Shown here one piece after another: positions 1 through 61,818 of a stretch of DNA of 61,818 nt. The stretch is taken from the sequence record MW460249.1. One strand, given 5' to 3'. This DNA comes from Pseudomonas phage Itty13. A model generated the notes under the pieces. That model searched no databases. It was not told the origin of the DNA and saw only the letters and a list, made by a program, of their open reading frames with translations. Made by a program: the position numbers and the translations under genes. How positions within the stretch are numbered: position 1 is the first letter of the stretch; the number at the start of each line of letters is the position of its first letter.

Positions 1-3000
1 CGCGCTTGTTCCACCGCTGTTTGGACATGGCGGTGTTGTACTTCTTCAGCGCGGCGGCCTCGGCCTCCTTCCGCGCGTCGCCGGTCAGGCCGTCGTCGCG
101 GATTTCCTGCATGTCCTTTTCGTACTGCCGCTCAGCCTTGCGGCCGGCGATGTCCAGGGCTTGCCCAAGGTTCTCCATCAGAATGGTGTCCAGCTCCTCG
201 GTCATCTGCTTGTAGGCGTCGCGGACCTCGCGGTACTGCGCCTGCAACTCGGGCGACAGCTTGCGGAAGCGCTCGGCCAGAGCCTTATGCGCCTCGCGGC
301 GCTGCTCGTCGGCCGCCTTCTTGGCGAAGGCCTCCATGGCGGCCTCGCTGTTCGGCCGGTACTGCATCACCTGCTCGTCGGCCTTGGTGATCGAGGTTTT
401 GAACGGCTCGGCCGGGTCGGTTTGCGCCAGGGTGGCCTCGTGCATGATGTCGGCCATCTCCTGCGCGCCCTTGCGGTCGAAGGCGATCAGCTTCAGCCAG
501 CGCTGGGCGATGGTGTCGAACTGCTGGTGCTTCTTCGAGCGGTAGGCGTCCATGTCGCGCTTCAGGTTCAGGTACTCCTGGGCCGGCTGGTTCCCGCCGG
601 CCAGCTCCTCGACCATTCGGTCCATGGGCGCCAGGGCCAGGACGCTCCACCGGCCGCCGCTGCGCGGCCCGGCCATGGCGTCGGTCAGCTTCCGGCTAAA
701 CCAGCCTTCCACCTCGGTATCGCTCGGCGCGTTCTCCGGCAGGCTGGCGATGGAGTACCGCTCCCCGTCCATCGAGGAGGCGCCCGGCGCCTGGGCCTCG
801 CTGCGGATCGCGGCCAGCGCCATGGCGCGCAGTTGCGCCGGCGTGACCTGCCCGAGCTGCACGCCGAAGGTGCGGAACAGGAAGTCCTTGATGGCGCCGA
901 TCACGTCGTCCACCCAGCGGCGAACGGCCGCCGGCGCGCTCTCGTACTCCTCGATGGCGTAGGCGCCGAACTCCTCGACCGCCAGCACGTCGCTCATCGG
1001 CAGGTAGCGCTGGGCGGTCTCGACGCGGGCACGGGCGGCGTCGAAGAACTGGCGCGCGCGGCCGTTCGACTTCTCGAACTGCTTGTACAGTTGCTCCAAG
1101 CGGACCATGAGCTGCGCCCAGCGGCGCGTCCCGACCAGCGGCCGGGCGCCGGAGTGGAACATCTCGTGCAGCAGGACGGCCAGGGCATTCTGCGGCGTGA
1201 CGTTGGCGGCGACCATATGGACGCTGCCGTCGTCGTAGGTCTTGGCCTGCATGCCCGGCACGCTCGCGCCCGGCACGGTGCTGGCGTCGGCATGCACGAC
1301 CAGCCGGCCGGCATCCATCAGCTTCTGCAACTGCGCGCCCAGCGGGCCGCTGGTGAGCACATCGCGAATGCGCTCGGGGCTCGCCGGCGCCGACAGGCTC
1401 ATCAGCTCGTAGCGCAGGTCCGGGCGACGGTAGTACCGATCATTCACGGACGGATCGTCCGGCTCCACCATGATCGTGCGAACGTCGTTGAGCATGGTGT
1501 GGTTGTAGTAGGTGATCCGACCGTCCGAGGTCTCGCGCAGCGTGACCATGGTGGTGATCGGCTCGCCATCCACGCGGATGCGGCGACCGAGGTAGTGGTA
1601 GGTGACGCCGTCAGCCTCGCGGCGGCCCAGGTACGGCGCGCCTTCCACGATGCGATCCAGCATCGGAATGGACTTCACCTTCGCCGGGTCGTTGCTGTTC
1701 GCCCGGCTCTTGGTGATGCCGGCCCGGTTGAAGTTGATGGCGCCGAGCTTCTGGTGCTGCATGGAGATGCCGCGCTTTGCCAGCAGGTCGTCGAAGACAC
1801 GGGCGCGAGCGTCCGCCACCGGCATGCTGGCGATTTCCGCCGGCGTGCGCAGGTCGATAGCGTCGGAGCGGATCAGCTCGTACATGCCGTCCGGCTGGAC
1901 GCTGAAGCGCTCGCCGTCCACCACGGCATCCACGCGGGCACCATCGTTCAGCGCGCGCTGGAGCTGGTCGGCGACCGAGGCCTTGACATCCGGCTGCTGC
2001 GGCGGCGTCTCCTTCTTCTTCGGCTTCAACTGGCCGAGCACGTCGTTATGGCGGGTCTTGGCCTGGGCCAGCTCGTCGCGCTTCGCCCAGTCGGCGGCCT
2101 GCTCCTCCAGTTTCGGGATGTCAGCCTGGGCGCGGGCCTTGCGCTGCTCGACCTGCTCGATGGCGCCGCCCAGGTCCTTGACGGTGTTGGTCACGCGCAT
2201 GGACAGGCCGAGCGGATCGGTGTCGAGTTCAAAGGCGGCGGTATAGGTGCCATCGCCCACGACCTGCGCCTCGTAGCGCTCCTTGGTGATGCGCTCCAGG
2301 CGAATTGTGAAGTCGCCGTAGCGGCCGATCTCGGCCTCCTCGGTTCCATTCGCCTCCATCTTGGCGGCCTGGGCCAGGATCGCCTCGCCGGCGTCCTTGC
2401 GCTTGTCGAACTCCTTGCCGTTGATGGTGATGACGAACTCCTTGGGCAGCTCGCGCTTTGCATCGGCGCGCAGCTCGTCCAGCAGGCGGTCAGCGCGCTC
2501 GATGCTGCGCTTCGCCGAGCGGACGCTGTCGCGCAGGCGGAACTGCTCGCGCTCGTGGTTCATCCGCTCGTTTTCGAGCTTCCTGATCTTCTGGCGCAGG
2601 CTCATCTCTTCGAGGATCAGCGGGTTGCCGCTGGCGGCCGCCTTCATCTCGGCGGCGTTCGCGGCCTCGCCGGCAACGTCCTCGATCTCGCGGGTGCCGG
2701 ACGCGCCCTTGCGCACCTGCTCGATGAAGTTGGCCTTGCCCTCGATGGTCTGCCACATGCGGCTGTCCAGGGTCTGCTTCGTGGCGTAGCGGAAGATCGC
2801 CACCTCGAAGCCCTCGGGGTCGCGCTCGTACAGCTTGTTGCCCTGGCGGATGATCCGCCCCTCGCGCTGCTCAAGATCGGACGGGCGCCACGGCGCGTCC
2901 ATGTGGTGCAGGGCGACCAGCCGGTCCTGCACGTTGGTGCCGGCGCCCATCTTCGCGGTGGAGCCGAACAGGAAGCGCACGCGGCCGGAGCGGACCTTGC

Positions 3001-6000
3001 CGAAAAGCTCCTCCTTCTGGAGGTCGGTCTTGGCGTCGTGGATGAAGGCGATCTCGTCGGCCGGGATGCCCTTGGCGATCAGCTTCTGCTTCAGGTCGTC
3101 ATAGACCGAGAAGTCACTGTCCAGGGCCATCAGCTCGTCGGGGCTGACCTTATCCAGCTCGGCGGCCGCGTCCTCGTCTCCCTCGTCGGCCCGGCGTGCG
3201 AGGTCGCGCAGGCGCTCGGCCTCGGCGGAACGAGCGTTCTTCGGCGTGGACAGGTCGATGAAGACCAGTTGCGTGCCGCGATCCTCGTGGAACTTGTCGT
3301 AGAGCGCGCGCATGTTGCCGGCGGCGACGTTGACCTTGCTGCCCTCGTAATCCGGGTAGCTCGGGTCGATCAGGCGCATATCCAGGGCGGCCTTCCGGGC
3401 GTCGCCCATGATCTTCAGCATGTTGTCCGAACCCTTCTCCGCCTTCTTCGGCAGGTTCTCGGAGCGCCAAACCAGCGTGCCGCGCGGGTAATCGTCGGTG
3501 TCGTTGCCGTCCGCGTCCTTGATCGGCTCGCCGATGTAGTTGGCCTGGTCCTGGCTGCGCGGGACGACGACGTTCTCCGGCTTGCCGCCGCGCACCTTCG
3601 GCACCGGCAGCTTCTTGCCCTGGGCGGCGAGCATGCGGTTGATGTCCGCGCGGTTCACCACGTCGGCGAAGGAGCCGTAGCGCTGCATCAGCTCCGGCAT
3701 GTTCACGAATTTCGCGAACCGGCTGTTCATCTTGTACTTGCCGGACGGCGACAGCTCCCAGTCGGTCACGACCTCGCCGAACATGCGCGCCCAGGCGTCG
3801 AAGTGGCTCAGGCCCTGGCCCTTCAGGTTCACATAGTCGAGATACCGCTGCATGGTGTACATCTCGGCCATGGTGTTGCTGATCGGCGTGCCGGTGGCGA
3901 AGACCACGTTGCGGCCGCCGGTGGCCTTCAGCACCTGCCGGACCTTCAGGAACAGGTCGGCCGCCTTCTGGCTGCCGGTCTGCGTGCCCAGGCCTGCGAC
4001 GCGGTTCATGGAGGTGGAGAACGCGAGGTTCTTGAACTCGTGCGCCTCGTCCACGAACAAGGCGTCCACGCCCAGCTCGCCCCAGTACAGGCTGTCGTCC
4101 TTGTTGTCGGCGTCGATCAGCTTCTTCAGCTTCTCCTGCAAGGCGTCGCGGCGCTTCTGCGTCTCCTTGACGTTCCGGCTGTTCTTGCCGTCCACCTGAC
4201 GCATCAGCTCGATGGAGGCGTCGAGGTCATCGACCTGCTCCTGAATGAATGCGGCCTGCTCGTGCGGCTCCACCTCGACCTTGCCGAAACTTGTGTGCGC
4301 GACGATCACCGCGTCCCAGTCGCCGGTGGCGATCCGGGCGAACAGGCGCTTGCGGTTCTCCTTCTCGAAGTCCTTCTTGGTCGCCGCGAGCACGTTGGCG
4401 CCAGGGTAGAGCTTGGTGAAGTCGGCCGCCCACTGGCTGACGAGGTGGTTCGGCACCACGAACATGGGCTTCTTGGCGAGGCCCATGCGGCGCAGCTCCA
4501 TCGCGCCGGCGACCATGGTGAAGGTCTTGCCGGCGCCGACGACGTGGTCCAGCAGGGTCGTGTCAGCCTGCACGATCCGCCACACGGCGTTCCCCTGGTG
4601 CGGGCGCAGGGAGATGATGTCGTCGCCGACCTTGCCGGGGAACGTGAGGTGCGAGCCGTCGTAGTCGCGCGCGACGTTGGTGTTGTAGGTGTCGTTGTAG
4701 ATGCGGCCCAGGCGCTCGCGCCGGGCATCGTCAGCCCACACCCAACGATCCCAGGCCTCCTTGACCGCGTTCACCTTGTCGTTGGCGAGCTGGGTTTCGC
4801 CCTCGTTCAGGGTGCGGCTGCCGTCCGGGTGCGAGTCGTAGACCTGTAGGGTCTTCTGGTTCGCCGCGGCTTCGAGGATGCCGGTCAGGGTGACGCGGCC
4901 GGTGGCGAAGCGCTGGTCGGCTGCGGTGGTGGCATCGACGTTCAGGAACGACCACTTCGCGGTCGCCGGGTTGTAGATGGCGCGGGCGCGGCTGCCCTCG
5001 GCGACGTGGTTGGCGAACTCGGCCATCACTTCCTGCGGCACCCATGGGGCGCCCGGCTTGACGTTGATGTCCACAGCCTCGATGTCGGCCGGCTGCACAC
5101 CTTCCAGGGCTTCGACGTTCGCGGCGAATGCCGGATCGCTCTTGGCCGCCTCGCGGGCCTTGGCCAGCTTCGCCTTCACGTTCCCGCTCAGGTACTCGTC
5201 GCGGGTGACGTAGCCCTTCACCGGGTCCTGATAGACGAGGTCGCCAAGCTCCTTGACGATGGTGTCCGGCGACTTGCCGTACAGCTCGCTCATCAGGTCG
5301 AGGTCTACGCGGCCGGTCTCGGCGAGGCTGGCGACCAGGGCGTCCTTCGCCGACGCGGCGCTGGTCGGCGCCTGATACGGCTGCTGGGTGCGCTTGCTGA
5401 AGATCGCCGCCTTCTGCGCGCTCGGCTTGCGAGCCTCCTCGCCGGTCTTCTTCGCCATGGCGGCGGACAGCCCCTTGTCGAAGTTGTCCTCCAGGGCGGA
5501 GAGCTGCGGCCACGTCGGATCGTCGCGGAACAGGCGCTTGTTGGCGTCGAGGTTGATCGGGCCGTTCGCCTTGACGAAGGCGTCATAGGCCGCGTTCAGC
5601 TCCTTGCGGGCGGCCTCGATCCGCTTGTCGGTGGCGCTCGGGTCCAGTTGCAGGCCGCGCAGGCGGGCCAGCACGTCGCGGATGCCGATCATGCCGACGA
5701 CGCGCTCGCGGGCCTTCTCGTTCGGGAAGGTCACGGCCTCGGCGGTGTTCTCGCCCAGCACGTCCTCGCCGCGCACCTTCACGGTGTCGCCGTCGAGGAA
5801 CATGGAGCCGACGCGCACGTTCTCGGCGCGCACGGTCTCGGCGGTCTCCGGCTTCACCGCCGCCGCCTGGGTCATGACGCCCTCGGGCAGGCGGTCGATG
5901 GCGCGCGCCAGCTCGGCCTGGGTGTCCTGGCCCTCGCGGGCGACCAGGGCGGGCTCGCCGTCGCGGTACATGGAGCCGTAGGCGCCGAAGTCGCCGAGCA

Positions 6001-9000
6001 TCATTTCCGGGTGGCGGTGGAAATACTCGTTCAGCGGAACGGTGTTGCCGTCCTTGTCGGTGTAGTCGCGCACCTCCATCCAGCTCTCGCCGGCTGGCTG
6101 CTCGCCCTCGGCGCGGCGGCGCATGAAGATGATGTCCGTGGTCACGGACGTGCCGGCGTTCGCCATGAAGGCGTCGTTCGGCAGGCGGATCGCGCCCAGG
6201 AAGTCGGCGCGGTCGGCCATGTAGCGGCGTGCCTTGTCGCCCGGCACGTCCATCATGCGGTTGGTCACGACCATGGCCAGCACGCCGCCGGGGCGCAGGC
6301 CGTCCAGGCTCTTGGCGAAGAAATAGTTGTGGATACTGAAGCCGCTCAGGTCCTTGCGGCGACCGTCGTACAGGCTCTCGCGGCCGAACGGCGGGTTGCC
6401 GATGGCGACATCGAAGTAGCCGTCAGGGATCAGGTAGTCCTGATAGCCCATGCGGGCGATCTTCGCCTCGGGATAGAGCTGGGTGGCGATTCCGCTGGTG
6501 ATGTGGTCCAGCTCCACGCCGTTCAACGCGGCGGCCTTGCGCAGCTCGTGCGGCATCAGGCCGAAGAAGTTGCCGGCGCCGACAGACGGCTCCAGCACCC
6601 GGCCACCGTTGAAGCCCAGGCGGGACACGGCGCCCCACATGGCGCGCACGATCTCCGGCGCGGTGTAGTGGGCGTTCTTCGAGGAGGATGCGGCGGCGCG
6701 GTATTCGTCGGCGGTCAGCAGGCCCTTCAGCTCGCCGACCTCGCTATCCCAGCCCTTGCTGGCGCTGCCGTCGCTGCGCTCGAAGGCCTGCGGGATGCCG
6801 CCCCAGCCGACGTATTTCGCCAGGATCGCCTGCTCGTCGGCGGTGGCGGCGCGGCCCTCGGCCTCCAACTGCTTCAGCAGGCGGATCGCCGCGACGTTGT
6901 TCCGGTATTTGGTCTTGGCGCCGCCCTGGCCGATCTCGTCGGCCTCGGTGATGGTGTAGTTCGCAGGGCGCTGCTCGGCGACGACGCCCCGCGACGGTGT
7001 TACGCCGCGCGGCTCTCGATCACCCCGTCCTCGGGATCGGGCTGGATTACCTGCATCGCCTCGTTGAACAGCGCTCCGGTCGCCGCCTCGTCCGCTTCGG
7101 TCTGCTCCTGCGGCGGGAACAGGTACAGCTCCCTCGTCGCTTCCCAGGCCTCGTGCGTCGTCATCCCGGCCGCTTCCAGCTCGCTCATTTCCGCGTGCGT
7201 CCGCTCCGCCGCTTCGCGCAGGGCGTTCCCGAGCTGGTTCTTGGCTTGCAGCTCCTTGTACCGATTCGGCAGGTGCTCCTTCCAGTGCTCCCGTGCTTGG
7301 CTGATCCAACTGTTCAGGTTCATTCGTGATCTCCATGGCCGGGCGGCGCATCTCCGGGGAAATGCCGCTGGCCTCCTGCATGATCATAGCAGCCAAGTCG
7401 GCGGCGGAAAGGTCCACCGGCGCCCAGCGGTTCGTTGCGGACGTGGCGAAGCGGTCGCCGGCCTTGCCGGACACGCGGAACATCACCTGCACGCCGCTGG
7501 GCGTGGTCGGGACGACGCCGCGCAGAGAGCCGCCGCCGATGGTGACATAGGCGTTGGCGCCGGTCTCCGGGTTGCGCATGGTCAGGGACACGTCGCCGCT
7601 AACGGCGATACCGGCCTCGTTCTTCGAGACAGGCTTCTCCAGGCGCCCCTTCTTGTCCTCGTGCGGCATGAAACCGTTGGGCTGCAACACGTCGGCCACG
7701 GCGCGCAGGTAGGAGGTCGCGTCCTTCAGGAACGCCTCTTTGGCCTTCTCGCCCTCGTCGGTGTAGCCGTCGATGTGATCGACGCCGAAATCCTGGGTCA
7801 GCGTGCGGTCGGACGCGGCGCCGGTCTTCACGGTGCGCTTCCGGGGCTTCTTCACCTCGGAGCCGAGCGCGCGGGCCTCCTCCTTCGGCAGCTCGCGGTT
7901 CAGCTCGGCATGCTCGCGCGCGGAGTCTTCCACGCTGGTCATGCCCTCGGTGTCGAGGCCCGGATAGTTCCGGGCGCCCTCCCAAAAGCTCAGCAGGTAC
8001 GGCTTGATCTTGTCGCCGAAGTCATCGGTCATCAGCTTGGCGTACTGGCCGAAGCTGCGCACGCCGGCCTCGATGTAGGCGCCGGCGATGGTCATGCCGT
8101 CGATCAGCACCTCTGGATCGATGCCGCTGTTCAACTGGCTCATCTTCGACTTCAGGCGGGCGCGGGCGGCGGCCACCTTGTCGGCGGTGAACAGCTTGTT
8201 GTCGGCGAAGATGTCGGCGGGCGCCTTGCCCTCGGTCGCGGCAGTGCCTATATTCTCAGGTGCGCCGGTCTCGCGGCTAGCTGTGTCATCCGCGAGTTTC
8301 GTAGTGGCGGTGTCCGTCCTAGCGTCACTACCGGCGTCTTTCACCTCATAGGCCGTCAGCAGCCAAGTCTTCGCATCCCCGTCCCAGGTCAGCCGCACGA
8401 TTGCCGTGCCCGACTTGTCGCGCAGGCGGATGCGGTTCTTCCCAGCCTGGGTGTCATCCTTCGATAGGCGCGAAATAAAGCCTTGCAGGTCGCCCAGCAC
8501 TTCCGGGTGCTTGGCGGCGATCTTCGCCAGCCCCATGCCTTCCTTGCCATTGCCCGGAGCCTCGCCCCACACGAGGTCGATGTCGCCCACGTCAGGGTGA
8601 TGCAGCGCTGCGGTCGCTTCGCCGGTCTTGTCGGCCATCAGGCGCTCGATGGCGGCCTGGGCGTTGTGCCGGTACTGGTCGTGGATGGGTCCGAACGGCC
8701 CGGTGTGTTGCGCTTCCGGCGCTCTCGTTTCGCTTTCCGAAACACTCGGGGCAGCAGAAGTCGCGCCGTTGTCCAGCGTGGCGCTCGGGAACTCGGCGAC
8801 AGCGGGCAGCAGGTCGCGGATCGGCGCGTCCAGGCGGATGATGCGCACGTCCTCTCCGGCGTCGCGCTTGGCGAGCCACTGGTGATGACCGTCCAGCACA
8901 TGGCCGTCGCTGGAGACGAGAATGGCGCGGTCGCCGCCGGTGAACTCCTTCGCCTGGGCGACCTTCTCGGGCGAGAACTCCGCCTGCGTCGGCTTCAGGC

Positions 9001-12000
9001 TGTCGGCTGGGACGGTCTGCTCCTCGTGCGCGATGCCGCGCGCGTTCAGGAAGTTGACCATGGCGCCGCGATGCTCGGCCTTGATCTGCGGCATCTCGGC
9101 TCGCGGCACGCTCAGGGTGCCGGAGTCTGGCGCGAAGGCGGACCACTCGCCGTCGATGTCCTGGCCGCGCATGTCTCCGCCGGCTTCGTCCTGGGTCTGC
9201 TGCTTGGCGTAGGTGACGCCGGCGCGGCTGGCTCGCTCCAGCTCGGCCCGGCTCAGGTTGGTCCGGGAGTTTGTTTCCGCATTGCGGACGACGACCTCGC
9301 CGTTCTTCTCGATGCGCTCGATGACGTAGGGCTTTCCGCCGGAGGCATAGCCGACATCGGCGGACGGCACGATGGTGTCGCCGACCTCGGCGCCGATCAG
9401 CTTGCGAGCGCGGTTGATGTGGCCAGAGGTCTTCGGCTGTTCCTGCTGCGCGGTAGGCGCCTGGGCGGCCGGCTCTTGCTCGGCAGGCGCCTTGCGTTTC
9501 TGGATGATCAGCTTTCCATCGACTGCCTTGGTGCGGAACTCCAGGCCAGGATTGAACTTCCGCATGTCTACGACGGCTTCCATGACCTCCTTTCGGCTGC
9601 GGTCGGTGAAGCCGGGCACGGCTTCCCAACCGTCCTGGGGCGCCTTCTCGCGGATCTCGAAGCGCGAGCGGCCGGCTTCGACAACCTCGTGACTGTCGGC
9701 CAGCTTCTTCTTGGCGATGAAGGCGTCGGCCTTCTCGCGGCTACCGAACCACTTCACGGGCGCCTGCTCGACCGGCTGCTCCGCCTTCACCTCCGGGGAG
9801 GCCTGCTGCTCGGGCTGCGCCGGCTGCTCCTCGACCGGAGCGGCCTGGGCCTTTTTCGCCTCGATGGCGGCCTCTACCTTGCGGCGCTCCTGAATGAGCG
9901 TCTTGTTCCATCCGCCAGCGTTGCGGGCCTGACCGGCGAGATACTTCAGGCGCTCGCGCAGCTCGGGCTCGTCCATCTCCTCGTAGGTGCGCGCGGGCTT
10001 GCGCTCCTCGGGAGCGGGCTCGGCCACCTGTTCGGTTTCGCCGAACAACTGCGGTTGCTCGGCCGCCTGTTCGGCCTGGGCTGGTGCCGGCTCCTCCGCC
10101 GGCTGTGCGGGCTGCTGCTCCTGCGCGGGCGCGGCAGGCTCCTCGACAGGCGCCGGCTGGGCGGCCTGCTGGGCGGCGGCTGCCTGCTCCTCGGGCACGA
10201 CGGTGACGGCGCCGGAGGCGACCTCGTCGGCGGTGATCTGATAGCTCTGGCCGTCGTCGCCACGGATCATCATGCCTTCCGGGGTCTCGGAGACCACGGC
10301 GCCGGTGATCGGATCGACACCTTCGGCGACCAGGGCGACACGGCGGCCATCGGCGGCGCTCTCGTCGGCGCGGCCGGGCTGGGCGCTCTGGAGCGCGCGA
10401 CCGAGCGGGCCGGACGGTGCCGGCTGCGGCGCGGGCTGGGGAGCGGGCTGGGGAGCGGGCTGGGGCTCCGGCTGCGGCGCGGGCGGGGCGGCCTGGACCT
10501 CCTGCGGTGCCTCGGCGGCCGGGGTCGTCTCAGCCTGGGCGGCCGGAGTGGTCGCTGCCGGCTGAGCGGCCGGGGTGGCGCCGTCCTCGCTGACGGTAGG
10601 CTCGATGCGCTCGCGCTGCTCCGCCGGCTTGCGGCTGGTCAGCTTCTCGGCGCCGGCGAACGTGCCACCCAAGGCGCCGCCGGTCATGGCGCCGATGATG
10701 GCGCTGTCGCGCACCTGTACCAGCGCTTCCTTCAAGGTCATGTCCGGGCTGATGTAGCCCTTGTCGATGCCGGCCTGGAGCGCGGCAGTCACCGCCTCCT
10801 GAGCGCCCTCCAAGACGGTGCCTTCGAGCGCCTTTTTCATGATGCCGGCGCCGGGCTTGAGCAGGCGTCCGAGAACAAGCGCCTCGGGTGCAGCCTCGGC
10901 GGCGGCAGTCAGCAGGGCATAGGTCTGCGCCTGCTCCTCGCTCAGGCCGTTCTCTCGGCCGGTGGCGTAGGCCTGACCGCCCACCTGTCCGCCCATGATG
11001 GCGGTTGCGATGCGCGGATTTCGGGTGACGACGGCAGCAGCCAGCATCGGCGCCATCTCGGCCAGCGAGCCGATGGCGGCGCTGCCGTAGTAGGCCATGC
11101 TCTCCGGCTCGGGGCGAACCTCGACCATCGTCTTCTTGGTCTGCTCGCGCCAGTCACGCGCGAAGGCCGAAATCTCCTTCGGGTTGATGATGCCGGCGGC
11201 GTCGAGCTGCTTCAGTTGCTGCTCGTTGAGCGACTGGGCGATGTTCTGCTTGACGGTGCGCAGCGCTTCGGGAATCGGCGTCTTCGGGTCGATCAGCTTC
11301 TCGTTGCCGGCCCAGGCCAGCAGCTTCATGTCGCCGGGCGTGATGCCGTACTGGCGCGCGCGGTCAGCGATGAAGCGCTCGCGCTCCAGGCCCAGGTCCT
11401 CGCCCGCCATCTGGATTAGGCCGGCAATCGACTGCTGGAAGCGCTCTGGCACGTTGGCCAGCGATGCGCCCGTGGCTTCGAGGAAACCCTGATACTCGCG
11501 GGTGTCCTTCGGCGGCAGGCCGGCGGCCAGACGGTTCTGGTTCTCCAGGGTGAGCGGCGACGGCTGGGCCTCGGCCTGCTGTTGCTGCTGGCGCTGCTGG
11601 TTCTCGATGGTGAGCGGAGACGGTGCGCTGACCTGAACAAACGGCTGGGTGGCGGCGAGCGCATCGCCCTGCATCATGGCCGCGCGGCGCTGGTAACGCT
11701 CGACCTGATCGGGCGTCAGCGCCGTGTAACGGCCGGGCTCCTCCTCGTCGAGCATCTTCTGGAGCTGCGCGACGGCCTGGGGCTGATCCGGGTTGGCGGG
11801 CGCACCAGCGCCAGCGGTGCCGGTCGGCGTGAACTGGCCGCCCCACTTGGCGACCTTCTCCATCACTTCCTCGCCGTAGCGAGCGGTCTTCGGCCCCCAC
11901 TGGCGGCGATCCGGGCCGGCGAAGTGCTCCTTGACCGCATCCTCCATGGAGTAACCCTTGTCCAGGCGCTCGCGTATCTGGCGCGCGGCGGCGTCGATGG

Positions 12001-12328
12001 ACTGAGCCGGATCGTAGGGGTTGATGCCGAGGCTGGCGGCAGTGCTGTCGAGATACTGCATCAAGCCCTTGGCGCGGCCCCACTTGGTAGGCTGGCCGAG
12101 CGCGCGCGGGTTGAAGCGCGACTCCTGATCGCCGAGCGCGAGCAGGACGTTGACCGGGACGTTGTACTTGACCGCCGACTGCTCGAACAGCGGCATAAGA
12201 TCGGTGGGAGCCGAGGAGGCGGAAGCCGCTGGCTGCCGCTCCGTAGCGTTGAACTGGAAGTCCGGCAGGCCTGCGGACGGAGCTTCGGACAATACCTTTT
12301 CGAGCGGCGACAGCGGTGCTTTTGCCAC
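1..12328 (-). CDS. Giant multidomain virion/ejection protein (SLT lytic transglycosylase - Gly-rich hydrophobic - Pro/Gln linkers - ParB-like nuclease - N6-adenine MTase - DEAH/SNF2 helicase; DarB-like). 3' end lies beyond the window start.
   Basis: Minus strand. GTG start at ~12328 with RBS AGGAAAG, immediately after the stop of the upstream gene. No complete minus-strand ORF is listed in this frame class (coordinate mod 3 = 1) anywhere in 1..12340, so the frame is open for more than 4100 codons. My own translation shows: SLT motif (YNVPVNVLLALGDQESRFNP...GLMQY); ParB-like (AILVSSDGHVLDGHHQWLAKRDAGEDVRIIRL) at ~8780-9060; MTase motif I VLEPSVGAGNFFG (~6560-6600) and motif IV NPPFG (~6385-6400); helicase Walker A HVVGAGKTFTMVAG (~4520-4545), DEAH (VDEAHEFKN, ~4040-4060), motif III FATGTPISN (~3885-3900), motif VI QREGRIIRQGN (~2840-2875). 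The plus-strand ORFs 161..4849, 5006..8467 and 8483..11419 are the antisense shadow. Confidence 0.8.
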   Translation of the reverse strand, partial: MAKAPLSPLEKVLSEAPSAGLPDFQFNATERQPAASASSAPTDLMPLFEQSAVKYNVPVNVLLALGDQESRFNPRALGQPTKWGRAKGLMQYLDSTAASLGINPYDPAQSIDAAARQIRERLDKGYSMEDAVKEHFAGPDRRQWGPKTARYGEEVMEKVAKWGGQFTPTGTAGAGAPANPDQPQAVAQLQKMLDEEEPGRYTALTPDQVERYQRRAAMMQGDALAATQPFVQVSAPSPLTIENQQRQQQQQAEAQPSPLTLENQNRLAAGLPPKDTREYQGFLEATGASLANVPERFQQSIAGLIQMAGEDLGLERERFIADRARQYGITPGDMKLLAWAGNEKLIDPKTPIPEALRTVKQNIAQSLNEQQLKQLDAAGIINPKEISAFARDWREQTKKTMVEVRPEPESMAYYGSAAIGSLAEMAPMLAAAVVTRNPRIATAIMGGQVGGQAYATGRENGLSEEQAQTYALLTAAAEAAPEALVLGRLLKPGAGIMKKALEGTVLEGAQEAVTAALQAGIDKGYISPDMTLKEALVQVRDSAIIGAMTGGALGGTFAGAEKLTSRKPAEQRERIEPTVSEDGATPAAQPAATTPAAQAETTPAAEAPQEVQAAPPAPQPEPQPAPQPAPQPAPQPAPSGPLGRALQSAQPGRADESAADGRRVALVAEGVDPITGAVVSETPEGMMIRGDDGQSYQITADEVASGAVTVVPEEQAAAAQQAAQPAPVEEPAAPAQEQQPAQPAEEPAPAQAEQAAEQPQLFGETEQVAEPAPEERKPARTYEEMDEPELRERLKYLAGQARNAGGWNKTLIQERRKVEAAIEAKKAQAAPVEEQPAQPEQQASPEVKAEQPVEQAPVKWFGSREKADAFIAKKKLADSHEVVEAGRSRFEIREKAPQDGWEAVPGFTDRSRKEVMEAVVDMRKFNPGLEFRTKAVDGKLIIQKRKAPAEQEPAAQAPTAQQEQPKTSGHINRARKLIGAEVGDTIVPSADVGYASGGKPYVIERIEKNGEVVVRNAETNSRTNLSRAELERASRAGVTYAKQQTQDEAGGDMRGQDIDGEWSAFAPDSGTLSVPRAEMPQIKAEHRGAMVNFLNARGIAHEEQTVPADSLKPTQAEFSPEKVAQAKEFTGGDRAILVSSDGHVLDGHHQWLAKRDAGEDVRIIRLDAPIRDLLPAVAEFPSATLDNGATSAAPSVSESETRAPEAQHTGPFGPIHDQYRHNAQAAIERLMADKTGEATAALHHPDVGDIDLVWGEAPGNGKEGMGLAKIAAKHPEVLGDLQGFISRLSKDDTQAGKNRIRLRDKSGTAIVRLTWDGDAKTWLLTAYEVKDAGSDARTDTATTKLADDTASRETGAPENIGTAATEGKAPADIFADNKLFTADKVAAARARLKSKMSQLNSGIDPEVLIDGMTIAGAYIEAGVRSFGQYAKLMTDDFGDKIKPYLLSFWEGARNYPGLDTEGMTSVEDSAREHAELNRELPKEEARALGSEVKKPRKRTVKTGAASDRTLTQDFGVDHIDGYTDEGEKAKEAFLKDATSYLRAVADVLQPNGFMPHEDKKGRLEKPVSKNEAGIAVSGDVSLTMRNPETGANAYVTIGGGSLRGVVPTTPSGVQVMFRVSGKAGDRFATSATNRWAPVDLSAADLAAMIMQEASGISPEMRRPAMEITNEPEQLDQPSTGALEGAPAESVQGAASQEPARERPARSGGADARGNERAGSGRDDDARGLGSDEGAVPVPAAGADRSGRGGDRSAVQRGDAGNPARSRGRGDREPRGVTPSRGVVAEQRPANYTITEADEIGQGGAKTKYRNNVAAIRLLKQLEAEGRAATADEQAILAKYVGWGGIPQAFERSDGSASKGWDSEVGELKGLLTADEYRAAASSSKNAHYTAPEIVRAMWGAVSRLGFNGGRVLEPSVGAGNFFGLMPHELRKAAALNGVELDHITSGIATQLYPEAKIARMGYQDYLIPDGYFDVAIGNPPFGRESLYDGRRKDLSGFSIHNYFFAKSLDGLRPGGVLAMVVTNRMMDVPGDKARRYMADRADFLGAIRLPNDAFMANAGTSVTTDIIFMRRRAEGEQPAGESWMEVRDYTDKDGNTVPLNEYFHRHPEMMLGDFGAYGSMYRDGEPALVAREGQDTQAELARAIDRLPEGVMTQAAAVKPETAETVRAENVRVGSMFLDGDTVKVRGEDVLGENTAEAVTFPNEKARERVVGMIGIRDVLARLRGLQLDPSATDKRIEAARKELNAAYDAFVKANGPINLDANKRLFRDDPTWPQLSALEDNFDKGLSAAMAKKTGEEARKPSAQKAAIFSKRTQQPYQAPTSAASAKDALVASLAETGRVDLDLMSELYGKSPDTIVKELGDLVYQDPVKGYVTRDEYLSGNVKAKLAKAREAAKSDPAFAANVEALEGVQPADIEAVDINVKPGAPWVPQEVMAEFANHVAEGSRARAIYNPATAKWSFLNVDATTAADQRFATGRVTLTGILEAAANQKTLQVYDSHPDGSRTLNEGETQLANDKVNAVKEAWDRWVWADDARRERLGRIYNDTYNTNVARDYDGSHLTFPGKVGDDIISLRPHQGNAVWRIVQADTTLLDHVVGAGKTFTMVAGAMELRRMGLAKKPMFVVPNHLVSQWAADFTKLYPGANVLAATKKDFEKENRKRLFARIATGDWDAVIVAHTSFGKVEVEPHEQAAFIQEQVDDLDASIELMRQVDGKNSRNVKETQKRRDALQEKLKKLIDADNKDDSLYWGELGVDALFVDEAHEFKNLAFSTSMNRVAGLGTQTGSQKAADLFLKVRQVLKATGGRNVVFATGTPISNTMAEMYTMQRYLDYVNLKGQGLSHFDAWARMFGEVVTDWELSPSGKYKMNSRFAKFVNMPELMQRYGSFADVVNRADINRMLAAQGKKLPVPKVRGGKPENVVVPRSQDQANYIGEPIKDADGNDTDDYPRGTLVWRSENLPKKAEKGSDNMLKIMGDARKAALDMRLIDPSYPDYEGSKVNVAAGNMRALYDKFHEDRGTQLVFIDLSTPKNARSAEAERLRDLARRADEGDEDAAAELDKVSPDELMALDSDFSVYDDLKQKLIAKGIPADEIAFIHDAKTDLQKEELFGKVRSGRVRFLFGSTAKMGAGTNVQDRLVALHHMDAPWRPSDLEQREGRIIRQGNKLYERDPEGFEVAIFRYATKQTLDSRMWQTIEGKANFIEQVRKGASGTREIEDVAGEAANAAEMKAAASGNPLILEEMSLRQKIRKLENERMNHEREQFRLRDSVRSAKRSIERADRLLDELRADAKRELPKEFVITINGKEFDKRKDAGEAILAQAAKMEANGTEEAEIGRYGDFTIRLERITKERYEAQVVGDGTYTAAFELDTDPLGLSMRVTNTVKDLGGAIEQVEQRKARAQADIPKLEEQAADWAKRDELAQAKTRHNDVLGQLKPKKKETPPQQPDVKASVADQLQRALNDGARVDAVVDGERFSVQPDGMYELIRSDAIDLRTPAEIASMPVADARARVFDDLLAKRGISMQHQKLGAINFNRAGITKSRANSNDPAKVKSIPMLDRIVEGAPYLGRREADGVTYHYLGRRIRVDGEPITTMVTLRETSDGRITYYNHTMLNDVRTIMVEPDDPSVNDRYYRRPDLRYELMSLSAPASPERIRDVLTSGPLGAQLQKLMDAGRLVVHADASTVPGASVPGMQAKTYDDGSVHMVAANVTPQNALAVLLHEMFHSGARPLVGTRRWAQLMVRLEQLYKQFEKSNGRARQFFDAARARVETAQRYLPMSDVLAVEEFGAYAIEEYESAPAAVRRWVDDVIGAIKDFLFRTFGVQLGQVTPAQLRAMALAAIRSEAQAPGASSMDGERYSIASLPENAPSDTEVEGWFSRKLTDAMAGPRSGGRWSVLALAPMDRMVEELAGGNQPAQEYLNLKRDMDAYRSKKHQQFDTIAQRWLKLIAFDRKGAQEMADIMHEATLAQTDPAEPFKTSITKADEQVMQYRPNSEAAMEAFAKKAADEQRREAHKALAERFRKLSPELQAQYREVRDAYKQMTEELDTILMENLGQALDIAGRKAERQYEKDMQEIRDDGLTGDARKEAEAAALKKYNTAMSKQRWNKR
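7000..7323 (-). CDS. Embedded or overprinted 107-aa ORF in an alternate frame inside the linker of the giant gene (hypothetical acidic helical protein)
   Basis: ATG with RBS GGAG 7 nt upstream. The product (MNLNSWISQAREHWKEHLPNRYKELQAKNQ...) has normal protein composition and GC3 of about 88%. Over the same 320 nt the giant-gene frame has GC3 of about 45% and translates to G/R/D/A-rich low complexity. The ORF is bounded by an upstream stop 21 codons before the ATG and by TAA at 7000. Confidence 0.45.
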   Translation of the reverse strand: MNLNSWISQAREHWKEHLPNRYKELQAKNQLGNALREAAERTHAEMSELEAAGMTTHEAWEATRELYLFPPQEQTEADEAATGALFNEAMQVIQPDPEDGVIESRAA

Positions 12329-12337
12329 GGGCTTTCC

Positions 12338-13570
12338 TCAACGATAAATCAGGGAGTTCGTCTTGTTGTCCCACACTGGGATGCCACGGCCGGATTGTAC
12401 CGGAGCGGCAGCGGCCGGCGCACCACTGGGCGCGCTTCCAGGCGATCCGCCGCGCTTCGACAGCAGCTCGTCCTGCATCTTCATGACATCGTAGGCGCGG
12501 CGGACCTTCTCGTCGTCCGACAGGTCTTGGAAGTCGAGGCTCTTGTTCAGCGTCTCCAGAATGGAGTTCAGCCGGTTCTGCGGCGACATCTGCTGCGCCT
12601 CGATGCCGACCAGTCGCGGCGCCTGGGCGCGGATGAAGTCGTCGCTGTAGCCCTGAGACTTCAGCCATGCGCTGACCGCTTCGGCATCGCGTACCTTGGT
12701 GCTGGCGGCGCCGGTGCGCAGCTTCTCCGCTTCCTCGGCGCGGCGCAGGTTCGATGCGTTGCCCTGGGCCTCCAGGCGGTAGGCTTGGTCGAGGCTCTTG
12801 CCCTGGATGTCGCGCTGGAACTTGCGGTTCTCCTTCGCCAGCTCGGCGCGCGCGGCCTGGGCCTGCTTCAACTGATCGACGCCGTAGGACAGTACCTCGG
12901 CCGGCGACAGAGCGTTCAGGCCGAGGCGTGCCACGTCCTCGCCGTCGTAGGTCTGCTCGGTGACTTTGCCCTTCGGGTCCTTGAACTTGATCTTGTAGCC
13001 CAGCAGGTTGCCCTTATCGTCCTTCACATCGTCGATGCTCACGGCTTCCATGCCGTCTTGGAAATAGCCCTGCTGGTTGTAGGCGGCCATCAGGTTCTTC
13101 TTGAACGCCTCGCGGTCGCCCGTCTGGAACGCGCGCACGGCGCCGGCCCATGCCTTGACGCCCTTCTGCACGTTCTGATCCTGCATCCACTTTTCCAGCG
13201 CCTGGGCCTTCTCCACATCGCCGGTCTGCATCCAGTGCTCTTGGTACTTCGGGAGCACCGACTTGGCGTAGTAGTCCATGAAGGAGCCGACCTGTTTTTC
13301 GGCGGCTGCGCGCGCGTCACCCTCGCTCGCGTAGCTCTGGCCGCCTACCTCGTAGGTCGGCACGGTGACACCGTTCTCGGACCTGCTGCCGACGTTGATC
13401 GACCGGCCGATGTCAGCCTCGCGCGCGGCCTTCGCCGCATCGGTGCCCTGGGTGGCGATGTCGCGCAGCGCCTTGCGGTCGCGCGCCTTCTGGATCGTGT
13501 CGTAGGCCTGCACGCCCTGGTTCAAGCCGGCCATGAACGCGCCGACGCCGATACCGAAATTGCCTGCCAT
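12338..13570 (-). CDS. Internal virion protein (410 aa from ATG 13570; track ORF extends to GTG 13630)
   Basis: Long minus ORF with protein-like composition (MAGNFGIGVGAFMAGLNQ...). Its stop overlaps the RBS/start of the giant gene. Position between ejection-type proteins supports an internal virion role. Confidence 0.65.
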   Translation of the reverse strand: MAGNFGIGVGAFMAGLNQGVQAYDTIQKARDRKALRDIATQGTDAAKAAREADIGRSINVGSRSENGVTVPTYEVGGQSYASEGDARAAAEKQVGSFMDYYAKSVLPKYQEHWMQTGDVEKAQALEKWMQDQNVQKGVKAWAGAVRAFQTGDREAFKKNLMAAYNQQGYFQDGMEAVSIDDVKDDKGNLLGYKIKFKDPKGKVTEQTYDGEDVARLGLNALSPAEVLSYGVDQLKQAQAARAELAKENRKFQRDIQGKSLDQAYRLEAQGNASNLRRAEEAEKLRTGAASTKVRDAEAVSAWLKSQGYSDDFIRAQAPRLVGIEAQQMSPQNRLNSILETLNKSLDFQDLSDDEKVRRAYDVMKMQDELLSKRGGSPGSAPSGAPAAAAPVQSGRGIPVWDNKTNSLIYR

Positions 13571-13841
13571 CTTCAGGCCCCCGTATCCGAGTTGATGATG
13601 CCGCCGAGGATGTTCGCCAGCGCGCTCCACGACCCGTCGCCGCTGTTCGCCGGCGCGGGTGCGGCGATTTCAGCCGATCCGACATCGCCGCCGACGAGGT
13701 TCTGACCGATGCCAAAGCCGACCGACTTCTGATCGCCGGTCGCGGCCGCTGCCGGTGCATCCTTCTTCTTGCCGTTCTTGAAAGACTTGCCGAGGGCCAT
13801 GCCGCCGGCGAGCCCCTGCGCGAACGCTCCAAGCCCTACGC

Positions 13842-15323
13842 TCATGCTTGCGCCCTCCGTTCCGATCTCCGCGCCTGCGGCCGCTTGCCGATGCTGCGCG
13901 CCAGCTTCTCGACCTTCTGGTCCAGCTCCTGCACGGCCTTCATGTTCACGCCCACGGCGTCGATCAGGTTGATGGTCTTGCCGTCGCCCATGCCGGTGGC
14001 CGCCTGGAAGTCTTCGGCGTAGGGGCCGATGTGGCGGCCCTCGTCGGCGACGCCTTCCTTGTAGCTCCACTCCTCGACGGGCATGGCGTTGACGGCATCC
14101 AGCGCGCCCTCGACAGGTGCCTTGTCCTCCTTCAGCTCCTTCGAGGAGAACGCCATCATGCCGAGGCCGGCGACGGTGCCGAGGCCGCTCCACAGGCCGG
14201 CGGTACCCTGGGCGTTCGCCTGCTGCTGCGCGTTCCAGGCGTTGAGCTGGTTCGCATACTGCTGGTTCAGGATGCTGGCCTGACTGCCGTAACCCTGCAT
14301 CGCGCCGCCGAAGCCGCTGGTCATGATGCCCAGGCCGTTCTGCCATGCCGAGTTGGCGCCGAGCTTGTTGCCCATGGCAGCGGAGCCTGCATTGACGCCG
14401 AGGCCGAGGCCTTGGTAGCCGCCGCCCTGGTTGCCCATGCCGAGCTGCGCGGCGGTATTGCCGATGCCGGACGCGGCGAGGCCCATGTTCTTGGCTTGCA
14501 GTGCCTGCTGGGTGCCGGACTGGTTCGCAGTGTGCGCAGCGGAGGTCGCCTGCATGCCGAGGCCCTGCGCCTGCTGTCCCATCTGCGCGACGTTCTGGCC
14601 GATGCCGACAGCCTGACCGCGCAGCGCCAGCCCCTGCTGGCGAACGGTGTCGCGCGCTTGGTTCTGCGCGCCGGCGGCCGCAAGCGCGGTGTTCAGGTTG
14701 CTGGCGCGGTTGGAGGCGCCGAACCGGCCGGAGTTCGGGTTGACGCCCATGGCGGACATCTGGCGCTGGCTCTGCTGCTGCGCGGCGGCAGCGTTCCCCA
14801 CCACGTCCGCCTTCGCCTGGGCCGCCATCTGGTTCTGCCGATCGGCACTGTCCCAGGTCATCGCGTCTTGCGCGAAGCGGTCCTCGACGGGCTGGAACGT
14901 GTCGCGGTAGCGGTCCTGCTGCTCCTTGGCGAACGCGAATTGATCGGAGGCCTGCTTGTTGAAGGCTTCCTCGTAGCCCTTGCCGGTGCTGATCGCATCC
15001 TTTGCGATCTGGTTCAGCTCGTCGCGGGTCTTCTGGCCGGTGGCGCGATCCTGCTCGGCCCACTGGTCGTACTTGTTGCGGTATCCCTGCTGGATTTCCC
15101 GGTCTTCAGCAGCCCATTTGCTGGCCTGATCCTGCGCGGCGAGCTGCTGCTCGGTCACGCGCTTGGCAAGATCGTCGATGCCCTGCTGGCGCTCGTTCGC
15201 CACGCCGAACTGTTCCCTGGCGAAGTCCAGCCATTGGCCGGCGATCTCCGCCTGCTTCATCGCCGCGAGCCCGATATTCGGGTCCGGCGCCGGGGCTTTG
15301 CTCTTTCCCTTACCGCCGCCCAT
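13842..15323 (-). CDS. Q/N/G/A-rich internal virion / injection protein with C-terminal S74-type intramolecular chaperone domain
   Basis: 493 aa. The low-complexity Q/N/G-rich body is typical of ejection proteins. The C-terminal ~90 aa (SSKELKEDKAPVEGALDAVNAMPVEEWSYKEG...HIGPYAEDF...INLIDAVGVNMKAVQELDQKVEKLA) parallels the C-terminus of the tail fibre at 18628..19764. Confidence 0.65.
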   Translation of the reverse strand: MGGGKGKSKAPAPDPNIGLAAMKQAEIAGQWLDFAREQFGVANERQQGIDDLAKRVTEQQLAAQDQASKWAAEDREIQQGYRNKYDQWAEQDRATGQKTRDELNQIAKDAISTGKGYEEAFNKQASDQFAFAKEQQDRYRDTFQPVEDRFAQDAMTWDSADRQNQMAAQAKADVVGNAAAAQQQSQRQMSAMGVNPNSGRFGASNRASNLNTALAAAGAQNQARDTVRQQGLALRGQAVGIGQNVAQMGQQAQGLGMQATSAAHTANQSGTQQALQAKNMGLAASGIGNTAAQLGMGNQGGGYQGLGLGVNAGSAAMGNKLGANSAWQNGLGIMTSGFGGAMQGYGSQASILNQQYANQLNAWNAQQQANAQGTAGLWSGLGTVAGLGMMAFSSKELKEDKAPVEGALDAVNAMPVEEWSYKEGVADEGRHIGPYAEDFQAATGMGDGKTINLIDAVGVNMKAVQELDQKVEKLARSIGKRPQARRSERRAQA

Positions 15324-15747
15324 CGTTCGATACCTCCGGTAGCCAAGTGCAGTCGCGCCGGAGCATGCCGAGCACGATCAGGTCGTCGTCGCCCATGGCC
15401 TCAACCATGGTCCCCTCGGGCTTGAATCCGAGCCACATGTCGAGCTTGAGCGCGGCCTTGTTCTTGGCCGGCACCAGGGCGGTTACTCGGTTGAGACCGA
15501 GTTGAATGAAGGGGTAGGAGAAGGCTGCGGCGAGGAAGCCGCGCGTACACCAGCGCCGGCCGCCATCGCTGACGACGTGCATGTTGCACATGTGGTCTGT
15601 GAAGTTGTTGTACAGAGTTACGACCACAAGCCGGCCGTCGATCTCCATCCCCAGGGTGTGAGTGTCGCCGTCCACGGCGGCATCAGGATAGTGCTCGATT
15701 GCCCAGTCCTTCAGCCGTTCCGGGTCGTTGTAGATGATCCGCGCCAT
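15310..15747 (-). CDS. GNAT-like acetyltransferase-fold protein (145 aa)
   Basis: The ORF track extends to 15771; I take the ATG at 15747, which has an RBS. The motif ...LGFKPEG... and overall pattern resemble the GNAT fold. An operator-motif copy sits immediately upstream. Confidence 0.45.
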   Translation of the reverse strand: MARIIYNDPERLKDWAIEHYPDAAVDGDTHTLGMEIDGRLVVVTLYNNFTDHMCNMHVVSDGGRRWCTRGFLAAAFSYPFIQLGLNRVTALVPAKNKAALKLDMWLGFKPEGTMVEAMGDDDLIVLGMLRRDCTWLPEVSNDGRR

Positions 15748-15759
15748 AGCATCACCGTT

Positions 15760-15803
15760 TGCCGAATGCAAACAGTCTATGCGAAAGCGAAACAGCGGGC
15801 CAG
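15760..15803. promoter_or_regulatory. Operator motif pair (GTTTGCCGAATGCAAACAG and TGCGAAAGCGAAACAGCGG)
   Basis: Palindromic TTTGC-N5-GCAAAC element abutting the RBS of the GNAT-like gene. Confidence 0.45.
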
Positions 15804-16151
15804 CTATTTGCGGGCGAGGTCGGCCAGCGCGACGATAAGGGAGTTGTAGGCGTCTACCAGGGCGTTGAACTCGTCCATCGAAGGCGCGGCGGAGGCTCGC
15901 GGGATGCGTTTGAAGTTCAGCAGCAGCTCGCCCCGCCGAAGGGCGCTATCGCGGCGCTGATCCCCGCGCTCGCCGAGGAGGACCTGCAACTTCTCCAGCA
16001 GCAGCGCCTGCTCGCGAGCCCGCTGATTCAGGATGCGCTCGACGAGGGTTGTTATCTGCCGCTCGACCGCCAAAGTTAAACCGGCGGACCCTTGCGTCCG
16101 CCTGGACTCCTGGGCGCGCGCCCGCGCCGACTCGCTTCCGCCTCTCGCCAT
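15804..16151 (-). CDS. Hypothetical coiled-coil protein (115 aa)
   Basis: ATG with RBS GAGGT. High GC3. Lies in the minus-strand operon between the tail protein and the GNAT-like gene. Confidence 0.5.
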   Translation of the reverse strand: MARGGSESARARAQESRRTQGSAGLTLAVERQITTLVERILNQRAREQALLLEKLQVLLGERGDQRRDSALRRGELLLNFKRIPRASAAPSMDEFNALVDAYNSLIVALADLARK

Positions 16152-16158
16152 ACCTACC

Positions 16159-17910
16159 TCACGCCTGCGCCAGCTCTGCGCCCGTTCCGGCGATGAGCAC
16201 CTGGGTCACTGTCATGTCGCCCGTTACCTCCACTTCCCATTGCTGGGCCTTGAAGCCGGCCGGCAGCCGATCCATGCGGTTGACCCTGCTGATCGAGGCC
16301 ACCAGCTTCTTGTCGGCATAGACGTTGACCGAGCAGGTCTGGCTGACACTGGGGACGGGCTTCAGCTTGTCGCCGTTCACGGGATACACGTTGATGGCCG
16401 CCGCGTTCAGCGCGCCATCCAGAATGCCGGCGTTGAAGATCGCCTCGTTCTCCTGGCGAATTTTCTCGGCCTGCTCCTCAAGGGCGGCAAGCTCGTCGTC
16501 CGTGAGCTGCACTTCGGCCTCGATCAGGATCGCGCCCATGTTCAGCGGCTTGGGCAGGATGAAGGGCTTCGAGCGCCACGCCTGGATCTCGTTCGCCTCT
16601 CCCAGGGCGTCCCACTCGTACACGTCCGGCCCGATGATGTAGTAGAGCCGGCTTTCCGTGATGTCGTAGTAGAACGCCGTGGGGTATACGCCCGTGCGGG
16701 AGACGAACCCCTCACGCCCAGCCATGTCGAGGATGATGCTGCCGCGATATTCCTGGCTGCTGGAATCGGCGAAGCGGTAGGCGGCGAGGTATCGCCCGTC
16801 GTGCTGGCCGGAGATAATCGTCGCCGGGCTGAGCCTCTGCCATGCCTCGCGCGTGAAAAGCTCCTCGGTCGCCACGCGCACGCCGCCGGAGGATGCCAGC
16901 ACCAGCCCGTCGTTCGACGGATAGGCGATGGCATAGCCGAGGTCTTGGATGCCCTTGGCGTTGATGCACGGCAGGTTGAACTCCAGCTTCTCGGACTGCA
17001 TGTTCTCCGGCGCGGTGCCACTGACGATGTACGGGTTGCCCTTGGTCATCACCACGACGGTAGTGCCATAGGCGCCCAGGCCCACGATGTCATAGTCCAT
17101 CGTCAGGACGTACATCTCGGGCCACGCATGGGGCTGCCATGGCTCGCAGAAGTACAGGTCCTTGCCCATGAAGGCGGCCATCATGCCGTTGGGCAGCGCG
17201 ATCAGCCCGCGCAGGCCGTCCGGCGGCGCGTTGTAGTCCAGCGACGGAAGCGGCTCCTGAATGGCGGTGGACGGCAGGTTGTCGATGAAGTTCGCAGCGC
17301 TGACATCGCGCTCGGCGATGAAATAGAACTGCGTGCCGCTGGTGCTGGACTGGGAGCGGTAAATGCGCTGCTTCGTGATGTTCCGGCCGGCTGGCGCCGC
17401 CTGGAAGCCGCTGAGGGTCACGGTCTGCCCAGGGCTCCACTCGACCTCATTGCTGGCCGGGCACGGCTCCGACTCCTCGCCGAAGTCGGTCACGAACGTA
17501 TAGACGTAGAGGCGGGTTTCGCTGAGGTTCGGGCTAGTCGGCGTGCCGGACACGGCAGCGGTCAATGCCGCCGTTGGGCGCGGCACCGCGAGATTGTAGA
17601 CCGTGCCGTTGACGCGCATCTTGGGCGCGCCGTCGCCGGTGTAGTACAGGCGATCCTGGGCGACCGGGCCGGGCGCTGCATGCACCAGCCCTTGCCACGC
17701 AAGCCACTCGGTTCCGTGCTTGTAGATCGTGCCGTACCCGTTCGCTGGCGCCGTGCCGAAGCTATAGCGAAAGCGCGAACGCCTGATCGGCCGAAGATCG
17801 CCGCTCGTCAGGCGCGTATTGAACGCGCTCTGCGCTGCGTTCTCCGGCAGCAGGCGCGCGCTCAACTTGGGAACTTCGCCTGTGAAGCCGATCAGCTTGA
17901 TGATTGCCAT
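16159..17910 (-). CDS. Tail protein (583 aa; tail spike / tubular-type structural protein)
   Basis: Long ORF, protein-like, in the tail module downstream of the fibre genes. Confidence 0.7.
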   Translation of the reverse strand: MAIIKLIGFTGEVPKLSARLLPENAAQSAFNTRLTSGDLRPIRRSRFRYSFGTAPANGYGTIYKHGTEWLAWQGLVHAAPGPVAQDRLYYTGDGAPKMRVNGTVYNLAVPRPTAALTAAVSGTPTSPNLSETRLYVYTFVTDFGEESEPCPASNEVEWSPGQTVTLSGFQAAPAGRNITKQRIYRSQSSTSGTQFYFIAERDVSAANFIDNLPSTAIQEPLPSLDYNAPPDGLRGLIALPNGMMAAFMGKDLYFCEPWQPHAWPEMYVLTMDYDIVGLGAYGTTVVVMTKGNPYIVSGTAPENMQSEKLEFNLPCINAKGIQDLGYAIAYPSNDGLVLASSGGVRVATEELFTREAWQRLSPATIISGQHDGRYLAAYRFADSSSQEYRGSIILDMAGREGFVSRTGVYPTAFYYDITESRLYYIIGPDVYEWDALGEANEIQAWRSKPFILPKPLNMGAILIEAEVQLTDDELAALEEQAEKIRQENEAIFNAGILDGALNAAAINVYPVNGDKLKPVPSVSQTCSVNVYADKKLVASISRVNRMDRLPAGFKAQQWEVEVTGDMTVTQVLIAGTGAELAQA

Positions 17911-17949
17911 TGCTTTCCAGCCCTCTTGACTTTCCGCATTCTAGCTCTC

Positions 17950-18627
17950 TCAGGTCCAAGAGATATATACCGCGCCATTTCCACCCTTTGCGCCGGCCAC
18001 CTGCCCAGCGCCGCCACTACCGCCAGACGGCACCGTCACCGTGAGCGTTGCGCCGACACCAAGCGCGCCCGGCCCGTAGTCGCTGACCGCGCGGCCGCCG
18101 TCTCCGCCGTTTCCGCCCTTGGTCGCTCCGTAGGTTCCGCCCACGCCGCCATCAGCGCCGCCGCCGGTGCTGTTCAGCACGTTTCCGCCAGACCCGGTCC
18201 CGCTGGCCGCCTTTCCCGGCGTGCTGTAGTACGATCCCTGTCCGCCTGCGCCGCCATTCCCTCGCAGGCCGGTGCCGGAAACCGTTGCATCGCCACCAGC
18301 GGCACCATTCGAGCCCGGATACCCAACATCATAGGTCGAGCCGCCACCACCACCGCCAGCGCCGCGAACGTCGATCCGCAAGGTGCTGTAGACCGGGACG
18401 GTGAAACTGTAGGTGCCTGGGCTCGTGAAGCTGCGAGAGCCCGCGACGGATTTCTGAGCGCCGTAGAACTGGCTCATGTAAATCGCGCCGCCGGTCGGCA
18501 CATTCAGGTTGTTCGCCGTGGTCAGCGCGCCACGGTAGTAGTGCGACATGTAGTTGGGCGGCCCCCAGTTGCCGAACTCGTCGCGCAACTGGGAAATCCA
18601 AATCGTTCCAGAGCCTGGGAGCGCCAT
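17950..18627 (-). CDS. Glycine-rich tail fibre-like protein (225 aa)
   Basis: GGxGG-rich repeats (RGAGGGGGGSTYDVGYPGSNGAAGGD...) typical of phage glycine-rich fibre/collar domains. Directly follows tail fibre 2. Confidence 0.65.
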   Translation of the reverse strand: MALPGSGTIWISQLRDEFGNWGPPNYMSHYYRGALTTANNLNVPTGGAIYMSQFYGAQKSVAGSRSFTSPGTYSFTVPVYSTLRIDVRGAGGGGGGSTYDVGYPGSNGAAGGDATVSGTGLRGNGGAGGQGSYYSTPGKAASGTGSGGNVLNSTGGGADGGVGGTYGATKGGNGGDGGRAVSDYGPGALGVGATLTVTVPSGGSGGAGQVAGAKGGNGAVYISWT

Positions 18628-19764
18628 TTACCGACCCTCCAGCTTGCGAACGCGGGCGGCCAGTTCCTTCACGGCCTCGATCAGCGGGCCAACGATGTTG
18701 CCGTAATCGACGTGCAGACCGTCCGGGCCGGAGCCAACGACCTCGGGCAAGACCTCGCGCACCTCCTGGGCGATCACGCCGACGCGCTGCGCGCCCGTGC
18801 GCTTGTCGATGTACCGGACGCCGCGCAGGCGCTCTATCAGCGCCAGGGCGCCACGGATCGGCCGGATGCGCTTCTTGTGCTTGCGGTCGGAGTAGGCGCC
18901 GATGTTCGCCGTGGCGATGAAGTTGCCGGAGTTGTCCGAGTAGCAGGCCCACCCGCCGCCGCTGGTCAGGAAGCCGACGAGACCGCCATTGCTGTGCAGG
19001 TAGCGCATGCCCCAGTCGGTGTCGTACAGGTTGATCTGCGGCGCGGTGCTGTTGATCTGAAATCCGCCGGTGATCGTTCCACCGGAGAGCGGCAGGTAGT
19101 TCGCCGGGTTGAAGTTGCCGGTCGTCCACACCGAATTGCCGTTCACATACAGATGCGCGCCGGGCATGACGTAATTCGAGCCATCCCAATGCAGGTAGCG
19201 CGCGCCGCTGTTGCCGAGGAAGATCACGCCGGTGCCGGGCGATGCCGGCCGGTAGGTGGTGAGGTCGGCGGTCAGCGTGACGTTGCCGGTGATGGTGCCG
19301 CCAGCCTTGTCGAACTTGGTCGCCAGCGCCGCCGTCGTGCTCGCCTGGTTGTCGGTGATCTGCTGTTGCAAGTTCGCCCGCACGCCCTCCAGTGCGGTGC
19401 TGGCGCCGGACTGGACCGCCGCGTCGCCAGCCTGCATCTCGCCTTGCAGGTCCTCGCGCAGGTCGGAAAACATGGTCGCCAGCGTGCCAGAGGTCAGGCG
19501 CAGCTCGATGCGGTCGCCGACGTTGAACTCCTTGGCGGAGGTTCCCTCGCGGCCGCGCTCGACGGTGAGCACGTCGCTGTTGCGTTCCGTGCAGCGCGCG
19601 ATCTCAAAGTCGCCGGATGGCATGATGATGGTGATGGGGAACCAGTCGCCGCCGGTCGGAGACGGGAACGCGCTTCCGCTTCCAGCTCGCAGGACGATGG
19701 TGGTGTCAGCCGTGCCGAGCTGCGCGGCAAGCGTAGATACAGCGTTGTTCGCTATAAGAGGCAT
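18628..19764 (-). CDS. Tail fibre protein 2 with C-terminal peptidase S74 intramolecular chaperone domain
   Basis: ATG at 19764 with RBS AGAGGG; the track ORF starts further upstream at 20115. The N-terminal domain (MPLIANNAVSTLAAQLG...FPSPTGGDWFPITII...RCTERNSDVLTVERGREGTSAKEFNVGDRIELR) is shared with the fibre at 20284..21822. The C-terminus (DRKHKKRIRPIRGALALIERLRGVRYIDK...VGVIAQEVREVLPEVV...LIEAVKELAARVRKLE) matches the S74 chaperone pattern. Confidence 0.75.
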   Translation of the reverse strand: MPLIANNAVSTLAAQLGTADTTIVLRAGSGSAFPSPTGGDWFPITIIMPSGDFEIARCTERNSDVLTVERGREGTSAKEFNVGDRIELRLTSGTLATMFSDLREDLQGEMQAGDAAVQSGASTALEGVRANLQQQITDNQASTTAALATKFDKAGGTITGNVTLTADLTTYRPASPGTGVIFLGNSGARYLHWDGSNYVMPGAHLYVNGNSVWTTGNFNPANYLPLSGGTITGGFQINSTAPQINLYDTDWGMRYLHSNGGLVGFLTSGGGWACYSDNSGNFIATANIGAYSDRKHKKRIRPIRGALALIERLRGVRYIDKRTGAQRVGVIAQEVREVLPEVVGSGPDGLHVDYGNIVGPLIEAVKELAARVRKLEGR

Positions 19765-19903
19765 CTCTGCGCCCTCTTCGTGATGTCGAAAACGGTCCTT
19801 CCCGATGATCAGGACCGTGATGACAGCGACGAAGAGAAGCGCGAGATATTCATGCCCGCGATTGTCGGCGGCCGAACGTCCGATGGTCAAGCGCGCGCAC
19901 AAT

Positions 19904-20302
19904 TCAGACCGCCGGCAATGGGTATTGCTCGCGAATTTCGTTGTACCGCACGATGGCCGCGTCGCGCACAGCCTCCCAGCCTTCCTCGCCCATGAGCTGC
20001 ATCCGGCTCGCCTCGGCAAACATGCGGTCGGAGCCAGTGATCGGATCGGCGTAGGCCCTGGCGCGTAACGCCTCGATCTCCTCGCGCGTGTATACCGGCG
20101 CTGGCGGAGGCTCATATGCCGCGATCTCGCCGTGCTCGCCGGCCATGATCGCGGCGTAGATCAACCGGCCGGACTCCTCGACATCATCGGGAGAGGCGGT
20201 GAACGGAATCCAGCCGAACACTTCGTGCTCGATCTCGCAGTCAACGGAGCCGACCGCGTTGTACTTCGGGTTGCGCACTTGCATCAGGAAATCCTCAGCC
20301 AA
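19904..20302 (-). CDS. Tail fibre assembly protein (Tfa-like chaperone)
   Basis: 132 aa; pattern AYEPPPAP...EEIEALRARAYADPITGSDRMFAEASRMQL is typical of the Caudovirales Tfa family. Lies between the two fibre genes. Confidence 0.6.
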   Translation of the reverse strand: MAEDFLMQVRNPKYNAVGSVDCEIEHEVFGWIPFTASPDDVEESGRLIYAAIMAGEHGEIAAYEPPPAPVYTREEIEALRARAYADPITGSDRMFAEASRMQLMGEEGWEAVRDAAIVRYNEIREQYPLPAV

Positions 20303-21822
20303 ACAGTTGCCCCACCTGTGTTGCCATTACCCATGCATCGCCACGTTCCTGACGGTGCGCCGCCGCTTACAGCATTGTGAGACGTCCATCGAAGATTGGC
20401 GCCCGAGGTCGTGCCGCCAGCGCCAACGTTGGGGCCAGATGAGTTGAACAAATAGGCATAGGTTCCGATGGCGCCGATGCCCGCATCAGCGGTAAGGCTG
20501 GTTACATCTGCCGTCGTCAGCGACAGCGCGTGCGTGTGGCTCGTCGCGGTGACGCTGTTGCCGGTGCCAGTCGATATGGTGCCAGGAGTGCCCAGGGTGA
20601 GCGTGCGGTCGGCATTGAGCGCGCCGCCGCCCGTCAGGCCGTTGCCGGCGGTAAGCGTCGGCATGTTCCCGGTGTGATAAATCTCGACCGGACTCCGGAG
20701 GCCAATACTGTTCGCCCCCGCTGCGGCATGAAGGAAAAACCGGTCTTGGTACGGAAGGTTCGACAGCCGGAAGCCGGCGGTGGTCGATGAAAGCCTTACG
20801 TCGAGGAAAAAATGCCCGCCCGGCTCACCGGACCGATAGTAGAAACCGGTCGGGTTGCTTTGCCCGATACCAACGCTCGGACCAATCATGACGCCCCCGA
20901 GGCCAAACGCTCCCATCCTCAAGAGGCGATTGAGAGCGGTATCGCCTACTGACGCCTGCGCGTCCCACTGCGCCGCACTTCCGAGTTCCAACGTTTGGCG
21001 AACCGCTGCCGCGTTGGCATCGTCCAGAATGGTCCTGGCGAAGTCGGTGATCGTGAGGTTCACATCACTGAAGGCCTGTGACCACGGTCCCCAGGTGGTC
21101 GCATTGCTCTGAACTTGGAAGAAGAGATTCCCGTTCCGAATGAACATGCGCTGAGCTGCGCCATGGCCGCCGGAAGTATCAGACCACTGCCCGTTGACGA
21201 TAAGGACGCCGTACTGGTTCGTACCAGCGACGGCAGGAATATTCAGTCCATCGGAGCCGCCTCGCGCAAAGCCAGCCACCATACCCTTGCCGAATACATC
21301 GGTAGGGGTTCCGCTCTCTAGAACCGTCCCGCGCAGGTCCAGCATCTTGCCCAGGCCGAAAGCACCTACAGTCATCAGGCGCCCCGTCGCATTGTCCAGC
21401 GCGGTTGCCTGCTTCTGAGAGATAGCGCCGTCTTGCAGTTGGAGCCTATTACGCGCCGAAGCGGCATCAGGATCGCCGAGCATCCCCTGCATGTAGGCGG
21501 AGATGTCGCTGGTCTGCTGGAACTCCAACATAGCGGCGGCGGTGATCCGCAGCTCTACGCGGTCGCCGGCGTTGAACGCACGGGCCGTAGTGCCTTCCTG
21601 GCCGCGCGCCACGGTCAGCACGTCGCCGCTGCGAGCGGTGCAGCGCATGACCTCCATATTGCCGGCAGAGTCAATTACAGTGACCGGATACCATTGGCCC
21701 TGGCCCGCCGGCGGAAACGGGAACTTGCCACCATCTCCAGCCGAGACCGCGAACGATGTCGCAGCAGCGGAGATCGATGACGCAAGCCGGCTGGTCGCGT
21801 TGTTCTTGAGAAGGACGGCCAT
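20284..21822 (-). CDS. Tail fibre protein 1 (512 aa)
   Basis: Shares the conserved N-terminal attachment domain with fibre 2 (NNATSRLASSISAAAT...FPFPPAGQGQWYPVTVI...RCTARSGDVLTVARGQEGTTARAFNAGDRVELR). The C-terminal half is divergent and G/T/S-rich. Confidence 0.7.
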   Translation of the reverse strand: MAVLLKNNATSRLASSISAAATSFAVSAGDGGKFPFPPAGQGQWYPVTVIDSAGNMEVMRCTARSGDVLTVARGQEGTTARAFNAGDRVELRITAAAMLEFQQTSDISAYMQGMLGDPDAASARNRLQLQDGAISQKQATALDNATGRLMTVGAFGLGKMLDLRGTVLESGTPTDVFGKGMVAGFARGGSDGLNIPAVAGTNQYGVLIVNGQWSDTSGGHGAAQRMFIRNGNLFFQVQSNATTWGPWSQAFSDVNLTITDFARTILDDANAAAVRQTLELGSAAQWDAQASVGDTALNRLLRMGAFGLGGVMIGPSVGIGQSNPTGFYYRSGEPGGHFFLDVRLSSTTAGFRLSNLPYQDRFFLHAAAGANSIGLRSPVEIYHTGNMPTLTAGNGLTGGGALNADRTLTLGTPGTISTGTGNSVTATSHTHALSLTTADVTSLTADAGIGAIGTYAYLFNSSGPNVGAGGTTSGANLRWTSHNAVSGGAPSGTWRCMGNGNTGGATVWLRIS

Positions 21823-21825
21823 ACG

Positions 21826-22122
21826 TCAGCACCCCTTGATCCGAATTATGAAACACTCTTCTTTGACGCGGCCCTGGGCGGTGGAGGCGGTGACAACGAC
21901 ATCGTAGGTCGCGCCGACCGTTCCGCCGGAGAGCCACACTTTCACGACAGTGCCGAACACGGCGACGGAATCGATGGAAAGGTCAGTGACCGCATTGGGG
22001 TCGCTGCTCTTGATCTGCGCGACCGCTTCCGCGCTCTGTATCACGTCATCGTCCGACAGCCACTTGCCGAACAGCACGTCGTAGTCTAGCCGATCCTCTG
22101 CGTGCTTCTTCACCGCGAGCAT
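21826..22122 (-). CDS. Hypothetical structural protein (98 aa)
   Basis: Compact ORF in the tail module with protein-like composition. Confidence 0.45.
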   Translation of the reverse strand: MLAVKKHAEDRLDYDVLFGKWLSDDDVIQSAEAVAQIKSSDPNAVTDLSIDSVAVFGTVVKVWLSGGTVGATYDVVVTASTAQGRVKEECFIIRIKGC

Positions 22123-22976
22123 CAGATACTCCTTGTCTCTCGCGCGACGATCAGGCCGCGCGGGTCGCGTTGAACGATGATGGTGCGAGACCGAGGCGCC
22201 GGGACGTATTCGGTCGGGATCGGCGGAATGCCGGCCTGGAGCGCGCCAGCCAGCAGGACAATGGTGGCCGCGCCTTCCGCGTAGACGTAGCGCTGCATGG
22301 CGCTGTCATCGCCACGGCTGAACAGCTCGATCAGGGCGTCGGCAGGTTCGAGATACACCTTCCGGCCGAAGCGCGCGTCGCCGACTGCGCTCAGGGCAAT
22401 GGTGGAATCGCCAGCCGGCGAGTTGATCACCAGATGCGGAGCCGCGCGCGTGGCCAGCTCGATCCTGGCGCCGAACGGCTCCAGGCGCACGGCCCTGCCG
22501 GGCACACCCTCCGCTCCGGTGGCGATGATGATCTGAGAGGCGCCCTCGCCGAAGATGCCGGGCGTCACGCGCTCCTCGATCACGGTCTCGAAGATGATGT
22601 CGAACGACGCGGCAGCAGGCGCAACAACCTGTGCGTCGCCATCAGCCAGGAACACGATGTCCGATGCGCTCTCGCCGAGCACCCAGCGCGTCCCGTCCGC
22701 GTCACTGCCGATCTGGATGATCGACGCGCCGGAGCCGGATCGGCCGTAGATCGCCTCCGCGTCGGAGTCGAGCATGATGTTCGCGGCATAGAACGGCGGC
22801 GTCAGGAGAACCGAGGGCTCGCCCGTGGTCTGCACCTGAATGGAGGCATCCCCGGAGAGGGATGCGCCCCGGATGGACTCTGCATCCGACGCGACCGCCA
22901 CGGTAGACGAGCCGTACCAGCTCCAAATCTCGTTGGAGCCGTTCAACTCGGCGGCGTTGATCGGATGCAGGTTCAC
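22122..22976 (-). CDS. Structural protein with internal Ser/Ala/Gly-rich repeats (284 aa)
   Basis: Repeated motifs (GASLSGDASIQVQTTGE / GSGASIIQIGSDADG / GESASDIVFLADGDAQV) suggest a beta-rich tail or baseplate component. Confidence 0.5.
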   Translation of the reverse strand: MNLHPINAAELNGSNEIWSWYGSSTVAVASDAESIRGASLSGDASIQVQTTGEPSVLLTPPFYAANIMLDSDAEAIYGRSGSGASIIQIGSDADGTRWVLGESASDIVFLADGDAQVVAPAAASFDIIFETVIEERVTPGIFGEGASQIIIATGAEGVPGRAVRLEPFGARIELATRAAPHLVINSPAGDSTIALSAVGDARFGRKVYLEPADALIELFSRGDDSAMQRYVYAEGAATIVLLAGALQAGIPPIPTEYVPAPRSRTIIVQRDPRGLIVARETRSI

Positions 22977-22977
22977 G

Positions 22978-23397
22978 TTAGAGCACCGAGACGGTCAGCT
23001 TCTGCACGTCGATGACGAACACGTCGCCAGGGTTCAGGGTCCGGCTAGATGCGAGCTGCCCGAGCACGAGACAGTTGCCGCCGGTCTGCGCATCCCACAG
23101 GCTGTAGTAGGTCACGGTGAGCGGCGCCGCGCCGTCGAAGACCGGGAAGATCAGTTGCAGCGCGTTCTTGCCGGAGCCGCCCACCGGAGCGGTCCACCCG
23201 GCGGACACAGCGCCGCCCTTGGCCGCGTCCTGGCGCTTGTAGGCGGGGAACGCGGCCAGCGTGACCTCGTTGGCGCCAGTATCGCCGGGGTTGGCGGTAT
23301 GCAGGGCGACGTAGATGGCGGTCGGCGGCACGTAGTTCACGCCGCGCAGCAGGTTGTCGTACAGCTTGTTTTCGAGGTAGTCGGATGCAGCGGACAT
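22978..23397 (-). CDS. Hypothetical virion protein (139 aa)
   Basis: Minus-strand ORF in the head-tail joining region. Confidence 0.5.
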   Translation of the reverse strand: MSAASDYLENKLYDNLLRGVNYVPPTAIYVALHTANPGDTGANEVTLAAFPAYKRQDAAKGGAVSAGWTAPVGGSGKNALQLIFPVFDGAAPLTVTYYSLWDAQTGGNCLVLGQLASSRTLNPGDVFVIDVQKLTVSVL

Positions 23398-23406
23398 GTG
23401 GCCTCC

Positions 23407-24024
23407 TTAGAAGAAACTCGGCCGCGTCCGGGCGGGCGCCCGCTGCTGGCCTTTGATGTTGCGAGTGGACAGGGAGTCGAGCTTCTGGACGAAGCGCAGC
23501 GCGTAGAATTGACCGCGCTCTGGATCGGTGAACGATTGCAGCGGCAGCATCAGGATTTCGCCCAGCGCGCCGTCAGCGATCACGCGCAGGTAGTGCTTCG
23601 CCAGGAAGTCGGGAAGCTGCTCGGCCTCGTTGCTGGGCTTCAGGTACAGGCTCAGATGGAGCTGGCCGCCATGCCCGCGCGGCGCCAGGACAATGCTGTC
23701 CATGGATGCCTGGGAGACAAAGCGCGGGTCGCCGTCATGGGTGCGCCACGTCGGATAGTCGCGCTGAAGATCGGCGTAGGCGATGGGATCGAGAGGCTGG
23801 TCGTTGAAGGTCGCGGTCTCGATCTCCAGCAGCTCGGCGCCTTCCGGCACGCACACGACGTTGCAGTCGTCGCCAGTCACCTCGAAGCTGTCCGAGTCAC
23901 GCCACAGGCGCGTGCGCTCGCAGAACTGTTGCGCCGCGTTGATGATGGCCGCGAACGCGGTCGGCTCCGGGCAGCCGGGCGCGTAGGGCATGATGCTCGG
24001 GAGAAACACGTCGAGGTCGGTCAT
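23407..24024 (-). CDS. Hypothetical virion protein (205 aa)
   Basis: Minus-strand ORF with protein-like composition. Confidence 0.5.
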   Translation of the reverse strand: MTDLDVFLPSIMPYAPGCPEPTAFAAIINAAQQFCERTRLWRDSDSFEVTGDDCNVVCVPEGAELLEIETATFNDQPLDPIAYADLQRDYPTWRTHDGDPRFVSQASMDSIVLAPRGHGGQLHLSLYLKPSNEAEQLPDFLAKHYLRVIADGALGEILMLPLQSFTDPERGQFYALRFVQKLDSLSTRNIKGQQRAPARTRPSFF

Positions 24025-24650
24025 ACGCTACCCACGTTCGGAGAGGCCGCTGCGGCGGTCTCGTTCTGCTGTCCAAGGGCATCACCGAAGGCGCCGTAAT
24101 GTGCGGCGGCGAGCGCTCCATCGGAGTATTCGCTGTCCTTCGCCAGGGCGCGGTACAGCACGAAGCTGACCAGCGGGCTCATGTACACGCGGTCGAGGTC
24201 CAGGCTGTCGGTGTCGCTCGACACGTCGGGCGGCGGCGAGCTGTAGAACATCTCCACCTTGGCGCCCGCCACGGCCGCCGGGTAAACGTAGAAGGTCGTC
24301 GCCGTGCGCTCGTCATAGGTGTAGTGCTTGGTCCGCCCGGCCTTCAGGCGGCGCCAGCCTGGGTATTGATCGTCGAGGAGCTGGCGATCAACGCGGCGCA
24401 CCGGATAGCCGTCTTCCGTTGCAGGGATGTCGAGGAGCTGGATACCGCCCACCGGAATGCGCTGGAGCACGCCGGCTTGCAGCTCGACGGTCTCGGTGAT
24501 GGCGTGCGCAGACGGGCGCCGGATGACGATCTCGGCGGCCCCGTCGTTGATCCATCCGATCAGTTCTTCCTTGGTCCAGCGCACAAACTGGTCATCGTTC
24601 AGGATGATCCCAGCACGCTTGAGGACTTCGCTGACCGGGATGGGCATCAC
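24021..24650 (-). CDS. Hypothetical head-tail connector / completion protein (209 aa)
   Basis: Minus-strand ORF overlapping its neighbours by 4 nt (translational coupling). Confidence 0.5.
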   Translation of the reverse strand: MMPIPVSEVLKRAGIILNDDQFVRWTKEELIGWINDGAAEIVIRRPSAHAITETVELQAGVLQRIPVGGIQLLDIPATEDGYPVRRVDRQLLDDQYPGWRRLKAGRTKHYTYDERTATTFYVYPAAVAGAKVEMFYSSPPPDVSSDTDSLDLDRVYMSPLVSFVLYRALAKDSEYSDGALAAAHYGAFGDALGQQNETAAAASPNVGSV

Positions 24651-25285
24651 TCACCCTCGTCTTCGTCGAGGATTTGCTTGATGCGCTCGGCAGTCAGCTT
24701 GTGGTGCGGCGCCTTTTTGAACCGCGCCTTGTACTGCTCGACCAGGGCCTCGCGATCCAGGGGAGCAGGCTGCTCGGCGGCCTTGTCGTCGCCTTTGGTC
24801 TCGTCGCCATTGCCAGTGTCGGCCTCGCTATCGGCGTCGGCATCATCGACCAGCTCCACCGGATCGGCCTCGATTGCCTTGACCAGCTCCTCGTCGCTCA
24901 GGTCCTCGGCGCCCTCGATCTCCATGTCGCGGGCCAGCACCAGCAGTTGCTCGCGCGGAAGCTGCGGCAGGGTGGAGACGCTACCGTCCTTGTTCTGCAC
25001 GCCGGCCAGGGTGCCGAGCACCGGCTGATCGGTGTTCAGCGGGGAAGCCTGCACCGGCGGCGCCGGCGGCTGCTGCACGGGCGCTGGCGCGGGCGAGGCC
25101 TGGGTCTCGTCGATCTCGGCTGGCTGGAAGCCCTCGGGAATGGACAGGAAGCGCTGGATGTGTGCGCGGATGCTCACCTCGGCAAGGTGGCGCTCATCCT
25201 CCGGCGTCGGCTTGAAGTGGTAGACCTGATCGTCCAGCTCGACGCGCGTGCCGTTCTTCCGGCGGATGATGCTCTCGATCTTCAT
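24647..25285 (-). CDS. Hypothetical head protein with acidic C-terminal tail (212 aa)
   Basis: Track ORF 24647..25765 trimmed to the ATG at 25285 (RBS GAGGG). The upstream part of the track ORF is an out-of-frame overlap with 25336..25785. The C-terminus is acidic and low complexity (DDADADSEADTGNGDETKGDD). Confidence 0.5.
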   Translation of the reverse strand: MKIESIIRRKNGTRVELDDQVYHFKPTPEDERHLAEVSIRAHIQRFLSIPEGFQPAEIDETQASPAPAPVQQPPAPPVQASPLNTDQPVLGTLAGVQNKDGSVSTLPQLPREQLLVLARDMEIEGAEDLSDEELVKAIEADPVELVDDADADSEADTGNGDETKGDDKAAEQPAPLDREALVEQYKARFKKAPHHKLTAERIKQILDEDEGE

Positions 25286-25335
25286 GGGGATACCCTCGGT
25301 AGGAAAGAGCCGGCTTTCGCCGGCTCCTGCGTGGA

Positions 25336-25785
25336 TCACTCGCCGGTCTGGTAGTAGAACAGCACCAGATGCAGCTTCTTGCCGGCGGCGGCCGCGACAT
25401 CGCCGGAGAACTTCATGCCGATGCCGCGCGAGCCTTCGATGGACTTGATCAGCATCGACTCGCCCTTGCTCAGGGAGGCGAACTGCACAGCCTGGGCCGC
25501 GAACAGCTCGTTGCCCGAGGTGCGAGTGGTGTCCTCGGCATCGCCGTAGGTGCCGGACATCAGGCCCACGTCCACGGTGATGCCGGTGAAGCTCCCTTCG
25601 GAGATCAGGGTCGCGGAACCGATCTGGCAGAACGGCGGAAGCTCGCCGATCTCCAAAATGTCGGCGGCGGCGACTGCCTGATTGCTGAAGTCGAAGGTGA
25701 ACTTCTGCGCATGACTGGCGCCGGCGGTTTGCGGACGGACGGCCTGACGGTTGCCCTTGGCCCAAGCGGATTGGATGATTGCCAT
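25336..25785 (-). CDS. Head decoration / capsid-associated protein (149 aa)
   Basis: Follows the major capsid gene directly. Protein-like, high GC3. Confidence 0.5.
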   Translation of the reverse strand: MAIIQSAWAKGNRQAVRPQTAGASHAQKFTFDFSNQAVAAADILEIGELPPFCQIGSATLISEGSFTGITVDVGLMSGTYGDAEDTTRTSGNELFAAQAVQFASLSKGESMLIKSIEGSRGIGMKFSGDVAAAAGKKLHLVLFYYQTGE

Positions 25786-25812
25786 TACTTAGCTCCTCCT
25801 GTTGACCCGAAC

Positions 25813-26913
25813 TCAGGCGTTCGGGTCTTTGGCAGCGGTGTCGATGGCGCAGATGCCGAAGTCCCGGCCGTTGAAGCGGGTCTTGGTCACGCCGATGATG
25901 GTGCCAGCGCAGACGGTCGGCTCGTTGTCGAAGTCGTCCATCTCTTCCTTCCAGGTGAAGCGCAGGCCGCCGGCGGTGCCGAACGCGACGACGCCAGCCT
26001 GACGGCCCATGAACAGGGCGCGGGCTGCGGCGACGTTGCTACCAGCGCCGTAGTCGTTGAAGCGGATCGCCGACTCGTGGCTGTGCAGCACGACGTTGTT
26101 GATCATGCCCATGGAGCCCTTGAAGATCGGGTTGTTGCGACCTTCAGCGGCGGCAGCGGCCTTCTGCACTTCGAGCCAGCCGCGTTCGCCGGTCTCGTTG
26201 CGCAGGTCGTGCTCTTGGAACGGCGACATCAGGCAGACGTAGTGCTTCTCGCCGTTGACCGTGACCGGCATCATGTTCGCGGTCTTCGGGTCCCTGGCGC
26301 GCATCATCTTCGCCTTAACGACGGCGCGCTCGATCATGTAGCGGGTCATCACGTCGGTGGCGTCCAGGGTGGCCTTGGACTGCGCATCGCCGCCGTACAG
26401 CAGGTGCTGCGAATCCGGCGGCAGGAACGCATTGCCCGCGTGGCCGGTGTAGTCGGTCGGCTCGATGAAGTCCTCGTTGATGCCACGAGCACCGGACATG
26501 TACATGAAGTACAACTCGTCGATGTACATGGACCAGTAGTCGGACAGACGATCCTTGGCGACGCGGCGCAGGTCGTGCGCGGTGCGCTTGCGGGTCATCT
26601 TGCCGCCGGCGGAGACGGTCTTACGGATTTGGTCGATGATGACCTCATCGGTGTAGAACTTCAGGTTCTCCTCGGTGCCCTTGGCGCGGTTATCGCCATG
26701 CACCGGCTTGCCCCGGAGTTGTACCGACAGGTCGAAGGAGATGCGGTCGCCCGCGTCGCTCTCCAGCTCGGTCTTACGCTGGATGACGCTGTTCTCGGAC
26801 TCGCCGACGAAGCGGGTGTCCCAGTAGCTTTTCTTGGCGGTCTCCAAGAAGAGCTTGGCGGACCATTTCTTGATGGCCTTCGGATCACCGAAGGGAATAA
26901 CAGTTTGAGTCAT
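25813..26913 (-). CDS. Major capsid protein (366 aa)
   Basis: Positioned after portal, scaffold and CsrA-like genes. Size and composition fit a podovirus major capsid protein. A strong promoter-like conserved region with RBS GAGGG lies upstream. Confidence 0.75.
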   Translation of the reverse strand: MTQTVIPFGDPKAIKKWSAKLFLETAKKSYWDTRFVGESENSVIQRKTELESDAGDRISFDLSVQLRGKPVHGDNRAKGTEENLKFYTDEVIIDQIRKTVSAGGKMTRKRTAHDLRRVAKDRLSDYWSMYIDELYFMYMSGARGINEDFIEPTDYTGHAGNAFLPPDSQHLLYGGDAQSKATLDATDVMTRYMIERAVVKAKMMRARDPKTANMMPVTVNGEKHYVCLMSPFQEHDLRNETGERGWLEVQKAAAAAEGRNNPIFKGSMGMINNVVLHSHESAIRFNDYGAGSNVAAARALFMGRQAGVVAFGTAGGLRFTWKEEMDDFDNEPTVCAGTIIGVTKTRFNGRDFGICAIDTAAKDPNA

Positions 26914-26914
26914 A

Positions 26915-27020
26915 GCGCTGTGCCCTCATGCGGGTTGATGCTTGCACGTCGAAACCGCACGTCTTGCGCAGCGCCGTCCGTTCCGATTATCGGGTAAGTG
27001 ATTGCAAAACGCAAACACCT
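26915..27020 (-). promoter_or_regulatory. Capsid-gene promoter/leader: operator palindrome TTTGCGTTTTGCAA plus -10 GATAAT plus conserved leader shared with the erf upstream region
   Basis: On the gene strand the sequence GTGTTTGCGTTTTGCAATCACTTACCCGATAATCGGAACGGACGGCGC...CGCAAGACGTGC parallels 50297-50380. Confidence 0.5.
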
Positions 27021-27045
27021 ATGGCATGGCGACGGCCATAGGTGC
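27013..27045. other. 10-bp perfect inverted repeat (CACCTATGGC ... GCCATAGGTG) overlapping the stop of the CsrA-like gene
   Basis: Stem-loop with a 9-nt loop; it encodes the C-terminal PMAVAMP of the CsrA-like protein. Confidence 0.5.
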
Positions 27046-27204
27046 CTGCTGGCTAACCTCTCGCAGGTGTGGCCCCTTGATCGGGACATCCTGGGGCGCC
27101 TCGATCACCAGACTGGCGATCTGGCCTGACTTCTTGACCATCTTCACGGTGACATCGCCGATCTGGACGCTCTGTCCGGGGCGCAGGTCGATCTTCAGGG
27201 CCAC
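27019..27204 (-). CDS. csrA-like: CsrA/RsmA-family RNA-binding regulator homologue (61 aa)
   Basis: GTG start with RBS AGGAGAG. The product MALKIDLRPGQSVQIGDVTVKMVKKSGQIASLVIEAPQDVPIKGPHLRE aligns with the CsrA core (IGDxVxV ... GxQxxIGIEAPKDVxV...REE). A 10-bp perfect inverted repeat overlaps its stop codon. Confidence 0.65.
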   Translation of the reverse strand: MALKIDLRPGQSVQIGDVTVKMVKKSGQIASLVIEAPQDVPIKGPHLREVSQQAPMAVAMP

Positions 27205-27213
27205 GTTTCTCTC

Positions 27214-28107
27214 CTAGCGGCTTGCGAGGTACGCTTCTTGGTCGGCCTCAGACAGCTTGCCGAAGGCCTTCTCGAAGCCGAGCGGGTCGCTGTCCATCAG
27301 GCGATCAAGGCTCGCCCACCGGCCGTCGTCGGTGTCGTTGATGTCCGCCGCCGGGACCTTGGCGAGGCTCGGTGGAATCTCGCGCTGCTGGCGCTCCTGC
27401 TTCCTGGCCGGCTCCTTGCCGCTCTTGTCGTCCGCCTTGGACTGCTCGGTCGGCAGGCCCAGGTCCTCGGCCCACTGCTTGTAGGCCTTCTTCAGGTCGG
27501 CCATGCCGGGGTTCTTGCCGGCCTGCATGGTCTCGGCCGTCACCTTGCGCACGACGGTATCGAAGGAGGACCAGCGCAGCTCGTTCTTGGCGATCTCCGG
27601 GTGCCCTTCGAGGAAGGTCTGGACGTTCGCCTGCCACATGGCGTCGATCTGCGCCTGATTGTGCTTCTCGGCGAAGTCGGCCTCCAGTTGCTGGCGCTCG
27701 ATGGCGCCGCGCTCCTTCTCCAGCTTGCGCAGCTCGGCACGGTATTCCGCCGTGGTCAGGTCGCCGTCCTCGAACTTCTGCGAGATTTCATCCTCGCGCT
27801 TGTCGATGTCGGCCAGCTTCGCCTCGGCATCCTCGACGGCATCGACCTTCAGCAGCGGCAGCGGGCGCGCGCTGTCTTCCTCGCCCTGGTCATCGTCGGG
27901 GTTCGGCTGATCATCCTTGCCGTCGTCGCGGCCGGGCTGCTGCTGATCGTCCGGGTTCGGCTCGTCGTCCTCGCCGGCGCCCGGCTGGTCGTCGTTGTCG
28001 TCGCCGGCTCCGGTATCGGTGTCGTCGTCCGGCAGGTCGTCGCTGTGCTCCTCGTCGAGCCCGGCGCGTTCTTCTTCGGTCAGCAGAGCAAGTTCTTCAG
28101 GGGACAT
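27214..28107 (-). CDS. Scaffolding protein (297 aa)
   Basis: Highly acidic (D/E/P-rich N-terminus) and helical. Sits between the portal and capsid genes. Confidence 0.65.
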   Translation of the reverse strand: MSPEELALLTEEERAGLDEEHSDDLPDDDTDTGAGDDNDDQPGAGEDDEPNPDDQQQPGRDDGKDDQPNPDDDQGEEDSARPLPLLKVDAVEDAEAKLADIDKREDEISQKFEDGDLTTAEYRAELRKLEKERGAIERQQLEADFAEKHNQAQIDAMWQANVQTFLEGHPEIAKNELRWSSFDTVVRKVTAETMQAGKNPGMADLKKAYKQWAEDLGLPTEQSKADDKSGKEPARKQERQQREIPPSLAKVPAADINDTDDGRWASLDRLMDSDPLGFEKAFGKLSEADQEAYLASR

Positions 28108-28125
28108 TCCTCGATCCTCTCGTGG

Positions 28126-30468
28126 TTACATGGGTGGTTGCTGCTGTGCGGGATCAGCCGGCGGCTGTTCCTGCTGTGCCTGTTGCTGCTGCGCGGCCTG
28201 CTCCTGGGCTGCTTGCTCCTGGGCGGCCTGCTGCTGTGCCTGGGCCTCGATCATCGCCTGCTGCTCGGCGGCGGCCTGCTGCTGGGCGATTGTCTCCTGC
28301 TCGGTGCGCGACTGGAAGCCGGCCTCGTGCAGGACGGTGTCGGCGATTGGGACAACCTGGGGCGCGCTGACCATGGCGAGCGCGGTTTCGAGCGCCTTGC
28401 GCTGGGTGTCCACGTTCTGGCCGGCGAGCTGGCTGGCGATCTGCTGCGCCTGCACGGCGATCCGCTGGGCGTCGGCGGCAGACTTCTGCGCGTCGGCTGC
28501 TGTCTTCTGCGCGTCCGCCTCCTTCTTGGCGATGTCGGCCATGGCGGCGCGCTGCTGCATTTCGGCCTGGGCCTGCTTCGCCTGCTCCTGCTGGATTTCC
28601 TCGGGCGTCGGCTCCTCGGCGTCCGGGTCGCGCATGCCGGTGACTTGGCGGATGCGCTTCACCAGCTCCTCGCGGTTGCCGATGTCCATCTCCTCGACGA
28701 TCAGGTCGATCATCACCATGGCGAGCTGCGGCGCCACCGGCGCGAGCTGGCCGAGCATGGCCAGCAGCTCCTCGGCTTGGTTCTGGCGGATCGTGGCGCG
28801 CCAGTCGGACTCGCTGATGACGAAGTCGGCCTTGGTCCGGGTGATGTCGTTCTCCGGCAAGCCGTCGTTGATCGCGATGTATTCCGGCGTGCCGCGCATG
28901 TTGGTGATGCGGAACTCCTTTTCCTCGCTGAAGAACTGCTCGACGAGGGAAAGCTGCTTCTCGCCCTGTATCTGCGTAGCGAAGCGCAGGTTGTCGAAGA
29001 CGCCAGCGGTTGCCATGCTGCCCTGTTCCTGGCGGAGACCGATGGCCTTGCCGGAAGTGGCGTTCGTGCTGCGCCCCAGCAGCTCGTCGGTCACGCCCGA
29101 CAGCGTCTGGATCATGTTGATGGACCGGCCCATCATTTCGAGGTGAGCGGCGGCCAGCTCGCGCTCGGCGTTCAGGACCAGCTCTTTGCCCTGCTTCTTG
29201 ACGATCACGGCGTCCGGGCGGGCGACCTCTTCCTTGAACTCGTCGATGTCATCGACCGCGCCCTCGTCCATGATCACCTTGTTGGTGCTCAGGATGTGCA
29301 GGGCCTTGGCCGCGCGCTTGTTGATGTCGTACTGGATGTCGCGCATGCCCCGGATCATGCCGTAGGGCAGCCCGTCGCGGCCGCGCCGGTAGCACCAAAT
29401 AGGCGTGAACGGGAAGCGGTTGTGCCGGTACGGGCTCTCGCCGTAGTACAGGATGCCCGACGAGGTGAAGATGCAGACATGCACCCGCATCATGATCTTG
29501 TCCACGACGACGGACTCGCCGGCCTCGATGGCGGCGCGGTGGCCTGGGCTGTACTTGTCGTAGACCTCGCCCTTGAACTCGCCGCCGTACATCTGCTTGA
29601 CGGACACGGGCCGGCGTATCCAGCCCTCGATCAGGCGCACGCGGTTGCGCTGGTACTCGCTGAGGTTCGACCGGGAGCTGCTGTAGTCTTGCAGCTCGAT
29701 CTCGGCCGAGTCCATTGCCTCATCGCCCTGGGTGTCGATGCCGTAGCTGTCGGTGTCACGGGCGGAGGTGCGCAGCAGGCCGGCGCGCTTCGGGAACATC
29801 GCTTCGGCGACATCGAGGTCCACCCACTTGGAGCGGAACACATAGCGGCAGTCGCTCAGGTCCTTCTCGGTCGAGGCGCTGTCCCATAGCATGTTGCGCC
29901 AGGACTCGTAGCGCGAGTAGACGGGCTCCTCGTCGCCGTCGTCCTGCACGCCGTCCTCCAGCCAGCCGACGCCGACCTTGACGCAGTCCTCGAAGGCGCG
30001 CGAGCGGTGGAACGGTGTGCGGTTCACGTCGCTCAGGTACTTGAGCAACTGGGTCTTGCGGCGGGCCTGCCGGCCGGACTCCTTGCGGCGAGGCAGGACG
30101 CGGAAGTCGGAGCGCCCGCGCTTCTCGGTGCCGATCACCCAGTTAATCGCCTGGGTGATGACGTTGTAGACTAGCGGCTCCTGGCCACGGTCGCGGAGCG
30201 TCTGCGCGTCCTCGGGCGTCCACTGGATGCTGTCGTAGAAGTCCTCGTCCACCGCCATCTGCGCGCGGTTCTCGGCCTGCCGGTCCAGCTCCTGCTCGTA
30301 GATGCCCAGGATTTCGGTGTGGAAGCGCTTCATCCGGTCGTTATCGAGCGGGTGCTGCTTCTTCCCTTGCGGCGCCGGGTTGTCGTTGGCGGTGCGGGTC
30401 CAGGCGTCGTCCTTCTTGACGCGCGCGCCGGCGATGTCCGGGCCTTGCATGTGGTCGGCGTCAAACAT
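28126..30468 (-). CDS. Portal protein (780 aa from ATG at 30468)
   Basis: Large ORF directly after the terminase-region genes. The internal ATG (MFDADHMQGPD...) overlaps the stop of the upstream gene (ATGTTTGA). Size and position are typical of a podovirus portal. Confidence 0.8.
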   Translation of the reverse strand: MFDADHMQGPDIAGARVKKDDAWTRTANDNPAPQGKKQHPLDNDRMKRFHTEILGIYEQELDRQAENRAQMAVDEDFYDSIQWTPEDAQTLRDRGQEPLVYNVITQAINWVIGTEKRGRSDFRVLPRRKESGRQARRKTQLLKYLSDVNRTPFHRSRAFEDCVKVGVGWLEDGVQDDGDEEPVYSRYESWRNMLWDSASTEKDLSDCRYVFRSKWVDLDVAEAMFPKRAGLLRTSARDTDSYGIDTQGDEAMDSAEIELQDYSSSRSNLSEYQRNRVRLIEGWIRRPVSVKQMYGGEFKGEVYDKYSPGHRAAIEAGESVVVDKIMMRVHVCIFTSSGILYYGESPYRHNRFPFTPIWCYRRGRDGLPYGMIRGMRDIQYDINKRAAKALHILSTNKVIMDEGAVDDIDEFKEEVARPDAVIVKKQGKELVLNAERELAAAHLEMMGRSINMIQTLSGVTDELLGRSTNATSGKAIGLRQEQGSMATAGVFDNLRFATQIQGEKQLSLVEQFFSEEKEFRITNMRGTPEYIAINDGLPENDITRTKADFVISESDWRATIRQNQAEELLAMLGQLAPVAPQLAMVMIDLIVEEMDIGNREELVKRIRQVTGMRDPDAEEPTPEEIQQEQAKQAQAEMQQRAAMADIAKKEADAQKTAADAQKSAADAQRIAVQAQQIASQLAGQNVDTQRKALETALAMVSAPQVVPIADTVLHEAGFQSRTEQETIAQQQAAAEQQAMIEAQAQQQAAQEQAAQEQAAQQQQAQQEQPPADPAQQQPPM

Positions 30469-30886
30469 GCTCGCGCACCTCGAAGTGGCGGACGTTGCCG
30501 TTCTCGTCGGTGCGGAAGGCATCGGCGACGACGACGGTCTCGGTCGGCTTGGGCGGGATTTTCAGCAGCTCGCCCAGCTCGTCGCGGACGATGGACAGGA
30601 TGCGCAGCAGCGTGAAGCGGTTGAAGCCGTCGAGGCCCAGGCACTCGGCGAACTGGAAAGCGGTCTGCACCGCGTCCTGATGGTCGCCGACCTCCTCGCT
30701 CCACTTCCAGGCGTTCTCCAGGGGGACGACGCAAGGGGTGACGCGCTCGAAGCCCTCGCGGTAGCTCGGGACCAGCACCAGGGCCGGGCGCTGCTGCTCG
30801 CCGAACCATGTGCCGTAGGCGGTGATGTCGCCGTGCTGGCGGCGGAATGCGTGCTTGGTCAGGTCCAGGGCGATGCGGGTGCTCAC
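30461..30886 (-). CDS. Hypothetical protein (141 aa)
   Basis: GTG start with RBS GAGGA; the start overlaps the stop of the small membrane gene (GTGA). Its stop overlaps the portal ATG. Confidence 0.5.
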   Translation of the reverse strand: MSTRIALDLTKHAFRRQHGDITAYGTWFGEQQRPALVLVPSYREGFERVTPCVVPLENAWKWSEEVGDHQDAVQTAFQFAECLGLDGFNRFTLLRILSIVRDELGELLKIPPKPTETVVVADAFRTDENGNVRHFEVREHV

Positions 30887-31074
30887 TGCTGGCGGTCCTC
30901 GGTCGTGGTGTCGGAGTGCAGCCCCGGCTGGCGGACGACGCGGGCGATGGCCACCAGCGTGCCGAGGGCGCTGTTCAGGATTGCGTAGGCGGTCGGCGAC
31001 AGGCCGAGCTGCGGGAGGAGCGCCAGGGCGGCGTTCAGGATGATGATGACGACAGCGATGCGAACGCTCGCCAT
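30883..31074 (-). CDS. Small two-TM membrane protein (63 aa; pinholin-like topology)
   Basis: Sequence MASVRIAVVIIILNAALALLPQLGLSPTAYAILNSALGTLVAIARVVRQPGLHSDTTTEDRQQ has two hydrophobic helices and a charged C-terminus. RBS GGAAGG. An operator motif lies upstream. Confidence 0.45.
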   Translation of the reverse strand: MASVRIAVVIIILNAALALLPQLGLSPTAYAILNSALGTLVAIARVVRQPGLHSDTTTEDRQQ

Positions 31075-31147
31075 CTTCCACGCCTTCCGCCAGTCTTCGA
31101 TCAGTTGCACGCCAATACCCCCGGTTTGTTCCGCTATTTTGCAGGTC

Positions 31148-31172
31148 GTTTCGATTTTAGCAACACTCGGGC
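31148..31172 (-). promoter_or_regulatory. Operator motif (GTGTTGCTAAAATCGAAACGACC)
   Basis: Lies between the terL stop and the small membrane gene. Confidence 0.4.
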
Positions 31173-31174
31173 CA

Positions 31175-32746
31175 CTAAACAGCCCTCGCGCTGACCTTCC
31201 GTTTCGGCCTCTGCCCGGCGCGGACGTTGACGACCTTGTAGCCCTGGGCGAACTGCCGGAAGCTGTCGGCGCCCTCGGTATGCACGTCCTTGAGGGGCTG
31301 GTCGGTGAACGTCTGCGTCGTGGTGTTGAACTTCTTCCGGTACAGCTCAAGGTGAGCGATGCCCTCCTTGCAGCCTTCCTCGTCGAACCAGCAGGCCGGG
31401 AAGATGTCGCGGACGGCCTGGATGCCGTGCTGTAGCTCCTGCACGCGGTCAACGATCTCGATGTTCTTCAGCCCCAGCTTCTCCAGTTGCTCGCGCGGCG
31501 TCAGGTTCTGGTCCATGCCCTGGCGGACGTGGTTGCCGTCGTGCGGCAGGTAGTGCGTGCCCCAAACCCAGCCGAGTTCCTGCATCTGCTGGACGAAGTA
31601 GCTGTAGGGCTCGCCCCAGCCCTCCATGAACCTGATGAACCGATGCTGCTGGCCGATGTGCTGGTGGAACCAGATAGCCGTCCCGTCGCCGGCGCCGATG
31701 TCCCAATACGTGTTGACCGGGTAGCCGGGCATGTAGGGCACGACGCCGATCCGGCGCTCCTTGCGCGCGGCGACGATCTGGCGGGTGTAGTAGCAGCCCT
31801 CCAGGCTCTTCTTGAACGCCTCGTCCGGGGTGGACGGGTACTCCTGCCACATCTTCTCGTCCTGGCCGGCGAAGATGCTGTCCCGCGTGTCGATCCACCA
31901 CGCGCGCTGCTCGATGTCGATCACGGCGCCCGTCTTGGCCTCGATCTCGTCGAAATACTCGTGCTCGCGCTGGGTGATGATCACGAGGTCCGGGTCGGAG
32001 CGGTACGTCATCTCGCCCCACCAGGGGTAGAAGTGGAACTTCAGGTCCTTGTTGGTCAGGCGCTTGCCGGCGTCGTGCAGCCTCTTCGCCCGCATCGCCA
32101 TGCTGTAGAACTCGCCTTCCTGGCCCTCGGCGGTGCTCTCGATGAACAGCATGCCGTCGTCGGGCACGGCAGGGATCGAGCCGGTGACGACCTCCTTGGC
32201 CTTCTCGGGGAACTTCGCGCCGATCTTCCCCATCTCGGAGACGTGCAGGTAGTGCATCGTGCCGGAGCGCATGGACGTGCCGACGCGGATGCTGCTGTTG
32301 TTGTGGGCGAACAGCAGCTCGGTCTTGCTCTCGACGGCGAGCGGCATGGCCTCGCGCAGGGCGTCCGGCAGATTGTCGTAGGCGAACTTCACCTTGTCGC
32401 GGAAGATCGTCTCCACCGCGCTCCGGTCCTGGGCGATGATGCCGGCGCGCACGTTCGCCCGGAACAGAACGCAGTCGAGGAAGAAAATCGCGATCAGCGT
32501 CGTGAAACCGAGCTGGCGCGCCTTCAGGATCAGATTGCGCGTGTGCAGGTTCTTCAGCAGGCGGCGCTGGGCGCGGTTGGGACGGAACGGGAGAACCAGG
32601 CCGTCCTCGCCGTCGCCCTCAGTCTTCACGATAATCTTGTACAGCGCGCCGGAGCACAGGCGCCACCAGGGATCGGCGAGGCAGGCCGCCAGCTCCTCGG
32701 GCGTGCTCGGGCGGAAGTCGAGGTCGATGCCGACGCGGGCGCTCAC
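31175..32746 (-). CDS. terL: Terminase large subunit (523 aa from GTG at 32746; track ORF starts at 32818)
   Basis: ATPase and nuclease-domain composition typical of TerL (…WGEMTYRSDPDLVII...). The GTG start overlaps the stop of the upstream small ORF (GTGA) and has RBS GGGAG. Confidence 0.8.
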   Translation of the reverse strand: MSARVGIDLDFRPSTPEELAACLADPWWRLCSGALYKIIVKTEGDGEDGLVLPFRPNRAQRRLLKNLHTRNLILKARQLGFTTLIAIFFLDCVLFRANVRAGIIAQDRSAVETIFRDKVKFAYDNLPDALREAMPLAVESKTELLFAHNNSSIRVGTSMRSGTMHYLHVSEMGKIGAKFPEKAKEVVTGSIPAVPDDGMLFIESTAEGQEGEFYSMAMRAKRLHDAGKRLTNKDLKFHFYPWWGEMTYRSDPDLVIITQREHEYFDEIEAKTGAVIDIEQRAWWIDTRDSIFAGQDEKMWQEYPSTPDEAFKKSLEGCYYTRQIVAARKERRIGVVPYMPGYPVNTYWDIGAGDGTAIWFHQHIGQQHRFIRFMEGWGEPYSYFVQQMQELGWVWGTHYLPHDGNHVRQGMDQNLTPREQLEKLGLKNIEIVDRVQELQHGIQAVRDIFPACWFDEEGCKEGIAHLELYRKKFNTTTQTFTDQPLKDVHTEGADSFRQFAQGYKVVNVRAGQRPKRKVSARAV

Positions 32747-33012
32747 TGAAGCATCTCCCACACTCGCCGGGCGTGCGCCGACTTGAACCAGCGAGCGACC
32801 AGCAAGGTGACGCCGCATCGCTTGCAGCTCCAGCGCATCTCCTCGCCGATGGTCAGTGGCTCGCCGCCGGTGATGAGCTGGACGCGGATTTCGCGCTCCT
32901 CTCGGAGCTGATGGCGATGAAAGCCCAGGCGGCAGGCCAGCAGCCCGCTCCTACGCGAAAAGCGCTGGGCAATCCCCCACGCTGGTGGCCAGATTTCACG
33001 TAGGAACGTCAA
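32743..33012 (-). CDS. Hypothetical small protein with CxxC motif (89 aa, TTG start)
   Basis: High GC3. The TTG start overlaps the GIY-YIG stop (TTGA) and the stop overlaps the TerL GTG, so the three genes are translationally coupled. Confidence 0.35.
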   Translation of the reverse strand: MTFLREIWPPAWGIAQRFSRRSGLLACRLGFHRHQLREEREIRVQLITGGEPLTIGEEMRWSCKRCGVTLLVARWFKSAHARRVWEMLQ

Positions 33013-33521
33013 GACACCACCATGACGGCAGTGTTTCGCCGCTTCAGCTCGGCGATCAGCTCCTCGTCGGTGAACGTCTTCAGCATCTGCTGGCGGACGC
33101 CGTGGCTGCGATCAGGGTGCGCGGTTTCCGATGCGTTCAGCAGGCGCCCCTCGAAGCGCCACATCCAGAACTGCTCGCGGGCGTGCAGGAACAGGGCGTC
33201 GATCCTGCGCTCCACCACCGTGAACAGGAAGGCATCTTCGCCGTGCTCGTCCCATGCCTGCTGGAGCAGGGTGGACGAATGATCTCCACGGCGCAGTTCC
33301 CCTTTGTGCGCAGAGAAGCGCTGCTTCGCATTCCTCGTCTGTCCCACATATGCCTGAGCCGTTGGCTTGCAGATGATCAGGTATACGTCGCCAGTAGGAG
33401 CCGGCTCCTCTCGTTTATTCAGCCTGCCGTAGCCGTACTTCTCTTGCCACTCTCGCTCAATTCTCTCGTGATCATGCCTGTTCTTATGCCGGCGTCGCCA
33501 TCTCGGGGTTAGCTCGATCAT
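33009..33521 (-). CDS. GIY-YIG family endonuclease (homing-endonuclease-like) between terS and terL
   Basis: ATG at 33521 with RBS AGGGGG. GIY-YIG motif (GDVYLIICKPTAQAYVGQTRNAKQRFSAHKGELRRG...). Locally lower GC at the 5' end. Confidence 0.7.
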   Translation of the reverse strand: MIELTPRWRRRHKNRHDHERIEREWQEKYGYGRLNKREEPAPTGDVYLIICKPTAQAYVGQTRNAKQRFSAHKGELRRGDHSSTLLQQAWDEHGEDAFLFTVVERRIDALFLHAREQFWMWRFEGRLLNASETAHPDRSHGVRQQMLKTFTDEELIAELKRRNTAVMVVS

Positions 33522-34267
33522 TGCTCGCCCCCTGGCTTCAGCGTGGCGCCGGAGACCTGTTGCAGCAGCAGTGCAATCGGGTTCTCGGCGTCGCCCTTCA
33601 GGGTCAGCTTGTCGTTGAACATGCCCAGGTGGCGCGCGACGTTCTCCAGGGCCTTGCCCTGATCCTGCATTTTCACCTCCAGGCCTTCCTTCGTGACCTT
33701 CACGCCGGCGTAGAGCGCTCGGGCTGACGGGCCGAGGTGGCGGGTGTCGGCCACGAACACATCGCCATGGCCCTCGCCGAAGCACTTCGGGCACCTGGGA
33801 TGCGGCGGCAGGGTCGGGTCGAAGCCGTATCCGCCCTCGTCGCTGGGCGGCTCGCGGTCATCCTTCGCGGCGTTGTCGCAAGCGCGCTCGTACTCGGCCT
33901 CGTCCTTCCAGTGGTAGGCGTGGTCCCGGCCATAGCAATGCCGGCAGCAGACGCGGCGGTGCTGGATCAGCTCGTTCGGGTCGGCGGTGGCGATCTCCCA
34001 CCAGCGCTGGAGCACCATCTCTTGCGTGATCTGCGTCCGTGCAGACAGGTCCTTGCGCGCTTCGGCGATGGCCTGGGCGATTTCAGGTTTTTTCAACAGC
34101 TCGTCGCCGATCTGACCGGCGGTCTTGGCGCTGTATTTCGCGCGGATGGCCGCCTGAGTGGCGTTCAGGTCAACGAGGTACTCCTCGACGAAACGCTGTT
34201 GCTTCGGCGTGAGTGGGCGTGTGGATTTCGTGGATGCCGCTGCATCTTGCGCGCGCTTCGTGGGCAT
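33518..34267 (-). CDS. terS: Terminase small subunit with Cys-rich insertion
   Basis: N-terminal region (LTPKQQRFVEEYLVDLNATQAAIRAKYSAKTAGQIGDELLKKPEIAQAI) matches the terminase small-subunit (Terminase_2) pattern. Head of the late minus-strand operon, with an operator motif ~60 nt upstream. Confidence 0.7.
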   Translation of the reverse strand: MPTKRAQDAAASTKSTRPLTPKQQRFVEEYLVDLNATQAAIRAKYSAKTAGQIGDELLKKPEIAQAIAEARKDLSARTQITQEMVLQRWWEIATADPNELIQHRRVCCRHCYGRDHAYHWKDEAEYERACDNAAKDDREPPSDEGGYGFDPTLPPHPRCPKCFGEGHGDVFVADTRHLGPSARALYAGVKVTKEGLEVKMQDQGKALENVARHLGMFNDKLTLKGDAENPIALLLQQVSGATLKPGGEQ

Positions 34268-34323
34268 AACTCGTTGATCCGACTCCGGTATTGACGAATC
34301 GCCTGAGATGGTGATTCAGGCGT

Positions 34324-34347
34324 GACTGTTTCGATTGTAAAAACGGA
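34324..34347. promoter_or_regulatory. Operator motif (CTGTTTCGATTGTAAAAACGG / TTTTTACAATCGAAACAG) between divergent terS and the 34357 gene
   Basis: It abuts the RBS of the plus-strand gene and lies ~60 nt upstream of the terS ATG. Confidence 0.4.
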
Positions 34348-34356
34348 GCGGATATA

Positions 34357-34656
34357 GTGCAAACGGCTATCGAGTTCACCGTGGTGGAGATGGGGAACGG
34401 GGTTTTCCGGTTCCAAGACACCGAGCGGATCACAGGGGAGCCCCAGGTTCCCCCCGACGCGGTCGAGGTTGACCTGGGATATGTGGGCTGGCGTGGCGCT
34501 CTTGAAGATGCCTGTCGCTTGGCCGGAGTGGAACTGTACGATGTGTCGCTGTGGAAAGCCTACGTGTGGTCGAGAGCTGGCGCGGTCGCGCATGTGATAG
34601 CGTTGCGCTCTGACTGCACGCCCCCGCCGGGGGATCGCCTGTCTGATACGAAGTGA
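34357..34656 (+). CDS. Hypothetical protein (99 aa, GTG start)
   Basis: RBS GGAGCGG. An operator motif abuts the RBS. Moderate GC3. Sits at the edge of the ORF-free structured region. Confidence 0.4.
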   Translation: MQTAIEFTVVEMGNGVFRFQDTERITGEPQVPPDAVEVDLGYVGWRGALEDACRLAGVELYDVSLWKAYVWSRAGAVAHVIALRSDCTPPPGDRLSDTK

Positions 34657-34859
34657 TCGCCCATTGTGAGCTGGATCACTGATAAGTCAGGCGCCGGCCC
34701 TCGACCTCTGGCCATGATTGCCGGCGTCAACCTCTAGAATTTCAAGGGCGGCTTACCCGCCAGCATGCCCTTGCGCCGATGGCGGGCAATTCCACGTCGT
34801 TACTCCTTGGCGCTTCCTTCGCCTCAGAGCCGGCCCCCGGAGTGAGTTGACGGGGATTA

Positions 34860-34960
34860 GGCGCCCCACCGTGGGATCGAACCACGGTCTCCACGGCTCG
34901 CGGCATTCAATTGCGCAGCACTTACGCAACATCCTGACACTACCCTTCGCTCCGCATCCT
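34860..34960 (-). ncRNA. tRNA-like element 1 (T-arm CGTGG-TTCGATC-CCACG plus acceptor-like 3' strand); not a canonical tRNA
   Basis: The minus strand reads ...GACCGTGGTTCGATCCCACGGTGGGGCGCC.... I could not find a matching 5' acceptor strand or anticodon arm. Coordinates are approximate. Confidence 0.25.
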
Positions 34961-35157
34961 TCCGCCGCTGTGCAAGTTCGGCGGCGATCCTCGGCGCTCC
35001 GGCTCGTGGTGTCCTGACCAACTGGACGAGTGGGGTACATCTGCATGGGAGTGGTGACGGCAGGGGCCAGTCGCCGGCGTCGTTGAACCCTCCACCCTTG
35101 CGGGCTTCATTGGAGTCTTGCCTGCCCCGCGTCGGTGCCCGCCTGCATGCAGCACCG

Positions 35158-35215
35158 TCACCACTCCGATGCAGCCTGGGCGGGTGACATGGCTGGGGTC
35201 GCCCAGGTGATCGGG
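35158..35215 (+). repeat. Structured repeat copy A (CCGATGCAGCC - hairpin CCTGGGCG/CGCCCAGG - TGATCGGG)
   Basis: Outer stem TCCGAT/ATCGGG encloses an inner 8-bp hairpin. One of three copies; see findings. Confidence 0.5.
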
Positions 35216-35335
35216 ATGCTGGTTCGTTGGCGGCTACGTGCTCCTTCGGCCTGCGCCCTCTGAAAGGTTCTGCGGCAGGCGACCCATTACCAAGCTCAGT
35301 TTCGACGAACCTGCATCGGGGAAGGCAATGAGGCC

Positions 35336-35445
35336 GGGGTCGAACCGGCGACCTGCATGGGAATGAGCGTTCGCGTTCATGACCGCTTGCGCTCGCTGCT
35401 CTACCGCGCTGAGCTACCCATTGCCTTCTCCGATGCAGCCTGCGC
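35336..35445 (-). ncRNA. tRNA-like element 2: cloverleaf-like with 10-bp terminal stem, D-arm, T-arm and a ~47-nt insert in place of the anticodon arm
   Basis: Minus strand: GAAGGCAATG-GG-TA-GCTC-AGCGCGGTA-GAGC-A-[47 nt]-GCCGG-TTCGACC-CCGGC-CT-CATTGCCTTC. The terminal stem is GAAGGCAATG / CATTGCCTTC. D- and T-arms are canonical; the central region is too long for a standard tRNA. Confidence 0.3.
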
Positions 35446-35492
35446 TACAGATTTGCAGGGACATCGGGCCGTCTCTCCGGCTGTCACGCCTA
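35423..35492 (+). repeat. Structured repeat copy B (CCGATGCAGCC - hairpin CCTGC/GCAGG - GACATCGGG CCGTCTCTCCGGCTGTC)
   Basis: Same conserved flanks as copies A and C, with a different but still self-complementary inner stem. Shares the 3' tail with copy C. Confidence 0.5.
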
Positions 35493-35727
35493 GGTTTCAG
35501 GTCTGCTTGTTGGACCGGCGTTCCGCAACACTCTCCCCGTGACCCTTGGGGGCGGCCCTATCCAGCATTGGGGACCGCAGAAAGCACCTCATGGGTGGCT
35601 GGCTTTCAGACTTCCGGCTTTCGCCATGTTCTGCATTGGAAAGAGGGAACCTGACAGCTATGGCGCACTGCGTCCGGCCGTTCGCATTGCTCGTGCGCCC
35701 TGCTCAGCTTTTTGCACGGGCCGCCCT

Positions 35728-35798
35728 CTTTCCGATGCAGCCTCCCGTTCTCCGCCAGGAGCCGTGGGAGGTGATCGGGCCGTCTCTCCGGCTGTCCG
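35728..35798 (+). repeat. Structured repeat copy C (CCGATGCAGCC - hairpin CCTCCC/GGGAGG - TGATCGGG CCGTCTCTCCGGCTGTC)
   Basis: Same conserved flanks as copies A and B; the inner stem covaries. Confidence 0.5.
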
Positions 35799-35869
35799 CC
35801 CGTCTTTCCAGGCTGTACTGGTCCAGCAGGTGAGCTGGTGGAGCGAAGTATCTGCCAGCCCGATACAGA

Positions 35870-35945
35870 TTTGCAAATTTAAATACTACCGTTCGTCGGG
35901 TTTCTACTTCTTATGATTGCGTTAGTTCTAACGCTAACCTAAGAT
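35870..35945 (+). promoter_or_regulatory. AT-rich early promoter/operator region with palindromes (ATTTGCAAAT, GCGTTAG-TTC-TAACGC)
   Basis: Local GC drop. Inverted repeats lie just upstream of the first early plus-strand gene. Confidence 0.35.
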
Positions 35946-35997
35946 GATCTCAACACGGCAAGCAATGCCGGACAGCAACCGACCGAGAGGTAGCAGC

Positions 35998-36528
35998 ATG
36001 GAACAGTTCGATCACATCGAGGCCGCCAGGGAAATCATCGCCATCGAGAAGGCGGAAGGCCGCCGCGCCGCAGAGCGCCACATCGCCCGCATGGCCAAAG
36101 ACTTCAACTGCGTACCCTTCGCCGAGGACCTGACCGCCAATGCCAGCGAGCTGGCCGACGTGCTGAACGTGCTGCCGTCCACCCTTCGTTGGATCGCCGA
36201 CACCCTGAACAGCGCCGTTGGGAAGTTCGCCAACCACATCGGCTACAGCGACGTGCATCCCTACGAAATCGTGCGGGAAGTCTCCGACAAGATCATCGAG
36301 GTGCGCGCGATGAAGGCCGAGCGCGACCCGACTTGGAAGCCCGAGATGATCCCTGGCGGCTTCGCTGCCCACTGCACCAACCAGCACGAACAGCGCTGGA
36401 TCATCACCAGCGACGAGAGCGCCCCGGTCATCCGCCTGCACCTGCGCAAGGATGGATGCTTCTACCGCCAGGGCAGCAAGTTCCGCCGCGAGGCCAAGCC
36501 GCGCCGGTTCTACGACTACAACTTCTGA
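35998..36528 (+). CDS. Hypothetical early protein (176 aa)
   Basis: ATG with RBS AGAGG (track ORF starts at 35944). First gene of the plus-strand early block. Confidence 0.55.
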   Translation: MEQFDHIEAAREIIAIEKAEGRRAAERHIARMAKDFNCVPFAEDLTANASELADVLNVLPSTLRWIADTLNSAVGKFANHIGYSDVHPYEIVREVSDKIIEVRAMKAERDPTWKPEMIPGGFAAHCTNQHEQRWIITSDESAPVIRLHLRKDGCFYRQGSKFRREAKPRRFYDYNF

Positions 36529-36544
36529 CCGGGAGGGCAAGACG

Positions 36545-36709
36545 ATGAACGCAGCACTGGCCAGACTTCAAAACAAACGCGCTTGGATGCTTCGCGACAT
36601 GCTTTCGAACAGATGGCACGGCTTCAGCTTTGCCGGCCACCCGTGGGCGAAGCAAATTCGCGCGATGCATGACGAGGCGAAATGCATCCGCGAGCATCAC
36701 GGCCGCTAA
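36545..36709 (+). CDS. Hypothetical small protein (54 aa)
   Basis: ATG with RBS GGGAGGG, inside track ORF 36452..36709. Confidence 0.45.
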   Translation: MNAALARLQNKRAWMLRDMLSNRWHGFSFAGHPWAKQIRAMHDEAKCIREHHGR

Positions 36710-36751
36710 TCAAGCCGCCCCGGTACGCCGGGGCATCACCGAGGAAAGGAC

Positions 36752-36997
36752 ATGAAAGATCACACTTCGATTCACCGCCAAGCCAAGGCCGAGGCATCCC
36801 GAATTGCTGATCACGCGGCGGCCACCAAGGGCGGCCCGTATATCGCCGCCAACAAGATCATGGCTCGCCGGGCCACCAAAGGGGCCAAGGCGGCATTGAT
36901 CGCGGCCATGACTGTAGGCGCCCTTTGCGAACGTGGACTGGCCGATGCAGCCGAGCAGTTGACGAAAGAGCTGGCCATGCTGGCAGCCGAGCACTAA
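36752..36997 (+). CDS. Hypothetical protein (81 aa)
   Basis: RBS GAGGAAAGG then ATG. Ala-rich helical product. Confidence 0.5.
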   Translation: MKDHTSIHRQAKAEASRIADHAAATKGGPYIAANKIMARRATKGAKAALIAAMTVGALCERGLADAAEQLTKELAMLAAEH

Positions 36998-37043
36998 CCC
37001 GCCGCCCTGCCGGTAGCAGGGCATCACCAGAGGAGACACCGAC

Positions 37044-37139
37044 ATGCAAAGCCTTCGTGACCGCTACGAAATCTACGTCCGCTGCGCCACCGACCTCGGC
37101 TGGACGGTGAAGACCTTCGAGGAGTGGCTGAACTCTTAA
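37044..37139 (+). CDS. Hypothetical small ORF (31 aa)
   Basis: RBS GAGGAG then ATG; product MQSLRDRYEIYVRCATDLGWTVKTFEEWLNS. Below the ORF-track size cut-off. Confidence 0.3.
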   Translation: MQSLRDRYEIYVRCATDLGWTVKTFEEWLNS

Positions 37140-37232
37140 CCCGCCGCCCGGCCGGAAGCCGGGCCTCCCGAGAGCGCATCCAGAGCGGTGCGCTGTCGAG
37201 AGCAACGACCAACGAGCGAGGATCAACCCGCC

Positions 37233-37520
37233 ATGACCCGAGAAATCGTCTTCACCGCCACCGATACCGAGCTGGAAACCGCGCAACTGATCGTCGAGCG
37301 TGCCGAGAGCATGGCGCGCAAGTACGGCCAGGAAATCGACCGCACGTCCCTGCTCATGGACCTGATCGCCTGCAACGCGAACGGCTGCCCGCTGAAGTTC
37401 CAGGCTCTGCTGGACGCCGACGACGGGAATTTCGCGCACGATGTGTTCGGCATCCGCCGCTACATGGACCGCACCACCGGCCAGCTCACTGACTGCTTCC
37501 TTCCGCGCTTCGCGGTTTGA
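37233..37520 (+). CDS. Hypothetical protein (95 aa)
   Basis: ATG with RBS GCGAGGAT, within track ORF 37188..37520. Confidence 0.5.
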   Translation: MTREIVFTATDTELETAQLIVERAESMARKYGQEIDRTSLLMDLIACNANGCPLKFQALLDADDGNFAHDVFGIRRYMDRTTGQLTDCFLPRFAV

Positions 37521-37528
37521 GGATCACC

Positions 37529-37726
37529 ATGAAACGCTTCCCGACTTACCGCGAGCGCCTGAACCGCGCTCTGTACTCCGCGCCGCGCATCACCCTGCAC
37601 GACGCCGACATGATCCAAGCCGCCGAGCTGGAGCGCCAGACGCTGGAGCTGGAGCGCATCCGCGCGAAGGCCTCGGCCTACATCGCCAAGAACCCGGCAC
37701 CGCGCGCCGTCTACCTCCTGGGGTGA
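37529..37726 (+). CDS. Hypothetical protein (65 aa)
   Basis: RBS GAGGA then ATG, within track ORF 37517..37726. Confidence 0.45.
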   Translation: MKRFPTYRERLNRALYSAPRITLHDADMIQAAELERQTLELERIRAKASAYIAKNPAPRAVYLLG

Positions 37727-37729
37727 TCC

Positions 37730-37972
37730 ATGAACAAGTATCAGCGCAAACTCATCCTCGAAGCGCTCTGCCGGCTGCGCGACCCTGGCAACCCCGAGAG
37801 CATCGAAACCGCACGCGGATACGCCCAGGGCGCTCGCCACTTCGCCCTGCAAAGCGGACTGCTCACCCACGAGGAGAGCACTCGGCTGTTCGAGCTGGAG
37901 CGGAATGCCGCCGGCCACTGCTCCGCCAAAACTCCCTGGCCGAAGGCGTTCAACGAATGTCTCCCTTTCTGA
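37730..37972 (+). CDS. Hypothetical protein (80 aa)
   Basis: Track ORF with RBS GGGGTGA. Confidence 0.5.
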   Translation: MNKYQRKLILEALCRLRDPGNPESIETARGYAQGARHFALQSGLLTHEESTRLFELERNAAGHCSAKTPWPKAFNECLPF

Positions 37973-38060
37973 AACTGGCCGTCGCCGGCCTCGCCCTGAC
38001 CCTCCTGGCCGCCTTCGTGGTGCTGGAGATCATCGCCGCGAACCTGGGAGGGATGCCGCT

Positions 38061-38234
38061 GTGACCGTCGCCCTGCTGGTGTGGTGGCTGACCGCCACGA
38101 GCTGCGAGGCCGCAACGCCTATCGTCTCCGACGAACACGACGCGCTGCGCATCTGCCTGACCATCGCAGCGGACGAGAAGCCCAACTACAGCGCATTCGG
38201 CGAAGGCGTCGAGTGCGTCACCTACGACAACTGA
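38061..38234 (+). CDS. Small secreted/lipoprotein-like protein (57 aa, GTG start)
   Basis: RBS GGGAGGG then GTG. N-terminal hydrophobic segment LLVWWLTATSC with a lipobox-like Cys. Forms the tail of track ORF 37905..38234. Confidence 0.35.
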   Translation: MTVALLVWWLTATSCEAATPIVSDEHDALRICLTIAADEKPNYSAFGEGVECVTYDN

Positions 38235-38303
38235 TCCGGCCGCATGGCCAGAACCGAAGCCGGCCCGGCATGGACGGCACCCAACCAAGAAGGAAAGTTA
38301 CCG

Positions 38304-38696
38304 ATGAACGAGAAAGTTACCGAAGTCGAACGCGAGGAAAGCGAAGGTTTCAACCTTGAGCAGTGGATCGAAAGCAAGCCCGCCGCCTTCGACCGTAAGG
38401 CGGAGTACGAGGAACACATCGAGCCGCTGGTGCTCGCACTTCACCAAGCCTGTCGGCGCCACGGGCTCCCGTTCTTCGCCGTCATTACGCATACCCAACA
38501 GGCCAACGGCGACACCGGCGCAGCATGCAGCCACCACTTCCCCTCGATGGAGCATACACCGCCGGAGATGCTGATGCTCATCTCCGCATCGCGGCGCCAT
38601 TTGGAAGGCGTCATGCTTGTGGCGAGTGGAGCCATGGAGCGCCACGGCACCGACGAGGAGCCGGCCGAAGCTCCGGCCTCGGAAACCGCTCACTGA
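38304..38696 (+). CDS. Hypothetical protein (130 aa)
   Basis: ATG with RBS AGAAGGAAAG, within track ORF 38244..38696. Confidence 0.5.
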   Translation: MNEKVTEVEREESEGFNLEQWIESKPAAFDRKAEYEEHIEPLVLALHQACRRHGLPFFAVITHTQQANGDTGAACSHHFPSMEHTPPEMLMLISASRRHLEGVMLVASGAMERHGTDEEPAEAPASETAH

Positions 38697-38774
38697 TCAA
38701 CCACCGACCGAGCGCCGGCCCTTCGGGGCCGGTTTCTCCATGGCCCAAAGGCCCAATAACGAGAGGGAATCCCC

Positions 38775-39077
38775 ATGGCTAAACGCGGACAACTGACCCA
38801 GGCCGTAGCCGACAAGGCGCGCGAGCTGCTTGGCAAGGAAATCACCCAGGTCGAGCTGCGCCTGATGCCCTATGCGCAGAACGTGATGCTGAACGACCAG
38901 CGTATCGACCCGCGAAAGATCAACGGCGAGGAGCGCGAAATTCTCAGCGACTGGCGCGAGCGCGGATGGATCGAAGGTGGCGCCGCCGGCATGGCGATCA
39001 GCAAAGACTTCTGGACCGCCATCCACGAAATCCTTTGGCTCGCCTACGTCGCCTACGCCGAGCAGCCGGACGAGTGA
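38775..39077 (+). CDS. Hypothetical protein (100 aa)
   Basis: RBS GAGAGGGAA then ATG. Confidence 0.55.
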   Translation: MAKRGQLTQAVADKARELLGKEITQVELRLMPYAQNVMLNDQRIDPRKINGEEREILSDWRERGWIEGGAAGMAISKDFWTAIHEILWLAYVAYAEQPDE

Positions 39078-39084
39078 CGCCGCC

Positions 39085-39294
39085 ATGCTGAAGCGCATCC
39101 GCATCTACCTCCTGAAGCGCTCGCTCAAGGCCAGCTACACCGCGTACATGGAAGCGCTGGAGAGCAGGGATTGCGGCCGCGAGCTAGCCGACAGCCTGCC
39201 GAGTGTGAGCCGCCACCGCGAGCGCTGCAATGTGCTGCTGTCCAAGCTGCGCCGGCTGGACCCTGCCGCGCCGCTGCCCAGCCGCATCAACTGA
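39085..39294 (+). CDS. Hypothetical protein (69 aa)
   Basis: ATG within track ORF 38977..39294. Weak RBS. Confidence 0.35.
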   Translation: MLKRIRIYLLKRSLKASYTAYMEALESRDCGRELADSLPSVSRHRERCNVLLSKLRRLDPAAPLPSRIN

Positions 39295-39333
39295 CCTACC
39301 GGCCTCACGGCCCAACAACGAGAGGAAATCCCC

Positions 39334-40038
39334 ATGCAAGTAGACATCAACATCGAGGAGCTGGCAGGCGCCGCGCTGGCGAGCGCCCTGGAGCCGTCCC
39401 GTATCGCCGACAAGCTGCGCGAGCACATGGAGAAGTCCGTTGACGAAGCCATCGGCGACCTGTTCCGCTACAGCAGCCCGTTCAAGAAGATGCTGGCCGA
39501 GCAGCTTGCCAGCGCCATGCCAACCACAGTCGAAGGCATCGGCCAGTACGGTGATGTCGTGCTCAAGACCCTGATGGGCGTCATCTCCCAGGTCCGCGAA
39601 GACAACCTCCGGCAGACCATCGAGGAGGAGGCCAAGAACCTGCTCGCGCCTGTGCCGGCCGAGTACACGCTTTCCGAGCTGCTGCGCCTCTTCTGCGAGA
39701 AGGCGGACGACGAATACAGCGACAACTCCCGCCCCACGATCATCGTCGATGAGCCTGACGAGCGCGGTTACTGGGACCTCTCTCTCGACAAGGAACCGGG
39801 CCAATCGAAGTACGGATGCGCGTACCGCCTGCGCTTCCGCAAAATCGAAGGTTCCGAGCTTTCCGAGTGCTGGTCGATGAAGGCGGGCGATGTCGATCCA
39901 TCGAAATCGCTGTTCCTCGGCAAGAGCTACGGCGAGCAGGCCCTCCTGCTGAACCTGTACACCTGCAAAACCAAGGTGAAGTACGAGCCCATCGATCCCG
40001 ACGACTTCGGCTACCCGAGCCGCGAGCGCGACTACTGA
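39334..40038 (+). CDS. Hypothetical protein (234 aa)
   Basis: RBS GAGAGGAAA then ATG. Good composition. Confidence 0.55.
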   Translation: MQVDINIEELAGAALASALEPSRIADKLREHMEKSVDEAIGDLFRYSSPFKKMLAEQLASAMPTTVEGIGQYGDVVLKTLMGVISQVREDNLRQTIEEEAKNLLAPVPAEYTLSELLRLFCEKADDEYSDNSRPTIIVDEPDERGYWDLSLDKEPGQSKYGCAYRLRFRKIEGSELSECWSMKAGDVDPSKSLFLGKSYGEQALLLNLYTCKTKVKYEPIDPDDFGYPSRERDY

Positions 40039-40087
40039 TCATCAACCTACCGGGCGCCCTGGTGGCGCCCCCACCGAGGAAAGGAAC

Positions 40088-40288
40088 ATGCTGACTGAAC
40101 AGCAGCGCAGGACGCTCGCGCAGCGACTGATCGAGACCTACATCGCCAACTGCCATTGCAGCGGCGTCGATGAACTCAGGCAGGCGATTGCCACAATGCA
40201 GGAGATGGCGAACGACTGCGCCGCCTCGATTGGCGAAGGCCGCGCCATTCTGGTCGCGGTGGACATGGACGGCATCACCAAGCACTGA
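40088..40288 (+). CDS. Hypothetical protein (66 aa)
   Basis: RBS GAGGAAAGGAA then ATG. Confidence 0.5.
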   Translation: MLTEQQRRTLAQRLIETYIANCHCSGVDELRQAIATMQEMANDCAASIGEGRAILVAVDMDGITKH

Positions 40289-40333
40289 CCACCACCGGGC
40301 GCCGTGCGCGCCCCAACAACGAGGGGAACCCCC

Positions 40334-40675
40334 ATGCTCAAGAAACTGATGGCCCTGTTAGGCCGCAAGAAGCCCAAGCCCAAAGCGCCCGCGCCGATCC
40401 GCGCAACCAGCGTGCGGGAAACGCTGGGCAGCCACCGCGACAGTCCAAGCGTTTCGCGTGTCGTGCGAGATGACAGTCGGCGCGACGACTCCCTGGACCC
40501 ATTGAACCCGCTGAACCCGATGGGCATCACCAGCCCCATCAGCCCGCTGAACCCGGCGAACTATTCCGCCGACCCGTCGCCTTCGTGCAGCAGCGACAGC
40601 TTCAGCGGCTCCAGCAGCTACTCGTCGAGCGACAGCGGCAGCTCGTGCAGCTCCAGCGACAGCAGCAACTGGTGA
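40334..40675 (+). CDS. Low-complexity protein with Ser/Asp/Cys-rich C-terminal tail (113 aa)
   Basis: RBS GAGGGGAA then ATG. The C-terminus is SPSCSSDSFSGSSSYSSSDSGSSCSSSDSSNW. GC3 is high, so it is likely coding. Confidence 0.5.
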   Translation: MLKKLMALLGRKKPKPKAPAPIRATSVRETLGSHRDSPSVSRVVRDDSRRDDSLDPLNPLNPMGITSPISPLNPANYSADPSPSCSSDSFSGSSSYSSSDSGSSCSSSDSSNW

Positions 40676-40730
40676 CGATCAACCATCAGGGCGCCCAGGC
40701 GGCGCCCCAACAATGAGAGGTAACAGCCCC

Positions 40731-41177
40731 ATGACTTCCCATGACCGCAACCTGCTGAAAACCGACGATATTCTGGCGTTCCAGCGCTGGATGGACGAGA
40801 ACAAGCTGCCCTGGCGGAAGGGCAAGGGCGAGTTCGAGCTGATGCAGGTGAAGCTGTCCCGTGGCTGGGCGGCGATCTTCACCAACACCGCCGGCGCCGT
40901 GACCACTCCGGCGGCACTGCGCGAGATGATCGCGCGCTTCAAGAAAGGCCTGCCGTACACCGGCCAGACGCCGCGCTCCCAGGCTCAGGCCGAAGGCGCC
41001 GACTTCCTCAACGACCTGCGCGACGACATCGCCATGCGCGTGCTGCCCTCGCTGCTCATCGACGCATACCACACTCGCGGCTCGACGCCGGAGGCGATGG
41101 CTGAATCCGCTTACGACATCGCGGACGCCATGCTGGCCGAGCGCGCGAAGCGCCTGGGCAGAGGATCGCAGGCATGA
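40731..41177 (+). CDS. Hypothetical protein (148 aa)
   Basis: RBS GAGAGG then ATG, within track ORF 40713..41177. Confidence 0.5.
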   Translation: MTSHDRNLLKTDDILAFQRWMDENKLPWRKGKGEFELMQVKLSRGWAAIFTNTAGAVTTPAALREMIARFKKGLPYTGQTPRSQAQAEGADFLNDLRDDIAMRVLPSLLIDAYHTRGSTPEAMAESAYDIADAMLAERAKRLGRGSQA

Positions 41178-41335
41178 AGCGCCAGGCCGAGCGCGCCACC
41201 CCGGCGCAGGTTCAACAGCACATCGAGCGCCAGCACGCCCTGGGCGAGCGCATGATCGGCGACCGCGACATGCCGCGTCCGGTCGAGCTGATCGTGACCG
41301 GGCTGCTGCTGGTCCTGGCCTTCCTGATCTGAGGC
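41174..41335 (+). CDS. Small tail-anchored membrane protein (53 aa)
   Basis: ATG overlaps the upstream stop (ATGA). C-terminal TM segment VELIVTGLLLVLAFLI. Confidence 0.4.
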
Positions 41336-41340
41336 CCGCC

Positions 41341-41613
41341 ATGTTCGACGCGATCAGACCATCAGCACACGGCGGCATGGCCCGCGCCGTGCTCGCCGTG
41401 GAGGGCATCACCTACACGGTAGAGTTCTTCCCAGGCTCCGACATTGTGCAGACGCTCATCGAGGGCGACATGCTGCCGGTGCGCGGCGGCTCCGGCATGG
41501 GCATGGAGTTCCGGCGCTCTGAGGTCATCGAGCGCGGGCGCTACTTCGAGCGCTGGACGGAGAGCTACTTCGTCTTCGCAACGACACCAGCCCGGCGGCG
41601 CCGGGGAGGATGA
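41341..41613 (+). CDS. Hypothetical protein (90 aa)
   Basis: Track ORF with RBS GAGG. Confidence 0.5.
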   Translation: MFDAIRPSAHGGMARAVLAVEGITYTVEFFPGSDIVQTLIEGDMLPVRGGSGMGMEFRRSEVIERGRYFERWTESYFVFATTPARRRRGG

Positions 41614-41617
41614 CGCG

Positions 41618-41788
41618 ATGCGCAGGCACTCCCGAGACTGGTATCTCGAAAAGATCAGGCTGGCCCAGGCCAAGGCCATTTACGAGGGCATCCCCTACGT
41701 TCTGCTCGCGCTCCCTCGCGGCGAGGTAGTGGTGATGCCAGACGGCAAGAAATTCGGCGGCAAGCTCCTTGAGCGCTTCCACCCATAA
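41618..41788 (+). CDS. Hypothetical small protein (56 aa)
   Basis: RBS GGGGAGGA then ATG. Forms the tail of track ORF 41444..41788. Confidence 0.45.
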   Translation: MRRHSRDWYLEKIRLAQAKAIYEGIPYVLLALPRGEVVVMPDGKKFGGKLLERFHP

Positions 41789-41800
41789 CCGGAGTAGAGA

Positions 41801-41980
41801 ATGACCGACAGAACCAGAAACGAGCGCGCGAAGCGCCTGTACGAGAAGCGGATCGCCGAGGGCAAGGTGAAGCTCTCCTACTGGGTGAGCGCAAAGGCCA
41901 GGGCGCGGCTGGAGGTCCTGGCCAGCAAGGCGGGCATGCAGCCGGCCGACTTCCTCGAACAACTCCTTGAGCGGGCCTAG
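41801..41980 (+). CDS. Small ribbon-helix-helix-like DNA-binding protein (59 aa)
   Basis: RBS GGAGTAGAGA then ATG. Product MTDRTRNERAKRLYEKRIAEGKVKLSYWVSAKARARLEVLASKAGMQPADFLEQLLERA. Last gene before the terminator. Confidence 0.4.
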   Translation: MTDRTRNERAKRLYEKRIAEGKVKLSYWVSAKARARLEVLASKAGMQPADFLEQLLERA

Positions 41981-41995
41981 TGCCCGCTTTTTTTC
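41968..41995 (+). terminator. Intrinsic terminator (GCGGGC-ctagt-GCCCGC followed by TTTTTTT) ending the plus-strand early block
   Basis: A perfect 6-bp GC stem followed by a T7 run sits at the convergent junction with the minus-strand hydroxylase-like gene. Confidence 0.6.
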
Positions 41996-42531
41996 ACGTC
42001 CACCAGCAGGATCAGCCGATCCCGATCCCCATCGTTCCGCGCGCTGTGCAGTAGCGTGTCGTCGAACAGCAGGACCTCCCCGTCGCGCCACTCGCGCGTT
42101 TCCTCCCCGACAGTGATGCTCGCCCCAGGCGGACAGTCGAGCCCCAGGTGCAGGCGCAGGACATCGCTCGTGTAGCCGACGTGCGGCACGATCACCGTGC
42201 CCGGCGCCAGCCTGGAGAAGCCGGCGTTGAACACCAGGGCACGCGCCAGCCAGGGGAACAGCTCGATCACCGGCAGCACGACCTCGCCCTGCCACTTCAG
42301 CGCGAACACATCCCAGCCGCCGCCGTGCAGCGGCTCCGGCCACTCCATGAACGACCGCGAGGCATTCTCCGCGAACTGGCGGAGCTGGTCGGCCTGGGCC
42401 TGGAGCTGGCCGGCAAGCGAGCGGATCGCGGGAAAGTCATCGACGAAAAGGAACATATCACCCCCAGGAGGCCGCCAGATTTCGCGCAGGCGGCGTTTTC
42501 TTCGCTTACCCATGGCGTAGGCAGCATCCAT
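41977..42531 (-). CDS. Aspartyl/asparaginyl beta-hydroxylase-like cupin oxygenase (184 aa)
   Basis: ATG at 42531; the track ORF extends further as low-complexity sequence. The C-terminal cupin region (WPEPLHGGGWDVFAL...GTVIVPHVGYTSDVLRLHLGLDCP...EWRDGEVLLFDDTLLHSARN) resembles the Asp/Arg-hydroxylase family. Confidence 0.5.
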   Translation of the reverse strand: MDAAYAMGKRRKRRLREIWRPPGGDMFLFVDDFPAIRSLAGQLQAQADQLRQFAENASRSFMEWPEPLHGGGWDVFALKWQGEVVLPVIELFPWLARALVFNAGFSRLAPGTVIVPHVGYTSDVLRLHLGLDCPPGASITVGEETREWRDGEVLLFDDTLLHSARNDGDRDRLILLVDVKKSGH

Positions 42532-42545
42532 GCCGCCACCGCGCT

Positions 42546-43334
42546 CTACGCGCGAGCAGACGCCCACTTGCAGAGGATAGTCCGGCCGCCGGCCTCGTTC
42601 AGTCGATCGGCAACCCGGTCGCCGAGGCAGGCGCGCACCTGATCGCGCTCGATGTTGCCGGCGAACACCGTGGGGCGCTTCGCCTGATACCGGGCGTTGA
42701 TGATCTCGAAGAGGTACAGCAGCTCGGTATCGCTCCCCCAGCCCATGCCGATCTCGTCCAGCACCAGCAGGGACGGCGAGGCGTAGGCGTCGATGATGTC
42801 GCTCTCCGCCCTGGCGCGGGTCGTCCAGTTGTCCTTGAACTGGCGCACCGCGTCGGTGACGGTCGAGTAGACAGCGGACATTCGGTGCCGGCGGATCACC
42901 TCGCCGGCGATGGCGGTGGCCAGATGGGTCTTCCCGGTGCCCGGCGGGCCGAGCAGCAGCAGACAACGGCCGTCTTCCAGGCGCTCGGGAAAGGTCTCGG
43001 CATAGTCGCGGCAGGCCTCCAGGGCCGCGCGCTGGCGGTCGCCCTCGACGCGGTAGTCCTGAAAGGTCTTGCTCTCGAAGCGCGGAGGGATCGCGGAGCG
43101 GCCGAGCAGCGCCATGACGCGCTGCGATGCACGGCGCTCGCGCTCGCGCTGCTGCTCCTCCTGCTCGATACGGCTCTGCTCCTCGCGCGAGCACTCCGGG
43201 CAACTCGTCCAGTTGCCGGTGCGCTCGATCAGCGCGGACACGAAGTCGCCATGCACCTCGCAGGTGCTACGGCGCTTCTTCGTGATCCCAAAGCGACGAT
43301 CCATTTCGCTGATGATGGTCGAAAGCTCCTGCAT
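42546..43334 (-). CDS. DnaC/IstB-like AAA+ helicase loader (262 aa)
   Basis: Walker A LLLGPPGTGKTHLATAIA and Walker B LLVLDEIG. ATG at 43334 overlaps the upstream stop. Confidence 0.7.
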   Translation of the reverse strand: MQELSTIISEMDRRFGITKKRRSTCEVHGDFVSALIERTGNWTSCPECSREEQSRIEQEEQQRERERRASQRVMALLGRSAIPPRFESKTFQDYRVEGDRQRAALEACRDYAETFPERLEDGRCLLLLGPPGTGKTHLATAIAGEVIRRHRMSAVYSTVTDAVRQFKDNWTTRARAESDIIDAYASPSLLVLDEIGMGWGSDTELLYLFEIINARYQAKRPTVFAGNIERDQVRACLGDRVADRLNEAGGRTILCKWASARA

Positions 43335-43999
43335 CACAGCCCCCCGACAAGCACGGTTTGATCGGAGCCGTCGCCGTAGTCCCGCTGATCGAGACCATGA
43401 TGCCGGGATGGCGGCGCACGGCGGTTCGCCAGCCATGCGGCCTTCAGACTCTGCCAGCCGGCGGCCATGGCCTCAGCCAGGGCGTCATCGACGGACCAGC
43501 CGGACCCCGCTGCAAGGGACAACTCCTTCGCCAGCAGGTTCACGGCGGTTTGCGTGAGCGGCGCCCGCTTCGCCTTCCGATGCTTCAGGAAGTCAGCCCA
43601 TACAGCCGGGCTCGGCTGCTCAGGGAAGCCGGAGAGGTCGAGCTGCGCAGCAGCGCTCTTTTTCGGTTCCTTTGTAGGTTCCTGTTGCGGTTCCTTTACG
43701 GTTCTGGGTGCACCTGCTGCGGGGCGCACCTCCTGCGGGGGTGCATATGCTGCGGGGGTGATCGTGAAGTAGGAGGATCGCCCAGTCCGTTCGTTCACCG
43801 TGACAATCTTCGCCGAGGCGAGCCACTTGATCGCATTCTGAACAGCCCGCTCCGAAAGGCAGGTGCGCATGCAGATTTTCGCGATGGACGGCCAGCAAAC
43901 GCCCTCGTCGTTCGCATTGTCGGCGAGCGAGATCAGAACAGCCTTCTGAGTGGCGGACATCTGGAGCGGCCAGCATTGCGACATGATGATGGTGCTCAT
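43334..43999 (-). CDS. Replication initiation protein with N-terminal HTH (lambda O-like, 221 aa)
   Basis: RBS GGAGGCGAGGA then ATG. N-terminal QKAVLISLADNANDEGVCWPSIAKICMRTCLSERAVQNAIKWLASAKIV is an HTH of the replication-initiator type. Adjacent to the DnaC-like loader. Confidence 0.6.
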   Translation of the reverse strand: MSTIIMSQCWPLQMSATQKAVLISLADNANDEGVCWPSIAKICMRTCLSERAVQNAIKWLASAKIVTVNERTGRSSYFTITPAAYAPPQEVRPAAGAPRTVKEPQQEPTKEPKKSAAAQLDLSGFPEQPSPAVWADFLKHRKAKRAPLTQTAVNLLAKELSLAAGSGWSVDDALAEAMAAGWQSLKAAWLANRRAPPSRHHGLDQRDYGDGSDQTVLVGGL

Positions 44000-44583
44000 T
44001 CCTCGCCTCCGACAAAGCGTTGGCAAACGGCAATCGCAGCGCGCTCGGGAACACGGAAAAACTCACGCCCCGGCAGCCGATGAGCGGAAAGCTCCTCGTG
44101 GATCGCGCGCTCATGCGCTGCCGGAGTAGAGCTGTCGAATGCCTTCACCAGCTCGAACGGCATCGGAATAGAGGTGCTTTGCGATAGCTGGCGGATGCGC
44201 AGCTCCACCGTCTTGCGCGTGAACCCGATCTTCACGACGCCATGCAGCGCAGGATTTCGCAGGATGTAGATCAGTCCAGGCCCTTCGCCGATCAGGATCG
44301 GCTCACGCCGTGGCGAGCCATGAGCTTCCTCGCCCGGAGCAGGTGGAGCGCTCCAGTCGCCGAAACCGAGCTTTCGCCAGACGTAATTCTTGATGGCTCG
44401 AAGCTCTTGCTGCCTGCCGAAGCCATAGCCGGCAGCTATCGCGAGCCCATGCAGATCGTCCGCCACATCGTACTCGATGTTGCTATCGACCATGCCATCG
44501 ACGTGCAGGCGCTCCACGAAAGCATCTGCCAGGAGGACCGCCCCATCGGTGAGCATCGGAAAATCTTCGCGCCGCACCGTCAT
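43996..44583 (-). CDS. T5orf172 (MUG113)-domain protein (195 aa)
   Basis: C-terminal GLIYILRNPALHGVVKIGFTRKTVELRIRQLSQSTSIPMPFELVKAF...HEELSAHRLPGREFFRV matches the T5orf172 (GIY-YIG-like) pattern. ATG with RBS AAGGCGG. Confidence 0.55.
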   Translation of the reverse strand: MTVRREDFPMLTDGAVLLADAFVERLHVDGMVDSNIEYDVADDLHGLAIAAGYGFGRQQELRAIKNYVWRKLGFGDWSAPPAPGEEAHGSPRREPILIGEGPGLIYILRNPALHGVVKIGFTRKTVELRIRQLSQSTSIPMPFELVKAFDSSTPAAHERAIHEELSAHRLPGREFFRVPERAAIAVCQRFVGGEE

Positions 44584-44849
44584 ACAGCACCGCCTTGAGC
44601 GCCGCTGCGCACAAGCCAGTATTCCGCGACCCGGCACGGGCTACCGTTGCGGTTGCGCACCGTGATCATCTTCGTGTGGATGACATGCCCGCTCTGGCGA
44701 AGATCGCGCACGCGAGCAGCGAGCCGACCAACCCCGAACTCCCTCAGAGCGATGCTGGCGGTGATGGGTTTTCCGAGCTGGAGCCACGCGAGAATGCGGG
44801 CGCACTGGCTGTTGGTGGTGGGGTTATGCAAAGCGCCGTCGTGTGCCAT
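44580..44849 (-). CDS. Winged-helix/HTH DNA-binding regulator (89 aa)
   Basis: Strong RBS AAGGAGG then ATG. HTH-like segment IALREFGVGRLAARVRDLRQSGHVIHTK. Confidence 0.55.
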   Translation of the reverse strand: MAHDGALHNPTTNSQCARILAWLQLGKPITASIALREFGVGRLAARVRDLRQSGHVIHTKMITVRNRNGSPCRVAEYWLVRSGAQGGAV

Positions 44850-44877
44850 ATACTGGGCACCTCCTTGCGAGGACCCC

Positions 44878-44930
44878 CGATCAGGCTGGCAGGCCGCTGA
44901 AGATCGGGGGTTTTTTATTGGCCGTTCAGC
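44878..44930 (+). terminator. Terminator-like hairpin with a T-run on the plus strand, between two minus-strand genes
   Basis: GACCCCCGATC...GATCGGGGG followed by TTTTTTATT. The T-run follows the stem only on the plus strand. Confidence 0.35.
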
Positions 44931-44948
44931 TCGGCCTACTTCGTGTCG

Positions 44949-45692
44949 CTATTCTACCTGTGCCGTTTCGGAAACCGGAACATTGCCGGCAGCAGTCAGC
45001 CAGAACACCAGCAGATGGCGCACGCCCGCCTCGACGGCGCGGCCACGGTGCTGGATGTGCTTGCCGTCGAAGACCAGGGCGTAGCCCTTGGGCAGCGGCG
45101 GGACGCTCAAATAGTCCACCGGGCTCATGCGCACGTCGGTGCCGCCGCCCAGGTGCAGCTCGGGCGCAAGGCTGACCACGGCGGTCAGGTCGCTGTCGCG
45201 GTCGTGGTGCCAGTTGCCGTGCGCGGTGCCGTTCGGCTCGTACTTGGCGAACTGAATGGAAGCGATACCGCGCGCCTCGATCTGGTAGATCAGCAGGAAC
45301 CAGACGTTCAGGAAGCTGATCAGCTCCACCACCTCGGCATGCAGCTCGGGTGCTACGTGCGCCAGCACCAGCTCGGGTATCTGGTACGGCGACTCCTCCT
45401 CGGGGTTCGGCCGGTGGCCGACCTCCTTGCCCAGGCGCTCGGCGTGGGCGACCAGCTCGTCGCAGTAGGCCGGATCGAGGAGAGGCAGGCCGAAGGCGGA
45501 GCCGGCGAGACCGGTGACGCGGTTGCTCAGCAGCAGGTCGCGCGCCCAGGTCCAGGCGGCCAGCCAGTCGCTATCCTCCTCGATCAGCTCGGTCAGGCGC
45601 TCGGGATCGTCCGTCACCTCCTTGGCGCAGGTGATGATCTCCAGCAGCGCCGGCAGATGGGTGCGTAGGTCGGGGTGCAATCGGTGAATCAT
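44949..45692 (-). CDS. 2OG-Fe(II) oxygenase superfamily protein (247 aa)
   Basis: ATG at 45692 with RBS GAAGGA. HxD...H iron-binding motif (GNWHHDRDSD...HIQHRG). An operator motif lies 20 nt upstream. Confidence 0.6.
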   Translation of the reverse strand: MIHRLHPDLRTHLPALLEIITCAKEVTDDPERLTELIEEDSDWLAAWTWARDLLLSNRVTGLAGSAFGLPLLDPAYCDELVAHAERLGKEVGHRPNPEEESPYQIPELVLAHVAPELHAEVVELISFLNVWFLLIYQIEARGIASIQFAKYEPNGTAHGNWHHDRDSDLTAVVSLAPELHLGGGTDVRMSPVDYLSVPPLPKGYALVFDGKHIQHRGRAVEAGVRHLLVFWLTAAGNVPVSETAQVE

Positions 45693-46156
45693 TGTTCTGC
45701 ATCCTTCTGTATTGTTTCGATTTCCGCAACACTCAGGCCGCGAGAAAAGTCCTCCAGCCTGAAGCCGCCGCCATCCTTCTTGGCCTGCTTGACCGCCTTG
45801 AAGAAGCCGAACCAGGGCATCAGCTCGGCGACCAGCTTGATCTTCATCTGGCCCTTTTCGGAGGTGAAGCCGCCCTTGGTCTCGTGGATCGCCAGCGACT
45901 GGTCGGCATGCAGGACCAGGAAGTCCACCTCGTAGTAGGTGTTGTCCGCCAGCCTGATGCGCATGGGGTGGAACTTGTAGTCGATGATCTCGCCGGCGGC
46001 CTTCTGCTGGTCCAGCAGGTCGGCATACTCGCGCTCGGTCTTGTTCATCGTGCCCCTGGGCAGGCGACCGAGGGCCTGCCATCGCTTATGGCCGGAGGGG
46101 GGCCGGGACCGGCCCTTCAGCTTGGCGAACTCTGCTTCGGAGAGGCGAGCGCTCAT
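45689..46156 (-). CDS. DUF1064-family phage protein (155 aa)
   Basis: ATG at 46156 with RBS GGGGAGGA. Pattern IIDYKFHPMRIRLADNTYYEVDFLVLHADQSLAIHETKGG...KIKLVAELMPWF matches the DUF1064 signature. Confidence 0.5.
   Translation of the reverse strand: MSARLSEAEFAKLKGRSRPPSGHKRWQALGRLPRGTMNKTEREYADLLDQQKAAGEIIDYKFHPMRIRLADNTYYEVDFLVLHADQSLAIHETKGGFTSEKGQMKIKLVAELMPWFGFFKAVKQAKKDGGGFRLEDFSRGLSVAEIETIQKDAEQ
45708..45732 (-). promoter_or_regulatory. Operator motif (GTGTTGCGGAAATCGAAACAATAC)
   Basis: About 20 nt upstream of the oxygenase ATG. Nearly identical to the site at ~31150. Confidence 0.4.
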
Positions 46157-46950
46157 GTCACGATCCTCCCCGGCGCCGATTCCAGGCGATCCTGCCAGCG
46201 GCCGACGACCTCGCCGGAGTTGAACTCTTGGTAGATGCCGCGCGCATACCAGACGTTGCCGCTGATGGCCGGCTTGTTCTTCCAGAAGCGCCATACTCCG
46301 TCCTTGTCCTGGGTCAGCCACATGGCCCAGTGCGGGGCGTCATCCCACGACGGTTTCCCGGTCGGATCGACGAGGCCGTCAGTGATCGGAAGCTCCTGCT
46401 TTTCCGCGACCTTCACGGGGCTGTAGGCAGGAGCCTGCTCGGGCTCGTTGCCGGCGGTGCAGCGGTGCAGCGGATGGCCCTGGCCGCAACCGCTACAGAC
46501 GTGGCGCGGGCGCTCGGGCTCCTGCTCCTCGTAGTGCTCGCCGGTGTTGCCGTTCTGGCCGATGATGTCGGCGCGGGCCTCATCGAAAGCGTTGAACGCA
46601 TTCACGTTGGCAACGACAACGGGATCAACCCCGGTCCCGGTGATGGCGGTCCTGGGACAGTGCTCACCGCCCCCAAGCCCGCAAGGGCCGTCGAAGACTG
46701 CGCCGCATGCGTCACACGGCGGGCAAGCGGTAGCAACATCCTCGCCGCGCATAGCCTTCCAGCGCTCCAGGGTATCGACGGCCTCCTGCACGTCCTGGCT
46801 GATGTCTTTGGCTCCCCGGCCACCGGCCACCAGAAGTTTCTTGATGGCGTGCTGGAGGCACGGGTCGGTCACTTCGAACAGGCGCAGCACGCGGTACACG
46901 TCGATGTGCGTCAGGCCGGTAACGGGCTTGAAGTAATGGCTGTGCTTCAC
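46153..46950 (-). CDS. Hypothetical Cys-rich protein (265 aa, GTG start)
   Basis: RBS GAGGAAAGG then GTG. Several CxxC pairs (CPPCDACG, CSGCGQG). Confidence 0.5.
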   Translation of the reverse strand: MKHSHYFKPVTGLTHIDVYRVLRLFEVTDPCLQHAIKKLLVAGGRGAKDISQDVQEAVDTLERWKAMRGEDVATACPPCDACGAVFDGPCGLGGGEHCPRTAITGTGVDPVVVANVNAFNAFDEARADIIGQNGNTGEHYEEQEPERPRHVCSGCGQGHPLHRCTAGNEPEQAPAYSPVKVAEKQELPITDGLVDPTGKPSWDDAPHWAMWLTQDKDGVWRFWKNKPAISGNVWYARGIYQEFNSGEVVGRWQDRLESAPGRIVT

Positions 46951-46963
46951 GTCCTTTCCTCGA

Positions 46964-47275
46964 TCAGCGGGCTTTCATGCCCTTGATGGTGATGATGCCG
47001 GCGTCGATCCGGCGCTCTTGGGTTTCAGCGACGGCACGGAGCATGTCGCGCCAGTCGATCTCGACGCCGGCGACCCGGCCGTCGATCACGTCATGGCAGG
47101 CGGAGCACGCATCGACGGCGACCGTATCGAAGCCCTTCATGCCGGTGCCCTTCTGCCCACAGGGCAGGTGCGCCAGCACGGTTGTCTCTGGATTGAAGTT
47201 GCACACGCCCGGAAAGCGGACGGTGCAGTCCTGGCCGCGCGCGAAGTCGCGGTATTTCTGGCTCTCAACTCTCAT
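46964..47275 (-). CDS. DUF1364 (YbcO-like putative nuclease) protein (103 aa)
   Basis: Pattern RDFARGQDCTVRFPGVCNFNPETTVLAHL...CSACHDVIDGR resembles the YbcO/DUF1364 family of lambdoid prophages. Confidence 0.5.
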   Translation of the reverse strand: MRVESQKYRDFARGQDCTVRFPGVCNFNPETTVLAHLPCGQKGTGMKGFDTVAVDACSACHDVIDGRVAGVEIDWRDMLRAVAETQERRIDAGIITIKGMKAR

Positions 47276-47778
47276 GCGAATGCCAATATGTCATCGACCA
47301 TCTTCCGTAGCTGCTCCTCGGACACGGACATCCTGAAGACCTTCTTGAGCGCCACGTTGATGAAGTCGGAGTAGATTTGCTGCTGCTCCTCCTCCGAGCA
47401 GTTCGCCCAGGACCAAGACTTCGCCTCCAGGCGGACGCGACCGTTGATGTCGTAGGTCGCGTCGTAGTGGCCTGCCAGGATCGTCATATCCTTGCGGAAC
47501 CGCTCGAATGAGGGCTGCGCCTTCATGCCCTTGTACTCAAGGCCGGTGTCGTACTGCTCGACGAAGTAGTCGAAACACACGCGGGCCAGGGCGAACATCT
47601 TCTTGAAGAACTTGTAATTCCGTGGCCGCGTGATCTCGGCGGCCAGGGCCTCGCCGTTCTTCACCTTCTGGAGCCATTCGGCGGTCTCGTCGTTGTCAGG
47701 GACGAGCACGCCCCCTTGGACCTTACGAACGTAGAGTTTCACCTTTCTCCCATCCATTCCGGTGGCGCTGCCGTTCAT
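47272..47778 (-). CDS. DUF1367 (YbcN-like) protein (168 aa)
   Basis: The family that sits next to DUF1364 in DLP12-like prophages. Composition and adjacency support the call. Confidence 0.45.
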   Translation of the reverse strand: MNGSATGMDGRKVKLYVRKVQGGVLVPDNDETAEWLQKVKNGEALAAEITRPRNYKFFKKMFALARVCFDYFVEQYDTGLEYKGMKAQPSFERFRKDMTILAGHYDATYDINGRVRLEAKSWSWANCSEEEQQQIYSDFINVALKKVFRMSVSEEQLRKMVDDILAFA

Positions 47779-47846
47779 CCAGCATGCGCCCGAAGTATCC
47801 GAGGACCGCGCCGATCACGATGCCGGCCAAGAGCATTCCAGTCATT

Positions 47847-48749
47847 TCAGACCCCTGTAGGTAATTCTTCACCGCCGAGCGCTTCGGTAAGCGCGGCGAT
47901 CAATTCGTAGAGCGAGCCGGCCGCGATTGCCAGAGATGCGACCAACTGTCCGTGGGCATCTTCGCCGCCGTCCTTCTCGGCCTGCTCTTGCAGCAGGTCC
48001 TCGAACCGGAGGCGCTTGATCGCCAGCTTGTCGTCCAGCACGAACGAGAGCTTGTCGCCCCAGGCCATCGACAGCTTCGTCACCAGCTTGCCGGCTGTCA
48101 GGTGCAACTGGGTTTCCTCGCTGGTCAGGTCCTGGCGCTTGCAGCGGACGATGCCGCCGTCCTCGTGGGTGTCGCGCAGGTCGCATTCGTCGAGGAGGTG
48201 GAAGTCGCCCGGCGCCTCCTGGGTCTTCACCCAGTCGGTCATGCTGGCGGTCGGCGCGACCTTCACGGCCAGCGGCCGCACCGGCAGGGAGCCCAGGGCT
48301 TCGCGCAGGGTAGACAGCAGGTCCTCGGCGTGGCGCGCGCTGGTGGCGTCCACGATGATGAACTCCTCGCCGAGGATGGCGAAGGTCGCCTTGTGGCGCA
48401 GGAACGCGCGCGGCAGCAGGTTCAGAACGATCTCGTCTTTGAGCTGGTCCTTCTCCTTCTTGTAGACCTTGCGCATCTGCTGCTCTTCGATCTCGGCGAC
48501 CTTCTTCGCCAGCTCCTCGCGGACCACGGCGCCGGGCAGGATGCGCTCGGTCTTCTTGGCGGCGATCAGCATCGCGCCATCGACGTGCTGCACCAGCTCA
48601 GAGCCGAACGGCGGGACAAAGCCGTAGGTCGTCAGCTCCTGGGATGCCGGCTCGCGGTGCGGCTTGGTGGCCAGGGCCTCGGCCAGGGCGTCGGGCTTCA
48701 GGTCGATGTGCTGGGCGAAGCGGTAGATCAGTGCGTTACGGAAGAACAT
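47847..48749 (-). CDS. rdgC-like: RdgC-like recombination-associated protein (300 aa)
   Basis: N-terminus [11 protein letters not shown] matches the RdgC signature (MxFKNxxVYR); the length also fits. Confidence 0.6.
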
Positions 48750-48765
48750 GGGGCTTTCCTCTTGG

Positions 48766-49221
48766 TTATTGGGCCTTGCGGCCGGGGGTGGTGGTGAAGC
48801 TGATGCTGTGCTCGCGGGCGATCCGCTTCAGGTGATTCCGGCTGATGCCGAGCGCCCTGGCGGTTTCCGTGATGGTGTCGCCGAGCCCGGCATGGATCGC
48901 CACTTTCGCGGACAGGACCTCGCGCTCGCGGCGGCGCATCTCGCTTTTCACGGCATGCGCTTTCTTCAGCGCCTCCGGGTTGCCCTGGGATGGAGCGCGG
49001 CGCGCCGGCGCCTTCCTGCGGGGACGCGGCCGATCCTCTTTCGACTGCGGGTTGATGGTGAAGACGCGAGCCATCCGGTCACGGCCTTCGCCCAGGTCAG
49101 CGCAGGCGCCGGAGGAGAACTCCTTCACGGCATTGCCAGCGGCCAGGAAACGCTCAGTTGCGGCGGCGATCATCGCGCGGTCGGCCTCGCGTTGGTCGAT
49201 GTGGCTACGGGAGAGGAGCAT
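48766..49221 (-). CDS. DNA-binding protein with C-terminal Fis-type HTH (151 aa)
   Basis: C-terminus [29 protein letters not shown] resembles HTH_8/Fis. Confidence 0.45.
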
Positions 49222-49600
49222 TCATCGTCTCCTTCGCGCGGTTGAGCAGGACGGCCGCCTCGTCGATCAGGCTGGAGGCGGCATCCATCTGGCGGCGTGC
49301 GCGCCGCGCCGGGGCGGCCACCTTCGCCAGTTCCTTGACCTCGCGGTCATTGATGTCCGTAGGGATGCCGAGCACGTAATGGAGGAACAGCAGTCGGCGA
49401 ACTGCCGCCGGTATCGGCGTTTTGCCTGTTTCGTATGCGCATCCGCGCGAGCCGGAAACGCAAACGGCTCCCCAAAACTCTTTCTGCGTCAGCTTCAGCT
49501 TCGTGCGAAGCTCCAGGGACGCCACCCCGTTGATGTCATTTTCGTTTTTGATTTCCACTTTCCCACCTGGGTGTCGATGATTCCGGGACAATGTTTGCAT
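49205..49600 (-). CDS. Cro/CII-like HTH regulator, divergent from the repressor (131 aa; alternative GTG start near 49558)
   Basis: HTH segment LRTKLKLTQKEFWGAVCVSGSRGCAYETGKTPIPAAVRRLL. The ATG at 49600 lies inside an operator motif. The downstream GTG has RBS GGTGGG. Confidence 0.5.
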   Translation of the reverse strand: MQTLSRNHRHPGGKVEIKNENDINGVASLELRTKLKLTQKEFWGAVCVSGSRGCAYETGKTPIPAAVRRLLFLHYVLGIPTDINDREVKELAKVAAPARRARRQMDAASSLIDEAAVLLNRAKETMNAPLP

Positions 49601-49680
49601 AATCGAAACGCCGATTCAAGAAAAGCAATTGCGAAATCGAAACAGGCGGTGCATAAGGGGCTCAGATTCTGGAGTGCAGT
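49560..49680. promoter_or_regulatory. Divergent immunity-region operator/promoter (two operator motifs: TTTGCATAATCGAAACGCC and TTGCGAAATCGAAACAGGCGG)
   Basis: Intergenic region between the Cro/CII-like gene (minus) and the CI-like gene (plus). A TTGCGA-17nt-CATAAG sigma70-like spacing is present. Confidence 0.5.
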
Positions 49681-50256
49681 ATGGTGAACAAGGCTTTCTT
49701 CGACGATCTGCTCGTCAGCAAGGGCATGTCGCTCCGCCAGTTGGCGAAGCGCATGGATGTCCTGCCGTCGCAGCTCTCGCTGACCTTCAACGGGAAGCGC
49801 CGCATGCAGATGGCCGAGGCTGTGCGCATATCGCAGCTCCTTGGCGCCCCACTCAACGAGGTCATGGCGGCGGCCGGCATCGTCGAGGCTACCGCTCGTC
49901 GCTGCAAGGTGGTCGGAGTGCTCAACGGCAACGGCTTCATCACGGAGGTGGAGAAGGACTCCATCGAGCGCGTGATGGTGCCAGACGGGATGCCGTCAGA
50001 GGTTTTCGCAGTCCAGGCCCGCACCGCCGAAAGCCCGCTCGGCTTCATGGATGGGTGGGTGATGTTCTGCAATGGCGAGCACGCCCCCGAGGAGCTTCTG
50101 GATCGGTATTGCGTAGTGAGGCTCGCCGACGGTCGGCAGCTCCCGGCAACCATCAGGCGCGGATACACTCCTGGGACCTTCAATCTCTTCGGCATCAATA
50201 CCCTGCTCAACGAGCGCGTGGCCTCTGCCTCGCCGGTCCTCATAACCCGCCACTGA
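49681..50256 (+). CDS. CI-like repressor (N-terminal HTH, C-terminal oligomerisation-type domain, 191 aa)
   Basis: N-terminal HTH MSLRQLAKRMDVLPSQLSLTFNGKRRMQMAEAVRISQLLGAPLNEV. Arranged divergently from the Cro-like gene. Confidence 0.55.
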   Translation: MVNKAFFDDLLVSKGMSLRQLAKRMDVLPSQLSLTFNGKRRMQMAEAVRISQLLGAPLNEVMAAAGIVEATARRCKVVGVLNGNGFITEVEKDSIERVMVPDGMPSEVFAVQARTAESPLGFMDGWVMFCNGEHAPEELLDRYCVVRLADGRQLPATIRRGYTPGTFNLFGINTLLNERVASASPVLITRH

Positions 50257-50296
50257 ATCAGCAAAGCGCACTCGATGCGCTTTCTATTTGCCAAAG

Positions 50297-50385
50297 GTGT
50301 TTGCAAAACGCAAACAGGTTGATCTACTATCGGAACGACGGCGCAAGACGCGCCCCAAATCAACCGACAATCCGAGGCAATCCCC
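50297..50385 (+). promoter_or_regulatory. erf promoter/leader: GTGTTTGCAAAACGCAAACAGG plus -10 TACTAT plus conserved leader TATCGGAACGACGGCGCAAGACGCGC
   Basis: TTGCAA-18nt-TACTAT spacing. The leader is shared with the capsid upstream region. Confidence 0.5.
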
Positions 50386-50386
50386 G

Positions 50387-51124
50387 ATGGAAGAAAACGC
50401 CGTTCCGGCGCGCGATCCCATGCCCGCGCTCTATGCTGCCCTGGCGAAAGCTCAAGGCGAGTTCAAGCCAATCGCCAAGAACCGCGATGTCACCATTCGC
50501 GGCCGCAACAAGCACACCCAGCAGGAAACCTCCTACCAGTTCCGCTATGCCGATCTGGAGACCATTCTGGCCGCCACCCGTCCGGCACTCGCCGCAAACG
50601 GTCTGGCCCTAGTGCAGCCGATCCGCGAGGACAACGGCGGCGTCTACCTCGACACGATGCTGATGCACTCCGATGGCGGCGTCATCACGTCGTCGATCCC
50701 GCTGCACGATCCGGTAGCCATGGCCGACCTGAAGCACTACGGCGCCGAAATCAGCTACCTGCGCCGCTATGCCGTGACCGCGATCCTCGGCGTCTCCGCC
50801 GATGACGATCTCGACGAGGACGGCCAGCAGCCGGAAGACGAGCCGGCCGGCAAGAGCAAGCCGCGCAGCCCGCGCAGTCCGCGCACCAACAAGCCGGGGC
50901 AGAAGCAGGCGCCGGCGCAGCAGCAGGTCGAGCAGCAGCCGGCCAACCCCGAGGCGCCGGCCGGTAGCGCAGGCCTGACCGATGGCATGATCAAGATGCT
51001 CCAGACGAAGCTGGCCGCCGCCGACAAGAGCGTCGAGGCGCTGCTGGAGCACTTCGGCGTCGCCGCGCTCGAAGACATCCCGCGCTCGCTCGTCAACGAC
51101 GCGATGGACTGGATCAAGTCGTGA
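50387..51124 (+). CDS. erf: ERF-family single-strand annealing recombinase (245 aa)
   Basis: ATG at 50387 with RBS GAGG. Pattern AKAQGEFKPIAKNRDVTI...YQFRYADLETILAATRPALAANGLALVQ matches the ERF core. A conserved promoter/leader lies upstream. Confidence 0.6.
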   Translation: MEENAVPARDPMPALYAALAKAQGEFKPIAKNRDVTIRGRNKHTQQETSYQFRYADLETILAATRPALAANGLALVQPIREDNGGVYLDTMLMHSDGGVITSSIPLHDPVAMADLKHYGAEISYLRRYAVTAILGVSADDDLDEDGQQPEDEPAGKSKPRSPRSPRTNKPGQKQAPAQQQVEQQPANPEAPAGSAGLTDGMIKMLQTKLAAADKSVEALLEHFGVAALEDIPRSLVNDAMDWIKS

Positions 51125-51705
51125 GCGGCCTGACGTTCGACGCCGTAAGCCACACCTACCGGCTGGACGGCAAGGTCATTCCCGGCGTCACCACGATCCT
51201 GAAGCCGCTGAATGACCTCAGCCACATCCCGCCGGAGGTACTGGCCCGCAAGGCAGCGCTCGGCACGGCCGTGCATACCGCCTGCGAGCAGGTCAACCAC
51301 GGAACGCTCGACTACGACGCGCTCGACGACGAGGCGCGCCCGTATGTGGACCAGTACCTGCTGTTTCTGGAGCAGAGCGGTTTCGAGGTTGTCCTGACCG
51401 AGCGTCGCGTCCTCAGCCGCAAGTATCGCTTCGCCGGCACCCTCGATCTGTGGGGCTACCTGAACGGGCGAACCACGCTCGCGGACATCAAGACCACGGC
51501 CGACGTGTACCCCGTGATGGGCTTGCAGACGGCCGCCTATGACCTCGCCCTGGAGGAGCAGGACGGGCTGAAAACCGATGACCGGGTGATCCTCCGCCTG
51601 GGCACCGATCAATACCGCTTTGAACCCATGACCGCCCGAGACGACCGCTCGGTCTTCCTCGCGGCCCTTACTTGCCACCATTGGAGACTCCGCAATGGCA
51701 ACTGA
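51121..51705 (+). CDS. PD-(D/E)XK-fold nuclease (recombination exonuclease partner of ERF, 194 aa)
   Basis: Motifs ...FAGTLDLWGY...LADIKTT... fit D...D/ExK. Start overlaps the ERF stop. Confidence 0.5.
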   Translation: MSGLTFDAVSHTYRLDGKVIPGVTTILKPLNDLSHIPPEVLARKAALGTAVHTACEQVNHGTLDYDALDDEARPYVDQYLLFLEQSGFEVVLTERRVLSRKYRFAGTLDLWGYLNGRTTLADIKTTADVYPVMGLQTAAYDLALEEQDGLKTDDRVILRLGTDQYRFEPMTARDDRSVFLAALTCHHWRLRNGN

Positions 51706-52408
51706 AATCAAGCTCCCCGCCATCATCACCGACAGCAAAGAGGCCATGGCCGCCGAGAAGGAGGCCATCAACTGGGAACAGGTGGCGAAGTCCTACGTCA
51801 TCGACTCCCCGGAGATGGCCGAGGCCGCCGCCGAGGACCTGAAGTCGATCAAGGCCAAGGCCAAGGACCTCGACAACCTGCGCACCACTCTGAAGAAGCC
51901 GAGCCTGGAAGAAGGCCGCGCCATCGACAAGCACTTCAAGCGGCCGCTCGACTTCCTGGCGAACGCCGAGAAGGTGCTGAAAGGCGCCATTGTGAACTTC
52001 CAGGCGGCCGAGCAGCGCCGCATCGAAGAAGAGCAGCGCCGGATCAACGCCGAGGCAGAGGCCGAGCGCCAGCGCCAGGAGGAGGAGCGCCAGGAGCGCA
52101 TCGCCGAGGCCGAGGCCGCCGGCGACCACGAAGCCGCCGCCGCGATCAGCGAGGAGCTGACCTTCGCGCCCGTCGTTCCCCAGGCCGAGCAGACCAAGCT
52201 CTCCGGCATCAGCACCCGCTCGGTCTGGAAAGGCCGCGTGACCGACAAGATGGCGCTGATCAAGGCCGTGGCCGAGGGCCGCGCCGACATGGCGCTCCTC
52301 GAAGTCAATCAGCAGGTCCTCGACGGGCTGGCGAAGGCGCTGAAGGGCAGCCTGAGCATTCCGGGCTGCGAGCCCTTCGAGGACAAGAGCGTGAGCGTCC
52401 GCGTATGA
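51695..52408 (+). CDS. Hypothetical coiled-coil protein, possibly Sipho_Gp157-like (237 aa)
   Basis: Central E/R/Q-rich coiled coil. Sits in the recombination module. Confidence 0.4.
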   Translation: MATEIKLPAIITDSKEAMAAEKEAINWEQVAKSYVIDSPEMAEAAAEDLKSIKAKAKDLDNLRTTLKKPSLEEGRAIDKHFKRPLDFLANAEKVLKGAIVNFQAAEQRRIEEEQRRINAEAEAERQRQEEERQERIAEAEAAGDHEAAAAISEELTFAPVVPQAEQTKLSGISTRSVWKGRVTDKMALIKAVAEGRADMALLEVNQQVLDGLAKALKGSLSIPGCEPFEDKSVSVRV

Positions 52409-52659
52409 CCGACGACCGCATGATCTCCGAGCAGGAGCTTGCGGTGCGCTGGGGCAAATCGGAGCGCACGATCAAGCGCTGGCGCAAGGAAGGAGGCGGC
52501 AAGGTGCCGCCCTCCTATCCGCTCGGGAAGAAAGGGGGCTTCGGCCAGGGCGTGAAATACCGCCTGTCCGAGGTGATCGAGTTTGAAGACCGCCAGAAGC
52601 AGGGAGCGCAATGCGAATCCACTGCCGATGCCGCAAGTGCGGCGCCCGAAAAACCCTGA
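52405..52659 (+). CDS. Small HTH DNA-binding protein (HTH_17/excisionase-like, 84 aa)
   Basis: ISEQELAVRWGKSERTIKRWRKEG is a typical HTH_17/MerR-like segment. Confidence 0.5.
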   Translation: MTDDRMISEQELAVRWGKSERTIKRWRKEGGGKVPPSYPLGKKGGFGQGVKYRLSEVIEFEDRQKQGAQCESTADAASAAPEKP

Positions 52660-52886
52660 GCCAGCGGCCGGAGGAGTACCTACGCCCCAGGCGCTGCCCG
52701 TGCGGCGGTACCTACCGGGTGGACAAGTGGGCGAACAGCCGGCCCTGGCGCGCCAAGAGCAAGCTCTGTCACTGCGATGGTGTCTGGTTCTCGATCCGTG
52801 GTGCGCCTCATCGGCGCGGAGGCGGGAGCTGCATCTACAACGAAAAACTCTACGAGGAAACGAACCATGAACCTGAGTCTCATTGA
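52611..52886 (+). CDS. Zinc-ribbon protein (91 aa, several CxxC)
   Basis: RBS AGGGAG then ATG. Motifs CRCRKCG, CPCGG, CHCDG. GC3 about 75%. Confidence 0.4.
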   Translation: MRIHCRCRKCGARKTLSQRPEEYLRPRRCPCGGTYRVDKWANSRPWRAKSKLCHCDGVWFSIRGAPHRRGGGSCIYNEKLYEETNHEPESH

Positions 52887-53319
52887 CCAACGCATCAACG
52901 AAGCCAAGACCGAAACCGAGTGCGCGCAATGGATCGAGCTGCGCAATGCACTGGTAAGCGCCGAAGAGGTCAAGATCAGCAGCGACATCCACCAGCAGAA
53001 CCGCCTGGAGCTGCTGCGCGAGGCCCGCCTGATGCGATTCAGCGCCGACATCAACACCGACATTTCCATGCAGGATAAGATCGATCCGCACATGGCCTGG
53101 GCGAACGATCTCGATCCGAAGAACCGCGACGAGTGGATACACGTCGTCGAGAAGATGATGCACATCGCCCTGAAGCATGGCCTGTGGGTCGATCCGTTCG
53201 CCGACATCGGCTTCCCGGCTGGCCGCTGGTGCGAAACCATGGATCGCCCGGCGGCGCGCTGCGGTTGCCCGGACTGCGGCTCCTCCCTGGTGCAGCAGGT
53301 GGAGGGCATGCCGGAATGA
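52867..53319 (+). CDS. Hypothetical protein with C-terminal CxxC (150 aa)
   Basis: RBS GAGGAAACG then ATG, within track ORF 52777..53319. Confidence 0.5.
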   Translation: MNLSLIDQRINEAKTETECAQWIELRNALVSAEEVKISSDIHQQNRLELLREARLMRFSADINTDISMQDKIDPHMAWANDLDPKNRDEWIHVVEKMMHIALKHGLWVDPFADIGFPAGRWCETMDRPAARCGCPDCGSSLVQQVEGMPE

Positions 53320-53702
53320 ATATCGCGGAGCGGAAAGCCTACGACGAGTGGTTGGAGAGCCTGAAGCCCGGCGACGCCGTGATCCTGAAATCCGGCTACG
53401 GCTTTCACAATCGAGATTGCGTCGCCAAGGTTGCCCGTGTCACTCCAACGCTGATCGTGCTCGAAGGTAATCGTCGCTTCCGCCGAAAGGACGGCCGCCA
53501 GTACGAGAGCCCGCCCAGGTGGGGCAGCAGCGACTCCCTGGAAAAGCCGACGAAGGAGGCCCGGCGTCGTGTCAGGCTGGAGAACGCCCGCGACACGCTT
53601 CGGAACCTGAAACCTGAGCAACTGAACGACGCCCAGGTCCTCGCCATGGTCAGGGCGATGAACGATCACGCCGACAAGGCCGGCGAAGGCGGTGCCGTGT
53701 GA
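53316..53702 (+). CDS. Hypothetical protein (128 aa)
   Basis: RBS GGAGGG then ATG, within track ORF 53133..53702. Confidence 0.5.
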   Translation: MNIAERKAYDEWLESLKPGDAVILKSGYGFHNRDCVAKVARVTPTLIVLEGNRRFRRKDGRQYESPPRWGSSDSLEKPTKEARRRVRLENARDTLRNLKPEQLNDAQVLAMVRAMNDHADKAGEGGAV

Positions 53703-54580
53703 GCCGGGCGTGGGGTCATGACGAGCTGGCCCACGACCTCGCACAGAGCCTCCGGGTGAATCCCGAGCACATCGTTTGGGAGAACATGCAGATGGGGCCT
53801 TCGGGCTCCATCCGCCCGGACGTGTACCTGCTGAAGAAACGCTACTCGACCTTCGCGCCCGTGACCTACGAGGTGAAGGTCAGCGTCAGCGACTTCCGAA
53901 GCGATGTCACCTCCGGCAAGTGGCAGGGCTACCTGAAGTTCTCCAGCGGCGTGATTTTCGCGGTGCCCGCCGGGCTGATCAACAAGGCCGACGTGCCCGC
54001 AGGCTGCGGCCTGATCGTTCGCCACGACGAGGTATGGCGCACCGTCAAGCGGCCGACCATGCAGGTGATCGAAACGCTTCCGCATGAAGCCTGGATGAAG
54101 CTGGTGATCGACGGCATCGAGCGCGCCGTAAAGCAGCGCGACGAGCCCAGGCTACGCCACGCGCCGAACTCTTGGACGGTGCAGCAGATGCTGCGGAAGA
54201 AGGTCGGCGGCGAGATCGCCGAGCTGATCGCCCAGGCTATGAGATCGCGCGAGGGCGTAGAGAACGCGATCCGGCACGCCGAGGAACAGCGCCAGGAGAT
54301 CAACGCCGGAACACACCGCGAGCTGAAGCGGGCGCGCGAGCGCATCGAGGCCGAAAGCGCTTACCTGTCCGCCGAGCTGCGCGATCTGGCCAAAGCGCTT
54401 GGCCTGCCAGCGGAAACCACGACGAGCGAGCTGTGTGCCGCCGTCCGGCAGGCCGCCCGGCGCCTTGCCGAAGACGCCGAGGTCCAACGACTGCGCAGGC
54501 TGTTCGAGCGCATCCAAGAAGCCACCGCCGATGGCGTGCTCCCGCTGCCCGGCGAACAACAAGAGGCAATTCCCGCATGA
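53699..54580 (+). CDS. Nuclease-fold (MmcB / PD-(D/E)XK-like) protein with C-terminal coiled coil (293 aa, GTG start)
   Basis: N-terminal DVYLLKKRYSTFAPVTYEVKVSVSDF... suggests a restriction-endonuclease-like fold. The GTG start overlaps the upstream stop. Confidence 0.4.
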   Translation: MSRAWGHDELAHDLAQSLRVNPEHIVWENMQMGPSGSIRPDVYLLKKRYSTFAPVTYEVKVSVSDFRSDVTSGKWQGYLKFSSGVIFAVPAGLINKADVPAGCGLIVRHDEVWRTVKRPTMQVIETLPHEAWMKLVIDGIERAVKQRDEPRLRHAPNSWTVQQMLRKKVGGEIAELIAQAMRSREGVENAIRHAEEQRQEINAGTHRELKRARERIEAESAYLSAELRDLAKALGLPAETTTSELCAAVRQAARRLAEDAEVQRLRRLFERIQEATADGVLPLPGEQQEAIPA

Positions 54581-55299
54581 AAATCGACGAAACCAGCATC
54601 TGCCAGGGCACCAACTGCGGCACCACGACGGGCGATCACTCGCCGGAATGCCTTGCCGAAGCGGCCGCATCCCAGGGCTGGGAGCTGAAGCCGGAAGACC
54701 TCGGCGAGGTGGAGGTGGTGGCCTATCTCGCCACTGCCGAACATCCGAAGCACGGTCAGCCGCACAAGGCGATCAACTACTTCAAGGACCCGCACGACGC
54801 ACAGGTGGCGCACTGGCGTGAGCGCGGCTGCACAGTGACGGAAGACCAGCTTATGACCGTCGCCCTGCACGGGCGCCGGATGGCGGCGCTCGATTCCTCC
54901 TGGCGCCGGCATTTGGTCCACCCATCCGAGCGCTACTGGGAAAATCGCTACCGCGACGAGGCGAAGGAGAACGAGCGCCTGCGCGCCCTGATCAACAGCC
55001 CCGAGCTGCATGAATTCGCCAAGGGCGTGGTGCTGGAAGCGGCGCACCAGCGCGAGCGCTGGGGCAGCGAGCAAGACGCAGGGAAGCAGCCGGCCGACTG
55101 GTTCTGGCTGATCGGCTACCTCGCGCAGAAGGCCATGATGGCGCAGCTCGCCGGCGACCCCGAGAAGGCCTTGCACCACTGCATCAGCACAGCGGCCGCG
55201 ATGAACAACTGGCACGCCAGCATCCTGGGCGCCAACACCAGCATGCGCCCTGGGCTGCCCGAGGAAGCGCTGCCGGCCGGCGAAGGGGGTGCAGTGTGA
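54577..55299 (+). CDS. Hypothetical protein (240 aa)
   Basis: ATG within track ORF 54172..55299; overlaps the upstream stop (ATGA). Confidence 0.45.
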   Translation: MKIDETSICQGTNCGTTTGDHSPECLAEAAASQGWELKPEDLGEVEVVAYLATAEHPKHGQPHKAINYFKDPHDAQVAHWRERGCTVTEDQLMTVALHGRRMAALDSSWRRHLVHPSERYWENRYRDEAKENERLRALINSPELHEFAKGVVLEAAHQRERWGSEQDAGKQPADWFWLIGYLAQKAMMAQLAGDPEKALHHCISTAAAMNNWHASILGANTSMRPGLPEEALPAGEGGAV

Positions 55300-55799
55300 G
55301 CGCCATCATCAGCGAGTGCGGCCGCTACCGCTACCGCCTGGAGCGCGAGACCGGCGTGGCCGGGCCGGTCGTCGCCTTCATCGGCGTGAACCCGTCCACC
55401 GCCGACGCCACCGAGGACGACGCCACCATTCGCAAGATGGTCGGCTTCGCCCGCCGGTGGGGCTACAGCCGGGTCATCGTCGGCAACCTGTTCGCCTACC
55501 GCGCGACCGACGTGCGGGAGTTGCGCCGCGCGTACCTCGATCCATTCGAGACCCGCCCGCTGTTCGCCATCGAGTCGCGCTACCTGCTCGACATCATCCG
55601 AAACGCCGATCTGCTGGTGCCGTGCTGGGGCGACCGAGGGAAAATCCCGAAGGTGCTGCGCGACCGACCGAGCGACGTGCTCCACCTGCTGCGGCACCCA
55701 GCGAAGCCGATTTGCCACCTGGGCCTGACCAAGCGCGGCGATCCCAAGCACCCGCTCATGCTCGGCTACGACACCCAGCTCGTCGAGTGGAGGGCCTGA
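55296..55799 (+). CDS. DUF1643-family protein (167 aa, GTG start)
   Basis: Pattern RYRYRLERE...AFIGVNPSTADATEDDATIRKMVGFARRWGYSRVIVGNLFAYRATD...HPLML matches DUF1643. Confidence 0.55.
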   Translation: MSAIISECGRYRYRLERETGVAGPVVAFIGVNPSTADATEDDATIRKMVGFARRWGYSRVIVGNLFAYRATDVRELRRAYLDPFETRPLFAIESRYLLDIIRNADLLVPCWGDRGKIPKVLRDRPSDVLHLLRHPAKPICHLGLTKRGDPKHPLMLGYDTQLVEWRA

Positions 55800-55802
55800 T
55801 CC

Positions 55803-55940
55803 ATGGCTACCGAAAGCAAATCCTGCTGGCTCGTCTGCCTTCCTGGCCGGAAGCCGTTCTTCATGGTCGGCGCCAAGATGGACTTTGACGAGGCGCTGGC
55901 CGCCGCTCGGGTGATCTGGCCGGAGGCCGAAGTCAAATGA
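55803..55940 (+). CDS. Hypothetical small protein (45 aa)
   Basis: RBS GGAGGG then ATG; product MATESKSCWLVCLPGRKPFFMVGAKMDFDEALAAARVIWPEAEVK. Confidence 0.35.
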   Translation: MATESKSCWLVCLPGRKPFFMVGAKMDFDEALAAARVIWPEAEVK

Positions 55941-55970
55941 ACATCCTACGAAGCTGGTCGAGGTGAAGGC

Positions 55971-56129
55971 ATGAAAAATAGACTGGACGAAATTAACCGG
56001 AGCATACTGCTCAGCGGGGCCATTGCCTGGGGATCGGGATTGATCGCCGCAATGGTCATCGGCGGCGGCGCGCTGGCCCTCCCTCTGATCAAGAGCCTGA
56101 TCGGATGGCAGTGGGGGTGCCATTTCTAA
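55971..56129 (+). CDS. Small hydrophobic membrane peptide (52 aa) with low-GC 5' end
   Basis: RBS GAGGTGA then ATG; product MKNRLDEINRSILLSGAIAWGSGLIAAMVIGGGALALPLIKSLIGWQWGCHF. Local GC drops sharply. Lies just before alpA and int. Confidence 0.4.
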   Translation: MKNRLDEINRSILLSGAIAWGSGLIAAMVIGGGALALPLIKSLIGWQWGCHF

Positions 56130-56171
56130 TCCTGCTGCGCCCCACCTTGTCCCTTTCCCTCCTGTTTGCGT

Positions 56172-56198
56172 CGTGCTATCCCGTGTTTCGATTTCGCA
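56172..56198 (+). promoter_or_regulatory. Operator motif (GTGTTTCGATTTCGCAAACAGG) fused to the alpA RBS
   Basis: The core 16-mer TGTTTCGATTTCGCAA is identical to the reverse complement of the site at ~49634. Confidence 0.45.
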
Positions 56199-56212
56199 AA
56201 CAGGAGGGCTCC

Positions 56213-56446
56213 TTGTCGTCTGCTCATTCCATCCAGTCCGGTGATCGCCTGCTCCGCCTGCGCGACGTGAAGACGAAGACCGGGCTGGGCTCCTCTACGA
56301 TCTACCGCTACATCCAGGCCGGCACCTTCCCGGCGCCGGTCAAGATCGGCGGCTTTACCGCGCGCTGGCGCGAGTCTCAGGTCGAGGCGTGGATTGACGC
56401 CTTGCCGCGCCTGCGGCCGGACACGACCTCGTCCAGCGGCATCTGA
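56213..56446 (+). CDS. alpA-like: AlpA-family excisionase / transcriptional regulator (77 aa, TTG start)
   Basis: Pattern LLRLRDVKTKTGLGSSTIYRYIQAGTFPAPVKIGGFTARWRESQVEAWI matches the Phage_AlpA family. RBS AGGAGGG abuts an operator motif. 3' end is convergent with int. Confidence 0.65.
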   Translation: MSSAHSIQSGDRLLRLRDVKTKTGLGSSTIYRYIQAGTFPAPVKIGGFTARWRESQVEAWIDALPRLRPDTTSSSGI

Positions 56447-57639
56447 TCGACGATCAGCAGGTCGGCCCATTCCTGGGCCAGCTCGCGGCGGCGCGCCAGA
56501 TGCGCCGCGCGATTGTACGCCGCCTCGACTTTGTCCTTGGGCGTGTGCGCCAGCATCAGGTCGATGATGCGGCTGTCCTGGGGGTGGCGCTCGTTCATCA
56601 CCGTCGAGAACGTTGACCGCCAGCCGTGGGGTACATGGCGGTGGTGATACCCCGCCCGGTTCAGCAGATACCCCATGGCGTTCTCGCTCATCGGCTTGTG
56701 CGCGTGCCGGCCGTTCGGGAACACGAACGGGCAGCGGCCGGTCAGCGGGCGCAGCGCCTCGATCACCTCGCGGGCCTGCCGCGACAGCGGGACGAGGTGG
56801 TCGCGGGCCTCGTCGTCCTTCAGGTGCAGGGCCAGCTTCATCCGCGCCGCCGGCACGGTCCACAGGTCCTCGACATCCTCCAGCTCCTCCCATGGCGTCG
56901 TCGCCAGGGTGCCGGGGCGCAGCGCGGTCAGCGCCAGCAGCCGGATCGCCAGCTTCGTCGCCGGGTGCGCGCCCTCGCGGTCCACCTTGCGGATGATTTC
57001 GCGGGCCTGTTCGAGGTCGGTGATGGCCGGCTGCCGGCCCTTCTTCAGCGGGGCCATGGCGCCCTGGACGATGGCGGCCGGGTCGTTCTCGCCTCGGCCG
57101 GAGGCGATGGCGTAGACGAACACGGCGGACATCCGCTGCCGGATGCGCCGCGCGGTCTCCACCGCCGGCCGCTTCTCGATGGAGCGCAGGACCTTCAGCA
57201 CCATGGGCGCGGTGATCGCCTTGATCGGCAGGGCGCCCAGCTCGGGGAACACGTCGCGCTCCAGGCTGTGCAGCACGTCATAGCAGTGAACGGGCGTCCA
57301 CTTCGCCTTGTTGGCCTCGTGCCACTCGCGGGCGACCGCCTCGAAGGTGGTGCCGGCGTCGAAGATCGCGGCGGCGGCGCGCTCCTTCTTCTCCACGGAC
57401 GGGTCGCGGCCGTCGCGCAGGATCGCGCGGGCGTCGTCGCGCTTCTCGCGGGCCTGGGCCAGGGAGACCTCGGGGTATGGGCCGAAGGAAAGCAGCTTCT
57501 CCTTGCCGGCGAAGCGGTACTTCATGCGCCACAGCTTCGAGCCGTTGGGATTGAGCTGGAGGTAGAGGCCTGCGCTATCGGTCAGCTTGCGGGGCTTGTC
57601 GGTGGCCTTGGCGCGGCGAATCTCGGCATCGGTCAGCAT
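56377..57639 (-). CDS. int: Tyrosine integrase, P4-type (420 aa)
   Basis: N-terminal arm-binding region (LTDAEIRRAKATDKPRKLTDSAGLYLQLNPNGSKLWRMKYRFAGKEKLLSFGPYPEVSLAQAR) and C-terminal catalytic region (...HGWRSTFST...LAHTPKDKVEAAYNRA). Confidence 0.8.
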   Translation of the reverse strand: MLTDAEIRRAKATDKPRKLTDSAGLYLQLNPNGSKLWRMKYRFAGKEKLLSFGPYPEVSLAQAREKRDDARAILRDGRDPSVEKKERAAAAIFDAGTTFEAVAREWHEANKAKWTPVHCYDVLHSLERDVFPELGALPIKAITAPMVLKVLRSIEKRPAVETARRIRQRMSAVFVYAIASGRGENDPAAIVQGAMAPLKKGRQPAITDLEQAREIIRKVDREGAHPATKLAIRLLALTALRPGTLATTPWEELEDVEDLWTVPAARMKLALHLKDDEARDHLVPLSRQAREVIEALRPLTGRCPFVFPNGRHAHKPMSENAMGYLLNRAGYHHRHVPHGWRSTFSTVMNERHPQDSRIIDLMLAHTPKDKVEAAYNRAAHLARRRELAQEWADLLIVDQMPLDEVVSGRRRGKASIHAST

Positions 57640-57944
57640 TCGATTTCCTCTTGGGTTGCGATACCCCCAAGGATCAAATTCGAGTCCCCGTTTCTACCCC
57701 CACCGATGTGGGGTAGCGTGGGAAAGGCCGGGACCGGATAGGACAGGGAAAGACGCCTAACCCATTGAATTATCAACAGGATTTGAACGGCGCGGGAAAG
57801 GTTGGGAAAGGAAAATGGCGGAGACGGAGCCCCTCGAATAGAACGGCCAAGCTGCTGGAACTGCTACGCTTTTTCGGCGCTACCCCGCGCCGATACCCGG
57901 AAATCTACCCCCAGGCGCGAAGGCCTGGGGTTTTCCACAGTTTC

Positions 57945-58481
57945 CTACTCCCGCTGAAGCGCTTCGCACTGCCGGGCGTAGTCTTGCAGGTAGGCTATCT
58001 TCGCCCGGTCTTCGAGGATTCCTCCTCGGGCGGCAAGAACGTTGCGTCCAGCAGCTCCAGAGAGTTCGACGGTGGTGTCATCGCCCAGGCCGCCGGCGGC
58101 GGCATTCTGGCCGCCTTGGTTGCCACCGGCTGGAGCTGGACAGCGGGCTTGGACGCGCAGCCGGCGCTCGCCAGCGGCAACAGCATCAGCAAGACGAGCG
58201 TTCTCGGCTTGGGCATTCTTCAGGTCCTCGGTGTGCTTGCGGTCGGAGTCGGCCAGCCGCTGCTCGGCGGCCTGCTGCTTTTCCAAGGCGCCGGCGGTCG
58301 CCCGCTGCGCCTCGTCGGTGATGCGCTTCAGTTCGGTCGCGTGGTCGGTCTGGAGCTGGCTGTAGGCCCGGTCCTTGTCGGCGAGCTGCTCGCCGTAGCG
58401 CCAGCCCTGCGCGGTGCCGGCGGCGATGGCGCCGGCCAGGAATGAGGAGAGGGTGAGAATGGCGTAGCCCTTGAGCGTCAC
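57945..58481 (-). CDS. Rz: Rz-like i-spanin (178 aa, GTG start)
   Basis: N-terminal TM (YAILTLSSFLAGAIAAG) and a periplasmic coiled coil (...AEQRLADSDRKHTEDLKNAQAENARLADAV...) typical of the Rz family. Rz1 is embedded in another frame. Confidence 0.7.
   Translation of the reverse strand: MTLKGYAILTLSSFLAGAIAAGTAQGWRYGEQLADKDRAYSQLQTDHATELKRITDEAQRATAGALEKQQAAEQRLADSDRKHTEDLKNAQAENARLADAVAAGERRLRVQARCPAPAGGNQGGQNAAAGGLGDDTTVELSGAAGRNVLAARGGILEDRAKIAYLQDYARQCEALQRE
57995..58216 (-). CDS. Rz1: Rz1-like o-spanin lipoprotein embedded in Rz (73 aa)
   Basis: Signal peptide plus lipobox LLMLLPLASAGC, Pro-rich mature part. Lies wholly inside Rz in a different frame. Confidence 0.65.
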   Translation of the reverse strand: MPKPRTLVLLMLLPLASAGCASKPAVQLQPVATKAARMPPPAAWAMTPPSNSLELLDATFLPPEEESSKTGRR

Positions 58482-58759
58482 TTCGCCTGCTCCGTGGCCT
58501 TCTCGACCGCCGTTTCCGCCTTGTTGGCGGCCTCGGTCGCTTTGGCAATGCAGATGTGAATGGACTCGTCCTTGGCGGCCAGCGCCTCGGCGTATGCGGC
58601 ATTCAGGGCGGTGATCCGCTGTTCAGCGGAGCCACGCTCCCACATCATCCCCAGCGGTAGCCCGATGGCGACGCCGGCGGCGAACAGCACGCCGACGATG
58701 CCCCAGGTTTCCGCGCTGCGGAAGCCGACCTTGCAGTTAGTGCTGCGACCGTCGTTCAT
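58478..58759 (-). CDS. Single-TM membrane protein with helical periplasmic domain (93 aa; holin/antiholin candidate)
   Basis: ATG at 58759 (track ORF starts at 58795). TM segment WGIVGVLFAAGVAIGLPLGMMW. Stop overlaps the Rz start. Confidence 0.45.
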   Translation of the reverse strand: MNDGRSTNCKVGFRSAETWGIVGVLFAAGVAIGLPLGMMWERGSAEQRITALNAAYAEALAAKDESIHICIAKATEAANKAETAVEKATEQAK

Positions 58760-59102
58760 CTCCAGTCCTCTCCAGCGCCCCCCGCAGTGTGACAATTTCC
58801 TGCTTCATCTGTTCGATGCGCGACTCCAGCATCTTCTGGCTGGTTTCCAGGGCGCGGACGCTGCCGATCAGCTCGCCTACCTCCCGGTAGAGCTTGTTGC
58901 GCTCGGCTGTGACCTCTTGCAGGCTCAGGCGCAGCTCCTTGTTCTCCTCTTGGAGCCGGTCGATCATGTCCACTTCGGCCCTGGCGTTGGCGATCTCCGC
59001 CGCGTCCTTGGAGAGCTTCGTGCGGAGCCACAGGCCGCCCATCACCAGACTGGTCAGGCCGGCGCCGATCATCCCCCACAGGGTTTGCGGTTGCTCGTCC
59101 AT
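58737..59102 (-). CDS. Single-TM membrane protein with long coiled coil (121 aa; holin/lysis-regulator candidate)
   Basis: ATG at 59102 overlaps the endolysin stop (TGATG). TM segment LWGMIGAGLTSLVMGGLWL followed by a heptad-rich C-terminus. Confidence 0.45.
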   Translation of the reverse strand: MDEQPQTLWGMIGAGLTSLVMGGLWLRTKLSKDAAEIANARAEVDMIDRLQEENKELRLSLQEVTAERNKLYREVGELIGSVRALETSQKMLESRIEQMKQEIVTLRGALERTGDERRSQH

Positions 59103-59701
59103 CAGGCAATGCCCCCTCCCGCGCTCTTGAAGGCGGCCGCCAGCTTCGTGTCGTACTGGTTCGCCGCGTAGTTCGGGCCGTTGTAGAGAAGCGCGAAGGT
59201 CTTCCAGTCCTGCCGCTTCAGCGCCTCGTGCAGCTTCGGGTTCGCCTTGACGAACCGGACGAAGGCGTCGAGCTGGTCGCCCTCGCTGTAGTACATGGCG
59301 TTGATGAAGGCCTGGAGCGTGGGATAGCCGAGCGTTTCCCAGTGGTAGCCCATGATCTGGAACAGACCCCAGCTCGCCGACTCCAGGGCGCACTCCCGGT
59401 CGATCAGCTTGGCGGCGCGGTCCATGCGGTCAGGCTGCGCGGACTCCTTGCCGTAGGCGCCGGGCTTCGGGTTGATGATGTCGGGGTAGCGCTCGACCAG
59501 GGCGTCGGCGCGGGTGAAGCCGTACTTGGCCTTGGTGCGCCGGTACATGATGTGGCGCTCGAACAGGACGACCGGGCGGCCATCCGGCAGGAAGCCGTCG
59601 CCACGGCTTTCGACAGCGCAGACCGCTTTCACGGCTGCGACCGGCACCGACAGAGAGTCGGCGGCTTTCTGAATATCGGGATCGGTGAGTTTCTTGCGCA
59701 C
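59102..59701 (-). CDS. Endolysin, N-acetylmuramidase family (199 aa from GTG at 59701)
   Basis: RBS GGAGGC then GTG. Catalytic region VAAVKAVCAVESRGDGF...WGLFQIMGYHWETLGY...FVRFVKANPKLHEALKRQDWKTFALLYNGPNYAAN matches the phage muramidase family. No TM segment. Confidence 0.7.
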   Translation of the reverse strand: MRKKLTDPDIQKAADSLSVPVAAVKAVCAVESRGDGFLPDGRPVVLFERHIMYRRTKAKYGFTRADALVERYPDIINPKPGAYGKESAQPDRMDRAAKLIDRECALESASWGLFQIMGYHWETLGYPTLQAFINAMYYSEGDQLDAFVRFVKANPKLHEALKRQDWKTFALLYNGPNYAANQYDTKLAAAFKSAGGGIA

Positions 59702-59767
59702 AGACGTGCCTCCAGTTTCCACGGGGGGCGGCACGTCATGCGCTGCTGATCACATTCTATACAGCAT

Positions 59768-59790
59768 ATTGCCATTATCGAAACAGTGAA
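59768..59790. promoter_or_regulatory. Operator motif (TTGCCATTATCGAAACAGTG) upstream of the endolysin gene
   Basis: About 70 nt upstream of the lysis cassette; followed on the gene strand by TATAGAAT. Confidence 0.4.
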
Positions 59791-59884
59791 GTGACGGGAT
59801 GCGCCCGATTCCATGCCCGTCGCCATGGTCCAAGAGGTGATCCGCGCAACCAGATCGGGTGCCAGTCGCGCGGTGTGCTCCCCG

Positions 59885-61818
59885 TTACCGATAGATAGCG
59901 TCACCGAGGTTATCACGAAGGCGCCGATCAAGTCGCGGGTTCAGCGCGACGCCGCCCTCGGTGCGCTGGCTGTACCGCTGCCGCGACCGGATCGACCGGG
60001 TGATGGTCTCGGCCGTGATGGCGACCTCCCGGTGCTCCTTGTTAAAGGCCTTCACGTCCTCGCGGATCGCCTGCATCTCCTCCCGGTCCTTCAGCTTGTA
60101 GGCCGTGGCGTAGCGGTCCATCAGGCGCCGGCGCTCGTCCATGATCCGCTTCTCGGCGTTCTTCAGGGCCGAGTTGCGCTCGTACTGCTCCGCCAGCACC
60201 GCCGGGGTGAAGCCGAGCAACTGCGCCGCGATCTCGTTCGGCTTGAAGCGGTCCACCAGGGCATCGCCGCGCAGGGTCTGCGCGCCCTCGGTGGCGAACC
60301 GGCCAGCCCGCATCATGTCCTTGATGAACTTCGGCGACATCGTCTCGACGCCACGGAAGACGTGCCCGTCGAGCATCTGGTTCCAGCCGCGCCACATGTT
60401 CTGTGCGATGCCCGGCACCGCCCCGAGGAGCTGGGTCTGCCAGTAGTTGAACTCGTCTTCGCCTTCGAGCTGGCGGTCGGGCGAGCGGAACCACAGGTCA
60501 GGCATACCGACGCGCTCGGAGATGGAGATGCCCAGGGCATGGCCGGGCACGCCGTTCAGCAGGAAGCCGGCGGCGGTCGGGCCGAGCAGGTCCACGGTCC
60601 CCTTCTTGAAGCGCTCCTCCGCGTCGTCGCCGAAGAACATGCTGGCCAGGGCCATCGCCAGACCGTACAGCCACACGCCGCGCACGCCGGCGTTCAGCGC
60701 CATTAGGCCGGTGACGCCCGCCAACTGGCGCACGGCCTCGCGGCGGCCTTCCTTGTCCCCGCGCAGCGCCTGATGGGTATCGCGGAACAGGCGCCACAGC
60801 ATGTTGATCTGGTAGTTGCGGAAGACCAGGGCGACCTTCGCCACGTCGCCGTGCATGGCGCGCGGGCGGTTGGTGTTGCCGTAGTCGAAATGCACCTTGT
60901 AGGTCATGCGCGAGGCCTGATCGACGGCGCGCTCGTGGTCCAGGCCATCCTTCCGGGCCATCCGGTAGGCGGCCAGGAAAGTCACCTCGCGGTTGAGCCG
61001 TTCGGCCTGATGGAACTGCCACGCAATAATCCCCATGACCTTGTTCCGCACCGGGCTGTACTCGACGCCGGTTTCCCCGACGCCGGCGAGGTTGTGCGAC
61101 TGCGAGCTGTCCACCACGCCGGAGTCGTAGGCCGCGCGCATCGCCTTGCGCTCGTCCTCGGTCAGGCCGGAGGAGCGCTCGGCGCGGCCGCGCCCGGTGA
61201 TGAAGTTGCCCAGGGCGCGGTTCAGCTCCACGGTGGTGCGGGCGGCGCCGTACTTGGCGCCCATGATCGGCACGCCCAGGACAACGGTTTGCGACAGGTT
61301 CACCAGCGCGGCCGCCGGCGACATCGACAGGTGGTAGACGAACGCGGCGGACGTGATGTGCTGGGCGAGCGCCCCGCCTTTCGGGTTCATGACGTAGTCG
61401 TGCCGGCGGTTCAGTTCGTTCACCACGGCGGTGTCGCGCTCCGGGTTGCTGCTGACGCGCGCCGCGTCCTTCGCGAGGTCGAGCTGTTCCTGCATCCGCG
61501 CGCCGTACTTCAGGCGGCCGAGCTGGTGCGCACCGTGGAACATGCGCGAGGCGAAGGCGCGCAGGGCGTCGGAGCTGAAGCCGGAGCGGCCCTTCCGGTG
61601 GATAAAGCCCTTGCGCATGCTCATGTCCGGCATGCTTTCGAGGAAGCGCTGCCAGACCTGATCCTTGACAGAATCGGGCACGCTGGCGCCGGCCAGGATG
61701 TCCTCAACGTCGGAGACGAAGCGCGGATCGACCGAGCCGCGCACGTCGGCGTCGTTGTTCAGCAGGCCGGTCTGCACGGCGCCCAGGCGCGCCGCCTGCT
61801 TGGCGAAACGCTGTTGCT
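59885..61818 (-). CDS. Large protein, 5'-truncated at the window end (at least 644 aa). Possibly the C-terminal continuation of the giant gene if the record is a circular genome.
   Basis: The reading frame stays open to the right edge (…QQRFAKQAARLGAVQTGLLNN…). Same frame class (coordinate mod 3 = 1) as the giant ORF that exits at position 1. Confidence 0.55.
   Translation of the reverse strand, partial: QQRFAKQAARLGAVQTGLLNNDADVRGSVDPRFVSDVEDILAGASVPDSVKDQVWQRFLESMPDMSMRKGFIHRKGRSGFSSDALRAFASRMFHGAHQLGRLKYGARMQEQLDLAKDAARVSSNPERDTAVVNELNRRHDYVMNPKGGALAQHITSAAFVYHLSMSPAAALVNLSQTVVLGVPIMGAKYGAARTTVELNRALGNFITGRGRAERSSGLTEDERKAMRAAYDSGVVDSSQSHNLAGVGETGVEYSPVRNKVMGIIAWQFHQAERLNREVTFLAAYRMARKDGLDHERAVDQASRMTYKVHFDYGNTNRPRAMHGDVAKVALVFRNYQINMLWRLFRDTHQALRGDKEGRREAVRQLAGVTGLMALNAGVRGVWLYGLAMALASMFFGDDAEERFKKGTVDLLGPTAAGFLLNGVPGHALGISISERVGMPDLWFRSPDRQLEGEDEFNYWQTQLLGAVPGIAQNMWRGWNQMLDGHVFRGVETMSPKFIKDMMRAGRFATEGAQTLRGDALVDRFKPNEIAAQLLGFTPAVLAEQYERNSALKNAEKRIMDERRRLMDRYATAYKLKDREEMQAIREDVKAFNKEHREVAITAETITRSIRSRQRYSQRTEGGVALNPRLDRRLRDNLGDAIYR

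Follow-up and report, generated by a model that had tools for sequence, protein, structure and literature searches.

The polyvalent-protein framework (Iyer, Burroughs, Anand, de Souza and Aravind 2017; PMC5512222) brings together MPTase, the methyltransferase (MTase)-helicase dyad, ParB, PBECR and LPD domains, and DarB of phage P1 is the archetype of its “methylase-helicase dyad” (PMC5512222). P1 DarB (YP_006479, 2255 amino acids) is a myovirus protein with the partners DarA, Hdf, DdrA, DdrB and Ulx. Among podophages, the founding “DarB-like” giant virion proteins are gp75 of Burkholderia phage Bcep22 (NP_944303, 4602 amino acids) and gp69 of JC1 (Lessievirus), the latter represented by 51 unique peptides in CsCl-purified virions analyzed by mass spectrometry (PMC9144972). 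Another giant of this kind is gp27 of Erwinia phage PEp14 (YP_005098431, 4914 amino acids; Pavtokvirus). T7 gp16 and N4 vRNAP (gp50), finally, are experimentally established ejected internal podophage virion proteins; in N4, a 383-kDa multi-domain “beads-on-a-string” protein is ejected via the tail channel together with two partner proteins (PMC13434306).

The window analyzed here, the 61,818 nucleotides of Pseudomonas phage Itty13 (MW460249.1), is a temperate podophage genome of the Bcep22/PEp14 type, complete and circularly closed at 61.8 kb and linearized inside its largest gene. This gene encodes a protein of 4753 amino acids (520.6 kDa) and occupies 14,262 of the 61,818 nucleotides, or 23% of the genome. 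The best explanation of the locus, in which considerable confidence can be placed, is that this complete circular podophage encodes a polyvalent DarB-like/PLxRFG virion protein that is ejected and carries multiple enzymes. The gene lies on the minus strand with its neighbors as follows.

1..12328, minus strand: giant gene, N-terminal 4109 codons and the first base of codon 4110 (stop-free frame; GC3 0.90; PHROG 10089, 3443 bits)
59885..61818, minus strand: giant gene, last two bases of codon 4110, C-terminal 643 codons and stop (circular translation; junction-crossing HSPs; PHROG 10089)
12329..12345, minus strand: Shine-Dalgarno GAGGAAAG, overlapping the TGA stop of the gp74-like gene (upstream sequence)
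12338..13630, minus strand: gp74-like virion structural protein gene, 430 amino acids, no Cys (tblastn with PEp14 gp26 and Bcep22 gp74; PHROG 9667)
13842..15323, minus strand: gp70-like virion structural protein gene, 493 amino acids, no Cys (tblastn; PHROG 8003)
161..11419, plus strand: three antisense shadow ORFs (161-4849, 5006-8467, 8483-11419), non-genes (GC1 above GC3; no PHROG match)

Modular architecture of the giant protein

From the N to the C terminus, the chain passes from a lytic transglycosylase through hydrophobic Ala/Gly segments and linkers rich in Pro, Gln, Ala and Glu to a ParB/Srx fold, PBECR1 and an N6-adenine MTase, and then to a SNF2/DEAH helicase, LPD3, a lethal-factor-like HExxH zincin, LPD39 and a PLxRFG domain.

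11948..12190, minus strand: SLT lytic transglycosylase, residues 47-127 (Pfam PF01464, 41.6 bits, cutoff 21.3)
10646..11089, minus strand: Ala/Gly-rich, moderately hydrophobic segments, residues 414-436, 469-490 and 535-561 (Kyte-Doolittle, 19-residue window, 1.0-1.57)
9719..10621, minus strand: low-complexity Pro/Gln/Ala/Glu linker, residues ~570-870 (low-entropy windows)
8765..9151, minus strand: ParB/Srx-fold domain, residues 1060-1188 (motifs LKPTQ 1111-1115 and DGHHQ 1146-1150)
8339..8605, minus strand: PBECR1 (Pfam PF18809, 33.4 bits, cutoff 27.6)
6959..7261, minus strand: Arg/Gly/Asp-rich low-complexity linker before the MTase, residues ~1690-1790 (G19 R17 A15 D10 per 100 residues)
6113..6682, minus strand: N6-adenine DNA methyltransferase, residues 1883-2072 (Pfam Eco57I, 37.1 bits, cutoff 25.3)
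2642..4765, minus strand: SNF2/DEAH-type SF2 helicase, residues 2522-3229 (Pfam ResIII, SNF2-rel and Helicase_C)
1508..1777, minus strand: LPD3 (large polyvalent protein-associated domain 3), residues 3518-3607 (Pfam PF18798, 43.4 bits)
791..1459, minus strand: HExxH zincin-like domain, residues 3624-3846 (HEMFH 3721-3725; invariant EEFGAYAIE block from 3785)
68..697, minus strand: LPD39, residues 3878-4087 (Pfam PF18858, 187.9 bits)
59930..61783, minus strand: PLxRFG (“tail-700”) C-terminal domain, residues 4122-4739 (NCBIfam NF032893, 757.9 bits, cutoff 100)

An earlier note on this DNA had read an SLT domain, an N6-adenine MTase and a DEAH/SNF2 helicase from the letters alone, and the Pfam matches listed above confirm all three. 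Every motif that it quoted, including the DGHH of the ParB-like segment, can be located in the translated protein: QESRFNP (68-74, which holds the catalytic Glu) and GLMQY (88-92) in the transglycosylase; motif I EPSVGAGNF (1913-1921) and motif IV NPPF, within NPPFG (1978-1982), in the MTase; and GAGKT (2598-2602), DEAH (2760-2763), TGTP (2812-2815) and QREGR (3154-3158) in the helicase. Four domains, namely the SLT, the MTase, the helicase and the zincin, have their catalytic motifs intact in the sequence. The note had missed the C-terminal PLxRFG domain and four further modules, PBECR1, LPD3, the HExxH zincin and LPD39.

Its remaining domain claim, a ParB-like nuclease, holds in part. Residues 1060-1188 show the alpha+beta fold of the ParB/Srx superfamily and carry DGHH at 1146-1150, but the segment has no ParBc or DdrB-ParB match in Pfam at E<=1 and lacks the conserved active-site Arg, which is replaced by the Gln of DGHHQ and is seen in no homologues but the most distant. 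Searching PDB sequences with this segment, both as a single sequence and as a profile, returned nothing meaningful. Judged from its sequence, the ParB/Srx module may be non-catalytic.

The zincin domain also occurs in small proteins, where its neighbors are LPD3, PBECR3, PBECR1 and ART, and is likely the “MPTase” of polyvalent proteins; a Pfam MPTase match is absent, and a profile of the segment searched against the PDB gave only spurious matches, all caused by the ragged end of a single sequence in the alignment. A match to the DdrB metallopeptidase was also considered but found no sequence-level support in BLASTP.

Between and around these enzymes lie regions of simpler composition. The N-terminal hydrophobic segments are weak, with a Kyte-Doolittle maximum of 1.57, and part of the linker that follows them is encoded by DNA tandem repeats of 12-27 nt at 10419-10574 (TRF). 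At the other end of the protein, the NF032893 match covers model positions 49-679 of 681, with PDMSMRKGF at residue 4173 as the PLxRFG motif region, and hydropathy identifies moderately hydrophobic segments within the domain at residues 4264-4302, 4475-4509 and 4520-4543. Permissive Pfam searches (E<=1) of eight inter-domain segments gave nothing credible at residues 130-1240, 1330-1800, 2080-2580 and 3190-3900. NCBIfam models for DISARM DrmD, MADS2 and a PLD antiphage protein matched the first 4109 residues only below threshold, reflecting helicase and MTase domains of the same superfamilies and not membership in those systems.

LPD3, LPD39 and PBECR1, all above their Pfam cutoffs, stand beside the SLT, MTase and helicase domains in one chain, the combination that typifies polyvalent proteins. 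With the proteins of that framework (PMC5512222) the giant shares these three domains, the MTase-SNF2 dyad, a module of the ParB superfamily, a lysozyme/transglycosylase and, probably, the lethal-factor-like metallopeptidase hub; it differs from them in that its ParB-fold and zincin modules have diverged beyond what Pfam models recognize.

Relationship to P1 DarB and to the podophage giants

The relationship to P1 DarB that the earlier note had proposed is real, though distant. BLASTP yields three collinear HSPs covering the MTase and both helicase lobes (E 8e-20, 4.5e-14 and 9e-6). The first of these, the MTase domain, is 29% identical to P1 DarB residues 87-275, while the helicase aligns to residues 784-1174 and 1461-1572. 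Both proteins have, in collinear arrangement and with motifs intact, an EcoKI/TaqI-like N6-adenine MTase with an SF2 helicase fused C-terminally to it, but this dyad accounts for only about one quarter of the giant protein (~1350 of its 4753 residues), at 22-29% identity. P1 DarB is half as large, lacks the other eight modules and contains nine Cys.

Nor was similarity detected within the giant protein to four of the partners with which DarB works, and on which it depends, in P1. When the giant was compared by BLASTP with DarA, DdrA, DdrB and Ulx, nothing better than E 0.46 was obtained, and phmmer, run alongside, gave no matches. Because homologues of these four partners were not found within the giant protein, the packaging logic of P1 is not applicable to it.

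These comparisons bear directly on the possibility that the giant is an enlarged P1 DarB orthologue, a head-internal protein that serves solely to shield the entering DNA, as P1 DarB does in cis, against type I restriction, its extra domains being accessory or vestigial. The collinearity of the MTase and both helicase lobes is what such an orthologue would show, and the database label of the family, “DarB-like antirestriction,” points the same way. The term “antirestriction” is nevertheless carried over from P1 DarB, with 22-29% identity over roughly a quarter of the protein. Orthology in this sense is unlikely, given how small and divergent the homologous part is, the failure to find DarA, DdrA, DdrB or Ulx within the giant, the conservation of SLT, PBECR1, zincin, LPD39 and PLxRFG with their catalytic motifs kept, and the nine Cys of P1 DarB against none in the podophage giants.

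A far closer relationship links the protein to the giants of other podophages, as the earlier note had also suggested in naming Bcep22 gp75. PHROG 10089 (“DarB-like antirestriction”) is matched at 3443 bits over profile positions 1026-3620, and tblastn reveals identical synteny, with a gp74-like gene, the giant gene and then the lysis genes, so that the giant gene is the last of the virion module. An N-terminal SLT and a central MTase-SNF2 helicase are recognized by Pfam in the giant protein, PEp14 gp27 and Bcep22 gp75 alike.

PEp14 gp27 occupies the same slot, with a gp74-like gene before it and endolysin, holin and Rz genes after. Its N-terminal SLT is 51% identical, its MTase-helicase core 63% and its C-terminal LPD39 and PLxRFG 47%. 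It differs in having LPD37 in place of LPD3 and the HExxH zincin, in the absence of PBECR1 by Pfam, and in an N-terminal third that is just 34% identical. With the proteins of Bcep22 and JC1 the shared features are genome type, gene order, SLT, MTase, SNF2 helicase and LPD3, an HExxH domain that is 49-51% identical, and a giant gene that makes up ~22-23% of the genome. Bcep22 gp75, however, ends in LPD38, lacks LPD39 and PLxRFG, has no PBECR1 match, is just 34% identical in the core and aligns elsewhere in patches only. The nearest uncultured relative, IMG/VR contig UViG_3300024239_000003, is 94-96% identical over residues 1666-4753 but just 65% over residues 635-1483. At the nucleotide level, megablast against phages and plasmids found at most ~77% identity in the MTase-helicase core, with identities of at least 95% elsewhere in the window confined to short pieces. 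An exact-sequence look-up of the major capsid protein returned no record, and weak hints as to the host favor Pseudomonas or Azotobacter.

The giant protein is thus a well-supported and essentially ordinary member of the described Bcep22 gp75/PEp14 gp27 family. What it adds to that family is a new domain combination, in which ParB/Srx, PBECR1, LPD3, zincin, LPD39 and PLxRFG surround the DarB dyad, and an illustration of how modules within the family are shuffled between genera.

Cysteine absence and the proposed ejection of the giant protein

The giant protein (4753 residues), PEp14 gp27 (4914), Bcep22 gp75 (4602) and three IMG/VR relatives contain no Cys at all; the other proteins of the giant-bearing phages contain 0.75% Cys. 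T7 gp15 and gp16, P22 gp7, gp20 and gp16, and N4 vRNAP are likewise Cys-free, and the remaining proteins of T7, P22 and N4 are not, a correlation seen in a few phages and not in a statistical survey. If Cys absence is a general rule for ejected proteins of podophages with Gram-negative hosts, it would provide a simple predictor from sequence alone. The pattern is cheap to test at scale and would strengthen the case for the injection of half-megadalton proteins into the host.

In its broad organization the giant resembles T7 gp16 and N4 vRNAP, which are also very large, multi-domain and Cys-free and are encoded beside two smaller Cys-free virion proteins. Sequence similarity ends at the SLT domain: residues 39-118 align to T7 gp16 residues 7-90 (BLASTP, 33% identity, E 2e-5), and no other HSP between T7 gp16 and the rest of the protein falls below E 0.8. 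The payloads also differ, as the giant carries an MTase, a helicase, nuclease-like domains and a peptidase where T7 gp16 and N4 vRNAP carry a DNA-binding hub or an RNA polymerase.

The gp70-like and gp74-like proteins are candidate co-ejected partners of the giant. In a more tentative proposal, possible but by no means the expected outcome, the name “DarB” would be mistaken: the giant would join these two proteins as the third and largest component of a Cys-free ejectosome and would pass through the tail as a beads-on-a-string polyprotein. Its SLT head would open the wall, and its own lethal-factor-like zincin would then cleave it to release a mixture of anti-defense enzymes.

A purely structural role, as a tail or ejectosome component equivalent to T7 gp16 that builds a trans-envelope DNA conduit and for which the enzymatic “payload” is minor, must be considered quite unlikely. 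The N-terminal SLT like that of T7 gp16, the lack of Cys as in known conduit proteins, the position of the gene at the end of the virion module adjoining two genes for Cys-free virion proteins, and the NCBIfam name “tail-700” for the C-terminal domain would all suit it. Similarity to T7 gp16 is nevertheless undetectable beyond the SLT, and the PLxRFG domain is not a universal conduit element, because Bcep22 gp75 lacks it. Moreover, the MTase and helicase are the best conserved part of the protein across genera (63-96% identity) with motifs intact, which argues for selection on enzymatic function.

It is very improbable, on the other hand, that the protein acts wholly outside the virion, in intracellular DNA metabolism or replication, as was suggested for the PLxRFG protein in a paper on Klebsiella Lastavirus. 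MTase, helicase and nuclease-like domains would be at home in such a role, but the gene lies in the late virion module with structural genes on one side and the lysis cassette on the other, the JC1 homologue was detected in purified virions, and neither an SLT domain nor a complete lack of Cys has a rationale in a cytoplasmic replication enzyme.

For the preferred reading, an ejected polyvalent multi-enzyme protein, a plausible course of events can be proposed. The protein would be synthesized late, as the product of the last virion-module gene, and packaged inside the capsid, as mass spectrometry has shown for its homologue JC1 gp69. Upon infection it would leave through the short tail as a loose “beads-on-a-string” chain, probably with the two Cys-free proteins encoded upstream. 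The N-terminal SLT would cut peptidoglycan in the manner of T7 gp16-N, contact with membranes or the ejection conduit would fall to the hydrophobic segments together with the PLxRFG domain at the C terminus, and the lethal-factor-like zincin may cleave the chain so that its modules come apart. Once in the cytoplasm, the dyad of MTase and SNF2 helicase would act on the entering DNA as P1 DarB does, blunting restriction, and the ParB/Srx-fold and PBECR1 modules may target nucleic acids of the host or of competitors.

Coding strand and continuity across the ends of the genome

The earlier note had described a minus-strand frame open for more than 12.3 kb, and none of the in-frame stops that would contradict it was found on inspection: the frame is free of stops from 12337 to 1, a run of 4112 sense codons with one base left over. 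The nearest upstream in-frame stop on this strand, at 12338-12340, is that of the gp74-like gene. The GTG start at 12328-12326 lies 9 nt past this stop with the Shine-Dalgarno in front of it, and is supported by PEp14 gp27, the alignment of which begins with its residue 8 at residue 7 of the giant. The 9-nt spacer suggests that translation of the two genes is coupled.

An open frame by itself is weak evidence here, because GC is 68% and the plus frame opposite the giant gene is interrupted by just three stops over 12.3 kb. Codon-position GC is more informative. In the minus frame GC1/2/3 are 0.69/0.46/0.90, while the long plus-strand ORFs have GC1 (0.87-0.94) above GC3 (0.66-0.74), a shadow pattern that identifies the minus strand as the coding strand. 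The three plus ORFs have no match among PHROG families and, as the earlier note had held, are antisense shadows; they should be suppressed in annotation. That the giant frame is instead a chance or antisense frame, or a gene fusion created by assembly error, with the plus ORFs real, can be set aside as practically negligible in probability, since, for all the long spurious ORFs that high GC yields and the three stops of the opposite strand, it is refuted by codon-position GC, by eleven recognized domains and motifs and the PHROG 10089 match where the plus ORFs have none, and by uninterrupted homologues of 4500-4900 amino acids in many independently sequenced phages.

The gene had been thought to run off the edge of the window, and formally, in the linear window, it does; its last 644 codons and stop, however, are present at 61818..59885. 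Translated as a circle, the frame stays in phase over the 1|61818 junction and ends with the stop codon at 59885-59887. Codon 4110 is spanned by a single HSP with PEp14 gp27 (residues 3897-4753) and likewise by one with an IMG/VR contig (residues 3443-4753, 93.6% identity). The two parts of the protein match collinear positions of PHROG 10089, the C-terminal part scoring 775 bits against positions 4001-4647 of the profile, which has 4647. The lysis cassette that succeeds the giant gene in PEp14 sits at 59.7-58.0 kb of the window. A check for terminal redundancy found no common 15-mers between the first and last 3 kb, and the junction segment found no relative among 185,579 reference genomes. 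For annotation, a single 14.3-kb gene is to be called over the contig ends, and the 630-residue ORF at 59885-61777 is not a separate protein. No terminator-like site occurs downstream of the giant gene. The endolysin gene is preceded by one weak promoter-like site.

The giant gene and its continuation across the ends of the record

From 12337 to position 1 of the minus strand, the frame that holds the GTG at 12328 runs for 4112 sense codons, with a base to spare and no in-frame stop, the last stop in the translated window lying at 12338-12340. The frame of more than 12.3 kb described in the earlier note is therefore open as claimed. At 68% GC, such openness alone is not proof of a gene, because over the same 12.3 kb no more than three stops interrupt the plus frame opposite. 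The coding strand is instead decided as minus by codon-position GC, which is 0.69/0.46/0.90 for positions 1/2/3 of the minus frame. The plus-strand ORFs at 161-4849, 5006-8467, and 8483-11419 (GC1 0.87-0.94, GC3 0.66-0.74) present the mirror image of a coding frame, as antisense shadows should, and match no PHROG family; both results agree with their earlier dismissal as shadows. The sequence just before the GTG is GAGGAAAG and shares bases with the TGA of the gp74-like gene upstream. As a predicted start, the GTG is well placed, since Erwinia phage PEp14 gp27 (YP_005098431) aligns from its residue 8 onward to residue 7 of the giant protein.

The gene had been taken to run off the window edge, which holds for the linear end, but it is completed at 61818..59885. 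In circular translation, the spare base at position 1 forms a Glu codon with 61818 and 61817, followed by 643 further open codons and a minus-strand stop at 59885-59887. The complete gene (14,262 nt, 23% of the window) encodes 4753 aa, or 520.6 kDa. Within the reach of sequence comparison, four independent lines show the 1/61818 join to be real: PEp14 gp27 gives a single HSP across codon 4110 (residues 3897-4753); the 62.4-kb IMG/VR contig UViG_3300024239_000003 gives one mid-contig HSP (residues 3443-4753, 93.6% identity), with two more IMG/VR contigs giving the same junction-spanning HSP at 65% identity; the “DarB-like antirestriction” profile PHROG 10089 matches the N-terminal part with its positions 1026-3620 and the far-end part with positions 4001-4647 of 4647; and the window at 59.7-58.0 kb encodes endolysin, holin, and Rz, which in PEp14 come next after the giant gene. 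From this junction-crossing evidence, the window appears to be an entire genome, circular or circularly permuted, that was opened within the giant gene. Terminal redundancy is absent, as the first and last 3 kb have no 15-mers in common; headful packaging and circularly permuted genomes are reported for JC1-type phages (PMC9144972). The ORF-list entry at 59885-61777 (minus strand, 630 aa) is the C terminus of the giant gene, with its PLxRFG domain, and, annotated alone, would wrongly become a “PLxRFG domain-containing protein” in its own right.

Modules and relatives of the giant protein

Modules of the giant protein, numbered from the GTG on the minus strand (Pfam domains are above their gathering cutoffs)
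aa 47-127, SLT (Pfam)
aa 414-561, moderately hydrophobic Ala/Gly-rich segments
aa ~570-870, P/Q/A/E-rich linker, partly from DNA tandem repeats at 10419-10574
aa 1060-1188, ParB/Srx module
aa 1242-1330, PBECR1 (Pfam)
aa ~1690-1790, R/G/D-rich linker
aa 1967-2043, Eco57I-type N6-adenine MTase (Pfam)
aa 2572-2767, ResIII (Pfam)
aa 3091-3163, Helicase_C (Pfam)
aa 3518-3607, LPD3 (Pfam)
aa ~3650-3846, HExxH zincin module
aa 3878-4087, LPD39 (Pfam)
aa 4122-4739, PLxRFG (“tail-700”), NCBIfam NF032893, 758 bits

The SLT, N6-adenine MTase, and helicase domains read by eye in the earlier note are all recovered, with the quoted catalytic motifs intact (QESRFNP and GLMQY in SLT; motif I and motif IV, NPPF, in the MTase; GAGKT, DEAH, TGTP, and QREGR in the helicase), as are its Gly-rich hydrophobic segments and Pro/Gln-rich linkers. 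A SNF2-related match in the ResIII region scores 21.4 bits, just under the 24.9 cutoff. The tandem repeats (periods 12, 24, and 27 nt) encode a (PQPA)n-type linker and could drive variation in its length.

The claimed ParB-like nuclease domain is accepted as a fold. Neither Pfam at E<=1 nor PDB sequence searches return anything for residues 1040-1240; 35 homologues have in common MPQI, LKPTQAEF, and ILVSxDGxVLDGHH(Q/R)W, and the ParB/Srx assignment is sound. Nuclease activity is uncertain, because Gln takes the place of the conserved Arg (DGHHQ instead of DGHHR; aa 1146-1150, window 8879-8893, minus strand). This Gln is common to the close homologues, Arg being found only in the two most distant (P0027 and P0035), a pattern that suggests altered or lost catalysis in the Gln-bearing subfamily.

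The HExxH module was absent from the earlier domain list. Its HExFH motif is nearly invariant, and an EE(F/L)GAYA(I/V)E block ~60 residues further on is invariant. A tblastn search finds this domain in 53 phage records, among the matches listed always within a giant DarB-like/PLxRFG gene, and in bacterial and metagenomic proteins it adjoins LPD3, PBECR3, PBECR1, or ART-PolyVal. It is probably, although not proven to be, the “MPTase” of polyvalent proteins, a hub linked by Iyer et al. to the lethal-factor fold and proposed to split these proteins into functional units (PMC5512222).

PEp14 gp27 (4914 aa) resembles the giant protein in SLT (51% identity), the core (63%), and LPD39 plus PLxRFG (47%), but carries LPD37 in place of LPD3 and the zincin and has no match to PBECR1. 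Burkholderia phage Bcep22 gp75 (NP_944303; 4602 aa) has SLT, the MTase-helicase dyad (34%), LPD3, and the zincin (about 50%) in common with it, but ends in LPD38 without a PLxRFG domain. The match to PHROG 10089, together with the same gene order, substantiates the kinship with gp75 proposed earlier. For P1 DarB (2255 aa), the alignment is limited to the MTase (29% identity, E 8e-20) and one stretch in each helicase lobe (22% and 25%), and P1 DarA, DdrA, DdrB, and Ulx give no match to the giant protein. The name “DarB-like” thus suits the central dyad and no other part, and action “like DarB” would be predicted for no more than one of its roughly ten modules. Membership in the Bcep22/PEp14 giant family and in the polyvalent-protein class is clear; the family is built of modules, of which this protein presents a further reshuffling. 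IMG/VR already contains an uncultured relative with a nearly identical C-terminal two-thirds. Overall, the open frame and its interpretation stand, corrected to a complete, wrapped 4753-aa gene, a longer domain list, and a narrower use of “DarB-like.”

Absence of cysteine and the case for ejection

The giant protein contains no cysteine, nor do PEp14 gp27, Bcep22 gp75, the three IMG/VR relatives, or the upstream gp70-like and gp74-like proteins of the window phage, PEp14, and Bcep22. Other Bcep22 and PEp14 proteins contain 0.75% (152 of 20,158 residues), a rate that would leave 4753 residues free of cysteine with a probability of about e^-36. Cysteine is likewise absent from the proven ejection proteins T7 gp15 and gp16, P22 gp7, gp20, and gp16, and N4 vRNAP (0 of 3491 residues). 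In T7, P22, and N4, the portal, terminase, tailspike, and polymerase proteins have 4-12 each. P1 DarB has 9, whereas the podophage giants have none. Our reading is that cysteine is selected against where a protein has to traverse the oxidising periplasm or to refold once through a narrow channel. As a correlation in a small sample, it supports ejection of the giant protein and possibly of its gp70-like and gp74-like neighbors. Cysteine is not mentioned in a review of ejection proteins (PMC8954989).

In phage JC1, 51 unique peptides of the homologue were recovered from purified virions, and the giant family gene occupies about 22% of each genome (PMC9144972). The giant protein would itself be ejected. 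Its N-terminal SLT is homologous to the SLT of T7 gp16, which has an established function in the passage through peptidoglycan (PMC8954989). In N4, a 383-kDa multi-domain protein exits the capsid via the tail with two helper proteins, an exit credited to its beads-on-a-string build (PMC13434306); the long low-complexity linkers of the giant protein fit this picture. The practical outcome is correct annotation of the giant gene, the cysteine-free signature being the only lead of wider interest.

Genome context

Gene order in the window (minus strand except where the pair is divergent)
34.3 kb, terS, followed by terL
30464-30883, small DNA methyltransferase-like gene, followed by portal and gp52-like
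~27067-27204, CsrA-like carbon-storage-regulator
26.9-25.8 kb, major capsid protein, followed by several virion proteins
20284-21822 and 18628-20115, two tail fibres, followed by a gp67-like internal virion protein
15328-15771, acyl-CoA N-acyltransferase (PHROG 4470; 51% identical to Bcep22 gp69)
13842-15323, gp70-like virion protein
12338-13630, gp74-like virion protein, followed by the giant gene and the lysis cassette
56377-57639, tyrosine integrase
49319-50253, XRE-type repressor/regulator pair, divergent

From terS to the lysis cassette, the minus-strand order matches Bcep22 and PEp14 gene for gene. The integrase and the XRE-type pair point to a temperate phage. Genes for an Erf-like annealing protein, a recombination exonuclease, and a DnaC-like loader are found elsewhere. 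The whole window behaves as a circularly closed ~61.8-kb temperate podophage genome, opened in its largest gene. A serine tRNA is reported in each Bcep22-like phage compared in the JC1 paper (PMC9144972), whereas no tRNA gene was found in the whole window.

The acyltransferase gene lies inside the virion module, with the gp67-like gene on one side and the gp70-like gene on the other; a PAPS reductase gene (gp73) is found close by in Bcep22 but has no match in the window. Here, in Bcep22, and in PEp14 alike, the CsrA-like gene immediately precedes the major capsid gene; its JC1 homologue was detected in virions (PMC9144972). The small methyltransferase-like gene, kept in Bcep22 (gp50) and PEp14 (gp6), is a second MTase of the genome, separate from that of the giant protein. 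Both tail fibres have the N-terminal ~100 aa in common with Bcep22 gp64-66 and PEp14 gp20 but differ in their C-terminal receptor-binding parts, a pattern typical of cassettes through which host range is swapped.

Megablast against phage and plasmid collections returned no record that is close in DNA sequence; in the giant-gene region, identity peaks at ~77% over the MTase-helicase core. A look-up of the exact major capsid protein sequence likewise found no record. Outside the giant gene, 14 phage records have their best match in 12400-37000 at 95-99% identity, and 3 reach at least 99% in 37000-61818, the organisms matched over 12400-61818 being largely Pseudomonas and Ralstonia phages. These matches of at least 95% are presumably short, because they are absent among the top matches listed, and they might represent modules exchanged recently, or clues to the host.

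Follow-up and report, generated by a model that had tools for sequence, protein, structure and literature searches.

In the lambda-type CI/Cro switch (OR/OL of lambda, 434 and P22), the cI and cro genes are divergent and the repressor, whose N-terminal domain is an HTH and whose lambda-like C-terminal domain serves oligomerisation, binds palindromic operators of 17–19 bp that overlap the −35 and −10 boxes. Operator strength is graded and low at the cI promoter, and tandem sites lie about two helical turns apart. In phage P1, 22 operators scattered over the genome are under one immunity repressor, C1 (PMC8546580). Phages L5 and Bxb1 have more than 20 sites genome-wide for repressors of the gp71 type, some within promoters and others in the short gaps between genes of an operon, by which the whole prophage is silenced; in L5 a repressor monomer binds each site, an asymmetric 13-mer that is active in one orientation only (PMC9283540). 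The lasI operator of Pseudomonas aeruginosa is a promoter-overlapping palindrome, which RsaL binds as a dimer (PMC5314801).

The window (the whole stretch of 61,818 nucleotides that was analysed) is the complete, circularly permuted genome of a Bcep22-like podophage, in which an imperfect 19-bp inverted repeat, YGTTTSS-RWWWY-SSAAACR, recurs. All the traits of the lambda-type switch listed above are found in the candidate system described here. Unlike in lambda, the predicted operators extend beyond the immunity region, to capsid, lysis, packaging-side and accessory-gene promoters and to operon interiors, with about 11 per genome, and nothing in the sites themselves hints at an antitermination cascade of the lambda Q or N type. 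Many genome-wide operators for one candidate immunity repressor are reminiscent of P1 C1, but P1 has an asymmetric 17-mer (ATTGCTCTAATAAATTT) as its operator and C1 is unrelated in sequence.

Searches with TGTTTCGATTTCGCAA, allowing up to three mismatches, gave five matches in the window against 0.20 expected from shuffles, and eight against 0.12 with GTGTTTGC-N5-GCAAACAGG at the same tolerance. The regular expression TTGC-N5/6-SSAAAC matched 11 times, ten of them in intergenic DNA. With a scoring matrix made solely from 49 sites of relatives, 11 window matches reached the threshold of ≥18 bits, against a mean of 0.01 in order-2 Markov simulations. These strong sites start at 8726, 15756, 26999, 31147, 34327, 45713, 49592, 49626, 50298, 56184 and 59767; weaker matches in coding regions were found at 44964 and 60874. 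Nine of the 11 matrix matches are fully intergenic (binomial p = 1.4×10−7), in a window with 11.4% intergenic DNA by the gene calls made in this analysis. At least 11 copies, located only in intergenic regions, had been reported in the initial annotation. All 11 listed positions do carry a copy: nine were matched by the pattern searches, while those at 31147 and 34327, spotted by reading the sequence, were confirmed by the matrices and, for 31147 only, by the regular expression. One listed copy (15776–15794, minus strand) is weak at 9.3 bits, and the strictly intergenic location holds for nine of the strong sites, those at 45713 and at 8726, which was absent from the list, being inside ORFs. 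The exact 16-mer identity reported between two copies was recovered (49629–49644 on the minus strand and 56184–56199 on the plus strand).

Serratia phage Parlo, a prophage of Agrobacterium and relatives from metagenomes have sites at orthologous positions. In Parlo and loci L003, L005, L006 and L009–L013 they occupy the cI-cro spacer (two sites), the region from cI to erf and that from csrA to capsid, the acyltransferase gene, the divergent terS region, alpA and the lysis genes. In Parlo, 11 of the 13 matches are intergenic according to its own deposited annotation. The same motif is kept at orthologous promoters in phages of very different hosts, which points to a phage-encoded protein and not a host factor. 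The half-sites drift in a clade-specific manner (TGTTT versus TGGTT or TGGTC), which likewise favours a phage-encoded over a host protein.

The motif is a true palindrome with two half-sites, without hairpin covariation. Complementarity holds at the outer pairs 2/18, 3/17 and 4/16 in 45–55 of 55 sites and the strongly conserved right half, SSAAACA, mirrors the left, so that the two-fold symmetry expected of a dimer's site is present. The inner pairs 6/14 and 7/13, complementary in 25 and 16 of 55 sites where about 0.43 is expected by chance, show no covariation, which suggests that the contact is with DNA. It is very improbable that the repeat acts as an RNA hairpin near the ribosome binding site (in translation or processing), as a CsrA target or as a target of some global regulator of the host. 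A Shine-Dalgarno sequence does adjoin the site at alpA, at the acyltransferase gene and at 45713, an adjacency kept in relatives, and the phage encodes CsrA. A hairpin is nevertheless impossible for many sites, in half of the cases the predicted transcription start is downstream of the site and the loops contain no GGA; a motif that is the same in Serratia and Rhizobiales-type phages and drifts between phage clades fits a phage protein rather than one of the host. The fusion of sites to ribosome binding sites described in the initial annotation is thus real as an adjacency, while the control of translation initiation read from it finds no support in the inner pairs.

At six sites the left half forms a sigma-70 −35 element (TTGCNN or TTCGAT, at site positions 4–9), followed after 17–18 nt by a hexamer in the −10 position, which lies 7–8 nt past the site. 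This set consists of the predicted promoters P_erf, P_capsid, P_lysis and P_cI, the 34327 promoter and probably that at 31147. A −10-like hexamer was found at this distance for four of the 11 sites against 0.16 expected (p = 2×10−5), namely TACTAT, GATAAT, TAGAAT and TATAGT; CATAAG at P_cI and AAATAG at 31147 did not pass this test despite the same layout. Given the −35 element in the left half and the spacing to the −10 position, each of these sites would cover about −38 to −20, the position of a repressor, with starts placed from sequence. The sites thus overlap the predicted core promoter as a repressor operator does, and the layout is kept in relatives.

The early-right operator, at predicted P_erf (50298–50316, plus strand, TGTTTGCAAAACGCAAACA), is a perfect palindrome with the top score of 31 bits and is kept in L003, L005, L006, L010, L011 and Parlo. 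The TTGCAA within it is the −35 of P_erf, and the −10 hexamer TACTAT (50325–50330, plus strand) starts 8 nt past the site; relatives have TAATAT or TATCAT at this place. Downstream of it follow CGGAAC and a leader hairpin, GGCGCAAGACGCGCC (about 50339–50355). A hairpin of this kind, GCGCAAGACGYGC, begins 11 nt past the −10 at P_erf, P_capsid and P_lysis, the strongest three of the six promoters, and forms a conserved 5′ leader.

Two sites are located in the immunity region. O1, in the cI-cro spacer (49592–49610, no strand assigned, TGTTTGCATAATCGAAACG), scores 29.8 bits and is kept in all close relatives; GATTAT at its centre, on the minus strand, is likely the −10 of the cro-side promoter. 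O2 (49626–49644, plus strand, CAATTGCGAAATCGAAACA, 19.2 bits) lies on predicted P_cI, with the −35 TTGCGA within the site and a weak −10, CATAAG, after it (49652–49657). O2 has a degenerate left half, in the window as in every relative examined.

The predicted capsid-promoter operator (26999–27017, TGTTTGCGTTTTGCAATCA on the minus strand) is followed by the −10 GATAAT (26986–26991) and a leader hairpin (26957–26969) of P_capsid. The arrangement of a site, 7 nt and GATAAT or CATAAT was found at capsid in Parlo and in seven viral-contig relatives (L036–L042, one of which is BcepMigl). The predicted lysis-cassette operator (59767–59785, TGTTTCGATAATGGCAATA on the minus strand) precedes the −10 TAGAAT (59754–59759) and leader hairpin (59731–59743) of P_lysis, and was the sole promoter-like site in a consensus promoter scan of 45000–61818. 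In P1, late genes rely on the Lpa activator rather than on operator copies of their own. In the divergent region between terS and the plus-strand block, the operator at 34327–34345 (plus strand, TGTTTCGATTGTAAAAACG) has TATAGT 7 nt past it (34353–34358), and the Parlo orthologue TAAAAT at the same distance. The GTG at 34357, read in the initial annotation as a start codon fused to the motif, is doubtful as a start because it is overlapped by this good −10-like hexamer. Between terL on one side and the DUF7940, methyltransferase and portal genes on the other lies a further site (31147–31165, TGTTGCTAAAATCGAAACG on the minus strand); after it come 7 nt, AAATAG and CGGAAC, a layout as at the other promoters with a weak −10.

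The initial annotation had offered a single dimeric regulator's site or a phage promoter class, and the palindrome, its orthologous conservation and the six −35/−10 layouts support a combination of both. A promoter class only, in which host RNA polymerase, with or without a phage factor such as the 48766–49221 protein, reads an extended −35 and spacer and no repressor takes part, appears improbable. It agrees with the better conservation of the left half than of the right, with sites read along transcription, and with the fixed spacing to the −10; the 48766–49221 protein, an HTH protein, weakly matches SutA-RBD and sigma-70 region 4. The strongly conserved mirror-image right half would however be needless for contact with polymerase or sigma, several sites lack a −10 and lie directly on the ribosome binding site, and the P_cI site is weakened in all relatives, as an autoregulatory operator predicts. 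Furthermore, Parlo has the same motif, while no homologue of the 48766–49221 protein was detectable in its 17.6-kb immunity region (locus L012) and its positional counterpart in Parlo shows no similarity to it. This protein, presumably the 'Fis-type' candidate of the initial annotation, is on the same grounds unlikely as the binder.

No credible −10 was found at the sites 45713, 15756, 56184 and 8726, and the term promoter operator is thus not apt for all copies. The site inside the early-left operon (45713–45731, minus strand), with the ATG at 45692 20 nt downstream, falls within the last 45 nt of ORF 45689–46156 (minus strand) and has orthologues in L003, L006, L010 and Parlo. The gene that follows, placed in an oxygenase operon in the initial annotation, encodes a 247-aa protein without a match in a Pfam search; one phage record names a homologous stretch a 2OG-Fe(II) oxygenase. 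At the acyl-CoA N-acyltransferase gene, the start codon (15747) lies 8 nt downstream of the site (15756–15774, minus strand), and the weak copy at 15776–15794 is its tandem partner at an offset of 20 bp, with the same tandem in Parlo. The alpA site (56184–56202, plus strand, TGTTTCGATTTCGCAAACA) adjoins the Shine-Dalgarno of alpA (TTG at 56213). At 21 bp upstream lies a tandem unit, TGTTTGC-GTCGT-GCTATCC (56163–56181, plus strand), with a good left half only, in a pattern (TGTTTSS + N + TGMTA) kept in relatives; both tandem partners, 15776 and 56163, are conserved there. The fourth site (8726–8744, minus strand, 20.3 bits) lies inside the giant DarB-like ORF. In position, the −10-less sites adjoining ribosome binding sites are like the L5 stoperators. 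Unlike those, the sites are 19-bp palindromes, which imply a dimer, and a block of elongation is put forward here as a proposal. The L5 stoperator class, which requires an asymmetric site oriented along transcription, was rejected for these palindromes.

The CI-like protein (191 aa, 49681–50256, plus strand) is the most likely binder from its domains and conservation, and is favoured among the three regulators named in the initial annotation. Its N-terminal domain matches Pfam HTH_3 (E = 4.3×10−5; 23.9 bits, cut-off 23) and, by Foldseek, the HTH domains of lambda repressor, HigA and ClgR; the protein also matches PHROG transcriptional repressor families. In the AF2 model (pLDDT 90.5), the C-terminal domain has the lambda repressor/LexA fold (Foldseek 7jvt, 2ho0, 2hnf, 8gmu and 1kca, E from 2×10−7 to 8×10−3). 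Pfam Peptidase_S24 gave no match in this protein and, unlike in lambda, the Ser-Lys dyad for RecA-stimulated self-cleavage is not conserved (alignment A1, with lambda placed by eye and therefore provisional): in this alignment the catalytic-Lys position holds Arg in the window protein and R, K, T or Q in homologues, and the Ser position S or T. Homologues were found in the Bcep22-like phages examined.

The Cro-position gene (117 aa, 49205–49558, minus strand, GTG start at 49558) encodes a protein with an RsaL-like HTH_92 domain (Pfam), unlike the Cro of lambda, and with 117-aa homologues; its match to PDB 5j2y reached only E = 0.078. As a dimeric-type HTH protein related to RsaL, which binds a promoter-overlapping palindrome (PMC5314801), and with a gene kept beside cI in most family members, it is a possible second binder. 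That it is the main binder, alone or with CI, as a general turn-down or temporal regulator in lytic growth, is considered unlikely. The RsaL operator is 15 bp long (TATGnAAnTTnCATA; PMC5314801) against the 19-bp motif with TGTTT and AAACA arms, so that assignment to an RsaL-type operator was rejected, and where RsaL contacts the bases with Q38 and R43, the window protein has G and A. Loci in which no RsaL-like gene could be detected up to 10 kb from cI still have scattered sites of this kind, and repression of capsid and lysis promoters makes little sense in lytic growth. The recognition helix of the Cro-position protein also differs between TGTT and TGGT clades, but differs greatly between clades of the same operator too (L014 versus L033, for example), and that of CI is far better conserved among clades of one operator type, a comparison biased for binder identity by the choice of loci via CI homology. 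The link between CI residues PSQ or HSQ and half-sites TGTT or TGGT respectively is not strict, as Bcep22 and BcepMigl, both with HSQ, have a mixture of the two half-site types.

With a probability of about 0.6, the motif serves as operator for an immunity repressor that the phage itself encodes, and is set within phage promoters of the sigma-70 type. A CI-like dimer on each site, at about −38 to −20, would exclude RNA polymerase, and in a lysogen one protein would shut the early-left, early-right, head, packaging-side and lysis promoters. Strong O1 would cover the cro-side promoter, and O2, with its weak left half, would cover P_cI and give negative autoregulation; the RsaL-like Cro probably competes at both. 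The −10-less sites in operons (45713, 15756, 56184 and perhaps 8726) may be extra weak promoters or roadblocks to read-through, and the tandem partners 20–21 bp off some sites may allow cooperative binding via the lambda-like C-terminal domain. Some relatives are reported to be lytic, although the motif system is kept in those phages; the CI-like protein could for that reason be a temporal regulator and not a lysogeny repressor.

If the operator reading is correct, early, structural and lysis genes would be silenced together by one phage repressor, at about a dozen promoters and operon heads. Dispersed immunity operators are of a kind already known from P1 C1 and L5 gp71, and the present system would be a new member. 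More speculatively, the Bcep22-like lineage, whose hosts span Enterobacterales, Burkholderiales and Rhizobiales-type bacteria, may conduct the whole of its transcription from promoters for host sigma-70 that all share one palindromic operator, without a dedicated late activator or antiterminator. A non-cleavable repressor of the lambda fold would then set lysogeny, plasmid-like carriage or lytic timing at about a dozen sites, perhaps with looping, and the −10-less sites beside ribosome binding sites would be symmetric elongation roadblocks.

A palindromic motif recurring at the heads of transcription units had been described in the initial annotation as a set of at least eleven operator or promoter copies. 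Its recurrence was borne out, since the two patterns proposed match the window five and eight times with at most three mismatches, against 0.20 and 0.12 matches expected from shuffles; two of the copies are indeed exact 16-mers of each other. Alignment of all copies defines the unit as an imperfect inverted repeat of 19 bp, TGTTTSS-N5-SSAAACA. The matrix was rebuilt from 49 distinct sites taken from relatives only to avoid circularity, with the consensus YGTTTSS-RWWWY-SSAAACR, and yielded 11 matches of at least 18 bits over the window, compared with 0.01 in order-2 Markov simulations. Enumeration of exact dyads (5-mer arms, gaps of 0–14) did not rank the motif, GC-rich dyads being dominant, and gave two perfect TGTTT-N9-AAACA sites. 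Ten of the eleven positions first listed are strong sites; the exception, at 15783, scores 9.3 bits and is weak. Just upstream of the alpA site, the unit at 56163 is a left half alone.

A restriction of the motif to intergenic DNA, as originally claimed, holds for nine of the 11 strong sites (p = 1.4e-7), which lie entirely within the 11.4% of the window that is intergenic according to our codon-usage gene calls. It does not hold for two others, 45713, located within the last 45 nt of an ORF, and 8726. The latter (8726-8744), overlooked earlier, is a near-perfect operator copy (CGTTTCGCTTTCCGAAACA, 20 bits) inside the giant DarB-like ORF, and is preceded by the same CCCGAG context as operon-internal sites. 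The giant gene of Serratia phage Parlo showed no equivalent site scoring 14 bits or more.

The window has a G+C content of 65.5% and carries giant ORFs on the minus strand at both ends, one exiting at the left (12328->2) and one entering at the right (61816->59885). Joined as a circle, these two end-truncated ORFs (2-12328 and 59885-61816) make up a single DarB-like gene of ~4750 codons. In the head, portal and terminase DNA, identity to Erwinia phage PEp14 and Burkholderia phages DC1, Bcep22 and BcepMigl is 73-76%, and an IMG/VR contig of 62.4 kb shows 99% protein-level identity to the window. Together, the joined end ORFs and the identity with these relatives show that the window is the complete genome, circularly permuted, of a Bcep22-like podophage. 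Gene identities were confirmed for terS, acyl-CoA N-acyltransferase, Erf, RdgC, AlpA, a tyrosine integrase, a muramidase and a CsrA homologue. The last of these (61 aa, 27019-27204, minus strand; Pfam CsrA, 29.8 bits) is encoded immediately before the capsid promoter, an arrangement shared by Parlo, DC1 and Bcep22, and its stop codon lies within a hairpin (27019-27043) abutting the capsid operator. Two stretches of ~1.3-1.5 kb (20285-21825 and 34657-35997) received no confident call from the codon-usage model; a weak motif-like match is present at 20319. The 305-bp gap upstream of the integrase gene (57640-57944) has no operator copy; attP and the int promoter probably lie there.

Homologues of the CI-like protein were found in an Agrobacterium tumefaciens genome and in many contigs of ~60 kb. 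Three such loci (CI identity 72, 69 and 56%) preserve the gene order RsaL-like HTH, CI-like, Erf and YqaJ, with the motif at the same two positions in the cI-cro spacer and at the same position between cI and erf. In Parlo (CI identity 52%), 11 of the 13 matrix matches are intergenic in its deposited annotation: two in the cI-cro spacer, and others between cI and erf, between csrA and capsid, at the acyltransferase gene, in the terS divergent region, at the AlpA-like gene, at the lysis cassette and at three operon-internal junctions. In distant clades the architecture is kept while the half-sites drift to TGGTTSS, TGGTCCG or TGGTACG, and in Bcep22 TGGT and GTTT halves are mixed; for clade B operators, seed-based searches gave too much noise for quantitative use. 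That the motif is shared unchanged by phages infecting Serratia and Rhizobiales-type hosts, while drifting from one phage clade to another, points to a phage-encoded binding protein. A host regulator of the LexA, CRP/FNR or Fis type was rejected, because the motif tracks phage clades rather than hosts and the consensus spacing of these regulators does not fit it.

At six sites, motif positions 4-9 (TTGCNN or TTCGAT) precede a hexamer in the −10 position by 17-18 nt. These are P_erf (site 50298, TACTAT, 8 nt after the site) and, each with a gap of 7 nt, P_capsid (site 26999, GATAAT), P_lysis (site 59767, TAGAAT), the promoter of the plus-strand block (site 34327, TATAGT), P_cI (site 49626, CATAAG) and the site after terL (31147, AAATAG, followed by CGGAAC as at P_erf and P_capsid). 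Four sites passed a strict −10 test, against 0.16 expected (p = 2e-5), and the only promoter-like site reported by a consensus promoter scanner in 45000-61818 was P_lysis, on the motif. The arrangement of a site followed after 7 nt by GATAAT or CATAAT recurs in the capsid-anchored loci of eight relatives, BcepMigl among them. With the −35 in its left half and the −10 behind it, the site would cover roughly −38 to −20, a position for repression rather than activation. The motif as a sigma-factor promoter with a fixed −10 behind the right half was rejected, no such element being common to all sites. A terminator-like hairpin with a T-run is located upstream of P_erf (50264-50288).

A conserved stem-loop, GCGCAAGACGYGC (GGCGC-AAGA-CGYGCC), begins 11 nt after the −10 of P_erf (50341-50353, plus strand), P_capsid (26957-26969, minus strand) and P_lysis (59731-59743, minus strand), and supports transcript starts there. 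Capsid leaders of relatives also contain it, with an AGGA loop in distant ones. At up to two mismatches the leader pattern is not above chance genome-wide (16 matches, 15 expected), and meaningful copies are limited to the three at promoters, with 0-1 mismatches. The stem-loop could stabilise the 5' end or be bound by the phage CsrA.

Among the sites without a −10, 45713, 15756 and 56184 immediately precede a Shine-Dalgarno sequence and start codon, as do their orthologues, and the last two each have a conserved weak or half-site partner 20-21 bp upstream. In the close relatives L006, L010 and L011, a clear terminator stands upstream of the alpA tandem, so that a promoter is predicted that must lie inside the tandem. 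The copies lacking a −10 may act as weak promoters or as roadblocks to read-through.

Two operators occupy the cI-cro spacer. At the centre of O1 (49592, 29.8 bits) is a conserved ATAAT, which reads GATTAT toward cro and is plausibly the −10 of a cro-side promoter. O2 (49626, 19.2 bits) carries the −35 of P_cI; in every relative examined it has a degenerate left half (CAATTGC, CGATTGC or TGATTGC), which is what a low-affinity autoregulatory operator would show. Between them (49611-49632) lies a conserved stretch, TCAAGAAAAGCAATTGC, with the palindrome GCAATTGC; relatives L003 and L009 share it, and L005 does so in part. Either the −35 of the cro-side promoter or a distinct Cro site may be located there. 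A tRNA-Ser adjoins cro in Bcep22 and BcepMigl; no tRNA was found anywhere in the window.

The symmetry of the motif was compared over 55 distinct sites. The outer pairs 2/18, 3/17 and 4/16 are mirror images in 50/55, 45/55 and 55/55, and the inner S-S pairs are complementary in 25/55 and 16/55, where ~43% is expected if the halves vary independently; mixed halves such as TGTTTGC...CGAAACA are common. Mirrored outer pairs with inner pairs that do not covary fit two half-sites read by a dimeric protein, and do not suit a selected stem. An RNA hairpin, terminator or CsrA site was rejected for this lack of covariation. Iterons or methylation sites were also rejected, the sites being 19 bp long and dispersed singly at promoters.

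The protein in the CI position (49681-50256, plus strand) has an HTH_3 domain, and both domains of its confident AF2 model (pLDDT 90.5) match lambda repressor. Within clades sharing an operator, its recognition helix hardly varies; that of Cro is very different between clades sharing one, for example at loci L014 and L033. Dispersed sites also persist at loci without an RsaL-like gene within 10 kb of cI, and closing the capsid and lysis promoters is the task of a lysogeny repressor. These observations favour the CI-like protein as the putative binder. A residue before its recognition helix (P or H) was considered as strictly tied to half-site type, a rule broken by Bcep22 and BcepMigl. The catalytic Ser/Lys positions, aligned by eye, are not conserved (the Lys is Arg in the window and R/K/T/Q in homologues), which makes RecA-driven self-cleavage doubtful and suggests a non-cleavable repressor with another induction route.

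The Cro-position protein (49205-49558, minus strand) is RsaL-like (Pfam HTH_92; PDB 5j2y at E 0.078). In RsaL, Q38 and R43 read the 15-bp site (PMC5314801); the corresponding residues of the window protein are G and A. The third HTH protein (48766-49221, minus strand), encoded after cro, was rejected as binder: tblastn gave no homologue for it in the immunity region of Parlo (L012), and it is not similar to the gene that Parlo has at that position. This 151-aa protein has weak matches to a SutA RNA-polymerase-binding domain and to sigma-70 region 4 / HTH; among relatives, only the closest (L003, L005, L006, L010 and L011) have it.

On sequence comparison, the initial interpretation of the motif as the binding site of a phage regulator, or as a phage promoter class, is supported in substance. 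The proposed regulatory logic is that of a lambda-type switch spread over the whole genome. The promoter-embedded operator appears to be family-wide and kin to dispersed-operator systems already known, P1 C1 with 22 asymmetric 17-bp operators (PMC8546580) and the L5-type repressors with more than 20 asymmetric 13-mers at promoter and intergenic 'stoperator' positions (PMC9283540). These are the nearest precedents for dispersed immunity operators; in contrast to both, the sites here are 19-bp palindromes and double as −35 and spacer of phage promoters, structural and lysis promoters included. The repeat is undescribed for Bcep22-like phages in the searchable literature, a scope outside which the founding Bcep22 paper (PMC3187461) falls. 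The words promoter and operator are absent from the JC1 paper.

With these data, Bcep22-like phages gain a concrete, testable regulatory map of promoters, operators and a probable master repressor. The group includes phages of Burkholderia, Ralstonia, Erwinia, Serratia and Klebsiella that are candidates for therapeutic and biocontrol use, and for several of them the lifestyle is ambiguous, with lysogeny that is unstable or a prophage carried as a plasmid. The main value of the finding lies in having such a map at hand for phages of practical importance. One operator on nearly every promoter suggests repressor removal as a route to obligately lytic derivatives, and the half-site variants suggest that immunity groups can be predicted. 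Kept across distant hosts, the site could, with the compact promoter and leader-hairpin module, serve as a portable regulated expression cassette.

Follow-up and report, generated by a model that had tools for sequence, protein, structure and literature searches.

A divergent CsrA-fold protein encoded in the head module of Pseudomonas phage Itty13 as a candidate regulator of the phage's own late mRNAs

Since phage CsrA homologues are usually assumed to manipulate the host, which is also the published hypothesis for phage RsmA/CsrA proteins (PMC8450108, PMC9144972), a csrA-like gene lying among the head genes of a virus raises the question of whose mRNAs its product might regulate. Pseudomonas phage Itty13 offers such a case. 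The stretch of DNA that we analysed (MW460249.1; 61,818 nt, hereafter the window) is the complete genome of this phage, and a small ORF between its scaffold-like and major capsid genes had been proposed to encode a CsrA/RsmA-family regulator that either reprogrammes host Csr/Rsm networks or times late-gene translation. The genes concerned are the following.

28126..30522, minus strand: portal protein gene (Pfam P22_portal, E = 1.5e-197)
27214..28107, minus strand: scaffold-like gene, 297 aa, product acidic and coiled-coil (PHROG 8246, function unknown, E = 1e-72)
27209..27215, minus strand: Shine-Dalgarno sequence AGGAGAG of the CsrA-like gene, read from the sequence, 4 nt before the GTG
27019..27204 (stop included), minus strand: CsrA-like gene, 61 aa, GTG start, TAG stop (ORF list, Pfam CsrA, PHROG 8397)
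25813..26913, minus strand: major capsid protein gene, 366 aa (Pfam Phage_capsid_3, E = 3.5e-72; PHROG 334, major head protein)

The small ORF, whose full 61-residue product is MALKIDLRPGQSVQIGDVTVKMVKKSGQIASLVIEAPQDVPIKGPHLREVSQQAPMAVAMP, was found where it had been placed. We infer from position and composition that the gene upstream of it encodes the scaffold; an ORF of the PHROG 8246 type lies between the portal and capsid genes in all relatives compared. The ribosome binding site AGGAGAG described in the original prediction is present, with a spacer of 4 nt rather than 5, and overlaps the TAG stop codon of the scaffold-like gene. This overlap suggests co-transcription and probably translational coupling of the two genes, so the CsrA-like protein would be made together with portal and scaffold.

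Assignment of the product to the CsrA family is borne out at the level of both profile and predicted fold. The match to the Pfam profile PF02599 scores 29.8 bits (E = 5.8e-7), narrowly more than the cut-off of 27, with residues 3-44 aligned on profile positions 2-44 of 53, and PHROG 8397 ("CsrA-like regulator") was matched with 74.4 bits (E = 1e-20), with residues 1-55 on profile positions 1-55 of 64. An AlphaFold2 monomer has a mean pLDDT of 77.7, and about 90 over residues 1-40. When this predicted protomer was compared to the PDB using Foldseek, the 14 best matches were all CsrA/RsmA/RsmE chains (TM 0.57-0.74, rmsd 0.7-1.5 Å, about 1 Å over 45 columns), a likeness towards which the model is biased because its input alignment held canonical CsrAs. 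DSSP detects only three strands in the predicted monomer, compared to the five β-strands of solved CsrA/RsmE protomers. In solved CsrA structures, strands 1 and 5 pair across the dimer, and residues 1-11 of the model are unpaired yet confident (pLDDT of about 87), which is consistent with a segment that would form its strand pairing in trans. These findings show that the ORF at 27019..27204 is genuine and that its product, a divergent protein of CsrA fold, belongs to the head-module family PHROG 8397.

The Itty13 protein is not an orthodox CsrA. It falls short of the NCBIfam CsrA equivalog models TIGR00202 (13.4 bits; cut-off 70.1) and NF002469 (18.7 bits; cut-off 73). The C-terminal helix that follows strand 5 is absent from the model, where pLDDT drops past residue 40 (block means of 64 and 46, and less than 50 for residues 51-60), and residues 45-61, a Pro/Gln-rich tail, are predicted to be disordered. 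Where CsrA has Arg44 (E. coli numbering, from the alignment), Itty13 and its clade have Lys43-Gly44, while relatives display RR, DR, RK, KR, ER, HC, TS and others at positions 43-44; in the 2006 work of Mercante, Arg44 was reportedly the most critical CsrA residue for RNA binding. Compared to canonical CsrA/RsmA/RsmE proteins (PF02599; PDB 1Y00, 1VPZ and 2JPP), the predicted protomer fold is the same (TM 0.66-0.74), all 74 sequences in the alignment share G10, G16 and G27, and most of them also have the IGD and AP motifs. Aligned identity is only about 25-33%, however, with Thr5 replaced by Asp in addition to the change from Arg44 to Gly, the missing helix and the disordered tail.

The gene is not new in kind, as a "CsrA-like regulator" has been annotated in relatives for years. 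Earlier annotations give the order portal, scaffold-like, CsrA-like, major capsid for Bcep22, JC1, Skulduggery, LASTA, Parlo, PEp14 and GP4, and it is also found in dozens of metagenomic loci; even in loci missed by the profile, the scaffold-like gene is followed by a small CsrA-like ORF. In 22 distinct loci, a gap of 92-127 nt separates the CsrA-like stop codon from a capsid gene of the N4-gp56 type. In Bcep22-like podophages, the CsrA-like gene thus lies directly after the scaffold-like gene and mostly directly before the major capsid gene. The CsrA-like regulators of these phages (Bcep22 gp54, BcepIL02 gp49, JC1 gp47, those of DC1 and GP4, CSP3 orf23, Skulduggery gp12; PHROG 8397) form one protein family with the Itty13 protein. 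They are of equal size, show 42-71% identity in the core with D6-L7-R8 and K25-S26-G27-Q28 in common, and occupy the same place, about 100 nt before the capsid gene. The Itty13 clade differs from them by Lys-Gly instead of Arg-Arg at CsrA positions 43-44, by a PMAxAMP tail whose codons form a hairpin and by a leader box with AGA rather than GGA. The literature reports no experimentally assigned function for this family (PMC9144972, PMC10269572).

A different class of phage-encoded members of the superfamily is found in temperate Pseudomonas and Vibrio phages (F116, phi297, H66, Vibrio 219E41). These host-type proteins, the "RsmM" class (PMC7366521), are 55-69% identical to E. coli CsrA, keep Arg44 and the helix, and are encoded outside the head module. 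When E. coli CsrA and the Itty13 protein were used as queries, they retrieved sets of 88 and 60 phage records with no overlap. Phage Dartukuta has one gene of each type, which argues for different jobs. Phages with the head-module gene infect Burkholderia, Ralstonia, Sinorhizobium, Erwinia, Klebsiella, Serratia and Pseudomonas. No Escherichia phage was among the matches of either search; in coliphage PTXU04, knock-down of a csrA homologue led to smaller plaques (PMC11879866).

The region between the CsrA-like and capsid genes holds two further elements.

27011..27049, minus strand: RNA hairpin spanning the stop codon (stem of 15 bp, two of them G-U; 9-nt loop, then GUUUUGC)
26986..27014, minus strand: sigma-70-like promoter motif of the capsid gene (-35 TTGCGT at 27014..27009, 17-nt spacer, -10 GATAAT at 26991..26986)

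The perfect 10-bp palindrome that had been noticed across the stop codon is indeed there (CACCTATGGC at 27016-27025 and GCCATAGGTG at 27035-27044, 9-nt spacer), with the stop codon (27019-27021) inside one arm. What had been missed is that it abuts a conserved promoter-like motif and ends inside its -35. In the sense (minus-strand) RNA, the stem extends via two G-U pairs to 15 uninterrupted pairs (27049..27011), with a free energy of -25.8 kcal/mol and a z of -5.2 against shuffles of the same 49 nt. On its own, the palindrome is not significant, since dinucleotide shuffles average 1.9 such repeats while the genome has this single one (perfect inverted repeats of at least 10 bp with a loop of 3-12 nt), and since lower-energy 45-nt windows exist elsewhere in this GC-rich genome. 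We take it as real because of its conservation in relatives. The stem is 93% paired in the 7 clade members against 31-51% for slid controls, the half-site sequence is invariant in 6 of these 7, and the spacer varies in sequence and is constant in length. The two Pro codons of the stem, CCT and CCA, are rare ones and stay the same throughout, although variation is seen at 11 of 18 comparable third positions. One clade member (L011) has a compensatory change from A-U to G-C; for the Itty13 clade as a whole, hairpin covariation does not reach significance (137 of 500 shuffles). In the loci L012, L013, L019, L039, L047 and L076 and in GP4, strong hairpins without homology to this one span the CsrA-like stop codon or lie right beside it, and GP4 has a textbook terminator, CCCAGCGCUGGG-UUUUCUUUU, directly before the capsid promoter. 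Hairpins at this stop codon are only weak in Skulduggery, Bcep22, LASTA, Parlo and PEp14.

The promoter-like motif agrees with the consensus at three of six positions in TTGCGT and five of six in GATAAT, with a spacer of 17 nt, and was not called by a consensus promoter scan, in which it stayed below threshold because only three positions of its -35 match. Similarly, a consensus terminator scan for loops of 3-8 nt did not report the Itty13 hairpin, which has a loop of 9 nt, an interrupted U-tract UUUGCGUUUU and an interrupted tail UUUGCGUUUUGC with 7 U in 12; apart from that of GP4, the hairpins of relatives mostly have no clean U-tract either. Both elements are retained, despite the scans, solely for their conservation in relatives. 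Of 22 distinct csrA-capsid intergenic regions, from at least six genera, 21 have TTGnnn-N17-nAnAAT at the corresponding position, and TTGC-N19-GATAAT occurs once in the whole Itty13 genome. TTGCGT-N17-GATAAT is therefore a probable promoter of the capsid gene, and the palindrome, conserved in the Itty13 clade, ends inside it.

How would the palindrome act? That it forms an attenuator or a terminator-like RNA hairpin, as had been suggested, is plausible. In this role, a stem-loop whose U-rich tail comes from the -35 region would end the portal-scaffold-csrA message, terminating or stabilising it, and insulate the capsid promoter. The same letters could instead work as DNA, as an operator at which a dimeric regulator of phage or host origin would control the capsid promoter; its centre lies about 51 bp upstream of the inferred transcription start. 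The inverted repeat is perfect at the DNA level and sits immediately upstream of the -35, and it is the half-site sequence, not pairing alone, that is invariant in 6 of 7 clade members with a fixed spacer length. The reading frame fixes that length anyway, however, and the 5 bp by which the stem is extended can pair, through G-U, in the sense-strand RNA alone. Unrelated hairpins, several of which include wobble pairs, occupy this place in other clades, and no further copy of the half-site turned up in a search around the other box-type promoter, that of the endolysin gene. We thus regard an operator as improbable. The palindrome could also have no function of its own and be a by-product of a conserved C-terminal peptide and stop codon beside a conserved -35, its 3' arm constrained by stop and promoter and its 5' arm by the P-M-A codons. 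Chance does provide such a repeat per genome, as the shuffles show, within-clade covariation is not significant, and five relatives make do with weak hairpins. A conserved peptide does not create reverse-complementarity, though, and would leave unexplained why the two rare Pro codons needed for pairing are invariant among varying third positions, as well as the compensatory change in L011 and the recurrence of independent strong hairpins in other clades. This makes a by-product very unlikely in our view, and the RNA hairpin is the reading that we carry forward.

If the protein binds RNA, its targets might lie downstream of the promoter-like motif, where the capsid leader contains several conserved elements, one of which has a second copy near the endolysin gene.

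26914..26985, minus strand: 5' leader of the capsid mRNA, with box, helices P1 and P2, and Shine-Dalgarno sequence (conservation and folding)
26969..26957, minus strand: conserved box GCGCAAGACGUGC in the capsid leader
26975..26969 with 26920..26914, minus strand: helix P1, adjoining the AUG
26961..26955 with 26933..26927, minus strand: helix P2 in the capsid leader
26927..26923, minus strand: capsid Shine-Dalgarno sequence GAGGG
59731..59743, minus strand: second box copy GCGCAUGACGUGC, downstream of TTCGAT-N17-TAGAAT and upstream of the endolysin gene
59102-59701, minus strand: probable endolysin CDS, GTG start after GGAGG (Pfam N-acetylmuramidase PF11860, E = 2.9e-62)

RNAalifold applied to the leaders picks a box hairpin, GCUGCGC-AAGAC-GUGCGGU in Itty13. 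Some 30 loci have the box, at a distance from the capsid AUG that hardly varies (39-61 nt), and its consensus GCGC-A(G/A/U)GA(N)-GUGC comprises a GCGC/GUGC stem and an A-N-G-A-N loop. It is not confined to capsid leaders. PBC5 has five copies against 0.75 expected: one at the start of the integrase gene and one shortly before each of the capsid, endolysin, gp19 and DarB-like genes. In the 8P/Dartukuta clade, where the csrA-like gene has other neighbours, the box lies inside the 3' end of that gene, just before the next one, and recurs as a Shine-Dalgarno hairpin, CGCA-GGAG-UGCG, at the second gene after the csrA-like one. This placement indicates that the box belongs to the mRNA rather than to the promoter. 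The SELEX consensus for CsrA is RUACARGGAUGU, and the box reads GCGC-AGGAU-GUGC in Bcep22, Skulduggery, GP4 and others, which we take to be close to a canonical CsrA site.

In Itty13, the loop of the box is AAGAC and the Shine-Dalgarno sequence GAGGG has no GGA. With Gly44 in the protein, this means that canonical CsrA-GGA recognition cannot simply be transferred to this phage. Protein and box do appear to vary together. Arg or Lys is found at the position of CsrA Arg44 in 18 of 19 lineages whose box has GGA compared to 7 of 16 with AGA or UGA (Fisher p = 0.0017, and 0.03 after collapsing related lineages, in a test without phylogenetic correction). In the Itty13 clade, specificity could have changed or function decayed.

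The leaders also offer an alternative pairing with covariation, as seen in GGAUGUGC/GCACAUCC, GGAAGUGCC/GGCACUUCC and GGAGUGCC/GGCACUCC and in the further variants AAGAGUGCU/AGCACUCUU and GGAGUGUG/CACACUCC. Helix P1 stays paired while its sequence changes (GCGCUG/CAGCGC, GCGCC/GGCGC, CGUAAUG/CAUUAUG, AGUGCUG/UAGCACU). In the endolysin leader, GACGUGCC pairs with GGCACGUC, the latter overlapping the Shine-Dalgarno sequence. Since a MAFFT alignment of the leaders lost the register of P1, helices were searched for in each sequence against random-window backgrounds; taken one by one, these searches for P1 and P2 carry little weight, since 5-28% of background windows performed equally well. The invariant GCGC/GUGC stem gives the box itself no covariation support. 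Leader covariation supports the competing helices, which could function without a protein, for example by stabilising the mRNA or masking the ribosome binding site. The fold of the Itty13 leader is not unusually stable (z of -1.3), and Rfam searches of the 3-kb region at relaxed E-values and of the whole genome at gathering thresholds returned no family and no Csr/Rsm sRNA. Two candidate controls, chosen as having a box and no CsrA, were rejected because they proved to encode diverged CsrA-like proteins: PBC5, in the form of gp26, and the L074-L076 loci, in the form of a small ORF of L076. No CsrA-free relative was found among the loci examined, so common descent alone may account for box and gene occurring together.

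What do these findings say about the role of the protein? It might mimic RsmA/CsrA, bind host mRNAs with GGA or titrate RsmY/RsmZ, and so alter motility, biofilm, metabolism or CRISPR-Cas expression, which is how the papers on JC1 and CSP3 see such a gene, as a "moron". Both Pfam and the predicted fold place the protein in the CsrA family, and P. aeruginosa has an Rsm system. That species is the host of Itty13 (PMC8573233). However, with equivalog scores of 13-19 bits against 70-73, Gly at the Arg44 position, 25-33% aligned identity and a disordered tail in place of the helix, the protein does not look able to replace host RsmA/CsrA. A family fixed in the head module across hosts, some of which, including Burkholderia, are reported in a survey to have no chromosomal csrA (PMC7366521), also points away from reprogramming of host Csr/Rsm networks, as do the existence of a separate phage class of true host-like CsrAs, with Dartukuta having both, and a genome with no Csr/Rsm sRNA or other Rfam family. 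We therefore find this half of the original prediction unsupported and such a hijack unlikely, while the other half, timing of late-gene translation, fits the data better. The CsrA-like β-fold could also serve protein-protein contacts instead of RNA regulation, in a small head-assembly chaperone, a scaffold partner or a protein packaged in the virion. This would suit the strict linkage to the scaffold-like gene, which persists in PBC5 (gp26) with the capsid gene elsewhere, the loss of Arg44 in several clades, the recurrent hydrophobic C-terminal tail (...PMAVAMP, ...LALQA) and the presence of JC1 gp47 in purified virions (PMC9144972), although this last rests on a single peptide and is weak evidence. 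A purely structural role would not account for why the basic residues and the KSGQ turn are conserved, why boxes resembling CsrA sites lie beside the gene in two genomic contexts or why residue 44 is associated with GGA, and we see only a small chance for it.

The best overall explanation, to which we assign a probability of about 0.45 from comparison of sequences, is that the Itty13 protein is a phage-autonomous regulator of late mRNAs and that the palindrome acts as an RNA hairpin. Rather than mimicking host CsrA/RsmA, the protein would bind phage late mRNAs, its likely target being the short conserved hairpin box upstream of the capsid AUG and of the endolysin gene. Since the box hairpin of Itty13 competes with P1 and P2, which enclose the Shine-Dalgarno sequence and abut the AUG, a protein bound to the box would switch translation of capsid and endolysin, by activation or repression, and would tie synthesis of the coat protein to the earlier expression of portal and scaffold. 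A phage-internal translational circuit of this kind is plausible. A more specific version is possible but rather doubtful: the CsrA-like protein and the GCGC-A(N)GA(N)-GUGC hairpin would form a self-contained circuit that toggles the leaders of capsid, endolysin and, in some phages, other late operons between folds with a masked and an open ribosome binding site, coupling coat synthesis to assembly, with the changes from Arg44 to Gly and from GGA to AGA having co-evolved in the Itty13 clade.

Such a circuit would be a viral counterpart of the FliW-CsrA-flagellin checkpoint. The fliW-csrA-hag module of Bacillus subtilis reportedly maintains flagellin homeostasis, in work of Yakhnin (2007) and Mukherjee (2011). 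There too, csrA is immediately upstream of the gene for a major polymerising subunit that has its own intergenic promoter, the hag-type leader has an analogous layout with a hairpin site and a site close to the Shine-Dalgarno sequence, and translation of the subunit is coupled to its state of assembly. The phage likeness is by analogy only, as its subunit would be the capsid protein and the Itty13 leader has no GGA. FlbT, the α-proteobacterial repressor of flagellin translation, is likewise dedicated to the mRNA leader of one structural subunit. The similarity of the Itty13 protein to it (NCBIfam NF009432) is weak and N-terminal (E = 0.056; score of 13.5 against a cut-off of 153), FlbT is twice as long, and we claim no membership.

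The gene itself is ordinary, and it is its context that makes the role of a phage CsrA a testable question, one that, according to a 2025 paper, was first put to the test for phage CsrA homologues by the knock-down reported there (PMC11879866). Since Itty13 has been used in phage-therapy-related inhalation work (PMC8573233), it is relevant that its CsrA-like gene is unlikely to be a host-virulence moron. The comparative data point instead to cis targets in the phage's own capsid and endolysin leaders, both of which contain a conserved hairpin resembling a CsrA site, and to a co-variation of residue and motif. If confirmed, this would make CsrA-fold proteins dedicated regulators of virion protein synthesis and would explain the fixed position of their genes in the head module.

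The head module of Itty13, a phage with host P. aeruginosa PAR1 (GenBank MW460249.1; PMC8573233), carries the csrA-like gene between a scaffold-like gene and the major capsid gene, with a gap of 105 nt to the latter (minus strand):

28126-30522, minus: P22-type portal gene (Pfam P22_portal, E 1.5e-197)
27214-28107, minus: scaffold-position ORF, 297 aa, acidic, coiled-coil (PHROG 8246)
27209-27215, minus: csrA-like ribosome-binding site (RBS) AGGAGAG, overlapping the stop codon of the scaffold-like gene
27019-27204, minus: csrA-like gene, 61 aa, GTG start, TAG stop (ORF list and profiles)
27014..26986, minus: promoter-like TTGCGT-N17-GATAAT, starting 4 nt past the csrA-like stop codon
25813-26913, minus: major capsid gene (Pfam Phage_capsid_3, E 3.5e-72)
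25336-25785, minus: virion structural gene, after the capsid gene

The AGGAGAG before the GTG had been predicted with a 5-nt spacing; the motif is there, and the spacing read from the sequence is 4 nt. The 61-aa product is identical to the Itty13 database protein, called "hypothetical protein" in NCBI and "Carbon storage regulator" in UniRef. Neither tRNA genes nor Rfam families were found in the whole genome, and a 4-kb head-module query (25000-29000), the segment compared, gave only partial matches and no phage record above 77% identity.

The original prediction that this product belongs to the CsrA family is borne out by profile and fold. It matched Pfam CsrA (E 5.8e-7, 29.8 bits, gathering score 27) and PHROG 8397, the "CsrA-like regulator" family of Bcep22-like head modules (E 1e-20), and a phmmer search of PDB sequences found RsmE (2JPP, E 0.009). 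In the AlphaFold2 model (mean pLDDT 77.7), confidence is ~90 at residues 1-40, drops past residue 40 and is below 50 at residues 51-60. Its 14 best Foldseek PDB matches were CsrA/RsmA/RsmE protomers (TM 0.57-0.74, rmsd 0.7-1.5 Å), a result favored by the input alignment, which included canonical CsrAs. Family membership is highly probable. The NCBIfam CsrA equivalog models scored 13-19 bits, below their cut-offs of 70-73. At position 44, aligned with Arg44 of E. coli CsrA, on which RNA binding depends most according to an alanine scan, the protein has a Gly, with a Lys just before it. CsrA Thr5 is replaced by an Asp conserved across the head-module family, and no C-terminal helix is predicted. 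For these reasons, the protein is a divergent CsrA superfamily member, not an orthologue of the host regulator.

A csrA-like gene in the head module is not new, since both family and gene order are already annotated. A matching small gene was found by tblastn in 60 phage records, most of which name it "CsrA-like regulator" or "carbon storage regulator," and the order portal, scaffold-like, CsrA-like, capsid is annotated in Skulduggery, Bcep22, LASTA, Parlo, PEp14, and GP4. Two genes lying upstream of capsid genes, JC1 gp47 and CSP3 orf23, have been called CsrA "morons," and one gp47 peptide was detected in JC1 virions (PMC9144972, PMC10269572). A survey reported 30 csrA-positive phages, GP4 and DC1 among them, and Burkholderia hosts without chromosomal csrA (PMC7366521). 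A role for phage CsrA as anti-CRISPR or host manipulator has been hypothesized (PMC8450108), and knock-down of the csrA homologue of coliphage PTXU04 led to small plaques, the authors noting that the role of such homologues was previously untested (PMC11879866).

When E. coli CsrA was the query, 88 phage records were retrieved (F116, phi297, Vibrio phages, and others; 55-69% identity), and this hit set and that of the Itty13 protein did not overlap either way. Two classes of phage CsrA emerge, and Dartukuta has one of each. Because the classes do not overlap and are both present in this phage, the head-module class appears to be a core gene with a task of its own, not one captured recently from a host. 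The near-canonical CsrA of Dartukuta (L008 among the related loci compared; Bacillus phage vB_BspP_Dartukuta, MW749009.1) is 84% identical to E. coli CsrA, given which the "Bacillus" host label looks doubtful; its two CsrA-type genes lie at L008 2992-3186 and record positions 10712-10876. Sinorhizobium phage PBC5 (NC_003324.1) encodes, directly after scaffold-like gp27, a diverged CsrA-like "hypothetical protein," gp26 (34158-34328, 56 aa; Pfam CsrA E 2e-4, below cut-off).

The palindrome across the csrA-like stop codon is exact, as predicted (27016-27025/27035-27044, 9-nt spacer). As sense-strand RNA, it forms 15 uninterrupted pairs including two G-U (-25.8 kcal/mol, z = -5.2), and no uninterrupted stem elsewhere in the genome is longer. 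On single-genome statistics the palindrome is unremarkable, with 1.9 perfect repeats of this kind in shuffles, and its energy is not extreme, many GC-rich 45-nt windows of the genome being more stable; possibly it has no function. The comparative evidence is better. Across seven Itty13-clade members, whose csrA-like proteins are about 62-95% identical, 93% of the stem is paired, versus 31-51% for slid controls. Its loop sequence varies within the clade, and it shows one compensatory A-U to G-C change, covariation among the seven being not significant. Proline within the stem is specified by the rare codons CCT and CCA; across the portal, scaffold-like, capsid, and virion structural genes, each accounts for 6% of Pro codons and CCG for 70%. 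Both stem codons are invariant where 11/18 comparable third positions vary. In more distant clades, strong unrelated hairpins lie across or beside the csrA-like stop codon (L012, L013, L019, L039, L047, GP4, and L076), several of them with wobble pairs; at the same place in Skulduggery, Bcep22, LASTA, Parlo, and PEp14, hairpins are merely weak. Another perfect inverted repeat with a loop, at 56157-56208 (CCCTCCTGTTTGCG-24 nt-CGCAAACAGGAGGG), is the longest of its kind in the genome and has GTTTGCG in common with the capsid -35 region.

Among 22 distinct csrA-capsid intergenic regions, drawn from six or more genera, 21 have the motif TTGnnn-N17-nAnAAT at the equivalent place. Since a consensus scan did not call it in Itty13 (the -35 matches 3/6), we infer a capsid-gene promoter from this conservation. 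In its extended form, the hairpin reaches with its 3' arm into the -35, a position at which the palindrome could possibly serve as a DNA operator, and the U-rich stretch past the core stem, UUUGCGUUUU, is the capsid promoter region itself. In GP4, which has an extra ORF between the csrA-like and capsid genes, a textbook terminator (CCCAGCGCUGGG-UUUUCUUUU) stands directly ahead of the equivalent promoter. Because the Itty13 hairpin abuts the promoter region and GP4 has a terminator before its own, we lean slightly toward an RNA-level role for the hairpin, as the 3'-end element of the upstream portal-scaffold-csrA message, where it would be a terminator or stabilizer. With only 4 nt between stop codon and -35, it would have been forced into the coding sequence.

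All related leaders contain, 39-61 nt upstream of the capsid AUG, a box GCGC-A(G/A/U)GA(N)-GUGC, which RNAalifold folds into a small hairpin with loop A-N-G-A-N and whose stem is invariant. Bcep22, Skulduggery, GP4, and many relatives from metagenomes carry the loop AGGAU, AGGAA, or AGGA, a near match to the canonical CsrA site of the SELEX consensus, and GGA is also found in the Shine-Dalgarno sequence (SD) of several AGGA-type leaders; Itty13 has loop AAGAC and SD GAGGG. In one phage group, the box pairs with 7-11 nt just ahead of the AUG, with clear covariation (GGAUGUGC/GCACAUCC, GGAAGUGCC/GGCACUUCC, GGAGUGCC/GGCACUCC, AAGAGUGCU/AGCACUCUU, GGAGUGUG/CACACUCC). In the Itty13 group, helices P1 (GGCGCUG/CAGCGCU) and P2 (CGUGCGG/CCGCAUG) enclose the SD and adjoin the AUG, and P1 pairing is kept despite sequence change in LASTA, Parlo, PEp14, and L018. 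Because they have nucleotides in common, the box hairpin and P1/P2 are mutually exclusive. No CsrA-free relative was available as a control among the related loci compared. The layout of promoter motif, box, and covarying helices masking the SD/AUG region spans at least six phage genera (window 26914-27014, minus; L001-L006, L009-L019, L026-L052, L060-L091) and matches no Rfam family. A variant leader in metagenomic loci L078-L082 and L091 carries a pair of GGA-loop hairpins ~100 nt ahead of the capsid gene, GGC-(U/A)GGA(N)-GCC and then GGGCAUGGA(A/U)GUCC, the AGUCC of the second pairing with SD GAGGACU; the CsrA-like proteins of these phages have Arg at position 44.

The box also occurs elsewhere:

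Itty13 59731-59743, minus: second box, GCGCAUGACGUGC, preceding the endolysin gene (Pfam N-acetylmuramidase, E 2.9e-62)
L007 3150-3200 and 3605-3635: box sites, 8P/Dartukuta clade
L008 3135-3185 and 3590-3612: box sites, 8P/Dartukuta clade

As at the capsid gene, the endolysin leader (59695-59790, minus) has a promoter-like TTCGAT-N17-TAGAAT ahead of the box, and a pairing of GACGUGCC with GGCACGUC spans the SD. Endolysin translation probably begins at GTG 59701 rather than at GTG 59734, the start given by the ORF finder. PBC5 has five copies with 0.75 expected (NC_003324.1 positions 961, 3863, 3949, 14018, 32722), of which four immediately precede the capsid, endolysin, gp19, and DarB-like genes and the fifth is at the integrase start. 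In the 8P/Dartukuta clade, where the csrA-like gene has other neighbors, the box lies within its 3' end, before the overlapping next gene, and recurs as CGCA-GGAG-UGCG, whose GGAG loop is the SD of the following gene. This placement and the SD hairpin argue for the box as a candidate RNA-level, translation-linked element.

Arg or Lys occupies position 44 in 18/19 GGA-box lineages versus 7/16 AGA/UGA-box lineages (Fisher p 0.0017, or 0.03 with related lineages collapsed, statistics that ignore phylogeny), an association behind which there may be protein-RNA co-evolution. By binding the box, the csrA-like protein would make the leaders of the capsid and endolysin genes switch between a masked and an open state, which would tie late structural-protein translation to earlier portal and scaffold expression. 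The csrA-capsid layout is similar to that of fliW-csrA-hag in Bacillus subtilis. Itty13 itself has neither Arg44 in the protein nor GGA in box or SD, and the leader helices could act without any protein; we regard the putative protein-box circuit as tentative. Host Csr/Rsm hijack, the leading idea of the original prediction, is improbable. The prediction stands as an observation and, in part, as an interpretation. To the combined explanation, in which a CsrA family protein, a hairpin acting as 3'-end RNA, and the protein-box circuit come together, we assign a probability of about 0.45.

The csrA-like gene alone is of modest interest, as a further member of an annotated family. Of greater interest, and testable, is the conserved arrangement of terminator, promoter, and leader, which seems to have evolved together with the CsrA-like protein.
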